NCBI RefSeq assembly: GCF_030684315.1 | Contig: NC_081388.1 | Coordinates: 23,357,015 to 23,421,014 of the forward strand | DNA from: Stegostoma tigrinum | Lineage: Eukaryota | Reading direction: 5' to 3' | Length of the DNA: 64,000 bases | Shown here: in pieces, positions 1 through 64,000 of the stretch | Layout of the letters: each line of letters opens with the position of its first letter | Numbering within the stretch: position 1 is the first letter of the stretch | The notes under the pieces: model-generated | Databases searched by the model: none | What the model saw: the letters and a program-made list of their open reading frames with translations, nothing else | What the model was told of the DNA's origin: nothing | Made by a program: the position numbers and the translations under genes

Positions 1-424
1 GCAGCATTTATGCAATAGAGGACTTGGGGAGTCGGGTGCAGTGCTTTGGGAGAGAGGTTTCAAATGCTGCACATCAGAATGTGACTATAGCTGTTTTGAC
101 TGCGTTTAATGTTGTCTACCTGCAAGATCATATGGCCATATGGCAATGGTCATATTGCGGCAACAAGCAATGATGAATGAAACAGTATGTTCCAGCATTG
201 TGCTGGGTACTTGTCATCTTGGAATCAAACTATTAAAGCAATCAGTTTGAAAAATCAATGCAGTTCTGAGCTGTCAAGTTTGGTTTTGCACATTCTCTGT
301 AGGACATTTACAATTGCACCATGAACCGATGAGAAAGCTGCATGTTTGCATCCTTATCCAGGATGAGTAATGTTCACCATCACATTTTGTACTAAGGATA
401 GGAAGAGCGAAGGAATTTACTTTT

Positions 425-734
425 GGAATTTCTCCATATTATTGCCTAAAATTAACCTCTTTGTAATATCCCGGGAAGGGGGTGGGTCTTGATGTAGTGG
501 AATTGCTCGACAGGCCCGGAAGCACACTTACAGTTTCTGATTCCAGCCCAGAGCAGTGATGAGCCTTTTGTTTAAATTCTACAAACATGGATTTTAGGAG
601 GAAATCTCTGCTTGGATGTCTTTACTTCTCCGTGTTAATGTTCAGAATAACAGGTGAGTTATTGTGAACAAAGTAAATTCCTTTTTCTGTTTTGTTCAGT
701 GTGTGTCCAGACCTGGTACTCCTGGGGGCTTTCC
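425..734 (+). promoter_or_regulatory. Gene C promoter and intron-1 motifs: kB-like, GAS-like, GC box, ETS, intronic kB
   Basis: GGAATTTCTCC 425-435; TCCCGGGAA 469-477; GGGGGTGGG 478-486; CCGGAAG 516-522; GGGGCTTTCC 725-734. Confidence 0.5.
587..653 (+). CDS. Gene C (inverted paralog) exon 1, leader peptide MDFRRKSLLGCLYFSVLMFRIT
   Basis: aaacATGG Kozak context, 67 bp, consensus phase-1 donor CAG|gtgagt; 6 of 22 ungapped identities to the gene A leader (M1,F3,S7,G10,F14,T22). Confidence 0.7.
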
Positions 735-3526
735 GCTTTGCTGATAATTTAGTTGAACATTTGGGGCACTTTATTTTGGAGACGCTACTGATGGGTTGTG
801 GCGAAGGTAGGGAACAAAGAACTACAAAGTCCCGCTCCGTTTAACTTGTGCTGAAACGTCAAGTGCGGTCGTGTTGCCTGGTACGAATGGGACCAGCGCT
901 TCAGCGTCAAACTCTGAGAGTCGTGGCCAATTCTCTGTCCCATGTCGAGTGAAGGACAAGCGAGAGGTTGGGGCAGCAGTGCGGGTGATGGTCCTTCGCA
1001 GTGGGGAGCCATCCCAGGCAATTTTCCTGAAATGATGCTTCTTCCTATCCCCAGCTCTGGTGTAAAAGATAAAACAGAAAATGCTGGAGAAACTCAGCAG
1101 TGTTAGCAGCAACGATGCATCGAGAAACCGAGTTGACAGTCTAGTGTGACGACTTTAGAAGTGAAAAGTTGGGAAAAGAGGTGCGCTTTTAACATCAGCA
1201 TGTTGAATTTGTTACAACGCACGTCCAGTCAAGTGGGACTTGAATGCCTGGTCCAGATGTAGGGACACTATCATAGGGACTCTGGTAGCGCCTTTAAGTG
1301 TCCTACTCATGGACCAAGAGTCTTGGGTTCAAGTCCCACCTGATCCAGCGCTGTGTAGTAACATCTCTGAACAGGGTGGGTTAGGAAATGTCTAAAAGTG
1401 ACACATTCCTGGTGAAAGGGTCTGTACCACAGACACTCCAGATCCTGAAGTGGTGAACTTTGTCTCGCAGAGGGGGTTCCGGGCCGGGGCCTGTGAACAG
1501 ATGATACAGGTGGCCCAAGTAAAGGCAAGGGGAATTTAATGGCTTGTGGAAAATTGGGCAATCTGTATGGATGGAACATTACTGATTAAACATGGTATTC
1601 CTCATGCAGAGCCCTGGCCTTTCAACAGGAGGGCAGAGCCTGATGTCCTGTCCTCCCAATTTCTAGTTCTTAATTTTACTGATGAAACGGTGAGGGTAGT
1701 GCTCTCTTGCAGAATGTTCAGGTGGCGTTCTCTCAGACAGCGGATCGGCAAACAAAGACATAGCTGATACTGAGACAGTGATAAATGGTAGAAAGTGTGC
1801 CAAGAAGAAGTGTGAATAATTAAAAATGGGTTGGCTGTGCAAGAAGTAACCCAGGCACTGCAGGACTTCGGGGATGGGGGCGGGGTAACCAACATGGAAG
1901 ACCGTGAAATAGTTGAAGTCAATGCTTTTTCCTGATGGCTGTAAGCTACCTGGGAGAATGATGAGATGTTGCTCCTCCAACTTGCATTGAGCCTGAGCCA
2001 CATTGCTGTTGTTCTGGAGTCACATGAGGGCCAGACCAGGCAAGGGTGACAGTTTCCCTCGCGAAAGGACATCAGTGAACGAGGTGGGTTTTTCCAACAA
2101 TTGACAATGGATTCACGGTCATCATTAAACTCTTAATTCCAGACATTTACTGAATTCGAAGTCCAACATCTCCCTTGGCAGGATTTGAATGCAGGTGCCC
2201 AGAACGTTATCTGTATCTCTCCATTTACACCCAAGTGATAATATAACTAGGCCACTGCCTCCCCTGGAATAAAAAGTTAACTTAATGGCAAACACACAAC
2301 AATTATTGATTGTAATTAAAGGATACCTGGTTCACTAATGTCGTTTCTGGGAGGATATCTGCTGTCCTTACCCAGTCTGGCCTACATGGGACTCCAGGCT
2401 CAAAGCGATGTGGTTGATTCTGAACTGCCCTTCGGGGAATTAAGGATGAGCAACAATCACTAAACCAACAATGACACATCCCTTGAACAGATAAAAGAAA
2501 TAGCGAGGGATTTCCACAATTTTGACCCAGTGACGCTGAAGGAATGGCAATTTAATTCCAAGCCAGGATGCCAAGAGGCCTAGAGGGGAATTTGGAGGAG
2601 GTGGTATTCCCATGTGTCTGCTTCCCTTGATCTTCTCATCGGAAGTGATCATGAATTTGGAAGGTGGTGTTGATTGAACTTGGATGAACTGCTGCAGTGA
2701 ATCTCCTCCTAGATGGTACGCCATGCTTTGTGGTGAAGAGAATGTATATTAAAGATAGTGGTCATGCCTATCAAATGGGTTCCTTCATCCTGGATAGTGT
2801 CAAGCTTCTTGAGTGTTGTTGGAGATGCACTCATTCAGGCAAGTGTGGAGTATTCCATTGCACTCCTGACTCATGCTTTGTAGATAGTGGACACGATTTG
2901 AAGAAGGAGGAGATGAGTCATTCACCACAGAATTCCTAGCCTCTGATCTATTTTTGTAGCCGCAGTGCTTGTATGACATGTTCAGTTCCGTTTTTGAGAA
3001 ATGGTAACCCCCAGGATGCTGAAAGCTTGTTAAAGGTCTGGAGTCACATGTAGGCTGAAGTCATTTCCACCAGTTTTTACAAAGTTTCATGTGAAACAAG
3101 AGAAAGCAGCTCATCCAACACCATTGCAGGGAGAACCTTTCCACATGGCAGTCTTCAACGGGACCTGCACTTACGCAGGCATGAAGGCCCACAAGCTGCC
3201 TTGAGTACTGGTAACCTGGTCTGCTTCCAGGCAGTTCATCAGTCTCTGTTGTATTGGGAAACTGGAGACTGAATGGAAAATCTCAAACAGCCTCTCTTAT
3301 TCCCCTTAACAAGGGAATGAATGAGTCTAATCGGTAGCTGCAGAGGTGGGTTGGGGATTCCTACTGGGTGCACACATAGTTCAGGCTACATGCTGGAGTT
3401 GACAAAATGTTGGGAAGCTGTACACTGGTTAGTCCACTTCCATTCCTGACCTGCACCAAGTGGAGGCCTGAAACTTTAAACACACTATTTCTGTGAATCC
3501 TATTAACTGTGATTCTCCTTTAACAG

Positions 3527-3841
3527 ATCGAGAGATAAACACTACATTGCTCCCTGAAGTGCTGGAGGTTAATAGGAGATATAGTCTGCAGTGCATCGGA
3601 CCAAGAGTCTACCCAAACAACAAACTCATTCTCACATGGATAAGAGGGAGTGAGACTGTTCAGAGAAATTCTGCAGAAAACCAAGGTCTTCCGGATGAAG
3701 ATAACAGGTTGAGAAATGTCTTCAATTTCACTGCAAGTCTATTAGATGATGGACAGGAGTACACCTGCTTGGCTGAAGTGGACTTGGGCTCTAACACCAC
3801 AATGTCAATCACAAACTCCTCTGTCACTCTGCAAACCTACT
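3527..3841 (+). CDS. Gene C: inverted copy of the Ig domain 2 exon (possibly an orphan or pseudo-exon)
   Basis: Open frame, intact ag/gt sites, 13 nt differences in 315 versus 20360-20674; phase-compatible with 587-653. Confidence 0.7.
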
Positions 3842-4029
3842 GTAAGTTCCTGTTGCACCAGGCACACTCTCCTCAGTCAGAGAATACCTTGGATTAATGA
3901 GTCTCATCTTGGCCTCAACTCCACTTTCCTGCCTTCCTAATTCGTTGCTGTACCCACAAATATATTTTCTGTTAGTCATGCACAAGGACACCCAGTTCGC
4001 TCTGCACCAAAACTCTGTGAAATATCTTT

Positions 4030-5375
4030 CCATTCAGATAGCAAGTTGCCTTTTCATTCTTCCGTAAAAATTGGATAACCTCACACTTATCAATGTAACA
4101 CACCGTCTGCTGCATTTTGGCACATTCACGTAACCGATCCCTATCCATTTGTAAATTTCTGATTTATTTATTACAAATTACCTCCCCAACCATTTTAAGG
4201 TCTTCTGCAAGTTTGTCTGTAATATCTCGTATTGCTGCATCGAAGTCATTAACAAGGATTGTAAATAGATGGGTCAATGACTGAACCCTCTTTTTTAAGT
4301 CCTCTGCCACAAAATCCTTGATAACGGACTCTAGCATTTTCCCTACTGTTAACATCAGGGTCATCAGTGTATAATTCCCTTTTTTTTCTCTCCATCCCTT
4401 TTCAAATAGAGAGGTTGCATTAACAACCCTCCAATCTGTAGGAACTGTTACAGAGTTAAAAAGAATCTTGGAAGATGGCCACCAATGCACCATTATTTCT
4501 AGGGTCACTTTCCTAAGTACACTGAGATGTAGATCTTGCTTCTTTTGTGAATGAGAACAAAAACTGTAGAGAGGATCAGCAAACTGGCCATAGTACTGTG
4601 GTATGGAGATCCATTTACCCAATCTCACCAAGGGCTTCTTGTAGGATTTCACCTATATACTGGGGGAATGGATTAAACCATGTGGCAGTGACTTGAAAGA
4701 AATTCAGGAATTTGCACATTAATCCTTTTTACATGATCAAAGATTTAACAGCCACCTTAGGTTCATTCAACACTGCATCAGTTCTGTGACCCTTTGATGT
4801 TTTGCTGAAAAATTTTGTGTCTGATGTTACCTCTCTCACTGACACCTGAAGAAGACTGAGGTGACATCAGACTCCAATTACTTGAGAGTTTGCCCCCTAA
4901 TAGCCATTGATTCCAGTTTTGTTGGGGCTCCTTGATGCACACTCGGTCGATTGCAGCATTGATGTCACTCTCAGTTCACCTTTGAAATTCAGCTGTTTAG
5001 TCCATGCTTGAATCAATGCTGTACTGAGATCAGGAGTTGCATGTTCCTGATGGAACACAAACTGGGTATCACTGAATAGGTTATTGCTAAGCAGGTGCTG
5101 CTTGACAACAGTTGATGACACTTCTCATCACTTTACTGGTGATAGACTGATGGGGCAGTATTTGGTCGGGTTGAGTTTCTCCAGTTTTTTTTTGTGTACA
5201 GGACATACCTGGGCAATTTTCCACATTGTTAGGTAGATGCCAGTGTTGTAACTGAACTTGATGTACTTGGTTAAGGGAAGCAGCAAGATCTGGAGTACAA
5301 GTCCACAGTACTATTGCTGGAATGTTGTTAGGGTCCATAGACTTTGCAGTATTCAGTGCCTCCAACTGTTTCTTA
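4030..5375 (-). mobile_element. Old CR1/L2-type LINE fragments
   Basis: DWRVVNATSLFEKG, KSMDPNNIPAIVL, LFSDTQF remnants. Confidence 0.6.
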
Positions 5376-8300
5376 ATTTATATTCAATGTAAATGATATC
5401 AACATTGAAAATGAAATATTCCAAAGCCACTCACAAAGGGAAGATTAGAAATGATGAAGACAGATTAACAGGAGAGTTAGCAGGGGTTAGAGGCAAATAA
5501 ACTGTAGATGCTGGAATCCAAGGCAGACAAACAGGAGGCTGGAAGAACACAGCAAGCCAGGCAGCATCTGGAGGAAAGGAGTAGTCAATGTTTTGGGTGT
5601 AACCCTTCTTCAAGACTGAAGAACCCTTCCCGAAAACTTGTTTGAGATATTAGATTTTGGAAAGACTTGTAATGCTAGAAAAATGAAGGCAGAGTTTTGA
5701 AGATTGGGATTGAGACATTTCTAAGTCTTGCCACAAATGGTGGGATAGAAAATGGGCAGACTACAGATTACAAAAGACAAATTTGCAGAATTCAAGATGC
5801 AAGTCAGGAGGAATTTGTACAAGTAGTGTGAGACAGAGATCTGATCAGATTTAAGATGTCTTTGAAAATTTAATATTCAACATCATTTAAAAGCAGGGAG
5901 AGAGTGTAGATCATTAGAGCAAATGGTGAACTATAGAAAGCTGAAGGAGCTCTGGAGGATCCATGATACTTGGAGCAATCCTGAAGTGCTTGGTGAGGTG
6001 ATTGGCGAAATGATGAACTTATTATGGATGAGCTGATCTAATGATGAACAAGAAGGCCAGTGCATGTTTAGTGCAGTCATCTTTTTTGTCAATTAAACTT
6101 TTGGCAAACTGTAGCCTACAACAGCAGGAATAGCAGACTGAAGATAATTTGGTGAGGACAAGCAACGTAAAAACAGTGGGCGACTATTTCCTTTCAAAGA
6201 AAACATCAGTTGGAAAAGATTTATTAAATTTTAATTCATTATTATAACAAATTATTTTAGTGAAATATGTCTTAAGAAATCAGTTTATTCGTTCAAGCAT
6301 ACCTGAGTAGTTAGGCAATGAACATTTATTTTTGTTCCAGACAGTTTTTTATATTGTTATCTTTTTCTTACCTTAAGGTAATAATATGTGCAAATATCTT
6401 GGGAGATTTCCGGGAAAAAAAAGCTTCATTCCATATAAGTAGTTAAATTAATGAAAGTACATCCATACATACTGAATGTACTCAGAAAACAATAGTGATG
6501 ATAGTTCAAAAATGCATTTGTTTGTAAATTTCAAATTATAAAAATATTTATTTTATATCAGAGGCAGTGCATTGCATAAATAATTGGCATTTATATGACA
6601 CCTATAACATGGTCAAACCTCTCAAGTTTCACCACAAGAGAATTATGAAACAAAATTTAATACCAAGCCATGTAAGGAAATAGTAGGAAAGAGAAAGAAC
6701 TGCATTTATATAGCACCCTTCATGACCACAAGACAGTCCAAGTGCTTTTCAGACAGCAGAGTACTTTTGTAGGCTCATCATTGTGCACTATAGGAAATGC
6801 AGCAGGCAGTTTGCACATACAACCTCCCCCAAACAACAACAAAATAATTGACAGTGATTTTATTATGGCGATTGTTGATTGAGAAATAAATGTGAGCAAG
6901 GACATGGAAAAATTTCCCCTGCTCTTCTTCAGAATAATGCCATGCGATTTTTAAATACTCTTTTGAGAGGCCAGATGGGGCCTTGGTTTAAAATTTGATC
7001 CGAAAGAGCACTGACAATGCAGAACCATGTCAGCACAGCACTGCAGCGTAAACTTTTAATTCTGTGCTCAATTCCTGGCATAGTACTTGAACACACAGTC
7101 CTTTCACTCAAAGGCAACTGGGTTTGAGCTTACAAGTAATGGAAATCTTAGTCAAAGTTGTAGGTTTAAGGAATGTTTCAAAGAAGGGAGAACCAGATGA
7201 GTTTAGGAAGTGAATTCTGGAGCTTTTTCTTAGGCAGTCCCTCATGATCAAGGATACTTGCTTTCATTCCAGTTCCATACATTTTAAAAAGGCTGCTGAA
7301 TCCAATCAATGATCTATGGACTCTGCCACATCCAGGCAGGTGCTGCCTGTATGTTTGGGTAGGTGAAGGATTGTGAGCACTGTGTAGTGTTCAGCCTCAT
7401 CCTGTATATTCCCAATGAAGTCTCTCATTGTGTTTGATACGTTCTCAAATAAACCTTCTCCATTTTGGTTGGTGACAAGTCAGCGACACCAGGGTCAACA
7501 GAGATGTTTGACCACAAAAGGGGTGCTTAAAGGAAATTAGTTCCACTGTGTTACTGATAGACTCCTGCTTTGACTGAGTTCTGAATACAGCAGTTAATCA
7601 GAGATTCTGGCCTTCACTGGTGTAGATCACAAGCTTCCATGATCTGTGATCACCTGAGCTTATGCAACTGAAATCACAACCATGAATGACAGGGTACTGA
7701 AATTCAGAATTAGCAAGACAGATGCAGACTTCGGACTTGCGGCACATGTAGCTTCACCTGTGAAACCCTTAAATCCGAATAATCTTAACCCTGAATACAA
7801 TGGCTGTGCATTTATCCCCCTCAGACATTGGGAATTCCAAAGATTCATGATTCTTGAGAAGTAATTTTTCCCCATCTGCATCTTAAATATATAATCCTTT
7901 GTACTCACACAATGGCCCCTAATTTCACTTGTATTATGGTTTAAGATCATAGATCATAGAATCCCTTCAGTGTGGAAACAGGCCCTTTGGCCCAACAAGT
8001 CCACACCAACCCTCAGACATCCCACCCAAACCCATCACTCTATAACCCACCTAATCTACATACCCTGAACACTAGGGCAATTTAGCATGGCCAATCCACC
8101 TAGCCCGCACATCTTTGGACTGTGGGAGGAAACCGGAGCACCCGGAGGAAACCCACGCAGACACGGGGAGAATGTGCAAACTCCACACAGACAGACATGG
8201 AACAAAGGCATGGTGACATTTAAACACAAGGATGAAAATTTTAACATTAATGATGTCTCAATGGTAGTCCTCATTTTATCTGTTTATACAGTATACATCA

Positions 8301-8823
8301 TAAAAACCATATACAACCAAACCAAGGAGACAGCAAGGCCTGCAAATGCTGGAAGTCAGAGTCAATAAAACGTGGAGCTGGAGGAGCACAGCAGTTTGGA
8401 CAGCATTCTCTGGAAGGATCCTGACCAATATGTTGACTTTCCTGCTCCTCGGATGCTGTCGCACCTGCTGTGTTCCCCCAGCTCTGCATTTTATCAACTA
8501 CAACCAAATCAGTAATCAATATAGTGCTGGCTTTATGTCAGCTAGTGGGAAAGCAGTTGTGCTTACAGAGCTTTGAAGTTAACAGTGATGAATCTGTCTA
8601 AATGCCACAGTTCAGGTGATTATCTACTGGTTGTGAAAATCAAATTGAAATTTTTACCACAGTAATTCAAGAATTGCCCAAAATATAACAAGGCTTGTCA
8701 GCAACTAGTTGTCTTTACAGCTGGTACAGACTTTAACATGGCAATGAGTAGCACACATCAGTAACGATGTGTAAAATAGGACCACTGGATTATTTTTCAA
8801 AGTCAGGACGTGTAATATCTTTA

Positions 8824-9059
8824 TCATTGATTTAATCCATTTGTAATTGTTTCTCCACAATATGGATCAAGTTTCTTTAAAGGAAAACTCTTCTGGTATT
8901 CATGCCCATTGGGGATCTGTGCATTGTTGTTGGGTTTTGCATTCTGTACATTATATTCTCCTCTTTTACGGGCATTGAATTTCTGGTACAAGGCCGTCAC
9001 TACCGCAGTCGTCAATACTGCTGCTATTCCTACGGTCACTACTATTATCCATTTTAAGC
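8824..9059 (-). CDS. Gene A exon 8, transmembrane segment and cytoplasmic tail
   Basis: Acceptor tatgttctcatag|; [25 protein letters not shown] then [13 protein letters not shown]...[11 protein letters not shown] at 8826-8824. Confidence 0.9.
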
Positions 9060-12000
9060 CTATGAGAACATAGAAAGAAAAGATACACAGCTCATCAACA
9101 GTCTAGAGAAATATATTAATTGCAACATGTCTGAACATTTCCAAAATCTGTGGATTGTAAACAAAGGATATTTTTCAATGGAATATCCAGTGTGTTTTAT
9201 TCAGCTCTTTCCTGCCTGTTTTCTGTGTTGTGTTTTTCGCCTTTTTTCATTCCTCCCATACTACATGCTACTCCTTGGCAGCCTGTCCTCAATGCCCTGT
9301 CTATTCCTGGTTAAATTCTGCAGGAATTACATTCTCAAAACTCATCTGCACAAGTTCCATCTTTTTCATTTTTCCCATTGTCTCATTTTTGCCTATGAAC
9401 ATGCTTCAGGCCCCTGTATTACTATCAATTAATACATGCAGGTTTCTATTCTCGACATCATTAATCACCCAAATCATTTCTTCTTTTTCTAAAATTTTAA
9501 GCAGGGTCCAACATTTCTTCGATAATTTGTCCATCTTTTCCGTGTGATGCAAACTCATATGAAGATCCTATTTCTTTTTCATGTTTCAACCCTAAACATT
9601 CATCAGCATTTTCCCCCTGAGGCACTGATTGAGCTGCTGCGTTTGCAGAATGTCCTCCCTCTATTTTCTCGCTGTATTTATGCTGTTCACCCCTCACCCC
9701 TCACTATGAGAAGTGAAGCCCGGCGATGTGTGCTTTACTCATTGATCTGTCAATACTTTGCTCCATGGAGTGGCAGTGTGTGGAGTCACAGCCCCCCAAC
9801 CCCCCTTGAAGTTATTACCCAGGCATGTGGGACAAACACAGCGCAGGAGGAAGGTACTTCTATGCACAAAGAGACTGTCACTCTGAGCCACTTGTACCCA
9901 ATGTACCAGTTACAGAGCAGTATTATTAGAGACAGGGAGCAGTTTATCCACGTGTCCCATTTCCCGAAAGGGTGCGGGAGAACAGGAGCCCAAAGTAATA
10001 ATAACAACAGTAATATTAAATTCTGACCTTTGACCCTGATGTCCACATCCTTCTCATCACTTCCGTATTGATTGGTAGCTCTACATATATAAATTCCTTG
10101 ATGTTCTGAGGTTATGTACGGAATACGAAGAAATCCAGGACCAATCTCAATATTGTTGCCATTACTGGGATTTACCCACTCTAATACAGGTGAGGGTCTT
10201 CCATCGGACATACAGCTTAATGTAATTTCATCACCTTTAGTGACTTCTACTGGAAAGCCTGACACTGTTTTGTTATTTACTGATATGGTCATGAATGTGT
10301 CTCGTGGTTTATCTGGAAAAGAGAAGAAAAAGATGAAAATAGGCAGGCATACCCACAGGATCACTGATACAGCTCCCCAACACTGCTTCAGTTAGCAGGA
10401 TATCCAAACCTGGCCACATATTGTGCTCTTATCTAACTTCCAACAGTCATTTCAGAACAGGTGAATCTCTGCAGTAGAGTTGCAGCCTTGAGCTTGCTCA
10501 CAGTCATGTTGTTTTGATGTACGGTCACAGTGAAATGCAGTCATTGTGTAAATATTATTTCAGCATCAAGGCAACTGGATCTGACAGTCTAAGGATATCA
10601 CACAGTGTTCAGAGTACTCACAATAATGGAGATTCAAAGGTACAATTTCCTGTAATCTGATACTCACACAAAATGGTTACATTTAGAGATGAGGTTTTTA
10701 ATCCATGCTCATTTTTGACCATGCACACGTACAGTCCACCATGCTGCAGTTGAACAGATGGGATGTAGAGTAACCCTCTGCTTTCCATTTTCCCATCTTT
10801 GATCCAGACCCTCCGGGGAACTGGGTTCCCTTGCCCATGACATGTCAAATTCTGTGATTCCCCCTCAATCCAGTTTTCTTGAGCCTGAAAGATCTCTGCT
10901 TTTAATGGTGCATCTGTAAAATTCATTCCAAGTAAAAAAATAAGTCATGATATTGAATGACTCCAAATTCAAATATTTTTCAAATTCTTCTGCTATTTCT
11001 TTCGAGTGCTCTGTAGATGTCATTGTTCAGAATAAAACTTGCTTCTATTTTGAAAGCCAGCGTCAGTATCAAACAGCAGTAGGCTAAATAAAACACAGGA
11101 TAAAAGGCAGAATAACTTTCCCTGAATTCTGTGAAAATGCAACACTCTGAAGGCGCCTTTTGAGAAATTTCCATATTACTTTGACTTTCTGTTGGGGGTC
11201 CTGAGTAACTGAGGAAAAATTACAAATACAGGATTTACTCCCACTTGGAAATAAGTGGGCATATTAGCGAGAAGCGACATGGTTTTTGTGACAAGGAGGT
11301 CATATCTCACTAACTTGGTTGAGTTTTTTGAGGAAGTGACGAAGATGATCGATGATGGTAGGGCAGTGGCTGCTGTCTACATGGACTTCAGTAAGGTCTT
11401 TGACAAGGTCCCCAATGGCAGGCCGATACAGAAAGTAAAGTTGCACAGGTTCAGAGGTGAGCTTGCAAGATGGATAAAAAATCTGGATCGGTCATAGAAG
11501 ACAGACAGGAGCAGTAGAAGTGTGCGTTTCTGAATGGAGGGCTGTGACTAGTGGCATTCCTCAGGGATCAGCATTGGGACCTTTGCTATTTATAATACGT
11601 ATAAATGGTTTGGTGAAAAATGTAACTGGTCTGATTAGTAAGTTTGCCGATGACACAAAGGTTGGTGGAATTACGGCTAGCGATGGGGACCGTCAAAGAA
11701 TACAGTGGGATATAGATTGGTTGGTGACTTGGGCAGAGATGGAATCTGGAAAAATGTGAGGTAATGCATTTTGAAAGGAAATCTAGATGCAAAATATACA
11801 GAAGAGTACTGATAGGCAGAGTACACAGGGTATACAGGTCACTGAAAGTGGCAACGCAAGTGGAAAAGGTAATGAACAAGGCATACAGCATGCTGACCTT
11901 CATCGGCCAGGGCACTGAGTTTGAAAACTGCAGGTAATGTTGCAGCTTTAGAGAAACTTAGTTAGGCTACATTTGGAATATTGTGTTCAATTCTGGTCGT

Positions 12001-15000
12001 CACACCACCAGAAGGATGTGGTGGCTTTGGAGAGGGTACAGAAAACATTTACCAGGATGTTACCTGGTGTGGAGGGCATTAGTTATGAGGAGAGGTTGAA
12101 GAAACTTGGGTTGTTCGCACCGGAACAATGGTGGTTGAGGAGCGACCTGAGAAAAGTCTATAAGATTATGAAGGGCATGGACAGAGTGGACAGTCAGGTG
12201 TGTTTTCTCAGGGTGGAAGAGTCAGTTACCAGGGGCTGTAGGTTTAAGATGTGAGGAACAAGGTTTAAGGTGATGTATGAGGCAATTTATTTTTAAATAT
12301 AGAAGGGGGTGGGTGCCTGCAACTTGCTGCCGGGGAGCTAGTGGAAGCAGACAGTACGGCTACTTTTAAAGGGCATTTTGACAAATACATGAATGGGATG
12401 GGAAAAGAGGGATATGGTCCCCAGAAGGGTGGGGGGTTATAGTGGTGATGGGCAGCGTGTCGGTGCAGGTTCGGAGGGCCAAAGGGCCTGTTTCTGTACT
12501 GTAATTTTCTTTGTTCTTTGTTCTTGACCTGCAGTCTCAAGTTCTGGACCTGGAATGTCAGGACCCTTATGGACAGTCCCATCGGTGAGATACCAGAATG
12601 TCTCAGTGCTATCATTGCTCAGGAAGTCGGGTGCTATGATACTGAAATCACTGCTCTTTGTGAAACCCAGCGGGTAGGGGAAGGGTCAGCTCAGAGAACA
12701 AGGTAGCGGCTCCAGCTTCTTCTGGAAACGCAAGGCTGAAGAAGAGTGCCACATCCATGGAGTTAGCTCTGCCATTAAAAACAAACTGGTGGACCCACTG
12801 AAAGACTCCTCATGCGGAATAAGTGAGCATGAGACTCTGATTCACCCTTGCTCAGAACCAGTATGTCTCGGTATTCAGAGCATTTGCACCACCATTTGAA
12901 GCAGCAGCTGAGGACACGGAGCGATTCTCTGCCAGCCTTGACCAATCTCTCTCATGGGTCCCAACAGCTTCCTCGGTGACTTCAATGCCAGGTTTGGCAA
13001 AAGTGCAGGCCTAAGGGGAAGTAAAACTCCAACAGCACCCTTCTCCTGACCCAGTACCATGAGTAAACATCCTCATCATCAACATACTGCTCCATCAAAG
13101 GGATAGATAGAAGACAGTGTGGCTGCAGCTGTGTTCCAACACTGGCACCTCCTTGATTACCTCATCGTCAGAGCGATGGATCGGAAACACGCTAAAATCA
13201 CACGCGCCATGACCACGGCTGATCAATGATGGATGGACTATTGTCTGATTGGAGTCAGGATCATCATAAATATAGCCCGCTGCAGCGGAGACAACAGAAG
13301 CAGTATTACAACAAGTTCAACATTGAGGCACTTAAAGACCCAGAAAGAAACAGCCTCATACAACCAACTGGTCTCCGCAAACCTAGCCACTTTCGGCAAC
13401 ACCAACTTACAGGATTCCCAACAGTCTCTGCTCTGCTCTCAAGACGGTCATCATCATTGCCTGCTGAATCTCAGTCAGCCGCTCAACCAGGAAACACCAA
13501 GACTGCTTTGATGAGAATGATTAGGGGATGAAGGGACGATCAAGTTGCAAGTGCATGGCCTTTCTGAGTGAAAACAATAATTGCACTCGGAAGAGTAAAG
13601 GCAGGCTTACATGTGACTGAAGGCTGAGACACAACAACAAGCCCACGACATAAACAACAGGTGGTGGGTGGAAAAAGCACTGGAGGCCCAATAAATGGCC
13701 AACAGCCGTGACATGCAGGGTTTGTCTGTGCTCTCAAGACCACATCAAGGCCGCAGCCCACTGCTGGACTAGGACGCAGTGATTCTTATCAAAGATAGAG
13801 AAGCCCATCAAAAAACACTGGGCGGGAATACTTCAGTGACTCCCTCAACCAGGGCTCAGTCGTCAATCTGAATGTCTTTGGTTACACTTCAGGAAGGAGG
13901 TGATTTGTCTGGCATGGAAGAGTGTCATGGTAATGGGACAAGAGATGAGGGACTTCCCTTATATGGAAACAATGAAAAGGTTTGGATTGTGCCATTCAAA
14001 CAGTGAGGGCCAAGAGGGGTTCTCTCAGACATCTCCAAGGTGATGAATCAATTGTGGACAAATAAGGAGGAGTTTTTAGTGACAAAAAGATTGATAATCA
14101 TCAGATACAGATTTCAGTGATAATGGGAACTGCAGATGCTGGAGAATCCAAGATAATAAAATGTGAGGCTGGATGAACACAGCAGGCCAAGTTAAATCTC
14201 AGGAGCACAAAAGCTGACGTTTTGGGCCTAGACCCTTCATCAGAGAGGGGGATGGGGTGAGGGTTCTGGAATAAATACGGAGATGCGGGGAGGCGGACCG
14301 AAGATGGAGAGAAAAGAAGATAGGTGGAGAGGAGAGTATAGGTGGGGAGGTAGGGGGGGATAGGTCAGTCCAGGGAAGACGGACAGGTCAAGGAGGTGGG
14401 ATGAGGTTAGTAGGTAGGAGATGGAGGTGCGGCTTGGGATGGGAGGAAGGGATGGGTGAGAGGAAGAACACACCACCCCACCAACCTCCGGATACAACGC
14501 ATCATCCTCCGACAATTCCGCCATCTACAATCCGACCCCACCACCTAAGACATTTTTCCATCCCCATCCTTGTCTGCTTTCCGGAGAGACCACTCTCTCC
14601 ATGAGTCCCTTGTTCGCTCCACACTGCCCTCCAACCCCACCACACCCGGCACCTTCCCTTGCAACCGCAGGAAATGCTACACTTGCCCCCACACCTCCTC
14701 CCTCACCCCTATCCCAGGCCCCAAGATGACTTTCCATATTAAGCAGAGGTTCACCTGCACATCTGCCAATGTGGTATACTGCATCCAGTGTACCCGGTGT
14801 GGCTTCCTCTACATTGGGGAAACCAAGTGGAGGCTTGGGGACCGCTTTGCAGAACACCTCCGCTCAGTTCGCAACAAACAACTGCACCTCCCAGTCGCGA
14901 ACCATTTCCACTCCCCCTCCCATTCTTTAGATGACATGTCCATCATGGGCCTCCTGCAGTGCCACAATGATGCCACCCGAAGGTTGCAGGAACAGCAACT

Positions 15001-18000
15001 CATATTCCGCTTGGGAACCCTGCAGCCCAATGGTATCAATGTGGACTTCACTAGCTTCAAAATCTCCCCTCCCCCCACTGCATCCCAAAACCAGCCCAGT
15101 TCGTCCCCTCCACCCACTGCATCCCAAAACCAGTCCAACCTGTCTCTGCCTCCCTAACCTGTTCTTCCTCTCACCCATCCCTTCCTCCCACCTCAGGCCG
15201 CACCTCCATTTCCTACTTAATACCTCATCCCACCTCCTTGACCTGTCCGTCTTCCCTGGACTGACCTATCCCCTCCCCACCTCCCCACCTATACTCTCCT
15301 CTCCAGCTATCTTGTTTTCTCTCCATCTTCGGTCCGCCTCCCCCTCTCTCCCTATTTATTCCAGAACCCTCACCCCATCCCCCTCTCTGCTGAAGGGTCT
15401 AGGCCCGAAACGTCAGCTTTTGTGCTCCTGAGATGCTGCTGGGCCTGCTGTAGATACAGATTTCAGGTCTTTGGCTACACACCATGAGTTCAGCAATACC
15501 CCAGCTGTGCACACAGTAGAGAGAGCTGCCCACCAGCTTAAGAACAACAGGACTGCTGGAGCAGACGGTCACCCACCCACCCCACCCCCACTGAGGCATT
15601 GAAGTGCAGGTGTAAAGAGCTCTTGCTGCAGCTCCATGCCCTTGTCTGCCTTGTCTGAAACAAGGAGAACATCCCAGGAGAGCTCTGAGACGCCACAGTC
15701 GTGAGCATTTTCAACAAAGGGCAACTACAGGGCAGTCTCCCTGCTGTTGATGCCAAGGTCCTCCTGAACTGTCTCGTCCCTGTGGCTGAGAAACTCCTCC
15801 TGGGAGACTCAGTGTGAGAATCCTAATGATAATGGAATGGTATGGGTTAGATGGGCTTCAGATTGATTTCACAGGTCGGTGCAACATCGAGGGCCGAAGG
15901 GCCTGCACTGCGCTGTAATGTCCTATGCTCTGTGTTTCAGCCATGGAGGGGCCACAGTGTGCATGATTCTCACTGTGTGACAGCTACAGGAGAAATGCAG
16001 AGAACAGAACCTATCCCTGTAGGTGCTGCCTTTGACCTTACAAAGGCCTTTCACAACATCAATCGCGAAGCATTTTGAAGTGTCCTTCTCCACTTCGGTT
16101 GTACCACGAAGTTAGTCTCTGGCCCTTTCCTGCTCAGCGATGATATGGAAATTATTTGCCCAAGATCGTCCAACGTGGAGGAAGAGCAATTGGGAAGGCA
16201 TCGAACACCTTGAGACTTGTGCTGTTCAAAAATGGAAGCTGGGCGAAAGCAGTGAAAACAGAGTGTGCAGTCACACCAATGCCTGGCCGTGGCAGAGAGT
16301 GGAAGAATGTCATCTGCTAAGGACCACCAATGATGATGATGATGGATGTTGTGGGATGTGTTTGAGGATACTTGCCTCCATGGTTACACTTCAGGAAGGA
16401 GGTGATTTGTCTGGCATGGAAGAGTGTCATGATATTGGGACAAGAGATGAGGGACTTCCCTTATATGGAAACAATGAAAAGGTTTGGATTGTGCCATTCA
16501 AACAGTGAGGGCCAAGAGGGGTTCTCTCAGACATCTCCAAGGTGATGAATCAATTGTGGACAAATAAGGAGGAGTTTTTAGTGGCAAAAGGATTGATAAC
16601 CATTAGATACTGATTTCAGGTGATTAGAAAAGGAAAGAGTGAGATGTGATTGCTTTTTCAAAGAAAGCAATTGATTTTTTTCTCGAATTAACTGCCTGTA
16701 ATGATGGTGGAAGCAGATGCACTTCTGACTCTCATCAGAGAGAGTGAGAGACAAATATTTGAAAGAGAAACACTACAGTGTACATGCTCACATAGTTACA
16801 GTCTGTTGCACATTGCACTGGGGTAATAATGGACAGTGTCCTCACCTGGGGATCTCTGTCCCTTTGGCCTCTGTGAGAACAGGGCAGTCTCTGTGTGAGG
16901 AGACCAAATCAATTTGGTTAGGACCAAGAGGAGAGTCGGTATGAGAATTTCACTGGTGTCCATTTTGACAAAAAATCCCAATGACCTTTCATGAGGTAAA
17001 TAATGCTACTTACACAGGACATGGAGGGTTCCAACCTGTTGTTTAATAACAGGGCTGGTTATTGACTGATCTTGAAGTTTCAGTTCAGCTTCACAGATAA
17101 ACTGCTGTCCATCCAGCTTTGCTTGAGCCTGTACTGTATGAGAGATAGTGAGCCCAGTACTGCTCGATCCTTTCGCTAATATGTCATTTTCTTTCTTCAG
17201 TCTGAGTTCAAGATCCCCTGAGACATTTAATACATGGCACGTAATGTTAACCAGATTTCCTTCATGGCTGGTTGGTATTTGGATTTCAGGGGAAGAGAAA
17301 ACTAAAAACAAGAGACAGAAACTGTTAGAAACATTCCTTTGTCCTGTGGTCCCTCAGTGTGAGGTTAATAACAGTCACACAAAGGCAGACAGCAATTAGT
17401 CCTTCTTGCTCAGCCCCTACTTCATTGCTGTATCAGGATGGTGTACAAAGCCCTATAGCATCTTTCAGTGTTCCTTCAGTATTCCAAATATCTAACACAA
17501 CATTCATTCCTGACCCAAACTGACCAAAGCTATTGTAATATTTATTCTGCTCATTTCAGTTTGTAGAATCCTAAAATCTGTGTTTAGTTAAATTGTTCTC
17601 AGGGTTTAAGCATTTAACATCTGTCCTTGGTGAGTTTACTGTAAGTGGTTCACTCCAGAGGATATGTGCTAATGAAACAGTGGAACTGCTCTCAGAGATA
17701 ATTCTCTGGCTGTGAAACACTTTGAAAATCCCTGAGAATGAGAAAGGGACTACAGGAATGTACAATTCTTCTTTCATTTGGTCTTGTGGTAACTTGTGTT
17801 TGCAACTTTTGAAACGACATTTGTCAGTATTAAAGATTAGACAGTGGTCAATGTATTTACTGGTAGCTGCTTCTCTATTGTTTAAAGTGATGAAAGTTCT
17901 GACACGTTGCAATGTTGACAGTGATGAACTATCAGAATGTTGCTGAATGGTAAGCCACCCCAGCCCTCCCCCCACAACCAGAATCCTTACCGTACACCTC

Positions 18001-21000
18001 AATGAAGACCGTGTGATTCTTTGAGGGAACTGATGGATACTTCTCAAAATCAGCCATACAGACAACTTCGATCAGACCAGTTTCCTGCGGTGTCCACGCT
18101 GCTGTTGATTGGACAGTGTTAGAATTTGGCCTTGTGGTAACTGAGTTCAGTTCCTCACCATCCTGAAACCATCGTACTCTCATCTTCTCAACTGGATAGA
18201 CATCTGAGACCTCACATGTTAATATGACCTCTTGCTTCACTTCTTTGGGCCTTTTGTCCAGGATTCTAGGCTGATCCATGAAAGCTGTAATACAGACAAG
18301 AAATCCACTTCATTTTAATTTGCTGCGGTGTATTTTAGTTTTTAATGGACAGTGTGGAAAAGGGAGCAATGCAGGTATTGGACAATACATCACCCCAGGG
18401 ATTTACCACATTCACCCATAGTGAGGAAACTGGAGTCATCTGCAGGAGATTATATCGCACTATAAGAAGGATCTGCTAATGCCGATCATGGGATGTGACT
18501 GGTAAATTTGTCACAGCTTTTCTTATTCATTCACAGGGTGAGGGCGTTGCTGGCTGGGCAGCAACTACTGCCCATCCCTAATTGCCCAGAGGGCAGTTAA
18601 GAGTCAGCCACATTGCTGTAGGTCTGAAGTCACATGTCAGCCAGACCAGGTAAGGGTGGCAGTTTCCTTCCCTAAAGGACCAGATGGGTTTTTCTGACAA
18701 TTAACAATAGACTCATGAACACCATTGGAATCTTAAATTGTTTTTACTGAATTCAAATTCCACCATGGCAAAATTCGAACCCAGAACATGAACTAGATGT
18801 CTGGATTAATGGTCTAGCAATTTTGTGGGTAAAGATTATTCTCAGAAACCTCACTCTAGCTTTAGCATCAATTCCCTTAGCAAAATTTGTTTTACCTCAG
18901 ATTGTTTCACTTAAAGTCAAGATGTTTTGGAATACAATCCCATTATAAAGTGAAAGACACCCTATTTCTGTGTTTGCCTTACCTATACAAGTTCATATAT
19001 TTTACCCCATTTTTCGGTGGGCCTGTAGTCTTCCACCTGCTACACTGCAGTGGAGTAGTAGGGGCGAAGATCAATGCAAATATTCTTCAGAAATAACAAT
19101 CTCAAATATTTCATCAGTAACTCCTCCAGGCTGATGCTAAATTTAATATAGGGGATGATGGTGATGTCAAGTATCCACTTATCTTTTATTAACTGTTTAG
19201 CAAGCTCCTCGAAAAGCTGATTAAAAGGCCAGGACAGGTCAAACAGCTTGGTGCAAGCTAATACATAGTTGTTGGAGACAATACTGGGTGCTATTCATCA
19301 TGCTGATGATTGTAATAACTCAGGAAACCTAACTGGAAAGGAATATCCTTTCATTGTTGAACACCAAACTAGAGCCGCTACTGATGGGGTACGTGGGCTA
19401 CTTCCAATCCAGAACAGACAATTCCTCATTGATATTCTCCTGATCAAACTGGTTGGAGATGTTACAACACAACTCTGGAGCAGGTACAACTTGAAAACTG
19501 GGCCTCCTGGACTAGAGGTAAGGATACTCCACTGCACCACAAGGCAATGAGTTCCAGTTAGGCAGGCCATTGCCTCTTACCAGGGCAGCTCATACTCAAC
19601 AAGCTCCATGACGGGATTAATTAGTGATTCCCATGAACCTTGTAGGGTTATCACAATGATGAATAACATTATTTAATTATGGAATTCATGTGTGTTGTCT
19701 GATTTCCCACTTCTCTGCACCATAAGTCTGCTAGCCCTCCTGATCTCCTGCCTTCAGTGCTGCTGACTGCTTTCAAGGCTCGTGCTTAGCAGTAAGTTCC
19801 CATGTGATGTTAAGTTGGGGCAGAATCTGCTACTGGTTCAGTTATGGAATCTGCAATTTATGTGCTTTGTGTCAGCGTGTGGCATGAGATTAGGACCTGG
19901 AAGTGACCTCGGTATTAGAAATGACAAAGCACATGAATTCTGGGCTCCCTGACTAAACTAATAGTAGCCTCTGCTCCCACTTAATGTTCCCAGATTGAAA
20001 ATCAAGCCTCAGGAATCAGACTGGGCCTTGGATATCTTTTGGAGTCAAGTTATTCAGACTTAGTTTGGTTAAAAAAGAGAGTTATCACAAAATGATTGTA
20101 GACCCTCACTATCAAACTCTGATGAAGGGTCTAGGCCCGAAACGTCAGCTTTTGTGCTCCTGAGATGCTGCTTGGCCTGCTGTGTTCATCCAGCTCCACA
20201 CTTTGTTATCTTGGATTCTCCAGCATCTGCAGGTCCCATTAGCTCTTTACACATGCTCTGGCTGACTTAAAGTGAACATTTACATCTCCTGTATATTTGC
20301 ACCATAATCCCAAGAAAAGTTTTCTTTTGTTTGCAATATCTTGTGCAGCTGGAACTTACAGTAGGTTTGCAGAGTGACAGAGGAGTTTGTGATTGACATT
20401 GTGGTGTTAGAGCCCAAGTCCACTTCAGCCAAGCAGGTGTACTCCTGTCCATCATCTGATAGACTTGCAGTGAAATTGAAGACATTTCTCAACCTGTTAT
20501 CTTCATCCGGAAGACCTTGTCCTTCTCTAGAATTTCTCTGAACAATCTCACTCCCTCTCAACCATGTGAGAATGAGTTTGTTGTTTGGGTAGACTCTTGG
20601 TCCGATGCACTGCAGACTATATCTCCTGTTAACCTCCAGCACTTCAGGGAGTGATGTAATGTTTATCTCTCGATCTGTTAAAGGAGAATCACAGTTAATA
20701 GGATTCACAGAAATAGTGCACCTATGGATTCTGTTCCACCTCCTCACACATTTATTCACGTGCATAAGAGGTGTAAGTATGTATATATATTCATTCAACA
20801 AGAAGTTACTGAAATACCTCCACACAGGCTGATATCCTGTCACCAAACGACCCTTTATTTAGACATGGAGAGTCCTTGGTACTGATTCACCTTCCTCAGA
20901 GACTGTTCTCAGGGTGAACAGAGCCTCTGACAACAGTGTGGAGATGGAGGAATACAGCAGGCCAGGCAGCATCAGAGGAGCAGGAAAGTTGGTGTTTCAG

Positions 21001-24000
21001 TTTAGGACCCTTCTTCGGAAGTGGGGAGCTCGGAAAAAAATGGAGAGAGGAGGGTTGGGGCTGGGGAAGGTAGGTGGGATGGTGATAGGTGTGTGCAGAT
21101 AAGCAGTATTGGGAATTGGTCAGTGAGGTGGGAGGGGTGGATAAGTAGGAGACAGGATGGACAGGTTGTGTCAGGTCAAGGAGGTGAGGATGAGAGGGAG
21201 CGTTGAACTGGGGATGGAGCCATGGTGGAGGTGGGGGGGAGGGTGTGTGAGGGTGGGGGAGATGTTAAAACTGGTGAATTCCATGTTTAGGCCATCAGGC
21301 TGTAAGCTCCTGAGGTGGAATATGAGGTGCTGCTCCTCCAGTTTGTGGGTGGTGTCATTGTGACAAGGAGGAGGCCCAGGATGGACATGTCACCCAGGGA
21401 ATGGGAGGGGGAATTAAAATAATTGGTGGCTGGAAGGTGTTGTTGTTTGTCACACACAGAGCGCAGATGCTCTACAAAATGGTCTCTAAGTCTTCGCTTG
21501 GTCTCACCGATGTACAGGAGGCCACATCAGGAGCAGCGGGTACAGGAGACCAAGTTGACGGATATGAATGTGAATCCCTACTGGATATGAAAGATTTGCT
21601 TTGGGCCTTGAAAGGAGGTGAGTGGGTCAGTGTAGGGGCAGGTGTAGCACTTCCTGCAGTTGCAGGAAAAGATGCTGAGGGGTATGGAGCGGATGGGGGA
21701 GTCACAGAGAGAGCAGTCCCTACGAAGAGCAGATAGGGGTGGGAGGGACATATCTCTTTGGTTGTGGGGTCAGATTATAGGTGGTGGAAGTGGCATAGGA
21801 TGATACGTTGGATACAGAGGTTAGTGTTGTGTGAGGACAAGGGGGATTCTGTCTTTGTTTTTGTTGGGGGAAGGGAGTTTGAGGGCAGAAGTGTGGGAAA
21901 TGCAAGATACGTGGCTGAGGGCATTTTCGAGTTCTAGAGGAGGGAGTTTCAGTCCTGGAAATAGGAGGACATCTGGGATGTCTGGGAGTAGGATGTTCCA
22001 TCTTGGGAGCAGGTGTGGCAGAGGTGGAGGATTTGGGAGTCTTGCAGGAGGGTGGGTGTAGTCTAGGTAGCTGTGGGAGTCGGGCTTGAAATAGATGTTG
22101 GATTTGAGGCAGTTACCAAAGAGGTTTAGGAAGGAGAGGTAGCAATCAGAGATGGTCCAGGTAAACTTTAGGTTTGGGTGAAAGATGTTAATAAAGTTGA
22201 TGAACTGTCCAAACTCCTCATGGAAGCACTAGGCAGCACCAATACAGTCATCAATGTAACGGAGGAAGAGGTGGGGTTTGGGGCCTGTGTAGGTGCGGAA
22301 GACGGACTGTTCCACGTAACCTACAAAGAGGCAGGCATAGCTTGGGCCCATGCAGGTACCCATGGCCACCACCTTTGTCTGCAGGAAGTGGGAGGAATTG
22401 AAGGAGAACTTGTTAAGGGTAAGGACGAGTTCGGTTAGGTGGGATAAGGGTGTTGGTGGAGGGGGACTGGTTTGGCCTGAGGGAGTGGAAGAAGTGGAGG
22501 GGTTTTAGACCATCTGCATGGGAATTGCAATTATATAGGGACTGAACGTCCATGGTGAAGATGAGGTGCTGGGGGCCAGGGAATCAGAGGTTTTGGAGGA
22601 GGCGGAGGATGTGGGTGGTGTCACGGATGTAGGTGGGGTGTTCCTGGACCAAGGGGGAGAAAACAGAATCAAGGCAAGCGGAGATGAGTTCGGTGGGACA
22701 GGAGCAGGTGGAGACAATGGGTCGACCAGGACAGTCGGATTTATGGATTTTGGGAAGGAGACAGAAGCGAGCAGTATGGGGTTTTGGAAAGATGAGTTTG
22801 GAGGCTGTGGGCAGGAGGTCTCCTGCGGTGATGAGGTTATGGATGGTCTGGGATGCGATGGTTGGTGGTCAGGGTTGAAGTCACAATCAAGGGGGCGGTA
22901 GGAGGATGTTGAAGAGATGGCGTCTGGCCTCAGCAATGTAGAGGTCAGTGTGCCATACTACAACTGTGCTTCCCTTGTCCACGGGTTTTATGGTGAGGTT
23001 GGGATTAGAGCAGAGGGCAGCATGTTCTGCGGGGGAGAGGTTAGAGTGGGTGAGAGGGGTGGAGAGGTTGAGGCGATCAATGTTGTGATGGCAGTTGGAG
23101 ATGAGGTTGAGGGAGGGTGGGAGGCCTTGGGGTGGTGTTCAGGAGGGTAGGGTGTGTTGGAGGTGGGAGAAAGGGTCAGTAGAGGATGGGTTAGACTCAC
23201 AGTTAAAGAAATAGGCATGAAGGCAGAGGCAGCAGAAAAAAAACTGTTCAACATTCAGGCATGAACGGTATTCATTGATGTGTGGGTGGAGGGGGATGAA
23301 GGTGAGTCCTTCACTGAGTATTGACTGCTCATCCTCAGTGAGGAGGAGGCCCAAGGTGGGGGTAAAGACCCAGCAGGGCTGGGGCTAGGTTTCGATGTTG
23401 GGGTGGAGACTGCCTTGGGAACAGAAGTGATGTCAGTGGCAGTGGAAGTGGTGTGGGTTGGTGTGAGCAGAAGAGGCTGAGGTGACTGCATGGTTAATGA
23501 CGCCAGGCACATTGAGAGGGAAGTCCTGGGTAGGGTTGAGGACTGGGGGAGGGGGGTGTGGAAGGTGCCCGTGCTTGGTGGTAAGCACAGGTAAGTTTAG
23601 TGTACTTCGGGTTTTTAATGTCAGATAGGGTGGAGAAAAAGCATGGGTTGAGGGTGTGGATCCTGCGCAGAACGAAAAACAGAAGAGCTTCCATGCAGAT
23701 AACCAGGTGTAGAGCTGGATGAGCACAGCAGGCCAAGCAGGAAGGCGGATGTTTCAGGCCTAGACCCTGGGAGAGGCTGGCTCTGAGTTGGAGTAAAGTT
23801 GGTTGCAGTGCTAGAAGATACCAGCACATTGCTGAGAGTGTGTACTGGAGGGTCCGTAGAGGAAACTGCTTTTGCAGACTCTGAATGCTCTGTAGGTAGA
23901 GGTTGTCGCAGTTTGGGCCAAACTGGGATGGTCTGGATGTAATCTGGAGTCCATTGGGGATGATCCAGCTGTGAAGGCTAGTACTGAGGAAGGAGATGTG

Positions 24001-27000
24001 GCTATAGTAATGGGTTTGTTTCAGTATGTGGTTGAAGAGTGTCAGGGCAGAGGAGATTACCAGAGGGTCATTTTTGAGGAAATGTCACTCAACCCAAAAC
24101 GTGAACTGTGTTTTCTCTCCACTGCTGAGCTTTTCCAGCAATTTCTGTTTTTGTTTCTGATTTCCAGCATCTGCAGAGCTTTCAGTCTCTGTGAGGTCCA
24201 CCTGGGTGACCTTGTTACAACCACTGTATCCATCCTCCTCTGAGGCCGGTTACTTCTTTTCTTGTAGCTCCTCCTGGACCACTTATAGCACTGAGTCAGG
24301 TTTCTCCAACTCTGCCTCTGATACAGATAAAGTGTAACGCATAGTAGCTCATCTCTTGCACCTGGAGCATCACAGAAGAAATTTATTGCTCTCTTCAGGC
24401 AGCAAGGACATTGAGGCAGTGACATCTACCACAGACTCCATGGTTGAACATACCTGATGGAGAGGGAGACCCCATGGGATCCCAAACAATCAGACAGGCA
24501 GTTGAGGAGCTGGGCACATTTTGTTCTTGGATAACAAAGTGTGGAGCTGGATGAACACAACAGGCCAAGCAACATCTTAGGAGCACAAAAGCTGACGTTT
24601 CGGGCCTAGAACCTTTCGTATTCCTAAGATGCTGCTTGGCCTGCTGTGTTCATCCAGCTCCACACTTTGTTACCTTGGATTCTCCAGCATCTGCAGTTCC
24701 TACTATCTCTGATCACATTTTGCTCCTGCACCATTTGAGAGTTTGCAGTTTTCATGTGGCCCACATGCGTGTTCAGGACCATCACACCTACCGAAACTTT
24801 ATACCTCATAGTACCTGACGTCATGTTGACCATGCTCGTTACCCATGCAGCACCATTCTGGGGTTCCTACGCCAAACCCTCTCCCCTGAAGTAAACAGTC
24901 TGTCTTGCTTAGTGGAGTCTTATGTTCGACCTTGGTATTCCTGATGCTGTTTCATCCTACCCCAAGGTCCAGGAAGATCAGATTTAACTTGGTGTGGAGA
25001 CTTCTCCCTGTTAACAACACTGCTGGATCTACCCTTGTATTTGCATGAGGCCTGGTCCTATAATCAACTTGGAACTGGGACAATTTGGTATCGCGTGAAG
25101 CTTTAGGCTGTTTCTTTAAGTTTGCCTTCAATGTTTGGACTGCTCTTTCTGCGAATCATTGGACAATGCAGTTTGCAGCTGTCCTTATATGATGAATACC
25201 ATTCAACTTTAGTAAATACCCAAATTCCCCAATGCTAAACGATTGCATGTTATCTGTGACCATCACTGCTGTTAATCCATGTTTTGTAAAAGATGCATGC
25301 GTTTTTTTTAATTGTCATCCCTGTGTTTGACAAATGAACTCTATGCACATCAAGCAACTTTGAGTGGGCATGCACAATGATTAAGAGCATTCAGCCAACG
25401 AAAGGACCTTCAAAGTTGAAGTGTAACTGATTCCAGGGTTTATCCGGCCATTCCCACAAATATGGGGGAACATCTGGTGGTAATTTTTGTTCTTGTTGGC
25501 ACTGCAGGCACTGGCCTACCAAAGCAGCTATGTCTGCATCTAATCCTCCCCACCAGACATAATGTCTCATCGACATCTTCATTTTGGAAACCCCTGGATG
25601 ACCCTGGTGGAGTTCAGCTGGTACCTGGTGCTGACTGTTGCTCAGGACAATCACTCTTACTCCCCAGAGTCTGGTATTGGTCAGCTGGAACTGAAAGTGT
25701 GCCTGGAACGTTTAAAATCAGAGCGGGCTCTTCCTGTAATGGCTCAATGCATCCGCATTTGCTACCTACTCTCCCAGACAATGTTGTAATTATACACATA
25801 TAATTCAGCCCAACACTGAATTCGGTTTAAAGCTATGGGCAGCACAGACTTCTCCTCTTTATGTAGACCTAGCAGAGGTTTGTGATCCGATATTATTACA
25901 AAATTTACATCCATAAATGTATTGCTGGAGCTTCTTGACTCCAAATATCATCACCAAACCTTAATGCTCTATTGGGGTGTACAGGGAGGCATCACATGTC
26001 AATACTAGATCTCACTTGCAAACATAATTTGTCAACACATAGAGGGTGATGGTTGTCTCTTCGCTTCTCTGAAGGCAATGGCTTGGCTATGTGACCATTT
26101 CCAAGGCTGACCCTTTTTTAAGAGTTGATGCTAAGGTACCAGGGTGGAGGCCAGGCTATGTATGAGCTTTCCATAATAGTTCACCAGCCCAAGGAAAGAC
26201 TGAAGCTCTGGTTCAGGTGTGGGAATCAGGGCACCTTTTGATCAGCCTCCCTTTATCTTTCAACGGGTTTAACCCAGTCTCGTCAACTCTGTAGCCCAAG
26301 TAGGTCACTTGGGATGCCTGGAACACACATTTTTCCCTTCTAAGGCATATGCCCACCTGGGAGAAATGTCTAAGGAATATGTCCAAGTTCTGTAAGTGCT
26401 CCTTATTGGTCTTCCCCATAATTAGCATGACATCTGGATAAATGGCAAACCTGGGTAAAGCTGGTAAAATGTTTTCCATCATCCACTGAGAAATGGCACA
26501 GGCTGATAACACCCAAAATGGTAGTCTCGTTTATTGGTACAAAGTCCTATGGGTGTGAGTTGTAGAATACGTCTAGGAATTGTCATTAACTGCAACTGCA
26601 TGTACACATGGTTCATGTCTGGCTTCGTGAAGCATAGCCAACCCCCCACTAGTTTTGTGAGGGCTTGGGTGTTTATCCAGCTGCGAGAAGCAGTTTACCA
26701 TTCATTTAAAATCCCTGCAAAGGTGAACCGACCTGTGGGGCTTCACAATCAGTGTGACCAGTGCTGCCCGTTCCACAAACTGTGCTGGTTTGATGATTCC
26801 TTCACTTTCCAGCCTTCTGATTTCTGCCTGTACTTTTGCAGGTAATACAAATGGCGCTGGGTGGGCCTTGCAGAATTGTGGAATTACCTCTTGGTCAACA
26901 TGCAAGGTGGCCTTGGCTCCTTTGATAATCCCTGGACCTTTCTGAGAAACTTCCAGCCATTTAGTTAGGACTTCACTCAGGCAGCCATTTTCATATCAAA

Positions 27001-30000
27001 AAATGTTGTGCCAATTAAGGTGAATCTTTCTCAACCAATTTTACCCCATCAGGCTTGTGCCCGAGCCTTTTACGACAATCAGTGGTAACTGAACCAGCTG
27101 CTCCTCATGTAAGACAGGAACTGAAGATGTACCCTTCATCTGTAAAGGTTCCCCAGCACAGGTTCTCTGTCTGGCCAATGTCTTGTGCAAACCTAACCGC
27201 TAGAGTCCACGCTGAATCTTGGTAAAGACTGATTCTGCAATCATTGACACAGCCTCGCCAGTATCGACCTCTGTTAGAACCAGGTGACCATTTAACCAAG
27301 CAGTTATTTTGATTGGTCCTGATTCGGATCTTGCTACGCAATTTAACTGTTCCAAGCCAGATGTAGGTGGACTTTCAGGGTATGTCTCCTGGATACCGGC
27401 CTAAAGGTTCTGTTACTCAATACAGGCCTAGTGGGAGTCTTCCTGTCTCGAGTCTGCATTCTGGTAGCACTTACAATGGGTTGGCCCAGATTCTTGAGAA
27501 AATTTTAACTGTTTGCTTGAGGCTTGGCTTTGTTTTAGGGTTTTGCCGAGGGCTGACCTAGATCCCCTCTGTTTACAATACGTCCTGAGTGAGGCAATGC
27601 AATTGCCTTCATTCAAATGTTCAGTTGGACTGACAAGGGTGCCCACTTCCTTCAGAATACTCTGCAACTCCGATGCTCCACTTGCCACATTTGCCAACGA
27701 AAAAGACTGTTGTAGTGCCTGTTTGAAGTCCAGTTGGACTTCAACTAGTAGGTGCGTCTGTATGGTCACATCATTAATCTCACATACCAAATGGTCTCTC
27801 AGCATCTCATTAAGGGCTAAGCCAAAGTCACATGCCTCTGCCAGTCACCTTAACCTCAACAAAAATCTTGATATGGATTCCCCTGGCTCTCAAATTACTG
27901 AGTAAAAGTGATAGTGTCTCAGAGCTAGAGGAGGCTTGGGATCAAAATATTCCCTAACTAAATCCATCAATTCTTGAATGTTTTAGTATCTGGTGCCTCA
28001 GGGAAGGTTAGGCTCCTAATAACCTAAAAAGCTGCAGGTCTACAAGCTGTCAGGAGAATTACTTGTTGCTTTTCATCTGCCCCCAATGTCATTTGCCTCG
28101 AAAAAATAACACATTCTTACCACATATTAGGCCCAGTCTTCGATAGCAGGATCAAATGAGTCAAGCTCCCCAAATAATCCCATGATGCCAGAAATACTTA
28201 CCCCAACTCAGAGATGACTGTTGCAAGTGAATTTCTTCAAGAGGGTGCTTTCTTCTGTTCACCACTGAAATAACTCTGCAGAAACTGGTATCCCATTGTG
28301 AAGTCACTCTTTATTTACATGTGGAGAGTCCTCTCAGAGTGAACAGAATACTCCTGTTTATATCTGTCAGCCAAGGCTCTCTGATTGGATGACATTAACA
28401 GCCGCAGTCAGGGAACTCATGTTCTACGATATCCACTTGGCTGACCTTGTTACAATCACTATAGTTACATTGACTACATGAATTGTTAGCAACAAATTAC
28501 ATGAGGAGGTATTAAGGCAGATGATTGAAAGCTCAAACAAAAGGGCATGTTCTGGAGAGGGCCTTAAAGGAGGAAATAGAGAGACATAGAGAGAAATGTT
28601 GAGGTTTAGGGAGTAAGTTGAGAGCCTAGCAACTTGGCAAGTGAATGCACAGTTTGCAATAGTGGACTTTAAATTCAAGCTGCACCAAATGCCAGAATCA
28701 GAGGTTTGTCGGGCTGGAGGGGGCTACAGAGACAGAGTGACACGCTAGTGAAGAATTTGAGTGTTTGTTTTAAAGCTGGCAATAATTACCCTTTGAGATA
28801 ATGAGCATCATATTAAAGTTCCCATTCTGAAGAAAATGACTAATTACAGAATTTTAGAAGTCAGCCAGGTTCTAGTCCAACAGGTTTATTTGAAATCACA
28901 AGCTTTTGTAGCATTGGCCCTGCATCAGGTGAAGTGAGATCACATCATAATAGAAGAATGGAGAGGCTTAATATGGTCACAAGGCAGGAAGAAGGTGAAA
29001 CCAGAGACAAATAAACTCATTCTAAGAAAAGAAATGTGGATGGATACTGGTTTCAATAGATGATTGGACTATACCACTTAGCTGAGTTTCAATGTGTGTT
29101 AAAACATCCCATTTGCCTTATTTTATTTCAACATTCTAGCATTGAAACCACAGACAGTAGATAGTTACTGAGCCATTATAGAATCTCTATCACTCCCATT
29201 TTTTAATTAGAACAGTTTTCACTTACTGTAAACAGTGACCACTTCCTTGACCGACCTTTGCTCTCTGTTACACCTTACGAAACAGGGGACAGAGACATCC
29301 CAGGCTGTGACTTTTGGGAAAAAGTCTGCTATCCATTTACTTCCAGATTGTCTATGAGGAGTTAGCCCTGATTTATACTCCAAGATAATTAATACGTCTG
29401 AACCCACACATGATGTACTGCAGTTTGCCTCCAATGAGTGTCCAAACTCCAGAACTTGGGGGTTTATGTCAACCCAGATGTCAATTCCTGCCATGTTTGC
29501 TGCCAAGAAAACAAATCACAGTCAATACATTGACACTGGCTTTATTTCATATTCAGAGTAACTTCCAGAGGTAAATCAAGAAACACAGTAAAACATATTG
29601 TCACATTTTATAGAAATGGGGTAATCAGGGCTTACCTTTACCAAAGAGTAGATAGGCAGCAACTTCCAAATTCCACACGTGTGTGATTCAATGCATGGAC
29701 CATTTAAGAAGGGCTACCCTTCACTGGAAGCTGCAGGAAGCCTGAGGGTAGGAAGTGGTCTTCAAATGAGCCAATTAAATGGGCTGCCCTCGCCTGTCAC
29801 TGACAATACGCCATGGCAACAGAAAGAGTTTCTCCTCCCACCTTGCCCACTATATTGCCAGCCTTATAGCCTCCCAGCCCACAGCGTGGAGTGGGAAGGG
29901 GGACTTACCCCTGTGTATTTTGTGTGGATTCTTCAGCATGACTACTTCAAAGGCTCCGATTTGCTTGCCTTAATCAAACGCGTCTGATCCCTCTAGTGAG

Positions 30001-33000
30001 CATGGTGCTGTTTTTGATCTTAAAAACCACAGCTCCCAGAGCAAACATTGATAGAAAGCCCCTGAGGAGGTGTCTGTCATGCACAACTATACGCTTCATT
30101 TGCCACCACGAACATAACACAGACCACTTTTGTTCCTCCTGTGTCCCTTAGCTGGTGCTAATACTGAAAAACAGCACATTGTTTCATTGTTATTGGAATT
30201 CTCCCTTTACAGGTATCAAATATTTTTAATCAAAAGGCTGTTACTTTTTTTGTTTTCTTCAAGGTTTCTCCATGCATTATTCATTTACAATGAAACAAAA
30301 GTGGAATTACAGCTGCAATAGGAGGGATGGTGGCATAGAGATAATATCACAGAAGCAGTGAATCCCAAACCCAGGCTTCACTCTCTGGACACGGTTCAGA
30401 TCCAAACAAAGCCACTGGTGAATTCTAGAATTCAGTGAATTAAAAGTGAACTTAAAAAGAACAAGGGCCTATTAGTTTTGTCTCAAATTTATAGAATTGT
30501 TACAGCAGAGAAAATGCTGCTTGACCAATCATGTCTACGTTGGCTTTACCAAGGCCGTCCCCACAGAGGAGGCTGAGAACAGATTTGATCGCAATGTAAA
30601 AAATTGTAAGGGGCCTGATTAAAAGTGGATGCGCAGGGTCCCATCCAACTTTGTAAAGAAATCAGTGCGTATGAGGCACAGATTTAAGGCCCACGTTCCT
30701 CCTCATCAGATATTTAAAATAGCTAGAAAATGTTTAAAATTATCACACAGAAGGATGCTACGTTTCCCATTGTGTCTGTACTGGGTGAGGCATCTTTCAA
30801 ATGAGTTGAGAGTCTCTGCCTATATTACCTGCCTTAGGCAGTGAGTTCCAGACACGTAACACCTTCATGTCAGCTCATTTCCCCTCTCCCATCTCCACCC
30901 TGTCACCTTAAATCTGTGCCTCATAGTCACTGATCTCTTTATGAAGTTACACAAGACTCTTCCTATCCACTTTAATCAGGCCCCTTATAGTTTTGCACAT
31001 CTCAATCAAATCTCCCCTCAGCTTCCTCTGTTCCGAGGAGAACAGCCCCAGCCTGTCAACCACACAGGCAATTTTTGCACTGTCTACAAATTCAAGCCTT
31101 ATTATTAAATATAAATGAGGAAAACAGGGACCCAGCACTGAGTCCTGTGAAATCCCACAGTGAAAGGCTTTCCAGCATACATTTCCTGTTGTTTCTTGCC
31201 ACTCAGCCAATTTCGCATTCAGTTTGTCATATTGCCACCAAGATCTGATTGGCTTTTGTTCTAACCGGTCTGCCAGATAGGATCTTGGCAAAAACCTTTC
31301 TGAAGTCCTCGTAGACCATGTCAGTTGCAATACTCCCAACAATCCTCCCTATTGCCTCCTCAATAAATTCAATCAAGTTTAACAGACTCAATATTATCTT
31401 AATAAATCCATGCTCACTATTCTTGATTACTCCATACATTACTAAATTGCATTTTATCTGTCTCTCAGATTCGATTCCAATAAATTTTCCCACTTTCAAG
31501 GTTAGACAAGTGGCCTGTAATTATGTGATCTACCCCCACCCCCCACTCCCTTTTTAAATAAAGGTATAATGTTAACTATTTCAATTCTCTGGCATCACAC
31601 CTGCATTCAGCACAGATTGGAAGTATTGATCGCAGCATCTGTTATTTCCTCCTGGCTTCTTTTAATAACCTGGGATGCATTTCTTTATCATTATCAAAGA
31701 TGCTACGTCTCTCCCTATGATTGTCATATTCAATATTTCACAATCTTCCTTCTGACAACAATGCCTGAATAATTTACCTTATTTGTGAAGAAAATTGCAG
31801 AATCTTCATTAAGGATTGTATCAACATTGTCTATTTCTACATATTGATGGCCTTTTTGATTATGGACTGTACGCTTTCCTTAGCTATCTTCTTACTCCTA
31901 ATAAATTGGATAAAATTGAGTTTTCTTTAATGTTACTTGCCAATATTATTTTAAGCTATCTCTGTTTTCTATCTCTTTTTTTGCTGTCGCCCCCTCCACT
32001 TTCTATACTTCTAGCTTTCTATAGTATTCAGTTATTTGTATCTGATACAAGCTTTCCTTTTCTGCTTTATCTTCCCCTGCAAACTGTTCAGTGGCCTTGT
32101 GGCTCTGTATTTGTCTGTCCCAGCCTTTCGTTTGTGGGAACATATTTGCTCTGAATCTTTTAAAGAATCTCTTTCAATGCCTTCTCAGTGTTCTAACACT
32201 GATTTACTTCAACTTGATGTTTCAAGTCAACTTTTGCTCAGTAAAATTAGCTTCACCCAAATTTAGAAGTTTAACGCGTGTTAAATCTTTGTCCTTCATC
32301 ATAATTATATTAAAACTAACTGAATTATAATCACCCTAACCAAATACTGCCCTACTGTTATTCCTTCCATCGATGCAGCTGCACTTCCCACGACAGAATT
32401 ATATCGTCTTGTTGGATTTGCTAAATACTGGCCAAAAAGGGTCTACTGAATGCACTTAATGAATTCATTTCCCTCCATTCTTCTCACATTAATGCTATTT
32501 CAGTTAATATTGTGGTAGGTAAAAGCCAAACTATTACTACTTTGTTGTTTTTGCACCTCTGAGAGATTTGCCAACATCTGTGCTCCTCCTTCAAGAAGTC
32601 TATTGTACACTCCCAAGAGTATAGCTGCCCCTTTTGTATTACTTAGCTCAGTCCATATGACTTCATTTGATGATACTTTCAATCTATCATCCCTCCTTAA
32701 AATATGTTTGTTTCTTCCACCAAAATTGCCACCCACTTTTCCTTTTAATCCCTCTCCTCTCCTCTACCATGTCTGAAAGCTCTGTAACCAGAAATTCTTC
32801 CTGATCCTGTTTAAGCCGTATACAATATCATACTGCCCTCAGCTGGTCTGTCTTATTTAATATACTCTCCACATTAAAATTTTCTAAACTGTGGTCCCTT
32901 TGTCATCCAGACTTATTTGCACTTCTGAATTCACCATAGTGTCCTTGCCCACAGCCAAAATAGCTTTGTTTCCTGAACAGCCCTACCAATAAAGTTACAT

Positions 33001-36000
33001 GTTCTTGTTGAGCTTATCACCATTTAATATCCATCTAGAATCATAGAGTTTTACAGCAAGGAAGGGGCTATTGGGCCCATTGTGTCCATGCTGATCATCA
33101 AGCAGCTGTGTATTCTTGTCCATTATCCGACAGTTAGTCTGTTGCCTTATATTCTAAGATGATTCAAGTGTTTATATAAAAAACCTTCTTAAATATCTTG
33201 GAGATTCATAGAGTCATAGATTCATACAGCATGGACACTTCTGTCCAACTCATCCATGCCAACCAGACATGCCAATCCTACCTGATCCCATTTGGCAACA
33301 TTTGGCCCATATCCCTCTAAACCTATGTACCAGATGCCTTGTAAATGTTGTAATTGTACCCACCTCCATCACTCCTTCTGGCAGCTCGTTCCATATATGC
33401 ACCACCCTTTGCGTGAACAAGTTACTCTTCACATTCTTTTTAAAAATTTTCCCTTCGACCTTAAACTCTCTAGTTTTGTACTTCCCAACCCTTCATGATT
33501 TTATATACCTGTGTAAGATCATCCCTCAGCCTTTGATGCTCCAGGGAAAATAACCTCAATCTATGCAGCCTCTCCATATTGCTCAACCCCTCTAACCTTG
33601 GCAACATGCTTCTAAGTTTTTTCTGAACCCTTTCAAGGTTAATAACATCTTTCCTATAACAGAGAGACCAGAGTTGTGCTCAATATTCTAAAAATGTGCA
33701 AACCAATGTCCTGTACAGCCACAACATGACATCCCAACTCCCATACTCGATGCACTGACCAATGAAGACAGCCTTTCCAAACACTCCTTCACTACCCTGT
33801 CCACCTGTGGCTCCAACTTTAAGGAACTATGCACTTCCAACCCTAGGTGTCTTTGTTCAGTAATACTCCTGAGGGCCTTCCCATTGATGAATTATCTCAG
33901 TAAAATGCAACACCTCACATTTATCTAAACTCCATCTGCCACTCCTCAGCCTATTGACCCATCTGATCAAGGTCCCATCATATTCTGAGGTAACCTTCTT
34001 CACTGCCCTCTACACCTCCAATTTTGGTGTTGTCTGTAAAATTACTAACCGTTTCTCCTTTGTTCACATCCAAATCATGAAATCATAAATCATGAAAAGC
34101 AGTGGCCCCAGCACTGATCCCTGTGGCACACCGCTGGTCACAGGCCTCCAGTCTGAAAACAATCCTCCACCACCAACCTCTCTTTTTATGTTTTCATTCA
34201 CAGGATGAGGGAGTCACTGGCCAGGCAGCATTTGTTACCCATCCCTAATTGCCCAGAGGGCAGTTAAGAGTCAACCGCATTGCTGTACGTCTGGAGTCAC
34301 ATGTAGGTCAGACCAGGTAAGGATGGCAATTTCCTGCCCTAAAGGACATTAGTGAACCAGATGTGTTTTCCTGACAATCAACAACAGAGTTATGGTCATC
34401 ATTAGATGCTTAATTCCAGATACTTAATTAATTCAAATTCCACCATTTGCTGTAGTGAGATTCAAACTCAGGTCCCCAGAACATTATCTGGGTCTCTGGA
34501 TGAACAGTCAAGCGATTACACCACAAGGCCATTGCCTCCCTATTCCCCTGTCTCCTACCGTCAAGACAATTTTGTATCTAAATGGCTAGCTCCCCCATGT
34601 GATCGAACCTCACTAACCAGTCTACCATGTGGAACCTTGTCAAATGCTTTGCAGAAGTCCACTGACATCTGAAGAAGGAGCAAGACTCCCAAAGTTTGTG
34701 AATTCAAGTAAACCAGTTGGACTATAACCTGGTGACATGTGATTTCTGACCTTATCCACCCCTGTCCAACACTGGCACCTCCTCATCATGGAGGCCGCGT
34801 AGACAATGTCTATTGCTCTGCCTTCATTGATCTTTTTTGTTACCTCTTTGAAAAATTCAATCAAGTTAGTGAAACAATGATTTCCCATGCATAAAGCCAC
34901 ACTAACCATCCCTAATCAGATTTTGCCTTTCCAAATGCATGTAAATCCTGCCCCTCAGAATCCCCTCCAACAATTTGCCCACCACTGTTGTAAGGCTCAC
35001 CAGTCTATTGAACATAGAACATAGAACATAGAACAGTACAGCACAGAACAGGCCCTTCAGCCCACAATGTTGTGCCGACCATTGATCCTCATGTATGCAC
35101 CCTCAAATTTCTGTGACCATATACATGTCCAGCAGTCTCTTAAATGACCCCAATGACCTTGCTTCCACAACTGCTGCTGGCAACGCATTCCATGCTCTCA
35201 CAACTCTCTGCATAAAGAACCTGCCTCTGACATCCCCTCTATACTTTCTACCAACCAGCTTGAAACTATGACCCCTCGTGATAGCCATTTCTGCCCTGGG
35301 AAATAGTCTCTGGCTATCGACTCTATCTATGCCTCTCATTATCTTGTATACCTCAATTAGGTCCCCTCTCCTCCTCCTTTTCTCCAATGAAAAGAGACCG
35401 AGCTCAGTCAACCTCTCTTCATAAGATAAGCCCTCCAGTCCAGGCAGCATCCTGGTAAACCTCCTCTGAACCCTCTCCAAAGCATCCACATCTTTCCTAT
35501 AATTGGGCGCCCAGAACTGGACGCAGTATTCCAAGTGCGGTCTAACCAAAGTTTTATAGAGCTGCAACAAGATCTCACGACTCTTAAACTCAATCCCCCT
35601 GTTTGGCAGATGTGCAGGTGAACCTCTGCTTAATGTGGAAAGTCATCTTGGGGCCTGGGATAGGGGTGAGGGAGGAGGTGTGGGGGCAAGTGTAGCATTT
35701 CCTGAGGTTGCAGGGGAAGGTGCCGGGTGTGGTGGGGTTGGAGGGCAGTGTGGAGCGAACAAGACAGTCACGGAGAGAGTGGTCTCTCCGGAAAGCAGAC
35801 AGGGGTGGGGATGGAAAAATGTCTTGGGTGGTGGGTCGGATTGTAGATGGCGGAAGTGTCGGAGGATGATGCATTGTATCCGGAGGTTGGTAAGGTGGTG
35901 TGTGAGAACGAGGGGGATCCTCTTTCAGCGGTTGTGGCGGGGGCGGGGTGTGAGGGATGTGTTGCTGGAAATACGGGAGACGCGGTCAAGGGCGTTCTCG

Positions 36001-39000
36001 ATCACTGTGGGGGGAAAGTTGCGGTCCTTGAAGAACTTGGACATCTGGGATGTGCGGGAGTGGAATGTCTTGTCGTGGGAGTAGATGCGGCGGAGGCGGA
36101 GGAATTGGGAATAGGGGATGGAATTTTTGCAGGAGGCTGGGTGGGAGGAGGTGTATTCTAGGTAGCTGTGGGAGTCGGCGGGCTTGAAATGGACATCAGT
36201 TACAAGCTGGTTGCCTGAGATGGAGACTGAGTGGTCCAGGAAGGTGAGGGATGTGCTGGAGATGGCCCAGGTGAACTGAAGGTTGGGGTGGAAGGTGTTG
36301 GTGAAGTGGATGACCTGTTCGAGCTCCTCTGGGGAGCAAGAGGCGGCGCCGATACAGTCATCAATGTAATGGAGGAAGAGGTGGGGTTTGGGGCCTGTGT
36401 AGGTGCAGAAGAGGGACTGTTCCACGTAACCTACAAAGAGGCAGGCATAGCTGGGGCCCATGCGGGTGCCCATGGCCACCCCCTTTGTCTGTAGGAAGTG
36501 GGAGGAGTCAAAAAAGAATTTGTTGAGGGTGAGGACGAGTTCGGCTAGGCGGATGAGGGTGTCGGTGGAGGGGGACTGATCGGGCCTGCGGGACAGGAAG
36601 AAGCGGAGGGCCTTGAGGCCATCTGCATGCGGAACGCAGGTGTATAGGGACTGGACGTCCATGGTGAAGATGAGGTGTTGGGGTCCAGGGAATTGGATGC
36701 CCTGGAGGAGGTGGAGGGCATGGGTGGTGTCACGGACGTAGGTAGGAGTTCCTGGACCAAATTGGAGAAAATGGAGTCCAGATAGGTGGAGATGAGTTCG
36801 GTGGGGCAGGAGCAGGCTGAGACGATGGGTCGACCAGGGCAGGCAGGTTTGTGGATTTTGGGAAGGAGATAGAAACGGGCCGTGCGGGGTTGGGGAACAA
36901 TGAGGTTGGAGGCTGTGGGTGGGAGGTGCCCTGAGGCGATGAGGTCATGAATGGTGTTGGAGATGATGGTTTGGTGCTCGGGTGTGGGGTCATGATCGAG
37001 GGGGCGGTAGGAGGTGGTGTCGGAGAGTTGGCGTCTGGCCTCGGCGATGTAGAGGTCAATGTGCCATATTACCACTGCGCCACCCTTGTCTGCGGGTTTG
37101 ATGGTGAGGTTGGGGTTGGAGTGGAGGGCTGCCGAGTGCAGTTCTTACTATCTCTTTGTCACTTTGTGTATTGTGCTGTCTGCAGCCTGCCTGTCTGGGT
37201 CTGCAGCTTGTTTATTTCAGTATCTTTGCACAGACACTCTGGCCAATGCTTGGCTTGACCTCCCAGCATGCTTAGTGCATTATCCAATTATGCCATTTTG
37301 AGTGGCCTGCTTGGGTACAGAGTGTGTGGGCACTAGGAATATGCTTAAGAGGGAAATCAGGAGGGGCAGAAAGGGGACACGAGATAGCTTTGGCAAAAGA
37401 GTTCATTTACAGAAGAGGATGAGGTGCTGGAGGTTTTAAAGTATATAAAGGTAGAAAACTTCCTTGGACCTGATCAAGTATCTCAGAACTTTGTGGCAAG
37501 CTAGGGAAAGATTACCGGCCCCCTGGCTGAGATATTTGTATCATTGATGGTTATGGATGGGGTGCTGTAAGGCTTGAGAGTGGCTAATGTGGTGCCAGTA
37601 TTTAAGAAAAGGCTATAAGGAAAAGTTAGGGAACGGCTTTGTGAGGGGTAGGTCATGCCTTACAAACCTTATCGAGTTTTTTGAGGATGTGACTAGAAAA
37701 GTTGATGAGGATCGAGCTGTGGATGTGGTGTATATGGACTTCAGTAAGGCATTTGATAAGGTTCCCCATGGTAGGCTCATTCAGAAGGTCAGAAGGAATG
37801 GGATACAGGGGAACTTAGCTGCTTGGATACAGAATTGGCTGGCCAACAGAAGACAGCGAGTGGTAGTAGAAGGAAAATATTCTGCCTGGAAGTCAGTGGT
37901 GAGTGGAGTTCCACAGGGCTCTGTCCTTGGGCCTCTACTGTTTGTAATTTTAATTAATGACTTGGACGAGGGAATTGAAGGATGGGTCAGCAAGTTTGCA
38001 GACGACACAAAGGTCGGAGGTGTCGTTGACAGTGTAGAGGGCTGTTGTAGGCTGCAGCGGGACATTGACAGGATGCAGAGATGGGCTGAGAGGTGGCAGA
38101 TGGAGTTCAACCTGGATAAATGCGAGGTGATGCATTTTGGAAGGTCGAATTTGAAAGCTGAGTACAGGATTAAGGATAGGATTCTTGGCAGCGTGGAGGA
38201 ACAGAGGGATCTTGGTGTGCAGATACATAGATCCCTTAAAATGGCCACCCAAGTGGACAGGGTTGTGAAGAAAGCATATGGTGTTTTGGCTTTCATTAAC
38301 AGGGGGATTGAGTTTAAGAGTCGTGAGATCTTGTTGCAGCTCTATAAAACTTTGGTTAGACCGCACTTGGAATACTGCGTCCAGTTCTGGGCGCCCAATT
38401 ATAGGAAAGATGTGGATGCTTTGGAGAGGGTTCAGAGGAGGTTTACCAGGATGCTGCCTGGACTGGAGGGCTTATCTTATGAAGAGAGGTTGACTGAGCT
38501 CGGTCTCTTTTCATTGGAGAAAAGGAGGAGGAGAGGGGACCTAATTGAGGTATACAAGATAATGAGAGGCATAGATAGAGTTGATAGCCAGAGACTATTT
38601 CCCAGGGCAGAAATGGCTATCACGAGGGGTCATAGTTTCAAGCTGGTTGGTGGAAAGTATAGAGGGGATGTCAGAGGCAGGTTCTTTACGCAGAGAGTTG
38701 TGAGAGCATGGAATGCGTTGCCAGCAGCAGTTGTGGAAGCAAGGTCATTGGGGTCATTTAAGAGACTGCTGGACATGTATATGGTCACAGAAATTTGAGG
38801 GTGCATACATGAGGATCAATGGTCAGCACAACATTGTGGGCTGAAGGGCCTGTTCTGTGCTGTACTGTTCTATGTTCTATTTGTTTGGGGGAGGGGATGT
38901 GAGGGCATAAGTGTGGGAAATGCAAGAGACTAAGTGACTAAACCTATTTACCAGGACAATAGGAAACATCGAGCTGTCTCCGGAACCCAGGGACATCTTC

Positions 39001-41342
39001 ACACTCTTATCTGGGAAGTCTACCTGACATATGTGCCCCTGTCACTTTCAGAAATGGAGGATCAAAGGCCACCCTACCGTCCGCATGGCACTGCCTGATT
39101 GGGTCTGATCAATCAGGGTAATCGATTCCTGATCGATCCATTGATGGGAATGGAAGATCCTCCCAAAGGGGTGCAGAAGCTTCCAAGGATAAGAATCCCC
39201 ACAAAAGCACCCTCAGGAGCGGTAACTCGGGACAAGCCACCATTAGCAGAGGTGCCCCTGGGAGCACCAGGAGAGGAAGGCCAGACAAGCATCAGCGTGT
39301 GGATCAAGGCTAAGGTCTCCTGTGGCGATGTTTGATCATTCCAAGTGAAAGTACAATGTACTGATTTAGGGTGACAGTGTTAATTGTCAGATTTATAGTA
39401 TGAATTGTTAGTTTGTGGCATAATCACTAATATAATATTAGCTGTTATAAGCAATGAAGATAATTTCATACTACCATTTAGAGTTGACTAAGCCCTTTGG
39501 AAGCTAAGCACACTTTCCTCTTTGTAACTTAGACCCCACCAACAAAACGCACTGATCATACCTTCAGTATTCATGCCTAGGTTTAGATTCCCTACAGTGT
39601 GGAAACAGGCCCTTCGGCCCAACAATTCACACCGCCCCTTGGAGCATCACACCCAGTCCCATCCCCCTATAACCCACACACCCCTGAACACTGCAGGCAA
39701 CTTAGCATGGCCGATCCACCTAGCCTGCACATCTTTGGACTGTGGGAGGAAACCCACAGAGACACGGGGAGAATGTGCAAACTCCACACAGACAGTCGCC
39801 TGAGGCTGGAATCGAACCCGGGTCCCTAGTGCTGTGAGGCTGCAGTGCTGACCACTGAGCCACCGTGCTGCCCATTATTCTACCACAAGAAACAGCAAAG
39901 CTTGCAGCACCCCTTCCTGTGGAACTCCATCTGCAACCACCAGCCTCTCTCCCGGTCACCAGCCAGTTTCGGATCCATTTGCCAAATTGCCCTGGATTCC
40001 GTGGTCTCTGGTATTCCTAGGCAGAATGTGAACATTCTGCCGCTCGGAACCTCTACACAAACCTGACAGTTACTGTCAGTCTCAATCTACCCGATACACT
40101 CATTAACCACTGTAACGGCAACTGTCTCCAAAGAAAAAGAATCCTATTGTTGCAAAGCTTGAGATTTCATGCTGTCTTTATCCCATGTGCACTTCCATTT
40201 AATTTCATTTTTCATTTAGTGTTAATGGAAAATGAAAAATCCCCTTCTGTTGAAGCTCTGATGTAACTGCTGGTGATGAAGATGTAACTACATACTGTGC
40301 TGGGAGCTGTGAGTGTGGATGGAAAGTCCCCGCACAATTCCGGGGACAGGGATAGGTTATCTCAATGAGACGAGAACATTCTTGTGCCGAGATTCAGTCC
40401 AGCTCAGTAGGGAATTCCCGTCACTTTGCCGTTATTTGAGCCTCTCAAACGGTCACCATCTTTATTACCGATGATCCCTACTGAAATGCTAAATACAGAA
40501 GGAACAGTTGTGTGCGCGAAACAGGGATTCTTTACATCGCGGGCAACAACTTTCTCACATNNNNNNNNNNNNNNNNNNNNNNNNNNNNNNNNNNNNNNNN
40601 NNNNNNNNNNNNNNNNNNNNNNNNNNNNNNNNNNNNNNNNNNNNNNNNNNNNNNNNNNNNNNNNNNNNNNNNNNNNNNNNNNNNNNNNNNNNNNNNNNNN
40701 NNNNNNNNNNNNNNNNNNNNNNNNNNNNNNNNNNNNNNNNNNNNNNNNNNNNNNNNNNNNNNNNNNNNNNNNNNNNNNNNNNNNNNNNNNNNNNNNNNNN
40801 NNNNNNNNNNNNNNNNNNNNNNNNNNNNNNNNNNNNNNNNNNNNNNNNNNNNNNNNNNNNNNNNNNNNNNNNNNNNNNNNNNNNNNNNNNNNNNNNNNNN
40901 NNNNNNNNNNNNNNNNNNNNNNNNGAGTGTATGTGTGTGCCTGTGAGTGTATGTGTCCGTGTGTGTGCCTNNNNNNNNNNNNNNNNNNNNNNNNNNNNNN
41001 NNNNNNNNNNNNNNNNNNNNNNNNNNNNNNNNNNNNNNNNNNNNNNNNNNNNNNNNNNNNNNNNNNNNNNNNNNNNNNNNNNNNNNNNNNNNNNNNNNNN
41101 NNNNNNNNNNNNNNNNNNNNNNNNNNNNNNNNNNNNNNNNNNNNNNNNNNNNNNNNNNNNNNNNNNNNNNNNNNNNNNNNNNNNNNNNNNNNNNNNNNNN
41201 NNNNNNNNNNNNNNNNNNNNNNNNGTACGTGTCCGTGTGTGTGTCTGAGAGTGTATGTGTCTGTGTGTGTGTCTGTGAGTGTATGTGTGTGTGTGTCTGT
41301 GCGTGTCTGTGAGTGTATGTGTGTGTCTGTGAGTGTATGTGT

Positions 41343-41379
<37 letters not shown>

Positions 41380-42006
41380 GTGGCAGTTTGAGCAGAGATC
41401 CCAGGTCCTGGGACAGGACCCACCAACAGCCCAACACTGTCAGGGTCTAGCAGTTTCGGACGTCAGAAACCGATCACAAGAAGCGGCTCTAACTCTAGGT
41501 GAATGAACTCAAAAGCTCCAATTCCTCAGTGGAGCGCAGGGCACTCAGCCCCAGAGACACCGCTTCCTCTGCTCGGGCAATTGCGAAGAGGGTTCAGAAT
41601 TTGCGCCGGGTGGGCTGGGGGGCTTATAGAACCCAACTTCCAGCAAACATATCAAACATCGCAGCCAGCTTTATTTATCACAAGGCAGACTGAATCACAG
41701 CAACACGTAATCCGTGAAGTTAGCCCTCTGTCTTTCTGCTTCCCTCAGCACAAACTGAAAACGTGCCCGATAATTGTCGTTCTTCACGGCTAGGAATAAC
41801 AGGAAAGTCAATCCTCGAACGCAAAATCAATTGCACACAAGAAATGCCCGCATATAAACAGAACTGTACACGTCGCGAACCGCAGCACAAATACACTCAG
41901 TAAACACCATGCACTGATTCTAAATATGTTTTTACCTACTTGTCACATAAGAAGTGATAGTCAAGAACTGAATAAGTCCATGAGGTGACATGATCTGGAA
42001 GCCCAT
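8824..42006 (-). CDS. Gene A: ICAM-family (ICAM/VCAM-like) type I membrane protein, 6 Ig domains, 667 aa; join(42006-41940,29499-29227,20674-20360,18284-17991,17301-17014,10913-10668,10312-10028,9059-8824)
   Basis: Eight exons joined by GT-AG phase-1 introns give an uninterrupted 2004-bp frame. D1 has CSTSC and CFVRC as in ICAM D1; D5 has [17 protein letters not shown] resembling ICAM-1 D5; a TM segment is followed by RKRGEYNV. Orthology to a specific ICAM is not determinable here. Confidence 0.88.
9497..9703 (-). pseudogene. Cryptic or relic terminal exon inside gene A intron 7
   Basis: Acceptor cttctcatag| resembles the exon 8 acceptor; a tandem TGAGGGG repeat shifts the frame; the downstream frame contains SAN...GENADECL, also found in frame after the gene B stop. 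Confidence 0.4.
10028..10312 (-). CDS. Gene A exon 7, Ig domain 6
   Basis: Acceptor tctcttttccag|, weak donor G|gtcaga, 285 bp; [15 protein letters not shown]...[12 protein letters not shown]. Confidence 0.92.
10668..10913 (-). CDS. Gene A exon 6, Ig domain 5
   Basis: Acceptor aattttacag|, donor T|gtgagt, 246 bp; [10 protein letters not shown]...[12 protein letters not shown]. Confidence 0.92.
11260..12515 (+). mobile_element. CR1 LINE 3' fragment
   Basis: [47 protein letters not shown]. Confidence 0.9.
12530..16300 (+). mobile_element. Degenerate RTE-clade LINE with nested insertions
   Basis: APE start TWNVRTLMD...ALCET, RT motif FDLTKAF, C-terminal [10 protein letters not shown]; many frameshifts. 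Confidence 0.65.
13879..16619 (+). repeat. Local direct duplication of about 240 bp (13879-14117 and 16381-16619)
   Basis: Both copies begin TGGTTACACTTCAGGAAGGAGG and match with few substitutions. Confidence 0.9.
14118..15451 (+). mobile_element. 5'-truncated Penelope-like element with inverted terminal segment and 15-bp TSD
   Basis: GIY-YIG ORF 14570-15157 (VVYCIQC..C...YIGET...RFAEH); about 14200-14467 is an inverted copy of about 15160-15440; AGATACAGATTTCAG at 14103-14117 and 15452-15466. Confidence 0.88.
17014..17301 (-). CDS. Gene A exon 5, Ig domain 4
   Basis: Acceptor cttgtttttag|, donor T|gtaagt, 288 bp; EGNLVNITC...[12 protein letters not shown]. Confidence 0.92.
17991..18284 (-). 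CDS. Gene A exon 4, Ig domain 3
   Basis: Acceptor tgtattacag|, donor G|gtaagg, 294 bp; [10 protein letters not shown]...VRWFQDG...VVC. Confidence 0.92.
20119..20146 (+). ncRNA. Minimal hammerhead ribozyme motif in a Penelope terminal-repeat fragment
   Basis: CTGATGA-A-GGGT-ctag-GCCC-GAAA-CG-TC: both core boxes, a helix II, and palindromic ACGT at helix III. Helix I is weak. Confidence 0.6.
20360..20674 (-). CDS. Gene A exon 3, Ig domain 2
   Basis: Acceptor ctcctttaacag|, donor T|gtaagt, 315 bp; CIGPRVYP...LTWLRG...DDGQEYTC. Confidence 0.92.
20810..28454 (-). mobile_element. Degenerate Gypsy/Ty3 LTR retrotransposon filling most of gene A intron 2
   Basis: Fragmented gag ([11 protein letters not shown]), RT ([16 protein letters not shown]), RNase H (SDHKPLLGL) and integrase ([12 protein letters not shown]-x2-C). 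5' LTR 28454-28266 followed by TGG PBS-like sequence; 3' LTR split into 24219-24190 and about 20933-20810. Confidence 0.8.
20935..24185 (-). mobile_element. Degenerate Penelope-like element nested in the Gypsy 3' LTR
   Basis: Collinear similarity to the Penelope RT/GIY-YIG copies at 35602-37130 and 14468-15450; terminal-repeat copies near 20950 and 23710. Confidence 0.8.
29227..29499 (-). CDS. Gene A exon 2, Ig domain 1 (integrin-binding type)
   Basis: Acceptor ttttcttggcag|, donor A|gtaagt, 273 bp; NCSTSC...IILEYK...CFVRCNREQ. Confidence 0.92.
30840..31700 (-). mobile_element. Highly decayed CR1 fragment
   Basis: [25 protein letters not shown] remnants. Confidence 0.55.
33210..35009 (-). 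mobile_element. Old CR1 LINE fragment with nested SINE
   Basis: [13 protein letters not shown] and [10 protein letters not shown] remnants; tail near 33210. Confidence 0.75.
35010..35601 (-). mobile_element. Young CR1 LINE 3' end
   Basis: Intact ORF2 C-terminus (35103-35570) and (TGTTCTA)n tail; nearly identical to 38300-38880. Confidence 0.92.
35602..37130 (-). mobile_element. Penelope-like element RT fragment
   Basis: ORFs with [29 protein letters not shown] and YIDD motifs; interrupted by a stop and a frameshift. Confidence 0.88.
37633..38880 (+). mobile_element. Young 5'-truncated CR1 LINE (RT domain open)
   Basis: 403-aa ORF with [28 protein letters not shown]; (TGTTCTA)n tail. Confidence 0.95.
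39580..39871 (-). mobile_element. tRNA-derived SINE (HE1-like); related copies at about 7949-8196 and 44540-44828
   Basis: Head GGCAGCACGGTGGCTCAGTGG...GGGTTCGATTCC (A and B boxes), body GTGTGGAGTTTGCACATTCTCCCCGTG, CR1-like tail. Confidence 0.8.
40228..40419. promoter_or_regulatory. Candidate NF-kB/IRF enhancer in gene A intron 1
   Basis: GGAAAGTCCC 40321-40330 (reverse complement GGGACTTTCC), GGGAATTCCC 40410-40419, GAAAAATCCCC 40234-40244, GAAAATGAAA 40228-40237. Confidence 0.55.
40561..41224. other. Assembly gaps (40561-40923 and 40971-41224)
   Basis: Runs of N. Confidence 1.
40924..41375. repeat. (GT)n-rich compound microsatellite
   Basis: GTGT/GTCT/GAGTGTAT runs flanking the N gaps. 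Confidence 0.95.
41940..42006 (-). CDS. Gene A exon 1, leader peptide [22 protein letters not shown]
   Basis: ATG in gagATGG context, 67 bp, phase-1 donor A|gtaggt in frame with exon 2; GAS motif 86 bp upstream; same length as, and alignable to, the 587-653 exon. Confidence 0.72.
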
Positions 42007-42059
42007 CTCGCCGGAACGTGGTTGGGGCTCGGCAAACTGTGCTCGACCTGACTAACACC

Positions 42060-42275
42060 AGCTCGATATTAATAAAAGTGACCTACGTCCTTTCCCGGAA
42101 GCTATTCAGAAACCAAGGCAAAAATTCCAGAGGAATAGTTCCAACATCTTGTTTCAGCATTTGATATATTGCCATCTCCCAAATATGGGAGACATTCAAT
42201 TCACAGCAGACAAACAGCACTGAACAGATCAGAAACTTTCCCCGAAATTAATAAAACGAAACTATTCAGAAATCA
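42060..42275 (-). promoter_or_regulatory. Gene A proximal promoter: GAS x2, ISRE-like, AT-rich TATA-like
   Basis: TTCCCGGAA 42092-42100; TTTCCCCGAAA 42237-42247; AAAACGAAACT 42253-42263; TTTATTAATA on the minus strand near 42067-42076. Confidence 0.6.
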
Positions 42276-45099
42276 GAACAAAAATAGCTCAATGTTCCTC
42301 TGCTCTCCGTCAAATGGAGAAGGAAATAAAGCGAGTTCTGCACAACTAGGGTGCTGTTTATTTCCAGCTTCATCAGAAAGAGGGAACAGGAGCTAGAGTA
42401 GGCCATTCTGCCCTTCCAGCCTGCTTCTCCGTTCCATGTCATCATTGCTGATCATCCAGTTCTGTCCTCTGTTTCTGCTTTCGCTCCATACCCCTTGATC
42501 CTTTCAGGCCCTAGTAACTATGTCTACATCCTTCTCAAAAGCCTTCAAAGTTTTCAATAGTTTTCTGTGGCAGAGAATTCCACGAGTAAAAAAAATCCTT
42601 CTAATCTCAGTCCAAAATGACCTACCTGGTATCCTTCAACTATTAGCCCTTGTTCTGAACTCTCTGGCCATCAGGGCCACCCTTTCTGCACCCACCCTGT
42701 CTCATCGTGTTGGAATTTTATAGGGTTCTACGAGATCCTTCTTTATTCTTATAAACTCAAGTGAGTATGGTCCTAAGCAATCCAGCCTATCTCCATACAT
42801 CAGTCCTGCCATCCCAGGAATTCGTCTGGAAACAAAAGCAGAAGTTGCTGGGAAATCTCAGCAGGTCTGGCAGCATCTGTGGAGAGAAATCAGAGCTAAC
42901 GTTTAGGGTCCAATGACCCTCCTTCAGAATACAGATTGTTATTTTGAAATTTGGAGGCAGATAGTAGGGATATTGGAAATTGATTTAAATTGCCAAGTTG
43001 TGATTGGTGGGAGTTCCCTGGGACTCATGTTTGGTCCTCATTCCTTCACTATGATTAACTTGATGAAGGAACAGCAAGGGGTTTATAGAACCCAACTTCC
43101 AGCAAACACATCTTCCAAACAAAAGGTCACTGCTAAGCCTAAGTTAAAATGCATAGTAATGACTGTAGAGAGCGATTATTAGATAAAGTGAGTGAGCACA
43201 ACAGGGACAGATGGAGTTCCATGTGGGTAAGTGCGAGGTTATCGACATTCGATTAAGAAAATTGGATTGGAGTATTTTCCAACTGGTTAAAAGCCTAAAC
43301 TGTGAAGGAGCAGGAAGATTTAGGAGTCTTAGAATTAAATGAAACTCAAGGATAGGTACAAAAAATAATTTGAAATGCTCCTGGAATGTTGGCCTTAATT
43401 TCAAGGAAGCTGGAATGGAAGTTGAGTGAAAGTTTGTTTTGAGCACTGTACTGAGTTCAGTTCTGGGCACTATTTACCTTTAAGCATTTACTGAAATTTG
43501 GAGTGTACCAGAATGATACCAGGTCACTGATGATTAAATTATAAAATTGCAGAAATTAGGTTTGTATTCCCTTTTGTTTAGAAGATTAAGCAGTGGTCTA
43601 ATTGAAATAATTATGACCATTGCAAGGGTTCACAATGTTGATAGAAGCTATTTTCTCTGCTGAGGGAGTTGTAAACAAAGGTAAAGTTGTTGGGGGTGAT
43701 ATCAGGGAGCACTTCTCCAGTAAATGGGGGTGGAAATACATATGATAACATCTCAGCCATATGTCCATATAAAATCATATCATAAATCTCCATATAGTAT
43801 ACACACACACATTTTAATGGCAGAAAGAGCTAAAATATGCTAGGCCTGTTTATGAATATATATTGTTTGACATGTGGGATGAAGGGTCATATACCTCATG
43901 AGGGTCACAAACTGGAAGTCAAGACCCTGTATTCCTAGAGTGGTCACAGAAGTTAAAGATATTTTAAAAATTAGGCAAAGTTCTCTGATTTGCCTGTCTT
44001 TTAGTTTGGGAGATAACACAGAACAGGTTCCTGTGTCGAGCAAGGATAACCACTCATTACAAATAAATAGATTCTAGCTAAGATAAACAACCATTAACCA
44101 ATCAGCATTTAACCCTACCTAGCAAACACTCCTACATTCCTTTAAACTCTCCTACTAAACACACATACATACATAGAGAAAGGCAAACAGCTTATGGGTA
44201 TTGTGGGCAGACAAAAGGTTGCAAAGGCAGTTCAATGGTCCCTATCAACAGAATGGCTGAAATGATCCCTTTTGCTGATCAGAACACTGCTTGACAATCT
44301 TCCATCTTCAGATCCTTTCGCTGGTTTGTAAATCAATTACAGGTAACAGCAACTGGAAAGAGGAAATAAACTGACTTTCTTCAAGCTTAAGGCACTTAAA
44401 AAACTAAAAGGCCCCTTGGCCTATCAGCTCTGTCCAGTCAAAAATGTCCACCTAACTATTCTAATCCCTTTTTCTAGCAGTTGGCCCATACCTTTGCATG
44501 CATTAGCATTGCAGGTATATATCTAACTACTTCATATAGTCATAGAATCCCTATAGTGTAGAAGCAGGCAATTCAGACCATCAGGTCCGCACTGACCCTC
44601 CAAAGAGCATCTTACCCAGACCTACACCCCCTGTCCATCCTATCCCTGTAACCCTGCATCTCCCATAGCTAATCCATCTAACCTGCACATCCCTGGGCAC
44701 TACAGGCAATTTAGAATGGCCAATCCTCTTAGCCTGCACATCTTTGAGCTGTGGCAGAATGTACAAACGTCACTCACACAGTCACCCAAGGATGGAATCG
44801 AGCCCAAGTCCATGGCACTGTGAGGCAGGTTCAATGTTATGAGTGTTTCTACCTTGGCCATCTTTACAGGCAGTGAGTTCCAGACTTCCACTATCTTCTG
44901 AGTGAAAAGAATCTTCATCACATTCCCTCAAATGCCCATCCATCCCCTCAAATCCCCCTAACCCTTACCTTAAACTTAACATCCTCCCCTACTCATTGAT
45001 CCTTCCTCCTGTCTACCTAATCTATCCCTACCATCATTTTATACGTCTCAAACATGATTCCCTCAGTCTCCTCTGCTCCAGGATAAATAATCTCATGTC

Positions 45100-47950
45100 A
45101 TAGAGGCATAACATCATACAGCATGGAAACAGGCCCTTTGGCCAACCAGGCCAAACAGGTTTCCTAACCTGAGCTAATCCCATTTGTCAGCATTTGGCCC
45201 ATATCCTCTAAACCCGTACTACTCATGTACCTGTCCAAATGTCTTTTCCATGATGTAACTGTATCAGCCTCCACCACTTCCTCTGGCAGCTCATTTCATA
45301 CACACACTACCCTCTGCATGATAACATTGCTCCTCAGGTCATATTTTAATCTTTCTCCTCTCACCTTAAACCTATGCCCCTCTGGTTTTGGTCTCCCCCA
45401 CCCTGGGTGAAAGGCCTTGGCTACTTACCCTACCCATGCCCCTCATGATTTTATAAACCTCTATAAGATCGCGTCTCAGCCTCTGAAGCTCCAGGGAGAA
45501 AAGTTCCAGCCCATTCAGTCTCTCCCCATAGCTCAAACCCTCCAATCCAGCAATATCCTTGTAATTTTTTTTGTACCCTCTCAAGTTTAATAATATCCTT
45601 CCTATAGCAGAGTGACCAGAATTGTACGCAGTATTCCAAATGTGGCCTTATCAATGCCCTGCACAGCTGCAACATGACCTCCCAACTCCTGTACTCAATG
45701 CTCTGGCCAATGAAGGCAAATGTGCCAAACACCTTCTTCACCACCCTGTTCATCTGTGACACTACTTCCAAGGAACCATGTACCTGAACCCTTAGGTCTT
45801 TCTGTTTGACAACACTCTCCAGGGTCCAACCATGAACTGTGTAAGTCATGCCCTGGCTTATCTTCCCAAAATGCAACACCTCACATTTATCCAAATTAAA
45901 CCCCACCTGCCATTCCTCAGCCCACTGGCTCAATTGATCAAGATCCCACTGTAATCTTAGAAACCCTCTTCCCTGTCCGCTACATCACTATTCAAGCAGA
46001 TGCAATGGCCTAGTGGTATCATCGCTGGACTGTTAACCCAGAGACCCAGACTATGTTCTGGGGATCCTGGTTTGAATCCTGCCGTGGCAGGTGGTGGAAG
46101 CTGAATTCAATAAATGTCTGGAATTAACAATCTAACGATGACTGTGAATCCATTGTCGATTGTTGGGAAAAATCCATCTGGTTCACTAATGTTCTTTGGG
46201 GAAGGAAACTGCCACCCTTATCTGGTCTGACCTACATGTGACTCCAGACCCACAACAATGTGGTTGATTCTTAACTGCCCTCTGGGCAATTAGGGATGGG
46301 CAATAAATGCTGCCCTAGCCAGTGGCACCCTCATCCAGTGAATGAAAAAAAACCGACACCACCAATTTTGGTGTGATCTGCAAACTTACTAACCATATCT
46401 CCTATATTCACATCCAGATTATTTATATAAATGATAAACAACAGTGGACCCAGCATCTTCAGCACACCTCCAATCACAGGCTTTCAGTCTGAACGATGAC
46501 CCTCACCACTATCCTCTGTCTCCAGCTGGCTAGCCAATTTTGTATCCAACTGGCTAGCTCTCCCTGGATCCCACATGCTCTAACCTTGCTCACCAGTTAC
46601 CAGGTGGAACCTTAGAACATAGAACATAGAACATTACAGCACAGTACAGGCCCTTCGGCCCTCGATGTTGTGCCGACCTGTCATACCGATCTCAAGCCCA
46701 TCTAACCTACACTATTCCATGTACATCCATATGCTTATCCAATGACGACTTAAATGTACCTAAAGTTGGCGAATCTACTACCGTTGCAGGCAAAGCGTTC
46801 CATTCCCTTACTACTCTCTGAGAAAAGAAACCACCTCTGACATCTGTCCTATATCTTTCACCCCTCAATTTAAAGCTATGCCCCCTCCTGCTCGCCGTCA
46901 CTATCCTAGGAAAAAGGCTCTCCCTATCCACCCTATCTAGCCCTCTGATTATCTTATATGTTTCAATTAAGTCACCTCTCAACCTTCTTCTCTTTAATGA
47001 AAACAGCCTCAAGTCCCTCAGCCTTTCCTCGTAAGACCTTCCCTCCATACCAGGCAACATCCTAGTAAATCTCCTCTGCACCCTTTCCAAAGCTTCCACA
47101 TCCTTCTAATAATGCGGTGACCAGAACTGTACACAATACTCCAAGTGCAGCTGCACCAGAGTTTTGTACAGCTTCACCATAACCTCTTGGTTCCGGAACT
47201 CGATCCCTCTATTAATAAAAGCTAAAACACTGTATGCCTTCTTAACAGCCCTGTCAACCTGGGTGGCAACTTTCAAGGATCTGTGTACATGGACACCGAG
47301 ATCTCTCTGCTCATCTATACTACCAAGAATCTTACCATTAGCTCAGTACTTTGCCTTCTGGTTACTCCTACCAAAGTGCATCACCTCACACTTGTCTGCA
47401 TTAAACTCCATTTGCCACCTCTCAGCCCAGCTCTGCAGCTTATCTATGTACCCTGTTGAAGGTTCTTGTTAAAGTCCATGTAGACAACGTCTACCTTTCT
47501 GACCCATCTATCTTCTTCGTCACCTCTTCAAAAAAACTCAATCAAATTTGCGAGACTTGATTTCTCATGAACAAAACCACACTGACTGTTCCTAGTCAGT
47601 CCTTGCCTTTCCAAATGCATGTAAATCCTGTCCCTCAGAATCTCCTCCAACAAATTATCCATCACTGACATCAGACTTACTGGTCTATAGATCCTAGGCT
47701 TCCCCTTGCAGCCTTACTTAAATAATTGCGTAACATTAGCCACCCTTCAGTTTTCCAGCACTTCACTGGCTGTCGATGACACAAATATCTCTGCTAGGGG
47801 GCCCACAATTTCCCCCAGTTTCCAACAATGTCCTTGGATATACTTGATCAGGATTTATCTACCTTTATGCATCTTAAGACATCTAGAACCTCTTTCTCTG
47901 CAATGTGGACTCTTTTCAAGGGATCATTACTTACTCTCCCGAGTTCCCTA
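45100..47950 (-). mobile_element. Old CR1 with nested SINE (about 46003-46350) and nested young CR1 (about 46612-47450)
   Basis: CR1 ORF2 fragments 45372-45933 and 46707-47099; ATAGAAC tail repeats at 46613-46635. Confidence 0.82.
46003..46350 (+). mobile_element. Second tRNA-derived SINE family; related copies at about 1990-2260, 2270-2490, 18520-18820, 34193-34540
   Basis: Head TGGCCTAGTGG...GGTTTGAATCC, shared core CTACATGTGACTCCAGAC, A-rich end. Confidence 0.7.
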
Positions 47951-48959
47951 GTTTCCACGCCTTAAATCACAGTGAATCTGTCCAATCTCCCTGCATAACT
48001 AAAACTTCCTAGCTCAGATAGCATCCTGGCCAATTTCCATTGCACCGCCTCCAGTGCAATCCCATCCCCCCTGTAATGTGGATTCCAGAACTGAACAATA
48101 TCTTTGGCTTAGCCAATATTACAGTTCCGGAATCACCTCCCTGCTCTTAAACTCTATACTTCAGCTGATGAAGGCAAGTAACCCATATGTCTTGTTAACC
48201 ATCACCTAACCAACTTTCAGATCATTCACAAACATACAAACTAACATTCCTGCAATTAAGTCTAAATCATTTATATAAACCACAGAACACAGGCACTCAT
48301 CACTGATCCTTGTGGGCGCCCTCTGGCCAAAGGCTATCATCACACACCCACTCCTGCCACCAATCCCCTCCCCTCCACCCACCCATCACCCTTTGCTTCC
48401 TGACACTCTTGCCTTTGCTATCAGTTTTCTATATGGGAACTTGTCAAAAGACCCTTGCTGAAGTCCAAATAACCTACATCGAAAGCGTTGCCCTCACCTA
48501 TACACCTGGCTGCTCTTTGAAAAACTCAGTTGAGTTGGTCAGATGTGACCTCCCATGAAGAAAAACATGGTAATTGCCCTTCATTAATTCCCATTTCTCT
48601 TTGTGCAGATTCATTCTGACGCTCTGAATTGCTTCCAATAGGATTTACACCCCTGAGGTTAGGCTGACTAGCCTGTAGTTTCCTGGTTTATCCCATGTTC
48701 TTTTTTTTGAATAAGAGTACCACTTTGGCTGTCCTCTGGACCTCTGGCACCTTTCTTATAGATGAATTAAAAATTATTTTCAGTGCCCCAGTTATTTCCT
48801 CCCTTGGCTCACTCAGCAGCCTGGGATACTATAATGCAATACTAATACAGTGCAGCTTAACAATGAAAGGTCTGCTATGCCTTGAATATTAAACATTTTC
48901 TTTCTTCTCCCTTATGTTTTAAAAATTCTGTATATTTAAATGTGCACAAATTTTTTTAG

Positions 48960-51130
48960 AGTCACAGAGTCATACAGCATGGAAACAGACCCTTCGGTCC
49001 AGCCAGGTCATGCTGACCATAAACTCAAATGGAACTAGCCCCACCTGCCTGTGCTTGGCCCATATCCCTCCAGACTTTTCTTATTCATGTACTTATCCAG
49101 ATGCCTTTGAAACACTGTAACTGTCCCCACACCCACCATGTTCACACACAAGCCACTCTCCATGTAAAAACTTACCCCTCATGCCTTTTTTTAAACCTTT
49201 CTCCTATCACCTTAAAAATATGCCCCCAGTTTCAAAATACCCCACCCTTGGGAAAATACCCCACCTGCCATTCACCTTATCTACACCCTTATGATTTTAT
49301 AAATCTCTACAAGGTCACCCCCTCAACCTATGCTCCAGTGAGAAAATTCCCAGCCTATCCTGCCTCTGCTTATAACTCAAACTGTCCATTTCAGGTAACT
49401 TCCTGGTAAATCTCTTCTGAACCCTTTCTAACTTAATGAAATCTTTCCTATAATTGAGTGACCAGAACGGGAAACAGCACTCCAGAAGAGGCCTCACCAA
49501 TGTCCTGTACAACATCAACAAAACATCCCCAACTCTTGTAATCGAAGGTCTGAGCAATGAAGGCAAGTGTGCTAAATGCCTTCATGAACATCCTGTTTAT
49601 ACGTGGCACAAACACCAAATAATTGGTATCTGAACCCCTAGGTCTCTCTGTTCTACGACACTACCCAGACCCTACTTTTAATTGTATAAGTCCTGTCCTT
49701 GTTCATTTTACCAACATGCAAAACTTCACAATTATCCAAATGAAACTCCATCTGTCACGCCTCAGCCCACTGACCCAATTGACCAAGATCTGTTTGTAAT
49801 CTTAGATATCCTTCTTCACTGTCCACTATACCACCAATCTCGGGGTTATCCTCAAACTTACTAACCATGCTTTCTATGTTCTCATCTGAACCATTTATAT
49901 CAATGACAAAGGTAAGTGGACCCAGCACTGATCCCTGTGGAACCCCACTGTGTTATGGACCAGACCAGACCCCCTCAAAATATATTAAGAAAGCAGCCTA
50001 GTCTCTAAATTTTTCTCATTTAAAAAGTATATGTCAGGAGCTGTGTTCTCTATCGCACTTGCATTAGTTCAAACTACTCGATGTTAAGCAAAACATAATT
50101 TATTCAAACACAACATTAAAATTCAACAACTTAACTCGATTGGAAAACTTAACAGCATAATTGATACAGTAACTACTACTAATTAACTGTTTCAATATAG
50201 TAATTCCATAAGCACAGGCTTGGCAAAAGGCAAATTCGGAGAACAGGTTGTCTTACCTATAGCTTGAAGCAGGTTAAGAATCCCCAGCTCTTGGCTGTAA
50301 CCAAAAGAGGTTCATAGAAAAGCTTCTGCCACTTTAAGACCCTGACAACAATTACTAAAAACTAAACCTAAAATCCCTAGTTCTGTGGTTGGAAGCTTGA
50401 CCACACTCATTCAGTCTGTATCTACTGTTCTGACTTTAAAAAAAACCACCGAAAGCTTCATGAGCTGTTTATCTTCTTCAGAGACTGCTCACTACCTGTC
50501 CCCTAATCTCGCTCCACAAAAAAAGACCCAGGATGGAATAAACTCTAAAAGCCATTGTATCGTCACAGCTGGACACAGGCTTCCAGTCTGAAAAGGAGCC
50601 TTCCACCTGTTCTCTGTCTCTTACCGTTAAGCCAATTGGTCAGCTCACCCTGAATCCCATGTGATGTAACTTTACTAAATAATCTACATGCAGATCTTTG
50701 TCAAAGGCTTCGCTAAATTCCAAGTAAACAATGCCTACCACCCTGCCCTCATCAATCACCTTGATTACTTCCTCAAAAGCTCAATCAAGTTACTAAGACA
50801 CAACTTCCCTCCCACAAAACCTTCCTGACTATTCCTAATCATTCCTTGCCTTTCCAAATGCTTGTAAATCCTATCTTTCAGAATCACTTCCAACAACATA
50901 CCCATCACTGAAGTCAGACTCACAGGTCTGTAGTTCCCAGGCTTCTCCTCACACCCCTTCTTCAACAAAGGCGCAACGTTCGCTACCCTCCAGCCATCTG
51001 GCACCACACTTTTTGTTATGGCTGATACATGCATTTCTACAAGATGTCCCAAAATTTTCTCCCTAACTTCCTGCAATGTCTGAGATGTATTAAATCGGGC
51101 CCTAGAGATGTATCTACCCATATATTTTCG
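48960..51130 (-). mobile_element. Old CR1 LINE fragment
   Basis: [33 protein letters not shown] remnants. Confidence 0.8.
49951..50567. mobile_element. Probable solo LTR inserted in CR1
   Basis: TG...CA termini (TGTTATGG...CGTCACA), flanked by actg/gctg, splitting a contiguous CR1 sequence. Confidence 0.55.
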
Positions 51131-52252
51131 AAGACCTCATTTGAAAATGCATTCTTAAAACAGCTACATCACAACATTCTTGCTGATAACCTACAGGGTG
51201 ATTAGAAATCACAGGTGGCAATACTTGTTCCTTGCACTTGACTACAAGCGCTGGGCTGTGTTGTTCACGACTGCTCAGAAATAGCAAGACCTTGAACAGA
51301 ATTCTAACTGCGTATACATCCGTGAATCACCCTGTGTTTACAGAAGGCAGAGAGCAAGGCACTGTACTGGATCAAGTTGTAAATGTAAAACGAATTGATT
51401 TATTGCATGTCAGATATAGAAGAGCAAACAATTTAAGTTTTTCACTGAGGAAGGTTATTTTTAACTGTTCTCTGTACAGTGAAACTAAATAAGGCACAAC
51501 TCTCGCTCCCCAGACAAACATTTATTTTCAGTTTGGCCATTTCTAAGGTAACCATAGAATCTTCAATGAAGGCCTCTATGACCGTGTCCAGAAAAAAAAC
51601 CAGTATAAATAATAAGCACGTTTCATTAGTATTTGAAGAAATGGTAACATGCCTTTTGAAAGTAAAATTTTGCACGGTTACTTCATCCAACACTTTCAAC
51701 TGATTTTCTAAATTAAAATACAGTATTTTAACACAATTAGAGACCTTTCAACAAAAACCCAAGGGTTTATAACAATGACATGTTTCACTATTTACAAGGA
51801 GATAACACGGTGTGGAGCTGGATGAACACAGCAGGCCGAGCAGCATCATAGGAGCAGGAAAGCTGACGTTTCTGGCCTAAAAGTCCTAGTTTATCAGTCA
51901 TAAACGTAGAATGATTCTGTCACATCAAGTAGCTCTTGCCTACTCAATAATGTGGTGACCACAGTATGGATGGATTGTTTTATGAACAAAGATTAAACAG
52001 GCTGGGACTCTGTTCATTTAAGTTTGGAAGAATGAGAGGTAATCTCATTGAAACATATAGGATTCGTAAAGAACTTGACAGCTAAAATGCCAAGAGGGTG
52101 TTTCCCCTCATGGGAGAGTCTAGGGCTGGAGGGCACATCCTCCAAATGAAGGGGTACCCATGTCAGACTGAGACATGGAGGAATTTCTTCTCTCAGATGA
52201 TTATTAGTCTGTGGAACTCATTGCCACAGAGAGCTGACGGGCAGAGACCTCG

Positions 52253-53153
52253 TGGATGAGGTTGTTGACTTGCTCACCAAGCTGGCTGGTTTTTGTTCAG
52301 ATGTTTTGTCACCAGACATCATCAGTGGAGCCTCCGATGAAGTGATGTTATTCTACTCTGCTTGGAATTTATACTGCCCGGTCTGTTATGGTGAGTCCTG
52401 TCATTTCTGGTTTTGAACTGTTTGTGTTTGTGTATGGGGTCCAATTCTATATGTTTGTTGATTTAAGTACAGGTAGAGAACCATGCCTCTAGCAATTTCC
52501 ATGTGCGTCTATGTTTGGCTTAGGTTACAATGGTTACTTTGTCCAGTTAAACTGATGGCATTCATTGTCTGAGTGTATCGATATTAAGGAGTTCATCATG
52601 CTGTTGTGCTGCTAGATGACGTTCATGTATTCTGATGGCTAGTTTCCTTCCTGTCTGTCCCATGTAAATGTTTGTGGCAGTCATTGCATGGCATTTTGTA
52701 AACCACTTTGGTTTTGCTTAATATCGGTACACTCAGACAATGAATGCCATCAGTTTAACTGGACAAAGTAACCATTGTAACCTAAGCCAAACATAGATGC
52801 ACATGGAAATTGCTAGAGGCATGGTTCTCTACCTGTACTTAAATCAACAAACATATAGAATTGGACCCCATACACAAACACAAACAGTTCAAAACCAGAA
52901 ATGACAGTACTCACTATAACAGACTGGACAGTATAAATTCCAAGCAGAGTAGAATAGAACATAGAACAATACAGCGCAGAACAGGCCCTTCGGCCCTCGA
53001 TGTTGCGTCGACCTGTGAACTGATCTAAGCCCCTCCCCCTACACTATCCCATCGCTTCATTGGACGCTCCACTGTTGATGTCACCAAGCGTGGTGACAAA
53101 ATGTCTGAACAAAAACCAGCCAGCTCGGCAAGCAAGTCAACAATTTCATCCAC
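52253..53153. mobile_element. Fold-back of a second Penelope-family 3' end (long inverted repeat), interrupted by a short CR1 tail
   Basis: Arms about 52349-52589 and 52717-52956 are reverse complements; outer arms 52253-52348 and 53053-53153 carry decayed CTGATGA...GAAA boxes; the spacer encodes a GIY-YIG-like remnant. Confidence 0.75.
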
Positions 53154-53666
53154 AACCCAAGTTACAGATCTTTGCCAAAACTTTAAAGTCCTGGTGTTTA
53201 TTTAGGGTTGAGGTAGACAGATTCTTGAGAAGTGAGGGAAATCAAGAGTTTTGGGGAAAACACAGGAAAATGGTTTTGAGGAATGTCAGATCAGACATGA
53301 TCCTATTGAATGGCAGAGCAGGCCCAAGGGGCTGAATGGCCTATTTCATGTGGTCCTGTAACATGCTGTACTATAAATGCATGCTAATAAATCAATATGT
53401 ACCCCAGGAATTAACAGTATTTCTTTCAATTAATAGGAATACAAAAATAAGTTTGTAGGAAATGACTTTCAAAATAAAGGATTCATAAAATCTTTCCAAA
53501 TATCTAGAATGTTTTTAAATGTGAAAATTTTACAATTAGATTAAAGCATACTTCACCAAACACAAGCAATAACCTTAGTAAGGAAAATGCAGTTTTAGTT
53601 TAGTGATTTCTACTTGAGCCATCGCCGGTGCTGTTGATATCTCAATTTGTTGATCTTTGTTTCCAT

Positions 53667-53839
53667 TCAATTATCCCTGATGGGATTCATTGACCTATCT
53701 CCCACAGGTTGATTTCTATCGCAGACATTATAGCTGCCACTTCTATTTGCAGTGCTGAACTTATTGATAAGTGTTATAATCAATCCGATGGCTATGCCAA
53801 TTGTCACGCAGATTATTGGAGAGACTCTGTATCTTGTAC
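53667..53839 (-). CDS. Second, divergent ICAM-type TM/cytoplasmic exon: GTRYRVSPIICVTIGIAIGLIITLINKFSTANRSGSYNVCDRNQPVGDRSMNPIRDN*
   Basis: Branch-point-like cactaat and acceptor atcttcacag|, phase 1; hydrophobic segment plus KF...GSYNV aligns with IIVVTVGIA...KF...GEYNV of the other TM exons. Not in the ORF track. Confidence 0.75.
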
Positions 53840-54519
53840 CTGTGAAGATATTAGTGAAAACACAAATTATTGCTTTGTTTCAAAGCAACATGTTTATAAT
53901 GAAGAAATCCATTGCTTAATCACATCATTCCCACATTTACCAGATAGACTGAGTTGGTTCAAGGAGGAAACTCAACCCTACCTTTGCACAGGCGATTCTC
54001 AAAGAATCAGTATGGGACGAGCAGGAACATCCTACAACTAATGATATCAGAAAATCAAAGCCATTGTCGAAAGCTGCTGTGATAATTCCCATTCCCTTTG
54101 CAGTCCTGCCTTTGAGCCTGAATAAACCTGCCCCTGACATTAGCCTTCTCGGCAAGCCTGTGTTGAATTTCTGACCCCAATTATGTTTGCAACACTCAGA
54201 CCACCCACTTCCACTGCAATAATATTGCATGTCTCTGGCCTTGCCTCAACCCATTGACTTCTGAAACCCCCATGCCCGCACTTGTTATCTTGAAACTCGC
54301 CTTAACCTTCAAAACCCACTGCTCCAACTGGACTCTGCCAATTTTATAAATTTGCACCCTCTGTGAAATTAATTTCATCTAACTCTGATCTCCATAACCT
54401 AACACACACCCATTCTATTTACCCACAATGCCTGTGCTTGCTGACCTGTCAGAAAGCAATATTTGACACAGACACGTATAATCCATTGACCCCTACAGTC
54501 AGCTGGACTGTAAGAATTA

Positions 54520-55610
54520 AATCCTCACACCAACTTCCTCTACCACATCTATTCTGCAGGGATCCTCAGAAATGACCACTATTTTCCTCAACCGAGGATT
54601 CCTTACAATTGCAGTTGATAAGGTCCTTACTGTATCCAACACCTTTCCCGTTCTTCCGCCTTCACCCCTGCTCTTCTCTTTCACAAGGCTAACAAGGTGC
54701 CCCAGACCTCAGTTTCTATCCTACCAGCACCAAAGGACTATAAGATACTATTTCTGCCCCCTCCAGTGGGATGCCACCAGCAGACACATATTACACTCTC
54801 TTCCCTTGTCAGCATTTCACAGGCGCTGCTCCATTTGGGACACCTCGGTTCACTCCTCCTGCACTCTTAAATCTGTCTTCACACCCCCTCAGATTACACT
54901 TTCCCATGTAATCACAGAGGGTGTAATATTTGCTCATTCACCTCCTCACTGTCCAAGGCCTCAGGCATTCCATCTAAGTGAAGCAGCGATTCACCTCCAC
55001 TTCACTCAATCTAATCTACTGTGTTCGCTAATTACAATGTGATCCCTTTAGTTTTCCGCAATGGCAAGATGAAACACAGACTGGGTGACCTTTCTGTGGA
55101 ACATCTACATTCTGCCTGTAAGAACAACCCTGGCCTGCCAGCTGCCTGCCAATTCAACGCAACCTGTGTTCCCCAGCCAAAATCGCTGTCTTGGGACTAC
55201 TGTAGTGCTCGAGTGAGGCTCAGCAGGAGATGGAGGAACAGCATCTTATTTTCTGCATGGGGTCGCTTAAGCTTCCAGGATTCGATATTAATTTCAATAA
55301 TTTTAGAACTTGGACACATCATTCCATGTCCTTTACTCACCCCGCACTCCAGACCCTGTCGTGACATGGGCTGCTTTCAGCACAGCGAACCCATTTTCAT
55401 CTACTTATGGACTCATTATCTGCTTTTCTTCTTCCTGGCTTACAATCATACATCACTTTGTCTGTCAAACTTATTCCTTTCCCCCAGCTCTGAGTTCCAC
55501 ATTTATCAGGCAGTTACTGAGAAATGTCACTGGGCTGAAAATCTTAGCTTTCTCTCCGCAGATGCTGCCAGGGCTGATGAGTTTCTCCAACAAGCTTCTG
55601 CTTTTGCTTA
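54520..55610 (+). mobile_element. Old Penelope-like 3' fragment
   Basis: KHRLGDLSVEHL resembles [12 protein letters not shown] of the younger copy; ends in the same terminal repeat type. Confidence 0.6.
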
Positions 55611-56899
55611 GTGATGCCAGTTTGGATAATCAAAAGCTTAGTCAGGGAAGTAGCTGAAAGGAAGCACCTTAGAGGAGGAAAGGGCGCTAGAGGGGTTCAG
55701 GAAGAGAATTCCAGAATTTAGGCCCTCGGCAATCTAAACAGTGCAGCCACTAATGTTGGAGGTTCTACTGAAGCCAGAATTAGAGGAGTACAAATATCTC
55801 AGAGGGTTATATGAGTGCAGGAGATTACAGAGATAGGGAAGAATGAGCTCATGAACAGACTGGAAAACCTGAAAGATAATTTGAAAGTCAAGGCATTGTT
55901 TAGCCAGGACCAAATGTAGTTTAGTCAGCACAGAGATGGTGAGTTAGTATGGTATGGACTTAGTGTGACTAAAGATATGGTAGTACAAAGACTGACATCA
56001 GGTTTTCAAAGAATGAATGTGGGAAGCTGGCCTTAAGTGTGGTGGTGGTGAAGTGTAGAAGTCATTGAAGGCTCAGGGGCAGGTGAGTTTGGGAAGATGC
56101 AGGCTCTGGCAATGTTACAAAAGAGAAAAATGTCAGCTTTGCGATGTTGTCAGTATGTGGATAGAAGTGCAGGTTCAGTTACATGGCACCAGGATCCGTG
56201 GATCTTTGGTACAGAAGCAGTAACTCAGTTTGGGAAATTTCCTAACCAGCCTCAGTAGAAAGGTCCAACACCGCTGATACTTTCACTCCAGGGGTGGGGA
56301 AACGATGTCGCATATGGCAACAAATCATACAAGTGGCTCCTGCCCCAATATTTATAGATGGCTTGGAACGTTCTGACTGAGTGAAAATTCAAGCCTAAAG
56401 CTGCAAAAGATCCATCTCTTGCAGTTTCCAGTAAAACAAATGCAAGTGGCCTGGGGGACCGAGATGTAGCAGGAACTAAAGACAATGCCTTTGGCCTTCC
56501 AAATAATTCCAATAATCCTACATCTTAAGAACTTTGTAAACATACTTCTTTGAACAAGCGTTGGTCAGAATTCCTAATACCGCCTGAGACTCAGTAGCAA
56601 ATTGTTTTTCATGGTTTTGTGAAGATCCCTGCTGACGTACTACAGGGGAAGTCAGAACACAGAATAAAACCTGGTTTCATAGATGATATGTTTAATTTTG
56701 CAGTTATTTAACATTTAGGTTAGTTTCTGGAACCTGGTCACATGAGGCTCCAGATGTTCTTTAACAACAAAGCATAAACTTATTGCACAAAGAAAGATAA
56801 CAAATATAACTGACTCAATTCCAGAAAAGTGTCACTGCCAGCTTAACATTTTTACTTAACTGACTTTCCAGTTTATTCTCCTTACACTGTTGAGGATAT

Positions 56900-58330
56900 T
56901 TGATTTGGTTTGATTTATTGGCATGTGTATCCAAGTTCAGTGGAAAGCTTTGTTTATGAGCAGTACAGGTAGATCATAGTAAGCGAGGACATACAGATTA
57001 CCGGGTGAAGAAAAGCTTGTCAGAATAAGGCCTATATATTACACTATACTGGATGTATGTGAGACAAGATCAACATTAACAGGATCAGCATTATTTGAAG
57101 TTAGACAGCCGTGTCATCAGACTGATAACAGCTGGAAAGAAGCTGTTCCTGAACCTGCTGGTGCGTGTGTTCAGCTTTCTGTACCTGCTGCCTGATGGAA
57201 GAGGTTGTACGAGGTCATTACCGGGGTGCAATGCATCTTTGATGATGTTGGCCGCTATTCCATGGCAGCAAGCCATGTAAATGGAGTCCATGGGTGGAAG
57301 GTTGGCTTCTGTGACAGTCTGGACTGTGCACACCACCTTCTGTAGTTTCTTACGGCCCTGGGCAGAGCAGTTGCCGTACCAGGCTGTATGCACCCAGACA
57401 GTCTGCTTTCAGTGGTGCATCTGTAGAAGTTGGTGAGGGACCTCATGGACATGGCACATTTCCTGAGCTGCATGAGGAAGAAGAGGCTGTTGTGCCTTCC
57501 TGACTGTCACATTTACATGGGAAGCACAGGACAGGTTGTCGGTTATCATCACCCTGAGGAACTTGATGCTGTCCACTCTCACAACCTCAATTCTCATGTA
57601 GATGTGGTGTGTTCTCCTCCTTTCTTTCTGAAGTCGATGATCAGTTCTTTAATTTTGCCGAAGTTGAGAGACAGATTATTTTCATTGCACCACGTCACAA
57701 GCCCTCTATCTCCCTTCTGTAGTTTGACTCGTCATTGTTAGATATCCATCCCACTACAGGGGCATCGTCAGCAAACTTGTAGATGGCATTTGTTCGGAAT
57801 TTGAGACCACAGTCGTATGTGTACAGGGAGTATAGAAGGGGGCTGAGGATGCATCCTTCGGGGGTCTCCAGTGTTGAACAGTGTTGGGGGAGGAGCAGTT
57901 ACCTATCCTCATTGATTGGGGTCTGTGGGTCAGAAAGCTGAGGACCCAGTTTCAGAGGGTGGAGCCGAGACCAAGGTCACACAGTTTTGAGATCAGTCTG
58001 GAGGGGATAATGGTGTTGAAGGCGGCGCTGTAGTCAATGAACGGCAGTCTCATGTATGTGTCTTTGTTGTCCAGATATTCCAGGGATGAGTGCAGGGCTA
58101 GAGATATGGCATCCTCCGTGGACCCGTTATGTCAGTAGGCAAACTATAGGGGATTGAGGCAGATTGGGAGACTGGAGTTGATGAAGGCCATGACCAGCCT
58201 CTTGAAGCACTTCATGATGATTGAAGTCAGAGCCACTGGGCAGTAGTCATTAAGGCACTGGTTACACTGCATGTGTTTTATTGGGTACGGGGATGATAGT
58301 GTTCTTCTTGAAGCAGCTGGGGACTTTGGA
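56900..58330 (-). mobile_element. Rex1/Babar-type LINE fragment
   Basis: LNDYCPVALTSIIMKCFKRLV, LTNFYRCTTES, TAWYGNCSAQGRKKLQKVV, RTSRFRNSFFP. Confidence 0.8.
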
Positions 58331-58969
58331 TTGTAGGAGGGAGAGGTTGAAGGGTCAGTGAATAGCCTGCACAGGATCTTAGTGCTCAGCTGGGGACACT
58401 GTCCAGGAAGACCGATCTGAATTCTGACGTAGTAACAGAAGGAACATTTGTGCCTGTGTTTCCAATTCCGGTCCAAGTTCACTGCCATGGATTTGCCATA
58501 ATTCTGATGCCAAAACTTTGTCAATTTCAACTTGAAGAGTTCAGTTCAAAGTCTCCTGGTTTGGAAGCTCTACAAACTAGAAACCACAGCAGCTAATGTG
58601 ACTGGTTCCCCTGAACTGACTTAATTTTGCTTCTTGAAGAAATTATTCTATTTCCTGAGAAGGGCTCTGCTATTTTCTGAACTAAACCTTTGAACCTTCT
58701 GTTCTGAGATTAAAACAGAACTAATTCCCTTAATACATGTGAGCTGCTTTTCATAAGTACAAGACTGTAAGCATTTTACCCACGAACACAACAGCGGCTC
58801 CTGCAGGGATTCTACAATCATCACATATTATGGTGAGACTAAGATATTTAGTTTGCACATTGATTTTGTTTTAAGGTCAGAAAGTCAAAGAAACGACCGA
58901 CATCCATCCATCTCTCCTTTGAGATCAAACTCCTACAATAATATGTTACACATTATTTATCATTGCTTC

Positions 58970-59780
58970 ATAGGTGGAGGGACAGGTCATGCTTGGGAAG
59001 TGGGGAGGCTGCAGAAGGACTTGGACAGGTTAGGAGAGTGGGCAAAAAAAATGACAGATGGAATATGATGTGGGAAAGTGTGAGATTCTGCACTTTGGTA
59101 GGAAGAATAAAGACTTGGGAGTCCTAGTTCAGGATTCTCTTAAGGTTAGCATGCAGGTTCAGTTGGTGGCTCGGAAGGCAAATACAATGTTAGCATTCAT
59201 GCCAGGAGAGCTAGGATACAAAAGCAGGGATGTATACTGATACTCATATGTCTCTGGTCAGATTGCATTTGCAATATTGTGATCAGTGTTGGGCCCCATA
59301 TCTAAGGGAAGATGTGATCACATTTCAGGAGCTCCAGAGGAGGGTTACAAGAAAGATCTCTGGGATGAAGGATTTGTCATATGAAGAGTGTTTGAGTATG
59401 CAAAGGTGTTTATAATGCTGAGGGGGATCTGATTGAAATGTACACAACACTGAGAGGCCTGGATAGAGGAGGTGGAGAAGACGTTTCCACTAGCAGGAGA
59501 GACCTGGATCTGAGACCACAGCATCAGAATGAAGGGGTGACCCTTTAGAAATCAAATGAGGGTGATTAATCTGTGGAACTCATTGTCACAGTGGGCTGTA
59601 GAGGCCAAGTCATTGAATGTGTCTTCAAGACAGAGATATTTGGTTCTTGATTGGGAATGGGATCAAAGCTTAGGGGGAGAAGGCAGGAAAATGGATTTGA
59701 GAAATTTCAGCCACAACCAGAAGGTGCACCAGATGTAACAGCGGGATAATCTAATCCTTTTTCTACATCTTATGGTCCTG
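58970..59780 (+). mobile_element. Old CR1 3' fragment
   Basis: RLQKDLDRLGEWAKK, KCEILHFGRKN, VINLWNSL. Confidence 0.75.
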
Positions 59781-60059
59781 CAGCTTCTGTAGCACGTCTT
59801 GGGATGTCTATTACATTAAAGGTTCCAGAAAAATGCATGTTCTTGTTGTTGACAGAAGGATTCTCAAAATATGATGACTTTCTTTCATCGTTTAAGTAGG
59901 TCTCAGAATTTTGCTTCCACCACAATTAAAGATTTTCTTCATTTATAACTTTTCAGACCTAAACAAACATTCATCAGCATTTTCCCCGAGACACTGATTG
60001 CGTTGGGTGTTTGCAGAACATATTTCATACCAGTTTGTAATTGTTGCTGTGTTACCGAG

Positions 60060-60259
60060 CTAGGGATGACATTCCACCAGAGGGACATCTTCCTGATGAT
60101 TATTCCCATTGGGGATCTGTGCATTGTTGTTGGGTTTTGCATTCTGTACATTATATTCTCCTCTTTTACGGGCATTGAATTTCTGGTACAAGGCCGCCAC
60201 TACCGCAGTCGTCAATACTGCTGCTATTCCTACGGTCACTACTATTATCCATTTTAAGC
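60060..60259 (-). CDS. Gene B TM/cytoplasmic exon 1 (tail ends ...IPNGNNHQEDVPLVECHP*)
   Basis: Same acceptor as gene A exon 8; 1 nt difference over the first 155 bp, then diverges; TAG at 60062-60060. Confidence 0.82.
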
Positions 60260-61511
60260 CTATGAGAACATAGAAAGAAAAGATACACAGCCCATCAACA
60301 GTCTAGAGAAATATATTAATTGCAACATGTCTGAACATTTCCAAAATCTGTGGATTGTAAACAAAGGATATTTTTCAATGAAATGTCCAGTGTGTTTTAT
60401 TCAGCTCTTTCCTGCCTGTTTTCCATGTTGTGTTCTGCGCCTTCTTTCATTCCTCCCATACTACATGCCACTCCTTGGCAGCGTGCCCTCAACTCCCTGT
60501 CTATTCCTGGTTAAATCCTGCAGGAATAACTAAATTCAATGTGATGTTCCAAACAAATTGATAACAGCATTTCTTTTCGCTGGTTTGAATTTCCGGAATT
60601 GATAATTCCTATCTATCTCTTACATTGCTAATAGCATGATTAAATGTCGTCTCCTTCTTTCAGAATCCAACCCTAAACATTCATCAGCACTATCCCTGAG
60701 GCACTGATTGAGCTGCTGCGTTTGCAGAATGTCCTCCCTGTATTTTCTCGCTGTATTTATGCTGTTCACCCCTCACCCCTCACTATGAGAAGTGAAGCCC
60801 GGCGATGTGTGCTTTACTCATTGATCTGTCAATACTTTGCTCCATGGAGTGGCAGTGTGTGGAGTCACAGCCCCCCAACCCCCCTTGAAGTTATTACCCA
60901 GGCATGTGGGACAAACACAGCGCAGGAGGAAGGTACTTCAACACACGAAAAGGAACACATGCAGGAGACTGTCTCTCTGAGCCACTTGTACCCAATGTAC
61001 CAGTTACAGAGCAGTATTATTAGAGACAGGGAGCAGTTTATCCACATGTCCCATTTCCAGAAAGGGTGCGGGAGAACAGGAGCCCAAAGTAATAAGAACA
61101 ATAGTAATATAAAATTCTGACCTTTGACCCTGATGTCCACATCCTTCTCATCACTTCCATATTGATTGGTAGCTCTACATATATAAATTCCTTGATGTTC
61201 TGAGGTTATGTACGGAATACGAAGAAATCGAGGACCAATCTCAATATTGTTGCCATTACTGGGATTTACCCACTCTAATACAGGTGAGGGTCTTCCATCG
61301 GACATACAGCTTAATGTAATTTCATCAGCTTTAGTGACTTCTACTGGAAAGCCTGACACTGTTTTGTTATTTACTGATATGGTCATGAATGTGTCTCGTG
61401 GTTTATCTGGAAAAGAGAAGAAAAAGATGAAAATAGGCAGGCATACCCACAGGATCACTGATACAGCTCCCCAACACTGCTTCAGTTAGCAGGATATCCA
61501 AACCTGGCCAC
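60105..61511 (+). repeat. Near-identical direct duplicate block, copy 2 (partner 8905-10417)
   Basis: Direct comparison as above. Confidence 0.95.
61122..61406 (-). CDS. Gene B (upstream tandem ICAM-like paralog): last Ig exon
   Basis: 285 bp, same splice sites as gene A exon 7, 3 nt differences by hand count (2 amino-acid changes). Earlier exons are not in the window. Confidence 0.85.
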
Positions 61512-62399
61512 GTACTGGGGGAGAGTGGACTTCAACAGGGCAAGAAAAGAACAGGGCCGAATGAACAAAAACCAAAGGTTCATGGAAAATCAATAGCTGA
61601 ACAATGAACTGCCTTCAAAGACAAAATGGTTTGGGCACAGTCAACGTAAATTCCCACAAAGGGGCAAAGGGAGGCAAACAAATGCAAACGATTTTCCAAG
61701 TCAAAGGAGATGGAAATTCAGTTAGAAAGCTAATGACAGAAAATGTGGAAGCATTGTAAACTGTGAGGAGGACAATGTTCTGGTCATTTACAAGGGGTAG
61801 AGTGGGCTGGTAGGTTACAGCGGCAGTGGCACATTGCTATACAGTTAGCAGGGAGTTGTCCTGGGAGGCTTCAACAGTGACCCTGGACCCCACAACGTGA
61901 CATGACATGAGGCCAAACATGGACAAGGAAACCTCCTGGTGTTTACCATGAACCATACCCCCTCCCCTGCCGATCTGAATTTGTACTCCTCCATGTTGAA
62001 AATAATTTAGAGGAAACACTGAGGGTGGCCAATACAGAATGTACTCTGGGTGGGAGACTTCAATGTCCATTGATAAGAATGACTTAGCAGCACCACCGAC
62101 TGAGCTGGTCGAGTACTGAAGGATATTGCTGCTAGACTGGGTCGGCGGCAAATCAAGAGAGAACCAACAACAGGGACAAGCAAAGGTGACCTCATAAGAC
62201 CATAAGACACAGGAGCAGAAATTAGGCCCTTCAGCCCATTGAATCTGCTCCACCATTCAATCATGGCTGATATGTTTCTCAGCTCCATTGTCCTGCTTTC
62301 TCCCTGTAACCTTTGATCCCCTTGACAGTCAAGAACCTGTCTATCTCAGTATTAAATGTACTCAATGACCTGGCCTCCACAGCGTTCAGCGGCGGTGGA

Positions 62400-63845
62400 T
62401 TCATAGAAACATAGAACATTACAGCACAGTACAGGCCCTTCGGCCCTCGATGTTGTGCCGACCTGTCATACCGATCTCAAGCCCATCTAACCTACACTAT
62501 TCCATGTATATAATGCAGTGACCAGAACTGTACGCAATACTCCAAGTGCGGCTGCACCAGAGTTTTGTACAGCTTCACCATAACCTCTTGGTTCTGGAAC
62601 TCGATCCCTCTATTAATAAAAGCTAAAACACTCTATGCCTTCTTAACAGCCCTGTCAACCTGGGTGGCAACTTTCAAGGATCTGTGTACATGGACACCGA
62701 GATCTCTCTGCTCATCTACACTACCAAGAATCTTACCATTAGCTCAGTACTTTGCCTTCCGGTTACTCCTACCAAAGTGCATCACCTCACACTTGTCTGC
62801 ATTAAACTCCATTTGCCACCTCTCAGCCCAGCTCTGCAGCTTATCTATGTCTCTCTGCAACCTACAGCATCCTTCGTCACTATCCACAACTCCACCGACC
62901 TTAGCGTCATCTGCAAATTTACTAATCCATCCTTCTACGCCCTCATCCAGGTCATTTATAAAAATGACAAACAGCAGTGGACCCAACACCGACCCTTGCG
63001 GTACACCACTAGTAACTGCTCTCCAGGATGAACATTTCCCATCAACCACCACCCTCTGCCTTCTTTCAGCAAGCCAACTTCCGATCCAAACTGCTATATC
63101 TCCCACAATTCCACTCCTCCACATTTTGTACAATAGCCTACTGTGGGTAACCTTATCGAACGCCTTGCTGAAATCCGTATACACCACATCAACCGGTTTA
63201 CTCTCATCTACCTGTTTGGTCACCTTCTCAAAGAACTCAATAAGGTTTGTGAGGCACGACCTTCCCTTCACAAAACCGTGCTGACTATCCCTAATCAATT
63301 TATTCTTTTCTAGATGATTATAAATCCTATCCCTTGTAACCCTTTCCAACACTTTACCAACAACTGAAGTTAGGCTCACTGGTCTATAATTACCAGGGTT
63401 GTCTCTACTCCCCTTCTTGAACAGGGGAACCACATTTGCTATCCTCCAGTTGTCTGGCACTATTCCTGTAGACAATGACGAGTTAAAGATCAATGCCAAA
63501 GGCTCGGCAATCTCCTCTCTGAATTTTCAGAGGATCCGAGGATTAATCCCATCCGGCCCAGGGGACTTATCTATCTTCACCCTCTGTAGGATTTCTAATA
63601 CTTCTTCCTTGTGAACCTCAATCCCACCTAGTCTAGTAGCCTGTATCTCAGTATTCTCCCCGACAGCATTGTCGTTTTCTAGAGTGAATACTGTTGAAAA
63701 ATATTCATTCAGTGCTTCCCCTATCTCCTCTGACTCCACACACAACTTACCACTACTATCCTTGATTGGGCCTAATCTTACTTTCGTCATTCTTTTATTC
63801 CTTAAATACCTATAGAAAGCCTTAGGGTTTACCCTGATCCTATCC
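62400..63845 (-). mobile_element. Young CR1 LINE, same subfamily as 46612-47450, with an internal deletion near 62507
   Basis: 251-aa RT ORF 62744-63499; matching tail; lacks about 390 bp present in the 46.7-47.1 kb copy. Confidence 0.9.
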
Positions 63846-64000
63846 AATAGCTGCCAATGGGCACCATGCAATGTTCATGGAAAGGTCTCGTCTTCATATT
63901 TTCTTTCAGCTTCTTTCATTTTTTCACAGGAGACACAGAGTGAGTGTTTCACCAAGTATAGAGTTTGTTAATACAATATGTGTAACATTTCTGTGCTGTA

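Follow-up and report, generated by a model that had tools for sequence, protein, structure and literature searches.

Neighbouring ICAM-like genes of sharks carry stalk exons, encoding the Ig domains D2, D3, D4 and D6, that are near-identical among the paralogs of each species, probably as the outcome of repeated DNA-level gene conversion that the N-terminal domain D1 mostly escapes. We infer conversion as the process behind this likeness: it would repeatedly copy stalk exons between old neighbouring genes with DNA, not cDNA, as the template, and D1 may escape either through divergence beyond the limit for conversion or through selection on D1.

The window, i.e. the whole 64,000-nt stretch that was analysed, comes from Stegostoma tigrinum (zebra shark; GCF_030684315.1, NC_081388.1, 23,357,015-23,421,014, forward strand). 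As judged from its sequence, it is part of an ICAM-like cell-adhesion gene cluster; the preliminary description had spoken of an "ICAM cluster", which Pfam, PDB sequence matches and Foldseek bear out as ICAM-like. No flanking gene was recognised within the 64-kb window. RefSeq models already include the gene A leader as well as gene B, and for gene C the two alternative last exons, and the window exons of genes B and C match RefSeq models down to paralog-specific residues. The RefSeq names (ICAM1-, 4-, 5-like and VCAM1-like) are labels only and do not denote one-to-one orthology to mammalian ICAMs. The exons, and the tract common to genes B and C, are as follows.

587..653, + strand: gene A leader exon; phase-1 donor, leader profile match, 22/22 aa identical to the leader of P0008 (XP_059495907.1)
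3527..3841, + strand: gene A Ig domain 2 (D2) exon; an orphan, with no D1, D3-D6 or TM exon on the + strand of the window
41940..42006, - strand: gene B leader exon; matches P0007 residues 1-22
29227..29499, - strand: gene B D1 exon, ICAM N-terminal domain; Pfam ICAM_N 35.9 bits, two CxxxC, conserved Glu
20360..20674, - strand: gene B D2 exon; best PDB sequence matches ICAM-2 and ICAM-5
17991..18284, - strand: gene B D3 exon; Pfam ICAM1_3_5_D2 33.4 bits (cut-off 27.5)
17014..17301, - strand: gene B D4 exon; profile match and comparison with P0007
10668..10913, - strand: gene B extra Ig exon (D5, I-set); Pfam I-set E 3e-9
10028..10312, - strand: gene B last Ig exon (D6, I-set); Pfam I-set E 5e-11, identical to P0007
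8824..9059, - strand: gene B TM and cytoplasmic tail exon; 78/78 aa identical to P0007 (XP_059495782.1)
61122..61406, - strand: last Ig exon (D6) of gene C, whose exons further upstream are outside the window
60060..60259, - strand: gene C proximal last exon (TM1); 66/66 aa identical to P0019 (XP_059495961.1), isoform X1
53667..53839, - strand: gene C distal last exon (TM2) with a distinct tail; 57/57 aa identical to P0010 (XP_059495962.1), isoform X2
8902..10423 (gene C 60102-61517), - strand: tract common to genes B and C, interrupted at 9331-9586

Gene B D1 scores above the Pfam cut-off for ICAM_N (PF03921, 35.9 bits vs 21), and its best PDB match is ICAM-3 D1. Four D1 cysteines (two CxxxC) are an ICAM feature; they are present in all five zebra shark D1 domains and invariant in 17/17 aligned proteins. 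Equally invariant (17/17) is E63; in the alignment it falls opposite the Glu of the D1 motif in ICAM-3, and the structure model places it where strand 58-62 ends. The integrin-binding Glu in D1 corresponds to Glu34 of ICAM-1 [PMC10215618], and by analogy with known ICAM biology the shark D1 glutamate would likely bind the integrin MIDAS. For the modelled ectodomain, ICAM-5 takes four of the five highest Foldseek rows and ICAM-1 the other, with E 1e-22 to 5e-19, low whole-chain TM-scores (0.26-0.32) and a model pTM of 0.47; one TM helix is predicted at 509-541. VCAM-1 and MAdCAM-1 carry their integrin-binding Asp in the D1 CD loop (IDSP/LDT). This identity was rejected: 5/5 zebra shark D1 domains have Glu at the Asp site, and neither VCAM nor MAdCAM appears among the PDB sequence matches of gene B D1 and D2. 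Paired activating/inhibitory receptors were likewise rejected, as these share a ligand-binding domain and the D1 domains of the five zebra shark paralogs are 30-67% identical. In the cytoplasmic tails, a relaxed form of the ERM-binding motif of ICAM-2, RxxTYxVxxA [PMC3155308], occurs in 34/47 shark and chimaera sequences. In the gene B and TM1 tails, R is replaced by K and T by E, with Y, V and A kept, and the TM2 motif is without the final A; again by analogy with ICAMs, the tails would likely dock ERM proteins.

Within the window, two tracts combine near-zero synonymous divergence with sharp edges. The D2 exons of genes A and B, which lie on opposite strands, are 95.8% identical at the nucleotide level. 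This identity is limited to 3483-3861; in the flanks, similarity is down to background after about 44 nt on one side and 20 nt on the other. Non-synonymous and synonymous differences between these exons number 12 to 1, an excess that is not significant against a 3:1 expectation (binomial, p about 0.13), and no positive selection is therefore claimed. The promoters of genes A and B have no nucleotide similarity to each other, and the number of GAS-like motifs is not above chance (2 found vs 1.38 expected; 38/100 shuffles reach 2). The second tract, common to genes B and C, has 96% nucleotide identity and sharp edges and terminates inside the TM exon; its mismatches number 3/285 and 2/157 in exons and 13/436 and 15/271 in introns. 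The "virtually identical last Ig exon" noted earlier is confirmed (10312-10028 and 61406-61122 differ at 3/285 nt, both with a phase-1 donor), but homogenisation, at first ascribed to this last Ig domain, also extends to D2, D3 and D4. Intron sequence belongs to the shared tracts, as flanks of 20-111 nt and as the greater part of one intron, and conversion templated by cDNA is rejected for that reason. Near-identical exons within unalignable introns fit long-running gene conversion.

The + strand paralog had been described as sharing D2 alone. This holds within the window, where profile HMMs for D1-D6, D6b, TM and leader, run over six frames, revealed no ICAM exon, whole or degraded, on the + strand besides the leader and D2. 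RefSeq P0008, however, joins the gene A leader to D1, D3, D4, D6 and a tail, and its D3, D4 and D6 are 100, 96.8 and 98.9% identical to those of gene B. Gene A D2 carries four P0008-specific residues yet differs from P0008 at 3/104 aa. The gene A fragment is either a mis-join or a truncated copy, and an assembly or annotation artefact is a fairly plausible cause of the truncation.

Across species, 43 hand-classified proteins were compared, pairs of one species and different class against pairs of one class and different species. With pairs that are not independent, proteins from automated models (several visibly fused) and classes assigned by visual inspection of leader, architecture and tail, partly with D1 in view, mean identity within species versus within class across species is 94.0% (n=49) vs 78.5% (n=183) for D2, 98.6% (n=14) vs 78.6% (n=42) for D3, 97.8% (n=15) vs 77.1% (n=34) for D4, 95.2% (n=13) vs 70.3% (n=46) for D6 and 51.3% (n=50) vs 55.1% (n=185) for D1. 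Synonymous and intron data come from the window only. The nearest sequence is from the same species in 32/37 cases for D2 and in 11/37 for D1. In a count free of classes, again over non-independent pairs, 78/78 same-species shark pairs (11 species) with D1 below 70% have D2 at or above 86%; in rays D2 reaches at least 85% in 1/20 pairs, so the stalk-sharing pattern is not elasmobranch-wide.

Per-exon phylogenies, proposed earlier as a check, agree with this picture: D2 groups by lineage, and D1 of two classes groups by gene. Lineage changes are at their possible minimum on the trees of D2 (8 for 9 states; shuffled minimum 26), D3 (6 for 7; 9), D4 (5 for 6; 8) and D6 (7 for 8; 11), and class labels fit these trees no better than shuffled ones. 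In the D1 tree, class E forms one group across sharks and rays (support 100/100) and class B one group with weak support (74/66). Two long branches join at the base of this tree. The AU test rejects both a D1 clade restricted to zebra shark (p about 2e-5) and a D2 clade of class B (p about 3e-5), with likelihood gaps (>220 units) that a poor constrained search possibly inflated. D1 is not uniformly exempt from homogenisation. In its tree, classes A, C and D do not form clades, and within Heterodontus, Heptranchias, Mustelus, Scyliorhinus and one Chiloscyllium pair their D1 domains share 89-96% identity; the region-specific contrast between D1 and stalk trees is seen for classes B and E, and not for D1 of A, C and D in several species. 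The earlier statement that conversion keeps the extracellular modules alike is accordingly likely for D2, D3, D4 and D6 and does not extend to the presumed ligand-binding D1.

Processes other than conversion could make stalks alike. Replacement or multiplication of stalk modules by unequal crossing-over and exon shuffling, instead of non-reciprocal conversion, would suit the variation in domain number among paralogs and the repeated modules in models of other species (six copies of D6 in Cetorhinus, three of D3-D4 in Hemitrygon). We regard it as unlikely, given that the window tracts are short, with two sharp edges and one edge inside an exon, that one tract has an inverted partner and that the flanks on both sides stay gene-specific, although these data do not distinguish conversion from unequal crossing-over. 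An artefact of assembly or annotation (collapsed repeats, haplotigs, chimeric models) could be suspected from gene A, which is incomplete in the window and complete in RefSeq, from the N gaps at a CA microsatellite in the window and from the existence of fused models. Against this, genes B and C keep their own variants, match separate RefSeq models exactly and differ in leaders, flanks and D1 (42% identical), and the pattern recurs in 11 shark species with own stalk variants in each. We consider an artefact very improbable, and not plausible for the stalk pattern as a whole.

If whole genes had duplicated recently in each species and D1 and tail had then diverged very fast, this could explain classes A, C and D in those species whose D1 domains are near-identical too, and mammalian CEACAM1-like genes have been read as birth and death [PMC2832619, in part]. 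Such a history sits poorly with unalignable introns adjoining exons that are 96-99% identical, and the recurrence of class E and B D1 domains, of leaders and of D and E tails across distant sharks disfavours it for B and E; we give birth and death still less credence than an artefact. Purifying selection alone would agree with the exons of the B/C tract (about 1% different) being more alike than its introns (3-5.5%). It would, however, hold orthologs together, whereas stalks differ by 20-30% between species and are alike within each, and the D2 exons of genes A and B have just 1 synonymous difference in 104 codons. This last explanation is close to untenable, and gene conversion remains the reading that we prefer.

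No domain is known to be closely alike among the ICAM paralogs of mammals, unlike the shark paralogs with their near-identical stalks within species. In other respects the shark genes resemble mammalian ICAM-1, -2, -3 and -5: an ICAM_N first domain with two CxxxC and the conserved Glu, ICAM-type D2 and D3, clustered genes, one phase-1 exon per Ig domain and exon-skipped isoforms [the latter according to PMC10215618]. In clustered protocadherins, conversion works within one large variable exon, and constant tail exons are common to the genes. Conversion in the shark ICAMs would instead act on single exons separated by multi-kb introns, and the tail or tails of each gene are its own. Both systems are adhesion-gene clusters with a homogenised membrane-side ectodomain and a divergent N-terminal domain; for protocadherins, PMC1852091 gives lineage-specific homogenisation of the C-terminal ectodomain (>99% nt) and takes the divergent N-terminal domains as a specificity code. 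The process is thus already known from protocadherins, and in the literature, as judged from titles and abstract openings, neither a report of ICAM conversion nor a paper on shark ICAM evolution was found. CEACAM and Siglec paired receptors likewise form Ig-superfamily clusters that are partly inverted, with conversion tracts that barely enter introns [PMC2832619, in part], and some paired-receptor members escape conversion [PMC7042247, in part]. The polarity is opposite: their ligand-binding N domain is homogenised and their tails carry opposing ITIM/ITAM motifs, while in sharks D1 diverges and the stalk is common. By eye, none of the three tails in the window shows a two-tyrosine ITAM arrangement; what they have in common is a FERM-type motif. 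The RefSeq models are automated and carry no information on concerted evolution.

Shark ICAMs offer a testable example, within a leukocyte-adhesion family, of concerted evolution confined to particular domains; stalk homogenisation has apparently persisted from early in the history of sharks, and in rays it is weak or lacking. D1 escape varies in degree among lineages, a natural experiment on what brings conversion to a stop, and D1 is pointed to as the site of ligand difference (integrin or pathogen) among the paralogs. Most exons have no unique gene assignment, which makes trees of whole proteins, expression values from short reads and automated gene models unreliable for shark ICAMs.

All three TM/tail exons have an open frame and an AG acceptor, encode a hydrophobic 19-mer (Kyte-Doolittle 2.45-2.58) and keep a similar juxtamembrane basic-x-G-x-Y-x-V motif. 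They had been presented as three distinct exons; all are real and in RefSeq, but two of them (9059-8824 and 60259-60060) match at 155/157 nt and 51/52 aa, which leaves two tail types plus one mosaic. Gene C TM1 follows gene B over 51/52 aa and then at 4/14 aa, the two tails differing only in their last 26 vs 14 residues, and its last 14 residues match the gene A tail, and a Chiloscyllium plagiosum tail, at 10/14. Gene C D6 carries both residues that distinguish P0010/P0019 from P0007, and gene C would likely choose between its two last exons, as RefSeq models them. The diversification of tails proposed earlier stands to that extent, TM1 being mostly copied from the gene B tail. Paired-tail models exist in three orectolobiform species; TM2 has no significant match to the alternative-tail protein P0016 of C. 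plagiosum (E 0.055, outside the tail), and the distal tails are not claimed to be orthologous.

The preliminary description also proposed membrane versus soluble forms, based on the following features.

9594..9703, - strand: cryptic acceptor (9703), then relic last-exon 3' UTR; VRGEG-stop in the D6 frame
60675..60782, - strand: gene C copy with cryptic acceptor (60782) and relic UTR; VRGEG-stop in the D6 frame
9789..10028, - strand: open intron read-through after D6, 80 codons

The AG at 9703/60782 does give VRGEG-stop, but the exon has no internal sign of use. Positions 9650-9594 resemble the stretch directly after the gene C TM1 stop (86% identity in 57 columns, E 2e-11), and the cryptic exon, with its five added residues, is likely a decayed last exon. 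The two copies lie within one shared tract and count once. The read-through is open for 80 codons in gene B and 85 in gene C (61122-60868). The probability of 80 or more open codons is 0.049 from 18,516 random non-exonic starts vs 0.018 from shuffles; over the 10 donors examined (9 independent), the chance of at least one such read-through is about 15-36%, and its length is likely within chance. That the locus makes regulated soluble forms by either route, besides several signalling tails, is doubtful. The cryptic and TM acceptors have their last 9 nt in common, AATAAA follows about 500 nt downstream of the cryptic acceptor in both copies (9201, 60401), the read-through frame is intact across a 15-nt indel between genes B and C, and a spliced soluble isoform exists for human ICAM-1 [PMC10215618, in part]. 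Against these points, five of the first 48 read-through codons differ, four of them changing the residue; the peptide begins hydrophobic (KD 1.9-2.0), so that the product is not plainly soluble; and neither ending occurs in the eight zebra shark models retrieved. The read-through peptide matched 0/26 candidate full-length proteins at E up to 1, which is weak evidence. The sequence thus lends the membrane-versus-soluble proposal no support.

A more far-reaching and rather improbable view takes the cluster as a cassette system of old D1 heads, one homogenised stalk and interchangeable tails, with a combinatorial repertoire. If so, identical D3-D4 stalks would allow heterodimers of different paralogs, inter-gene splicing would join the head of one gene to the tail of another, and the head-tail swaps P0012 (C. 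plagiosum) and P0022 (H. ocellatum) and the E+C fusions would be real transcripts.

The sixth Ig exon of gene B (D5, 10913-10668) was absent from the earlier synthesis. It is likely optional: it is skipped in P0007, its pyrimidine tract is weak, and it is 89% identical to D5 of Chiloscyllium punctatum isoform X1, isoform X2 being without D5.

The anatomy of the window was established by tblastn of zebra shark RefSeq models together with six-frame profile HMMs. A query with the last Ig exon retrieved 18 proteins, and the top three by identity (98–100%) are zebra shark ICAM-like RefSeq models. Three ICAM-like genes, A, B, and C, were delineated, with Ig-domain exons referred to as D1 to D6:

42006-8824, minus strand: gene B, complete, with leader, D1, D2, D3, D4, an extra D5, D6, and TM exon
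10913-10668, minus strand: the extra Ig exon (D5) of gene B, with a weak acceptor
From the right window edge, minus strand: gene C, D6 and two last exons
60259-60060, minus strand: proximal last exon of gene C (TM1), isoform X1
53839-53667, minus strand: distal last exon of gene C (TM2), isoform X2, of the same RefSeq gene as X1
Plus strand: gene A, leader and D2 exon only

Gene B matches XP_059495782.1 in all exons of that protein, which skips D5. This exon is absent from the retrieved zebra shark model, present or absent among Chiloscyllium isoforms, and has no equivalent within 2.5 kb above D6 of gene C; it is likely an optional stalk-length exon. The TM/tail exons of the preliminary description are real, hydrophobic, and open, and are already part of the RefSeq annotation.

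Several lines of data place these proteins in the ICAM family. D1 passes the Pfam ICAM_N model and D3 passes ICAM1_3_5_D2, the top PDB sequence matches are ICAM-3, ICAM-5, and ICAM-2, and the five best fold matches of the gene B protein model (mean pLDDT 75, pTM 0.47) are ICAM-5 and ICAM-1. In all 17 aligned proteins, moreover, D1 retains four cysteines and a Glu in register with the ICAM-3 motif. ICAM-1 is described as binding LFA-1 via Glu34 in D1 and as dimerising through D3–D5 (PMC10215618). Integrin binding in the shark is a prediction.

Among 113 retrieved proteins, 106 from 22 chondrichthyan species were split into domains (seven unnamed or non-chondrichthyan entries were excluded), and 43 were assigned by leader, architecture, and tail to five classes, A to E, the labels being our own. 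At least five paralogs occur in the zebra shark; they share 30–67% identity in D1, 93–99% in D2, 100% in D3, 97–100% in D4, and 97–99% in D6, the domains covered by the between-paralog comparisons. Mean identity in D2, D3, D4, and D6 is 94–99% between same-species paralogs vs 70–79% between members of the same class in other species, while the corresponding values for D1 are 51% and 55%. D2 identity exceeds D1 identity in 44 of 46 same-species pairs; the protein models are automated, some are fused, and the compared pairs are non-independent. In a class-free count of pairs with D1 below 70%, D2 identity is at least 86% in all 78 shark pairs (11 species) and reaches 85% in one of 20 ray pairs (four species). 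As an exception, Heterodontus, Heptranchias, Mustelus, and Scyliorhinus each have D1 domains of classes A, C, and D that are near-identical to one another. In rays, unlike sharks, paralogs with divergent D1 have divergent D2 too (species means 58–79%), and there D2 conversion with class E apparently ceased or was never under way.

The trees of D2, D3, D4, and D6 require the minimum possible number of lineage changes, and class labels fit them no better than shuffled labels. In the D1 tree, class E, shark and ray members together, forms a single group (100/100), class B forms a weaker one (74/66), and classes A, C, and D are not clades. AU tests rejected the swapped groupings.

What keeps these modules alike can be approached from the D2 exons of genes A and B (3529-3840 and 20672-20361). 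They differ by 12 non-synonymous and one synonymous nucleotide in 104 codons, a non-synonymous excess that is not significant on its own, and their intron flanks become unalignable within ~44 and ~20 nt. Acting alone, selection would leave synonymous sites free to drift apart, and it would preserve similarity among orthologs rather than paralogs. After a recent duplication of whole genes the introns should still resemble each other, yet those of A and B cannot be aligned. Repeated ectopic gene conversion would account for both the like synonymous sites and the unalignable introns, and the inclusion of intron flanks in the tracts suggests that the template was DNA. Because repeated modules occur in other species, unequal crossing-over likely contributes. 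Gene conversion of extracellular modules, as previously put forward, is well supported, and is broader than first claimed. An exon such as D1, once diverged, would likely cease to be a conversion substrate, whether or not new ligands were selected for. Cases of escape from conversion are on record (PMC7042247). The overall pattern, a common stalk, a divergent head, and partly common tails, is well supported in sharks and hardly seen in rays. Fish protocadherins, as described, similarly combine regional conversion with divergent N-terminal domains (PMC1852091), while in CEACAM paired receptors conversion is reported as limited to exons (PMC2832619), with a polarity opposite to that in the shark cluster. 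Titles and abstract openings in the open literature yielded no report on shark ICAM evolution; supplements of genome papers may note the expansion.

The D6 exons of genes B and C differ at 3 of 285 nt and lie in a shared, sharp-edged tract of ~1.5 kb, which runs from 111 nt above D6 into the TM exon and is interrupted in the middle of the intron by sequence that does not align. Because the tract stops within that exon, TM1 agrees with gene B in 51 of 52 residues, but in only 4 of the following 14. Ten of these last 14 residues match the gene A tail and a Chiloscyllium plagiosum tail. Of the three TM exons first considered distinct, TM2 is indeed so (15/52), but that of gene B and TM1 agree at 155 of 157 nt before they part. 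A basic-x-G-x-Y-x-V motif occurs in 34 of 47 tails from sharks and chimaeras and in all three window tails, which hence vary mostly behind this common segment. The motif resembles RxxTYxVxxA, given as the radixin-binding motif of ICAM-2 (PMC3155308), and the segment would likely dock ERM proteins. Models from C. plagiosum and Hemiscyllium ocellatum have paired last exons as well; TM2 has no significant match to the alternative C. plagiosum tail.

TM/tail exons are homogenised with species-specific partners (P0036/P0109, P0014/P0011, and P0007/P0019): the pairing is A–B in Heterodontus and C. punctatum, and B–C in the zebra shark. Class D in eight shark species (P0035, P0091, P0028, P0061, P0064, P0067/P0068, P0001, and P0004) has a conserved TM followed by next to no cytoplasmic sequence, lacks a tyrosine motif, and is a candidate non-signalling or decoy form. 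In other-shark RefSeq models P0012, P0022, P0098, and P0027, leader and D1 are joined to the tail of another class, or neighbours are fused, which would be explained by misassigned reads or by genuine splicing between genes.

Soluble forms had been proposed from a cryptic exon (acceptors at 9703 in B and 60782 in C) and from read-through of the open intron behind D6. The cryptic acceptor, which has 9 nt in common with that of the TM exon, would yield VRGEG and then a stop. About 50 nt further, a 57-column stretch has 86% identity to the UTR directly behind the TM1 stop (E 2e-11). From its sequence, the cryptic exon would look like a decayed last exon minus its TM-coding body; it could still function, since an AATAAA lies ~500 nt downstream. 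The read-through frames, 80 and 85 codons long, have a chance of 0.018–0.049 per donor (10 donors examined, nine independent). They start with a hydrophobic stretch, and four of the five B–C differences are non-synonymous. The case for soluble forms is weak, and functional ones are unlikely.

Gene A has the same leader as XP_059495907.1, a complete protein of five domains that is 97–100% identical to gene B in D3, D4, and D6; the suggestion that the inverted paralog shares only D2 does not hold for the paralog itself. The gene A D2 has four XP_059495907.1-specific residues, yet 3 of its 104 residues depart from that protein, whereas genes B and C match RefSeq exactly. Positions 1-40560 of the window contain zero N gaps; those present lie farther on, at a microsatellite. 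This part of the window is likely an artefact or fragment: a mis-join is the reading we lean towards, and a truncated copy or allele is a serious possibility.

A GAS-like TTCCCGGAA lies at 42092-42100, 86–94 nt upstream of the gene B ATG. The motif count across the window is not above chance, and its position alone is suggestive; the human ICAM1 cytokine-response region is placed between −116 and −36 relative to the start codon (PMC10215618). By eye, κB-like words occur near the gene A and gene B leaders, and a decayed LTR-retrotransposon-like stretch (~24500-28500, minus strand) lies in the D1–D2 intron of gene B. The remaining introns are filled with many LINE and SINE fragments. N gaps (40561-40924 and 40971-41224) fall inside a CA microsatellite in the first intron of gene B. 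An inverted pair (35021-35603 and 38880-38298; 583 nt, 99.3% identity), which flanks repeat sequence, represents a recent insertion, conversion, or an assembly duplicate.

Follow-up and report, generated by a model that had tools for sequence, protein, structure and literature searches.

Does the zebra shark ICAM-like gene studied here have a second transmembrane ending downstream of its first one, and could this ending be used by splicing? The window analyzed is a stretch of 64,000 nucleotides from Stegostoma tigrinum (NC_081388.1, positions 23,357,015 to 23,421,014 of the forward strand). The gene, called gene B, lies on the minus strand. Two exons that could encode a membrane span and a cytoplasmic tail, TM1 and TM2, follow its last Ig exon:

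61122..61406, minus strand: last Ig (I-set) exon of gene B, whose donor is common to both endings
60060..60259, minus strand: TM1, the proximal last exon of gene B, with a 22-residue core and a 41-residue tail
53840..53860, minus strand: acceptor of TM2, with CAG, a pyrimidine fraction of 0.72 and a branch-like CACTAAT unusually close to the AG
53667..53839, minus strand: TM2, the predicted distal alternative last exon, with a 17-residue hydrophobic core, a 32-residue tail containing RSGSYNV, and a TGA stop
51399..53666, minus strand: likely 3′ UTR of TM2, AT-rich and broken by repeats, with AATAAA at 53202, 51526 and 51404; the transcript end is predicted rather than mapped

TM2 is a real exon, with its acceptor, phase, frame and hydrophobic core intact. 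It is 173 nt long and starts 6,221 nt past the TM1 stop, in phase 1, with 56 open codons followed by TGA. The GT donor of the Ig exon (61406-61122) joins TM2 in frame, and TM1 (60259-60060) fits the same donor. The first-pass annotation, made from the letters of the window, had given the coordinates, strand, AG acceptor, phase 1, translation and hydrophobic core of 53667..53839, and all of these were confirmed. It had also called the branch point and acceptor good. The acceptor is intact, but the A of the branch-like CACTAAT precedes the exon by only ∼12 nt, and the tract has a pyrimidine fraction of 0.72 compared with 0.89 for TM1. By itself the TM2 acceptor is unremarkable: 3 of 436 other nearby AG sites match its pyrimidine fraction with a normally placed branch match. 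A stricter picture comes from a TM test, in which an acceptor-like site has to lead into a phase-1 frame that stays open for 35 aa or more and reaches a Kyte-Doolittle mean of at least 2.0 over 19 residues. On the minus strand of the window, 3 of 296 acceptor-like sites pass, namely 60259 (TM1), 53839 (TM2) and 9059 (gene A, described below).

The absence of any Ig exon between TM2 and 60060, also part of the earlier reading, held up, as tblastn with six zebra shark ICAM proteins finds none between 60059 and 53840. Pfam gave 0 families on TM2, its PDB matches were short and weak, and no DNA similarity was found between the TM2 flanks and the Ig-TM introns or the gene A UTR. Three unnamed matches from a search of 1.84 billion proteins were set aside as unrelated, judged on their last 105 residues alone. 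The DNA-like run X9, which may be the assembly's own sample, spans 53317-54100 with 0 differences. Within the likely 3′ UTR of TM2 there is a 240-bp inverted repeat of 97.5% identity (52349-52588 and 52717-52956).

TM2 was found to be 100% identical to residues 510-566 of XP_059495962.1, the S. tigrinum ICAM5-like isoform X2, the sole match among 2 candidates. The exon had been described as hidden; it already ends this RefSeq model. Isoform X1 (XP_059495961.1) and isoform X2 are identical over 510 aa, after which X1 ends with TM1 and X2 with TM2. TM1 is 100% identical to the end of X1, and the last Ig exon is also 100% identical to the RefSeq isoforms. X1 and X2 are automatic predicted models whose read support is not visible. 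Alternative RefSeq models are usually based on aligned reads. The D1 domain of gene B lies outside the window, and the upstream exons of gene B are known from the RefSeq proteins only. Precomputed Pfam domains of the ectodomain (on P0001) are ICAM_N (PF03921) and ICAM D2 (PF21146). The best solved-structure match of the ectodomain is ICAM-5 (E 8e-21), and ICAM-5, -2 and -1 are among the top structure matches. An integrin-binding glutamate in D1 is a feature of the ICAM family; here a Glu in D1 is two columns off that of ICAM-5, where the alignment has gaps.

The proposal that TM2 is an alternative last exon agrees with this RefSeq pair, but the 61122|53839 (Ig-TM2) junction is absent among the contig joints listed (15 of 867). 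Twelve runs are listed for 53350-53845, with 0 recorded as RNA, and four of them were compared (X1, X3, X4 and X9). Runs X1, X3 and X4 are from a related species (organism A, ∼92% alike) and are RNA by guess. Contigs cover TM2 and its 3′ region in all three. Contigs of X3 and X4 pass from the Ig exon straight to TM1, without the intron 60260-61121, and could stem from a paralogue. In X1, by hand count, the TM2 contig would end at 53841 and overlap by 30 nt with an intron contig that begins at 53812. This geometry is that expected of a branch at the TM2 acceptor, and we take it as a weak hint. The TM2 contig of X4 would end at 53843, and that of X3 continues unspliced through the acceptor into the intron. 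Since the Ig-TM1 intron is partly covered in X3 and X4, the contigs between TM1 and TM2 may represent pre-mRNA or DNA. Contig depths did not enter into any ranking of the exons or any case for a read-through UTR, nor was use made of one bin of the Ig-TM1 intron that lacks cover in X1. The divergence in organism A is 50 in ∼620 nt for exon plus UTR (coding and UTR pooled), which is near the intron's 195 in ∼2,200 nt.

ICAM-like proteins were found in many sharks and rays. From 131 proteins, 52 tails were picked by hand, with most duplicates and many ray proteins left out; the tail trees hold 41 of the 52, after 11 short or RRLAAK-type rows were dropped. The TM2 tail scores 73, 71 and 57 with tails of the horn shark Heterodontus francisci, 54 with gene A, 53 with TM1 and 49 with Chiloscyllium plagiosum X2. 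TM2 had been claimed to be homologous to TM1. The TM1 match alone is weak (E 0.055-0.19 within the window, 41-43% identity), whereas the horn shark tails, compared with the window, match TM2 at E 3e-5 to 5e-5 (50-54% identity over 41-42 aa) and are its convincing homologues. The trees place TM2 with the horn shark tails with support of 92/92, 98/93 and 97/94, and the bamboo shark (C. plagiosum) X2 exon groups apart from it (97/92). TM2 is a long branch, with 0.72-1.7 changes per column, and by the AU test TM2 may also be joined either to TM1 and gene A (p 0.25, not rejected) or to the bamboo shark X2 exon (p 0.2, not rejected). A clean two-class split of the tails (97/96) was discarded as partly circular; once the columns that follow Y-x-V are removed, the group breaks up into three. 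A third, short tail type carries RRLAAK ahead of the membrane span and lacks an ERM-like motif; it ends ICAM-like genes from sevengill to zebra shark and is absent from the window (P0037, P0092, P0030, P0003, P0004, P0071, P0075).

Among 157 proteins, five pairs have a common N-terminal prefix of at least 200 residues and then divergent hydrophobic ends. In four of the five, all predicted models, the endings are two distinct TM exons (S. tigrinum, C. plagiosum, Hemiscyllium ocellatum and Cetorhinus maximus); the fifth (Mustelus) merely has an extra exon ahead of the same tail. These pairs are leads, as near-identical paralogues can yield chimeric models; in the three other sharks the exons are candidates rather than established orthologues of TM2.

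The origin of the pair TM1/TM2 is suggested by comparison with a neighbouring gene:

8824..42006, minus strand: gene A, an ICAM-like paralogue with one TM exon (9059-8824), the likely sequence-exchange partner of 60102-61517
59808..60020, minus strand: diverged copy of the Ig-TM intron just after TM1, with a putative recombination junction near 60020

Gene B is 96% identical to gene A over 60102-60530 and 60668-61517, intron included. The first part of TM1 is nearly identical to the gene A TM exon, and its last 14 codons are of another paralogue type, unlike gene A and resembling the tails of zebra shark gene C and C. plagiosum X1. The intron remnant begins ∼40 nt past the TM1 stop. It is 86% identical over 57 nt to 9594-9650, with a local score of 97 compared with a shuffle maximum of 44, and it is diverged far more than the 96% tract. 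No match was found between the gene A 3′ UTR and the DNA after TM1 (37 compared with 45 for shuffles). A contig of run X9 (59591-60134) crosses the putative junction with 0 differences. Because an intron copy directly follows the TM1 stop, recombination between tandem paralogues is likely behind the TM1/TM2 pair. The event may have been a deletion from one gene's stop to the next gene's last intron, or the insertion of a TM1 cassette into a TM2-type gene. TM2 had alternatively been suggested to be the original last exon, bypassed after duplication. This fits the intron remnant after the TM1 stop, but the D1 tree does not discriminate insertion of TM1 from deletion between genes, and D1 and tail types mix freely across the family. 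The idea that Ig and TM1 are an orphan fragment of gene A was dropped, since in RefSeq they belong to a complete gene that has a D1 of its own, and since the end of TM1 is of the other-paralogue type.

Three zebra shark paralogues (P0019, P0008 and P0009) are 93-100% identical in D2-D5 and 43-59% in D1, and their tails differ. Such a pattern would be expected of gene conversion that spares the ligand-binding and signalling ends. Tentatively, shark ICAM clusters might be a modular kit, in which the D2-D5 stalk is homogenised while D1 and the TM-tail cassettes are shuffled; captured tail exons, gained separately in several lineages, would let one ectodomain switch intracellular coupling by splicing. 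We hold this general scheme to be possible rather than probable.

Some other features of the cluster were observed. An inverted ICAM-like 5′ fragment on the plus strand (587-652 and 3526-3840) faces the 3′ end of gene A. Its signal-peptide exon matches residues 1-22 of XP_059495907.1 at 100%, and its D2 exon is 95.8% identical to that of gene A; no D1 exon was found between these two exons and no later exons on the plus strand. An additional intact Ig exon of gene A lies at ∼10913-10668 on the minus strand; it is skipped by RefSeq isoform X2 (XP_059495782.1) and included in bamboo shark relatives. The first intron of gene A contains 618 N bases in a microsatellite-rich stretch (∼40500-41250).

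TM2 is probably best explained as an intact second TM-and-tail exon of a zebra shark ICAM-like gene. It is the predicted splice partner of the last Ig exon in place of TM1, giving a five-Ig ectodomain with either tail, and the pair likely comes from recombination between tandem paralogues. The near, strong acceptor at 60259 and the more distant, weaker one at 53839 would compete for the 61122 donor, and one five-Ig ectodomain would thereby carry either of two anchors and tails. The first AATAAA after TM1 is ∼1.8 kb off, with none within 1.7 kb of its stop. TM1 appears to have lost its 3′ UTR when the junction formed, so that its mRNA would be terminated by signals carried on repeats (58282-56877) or would extend as far as those at 51526/51404 behind TM2. 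As far as sequence goes, TM2 looks like an ordinary alternative last exon of the nectin-2 type in a recombining shark ICAM cluster, and we think it more probably functional than inert.

Several observations stand against this explanation. The long branch, the shortened span and the atypical branch position of TM2 fit relaxed constraint. In organism A, exon plus UTR have diverged about as far as the intron, and the Ig-TM1 joint is listed (X3 and X4) while the Ig-TM2 joint is not among the joints listed. Apart from the branch position, these points, together with the intron remnant right after TM1, would also be explained if TM2 were a last exon in decay, left over from a paralogue that has lost its ectodomain exons by deletion, and spliced only as low-level noise with no selected role. 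Other odd endings in shark models are in line with such a relic: H. ocellatum X2 has a 9-residue uncharged run, and Narcine X2-X5 have no evident TM segment. However, TM2 has kept its frame, acceptor, hydrophobicity (a mean of 2.50 compared with 2.58 for TM1) and RSGSYxV core, even though the intron remnant that marks the event is far more diverged than the A/B tract. We consider a relic unlikely.

TM2 could instead be the original, main ending of gene B, with TM1 a cassette copied from a paralogue, a minor form whose apparent expression would be largely gene A reads. The AT-rich 3′ region with AATAAA lies behind TM2 and not close behind TM1. The 96% identity of 60102-61517 to gene A prevents reads across the Ig-TM1 junction from being assigned to one gene or the other. 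The horn shark genes with TM2-like tails also have a D1 closer to the broad type of gene B (60.7%) than to gene A (41.6%). On the other hand, TM1 has the stronger acceptor, its end resembles gene C and C. plagiosum X1 tails and so is not a simple recent copy of gene A, and D1 and tail types mix freely across the family. TM2 as the main ending is a rather poor prospect, and it concerns which form is major, overlapping with the alternative last exon that we prefer.

The two endings differ in their predicted membrane spans. The uncharged run is 17 residues in TM2 and 22 in TM1, with a median of 22 in the 52 tails, and the TM2 span has two arginines on its outer side. The product of isoform X2 would be a type I membrane ICAM. 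Short membrane spans favour ER/Golgi residence. That this product, with its short span and two basic residues inside, stays behind in the secretory pathway or is shed to act as a decoy, and so is not a surface ICAM, is improbable: the mean hydrophobicity of TM2 is normal, and 10 of the 52 tails have runs shorter than that of TM2 by the same count, some from Pro or Glu inside the span.

The tails also differ. Fewer basic residues in TM2 had been taken to mean different cytoskeletal coupling, and the count was right (2 K/R in the 12 residues after the span, compared with 4 in TM1), but weaker ERM coupling is unsupported. The ERM FERM-binding motif is RxxTYxVxxA (Motif-1alpha; ICAM-2), as given in PMC4015342 and PMC3155308. 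In RSGSYNVCDR of TM2, R, Y and V are exact, S stands for T and there is no A; in TM1, Y, V and A are exact, with K for R and E for T. With R, S, Y and V kept in TM2 and K, E, Y, V and A in TM1, the sequences do not imply that TM2 binds ERM proteins more weakly. PMC4015342 names R, T and Y as key residues, so that the direction of any ERM difference is not fixed by sequence. The motif core (R/K)xxxYx(V/L/I) is found in 36 of the 52 tails, TM2 among them. The TM2 tail would likely still bind ERM FERM domains via R-x-x-S-Y-x-V, and it lacks the AKPNNN-containing stretch of TM1. The isoforms may differ in trafficking or distal-tail partners, not in ERM binding on or off. The tail of C. plagiosum X2 (P0016) is without the tyrosine motif altogether and is a better candidate than TM2 for an ERM-uncoupled isoform.

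Should both forms be produced, an ICAM of a cartilaginous fish adjusts its signalling tail through the choice of last exon, which is not described for ICAM-1 in the accessible part of PMC10215618, and the locus preserves a legible trace of the way in which tandem genes give rise to such a choice. Because RefSeq already contains TM2 and nectin-2 already illustrates the principle, the advance is a modest one, of interest chiefly to research on the evolution of ICAMs and leukocyte adhesion. No paper on shark ICAM tail isoforms was found in the open-access literature, subscription papers and supplements being outside the search.

The known system nearest to hand is this very gene, as RefSeq X1/X2 (XP_059495961.1 and XP_059495962.1) show no difference from it. 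Compared with mammalian ICAM-1, -2 and -5, the zebra shark protein has the same ICAM_N and ICAM D2 domains, without implying one-to-one orthology, and the juxtamembrane motif in its tails resembles RxxTYxVxxA of ICAM-2. The ICAM-1 isoforms described in the sections consulted of PMC10215618 arise by exon skipping or truncation, or by TM loss, with no TM-exon swap among them. The H. francisci ICAM-like tails (XP_067877403-067877412) are closest to TM2, with VTIGI and RSGSY in common; unlike TM2, they are the sole ending among the isoforms listed for those genes, and their spans are 22-23 residues long. Nectin-2 alpha and delta (CD112) have the same extracellular portion with different TM and cytoplasmic regions by alternative splicing, according to PMC2194180. 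The zebra shark gene, as predicted from models, likewise has one ectodomain with two TM-tail endings. The nectin family has V/C/C Ig domains, in contrast to the ICAM_N-led five Ig domains of the zebra shark protein. Nectin tails end in a common E/A-X-Y-V consensus (PMC2185068), whereas the TM2 tail ends in RDN.
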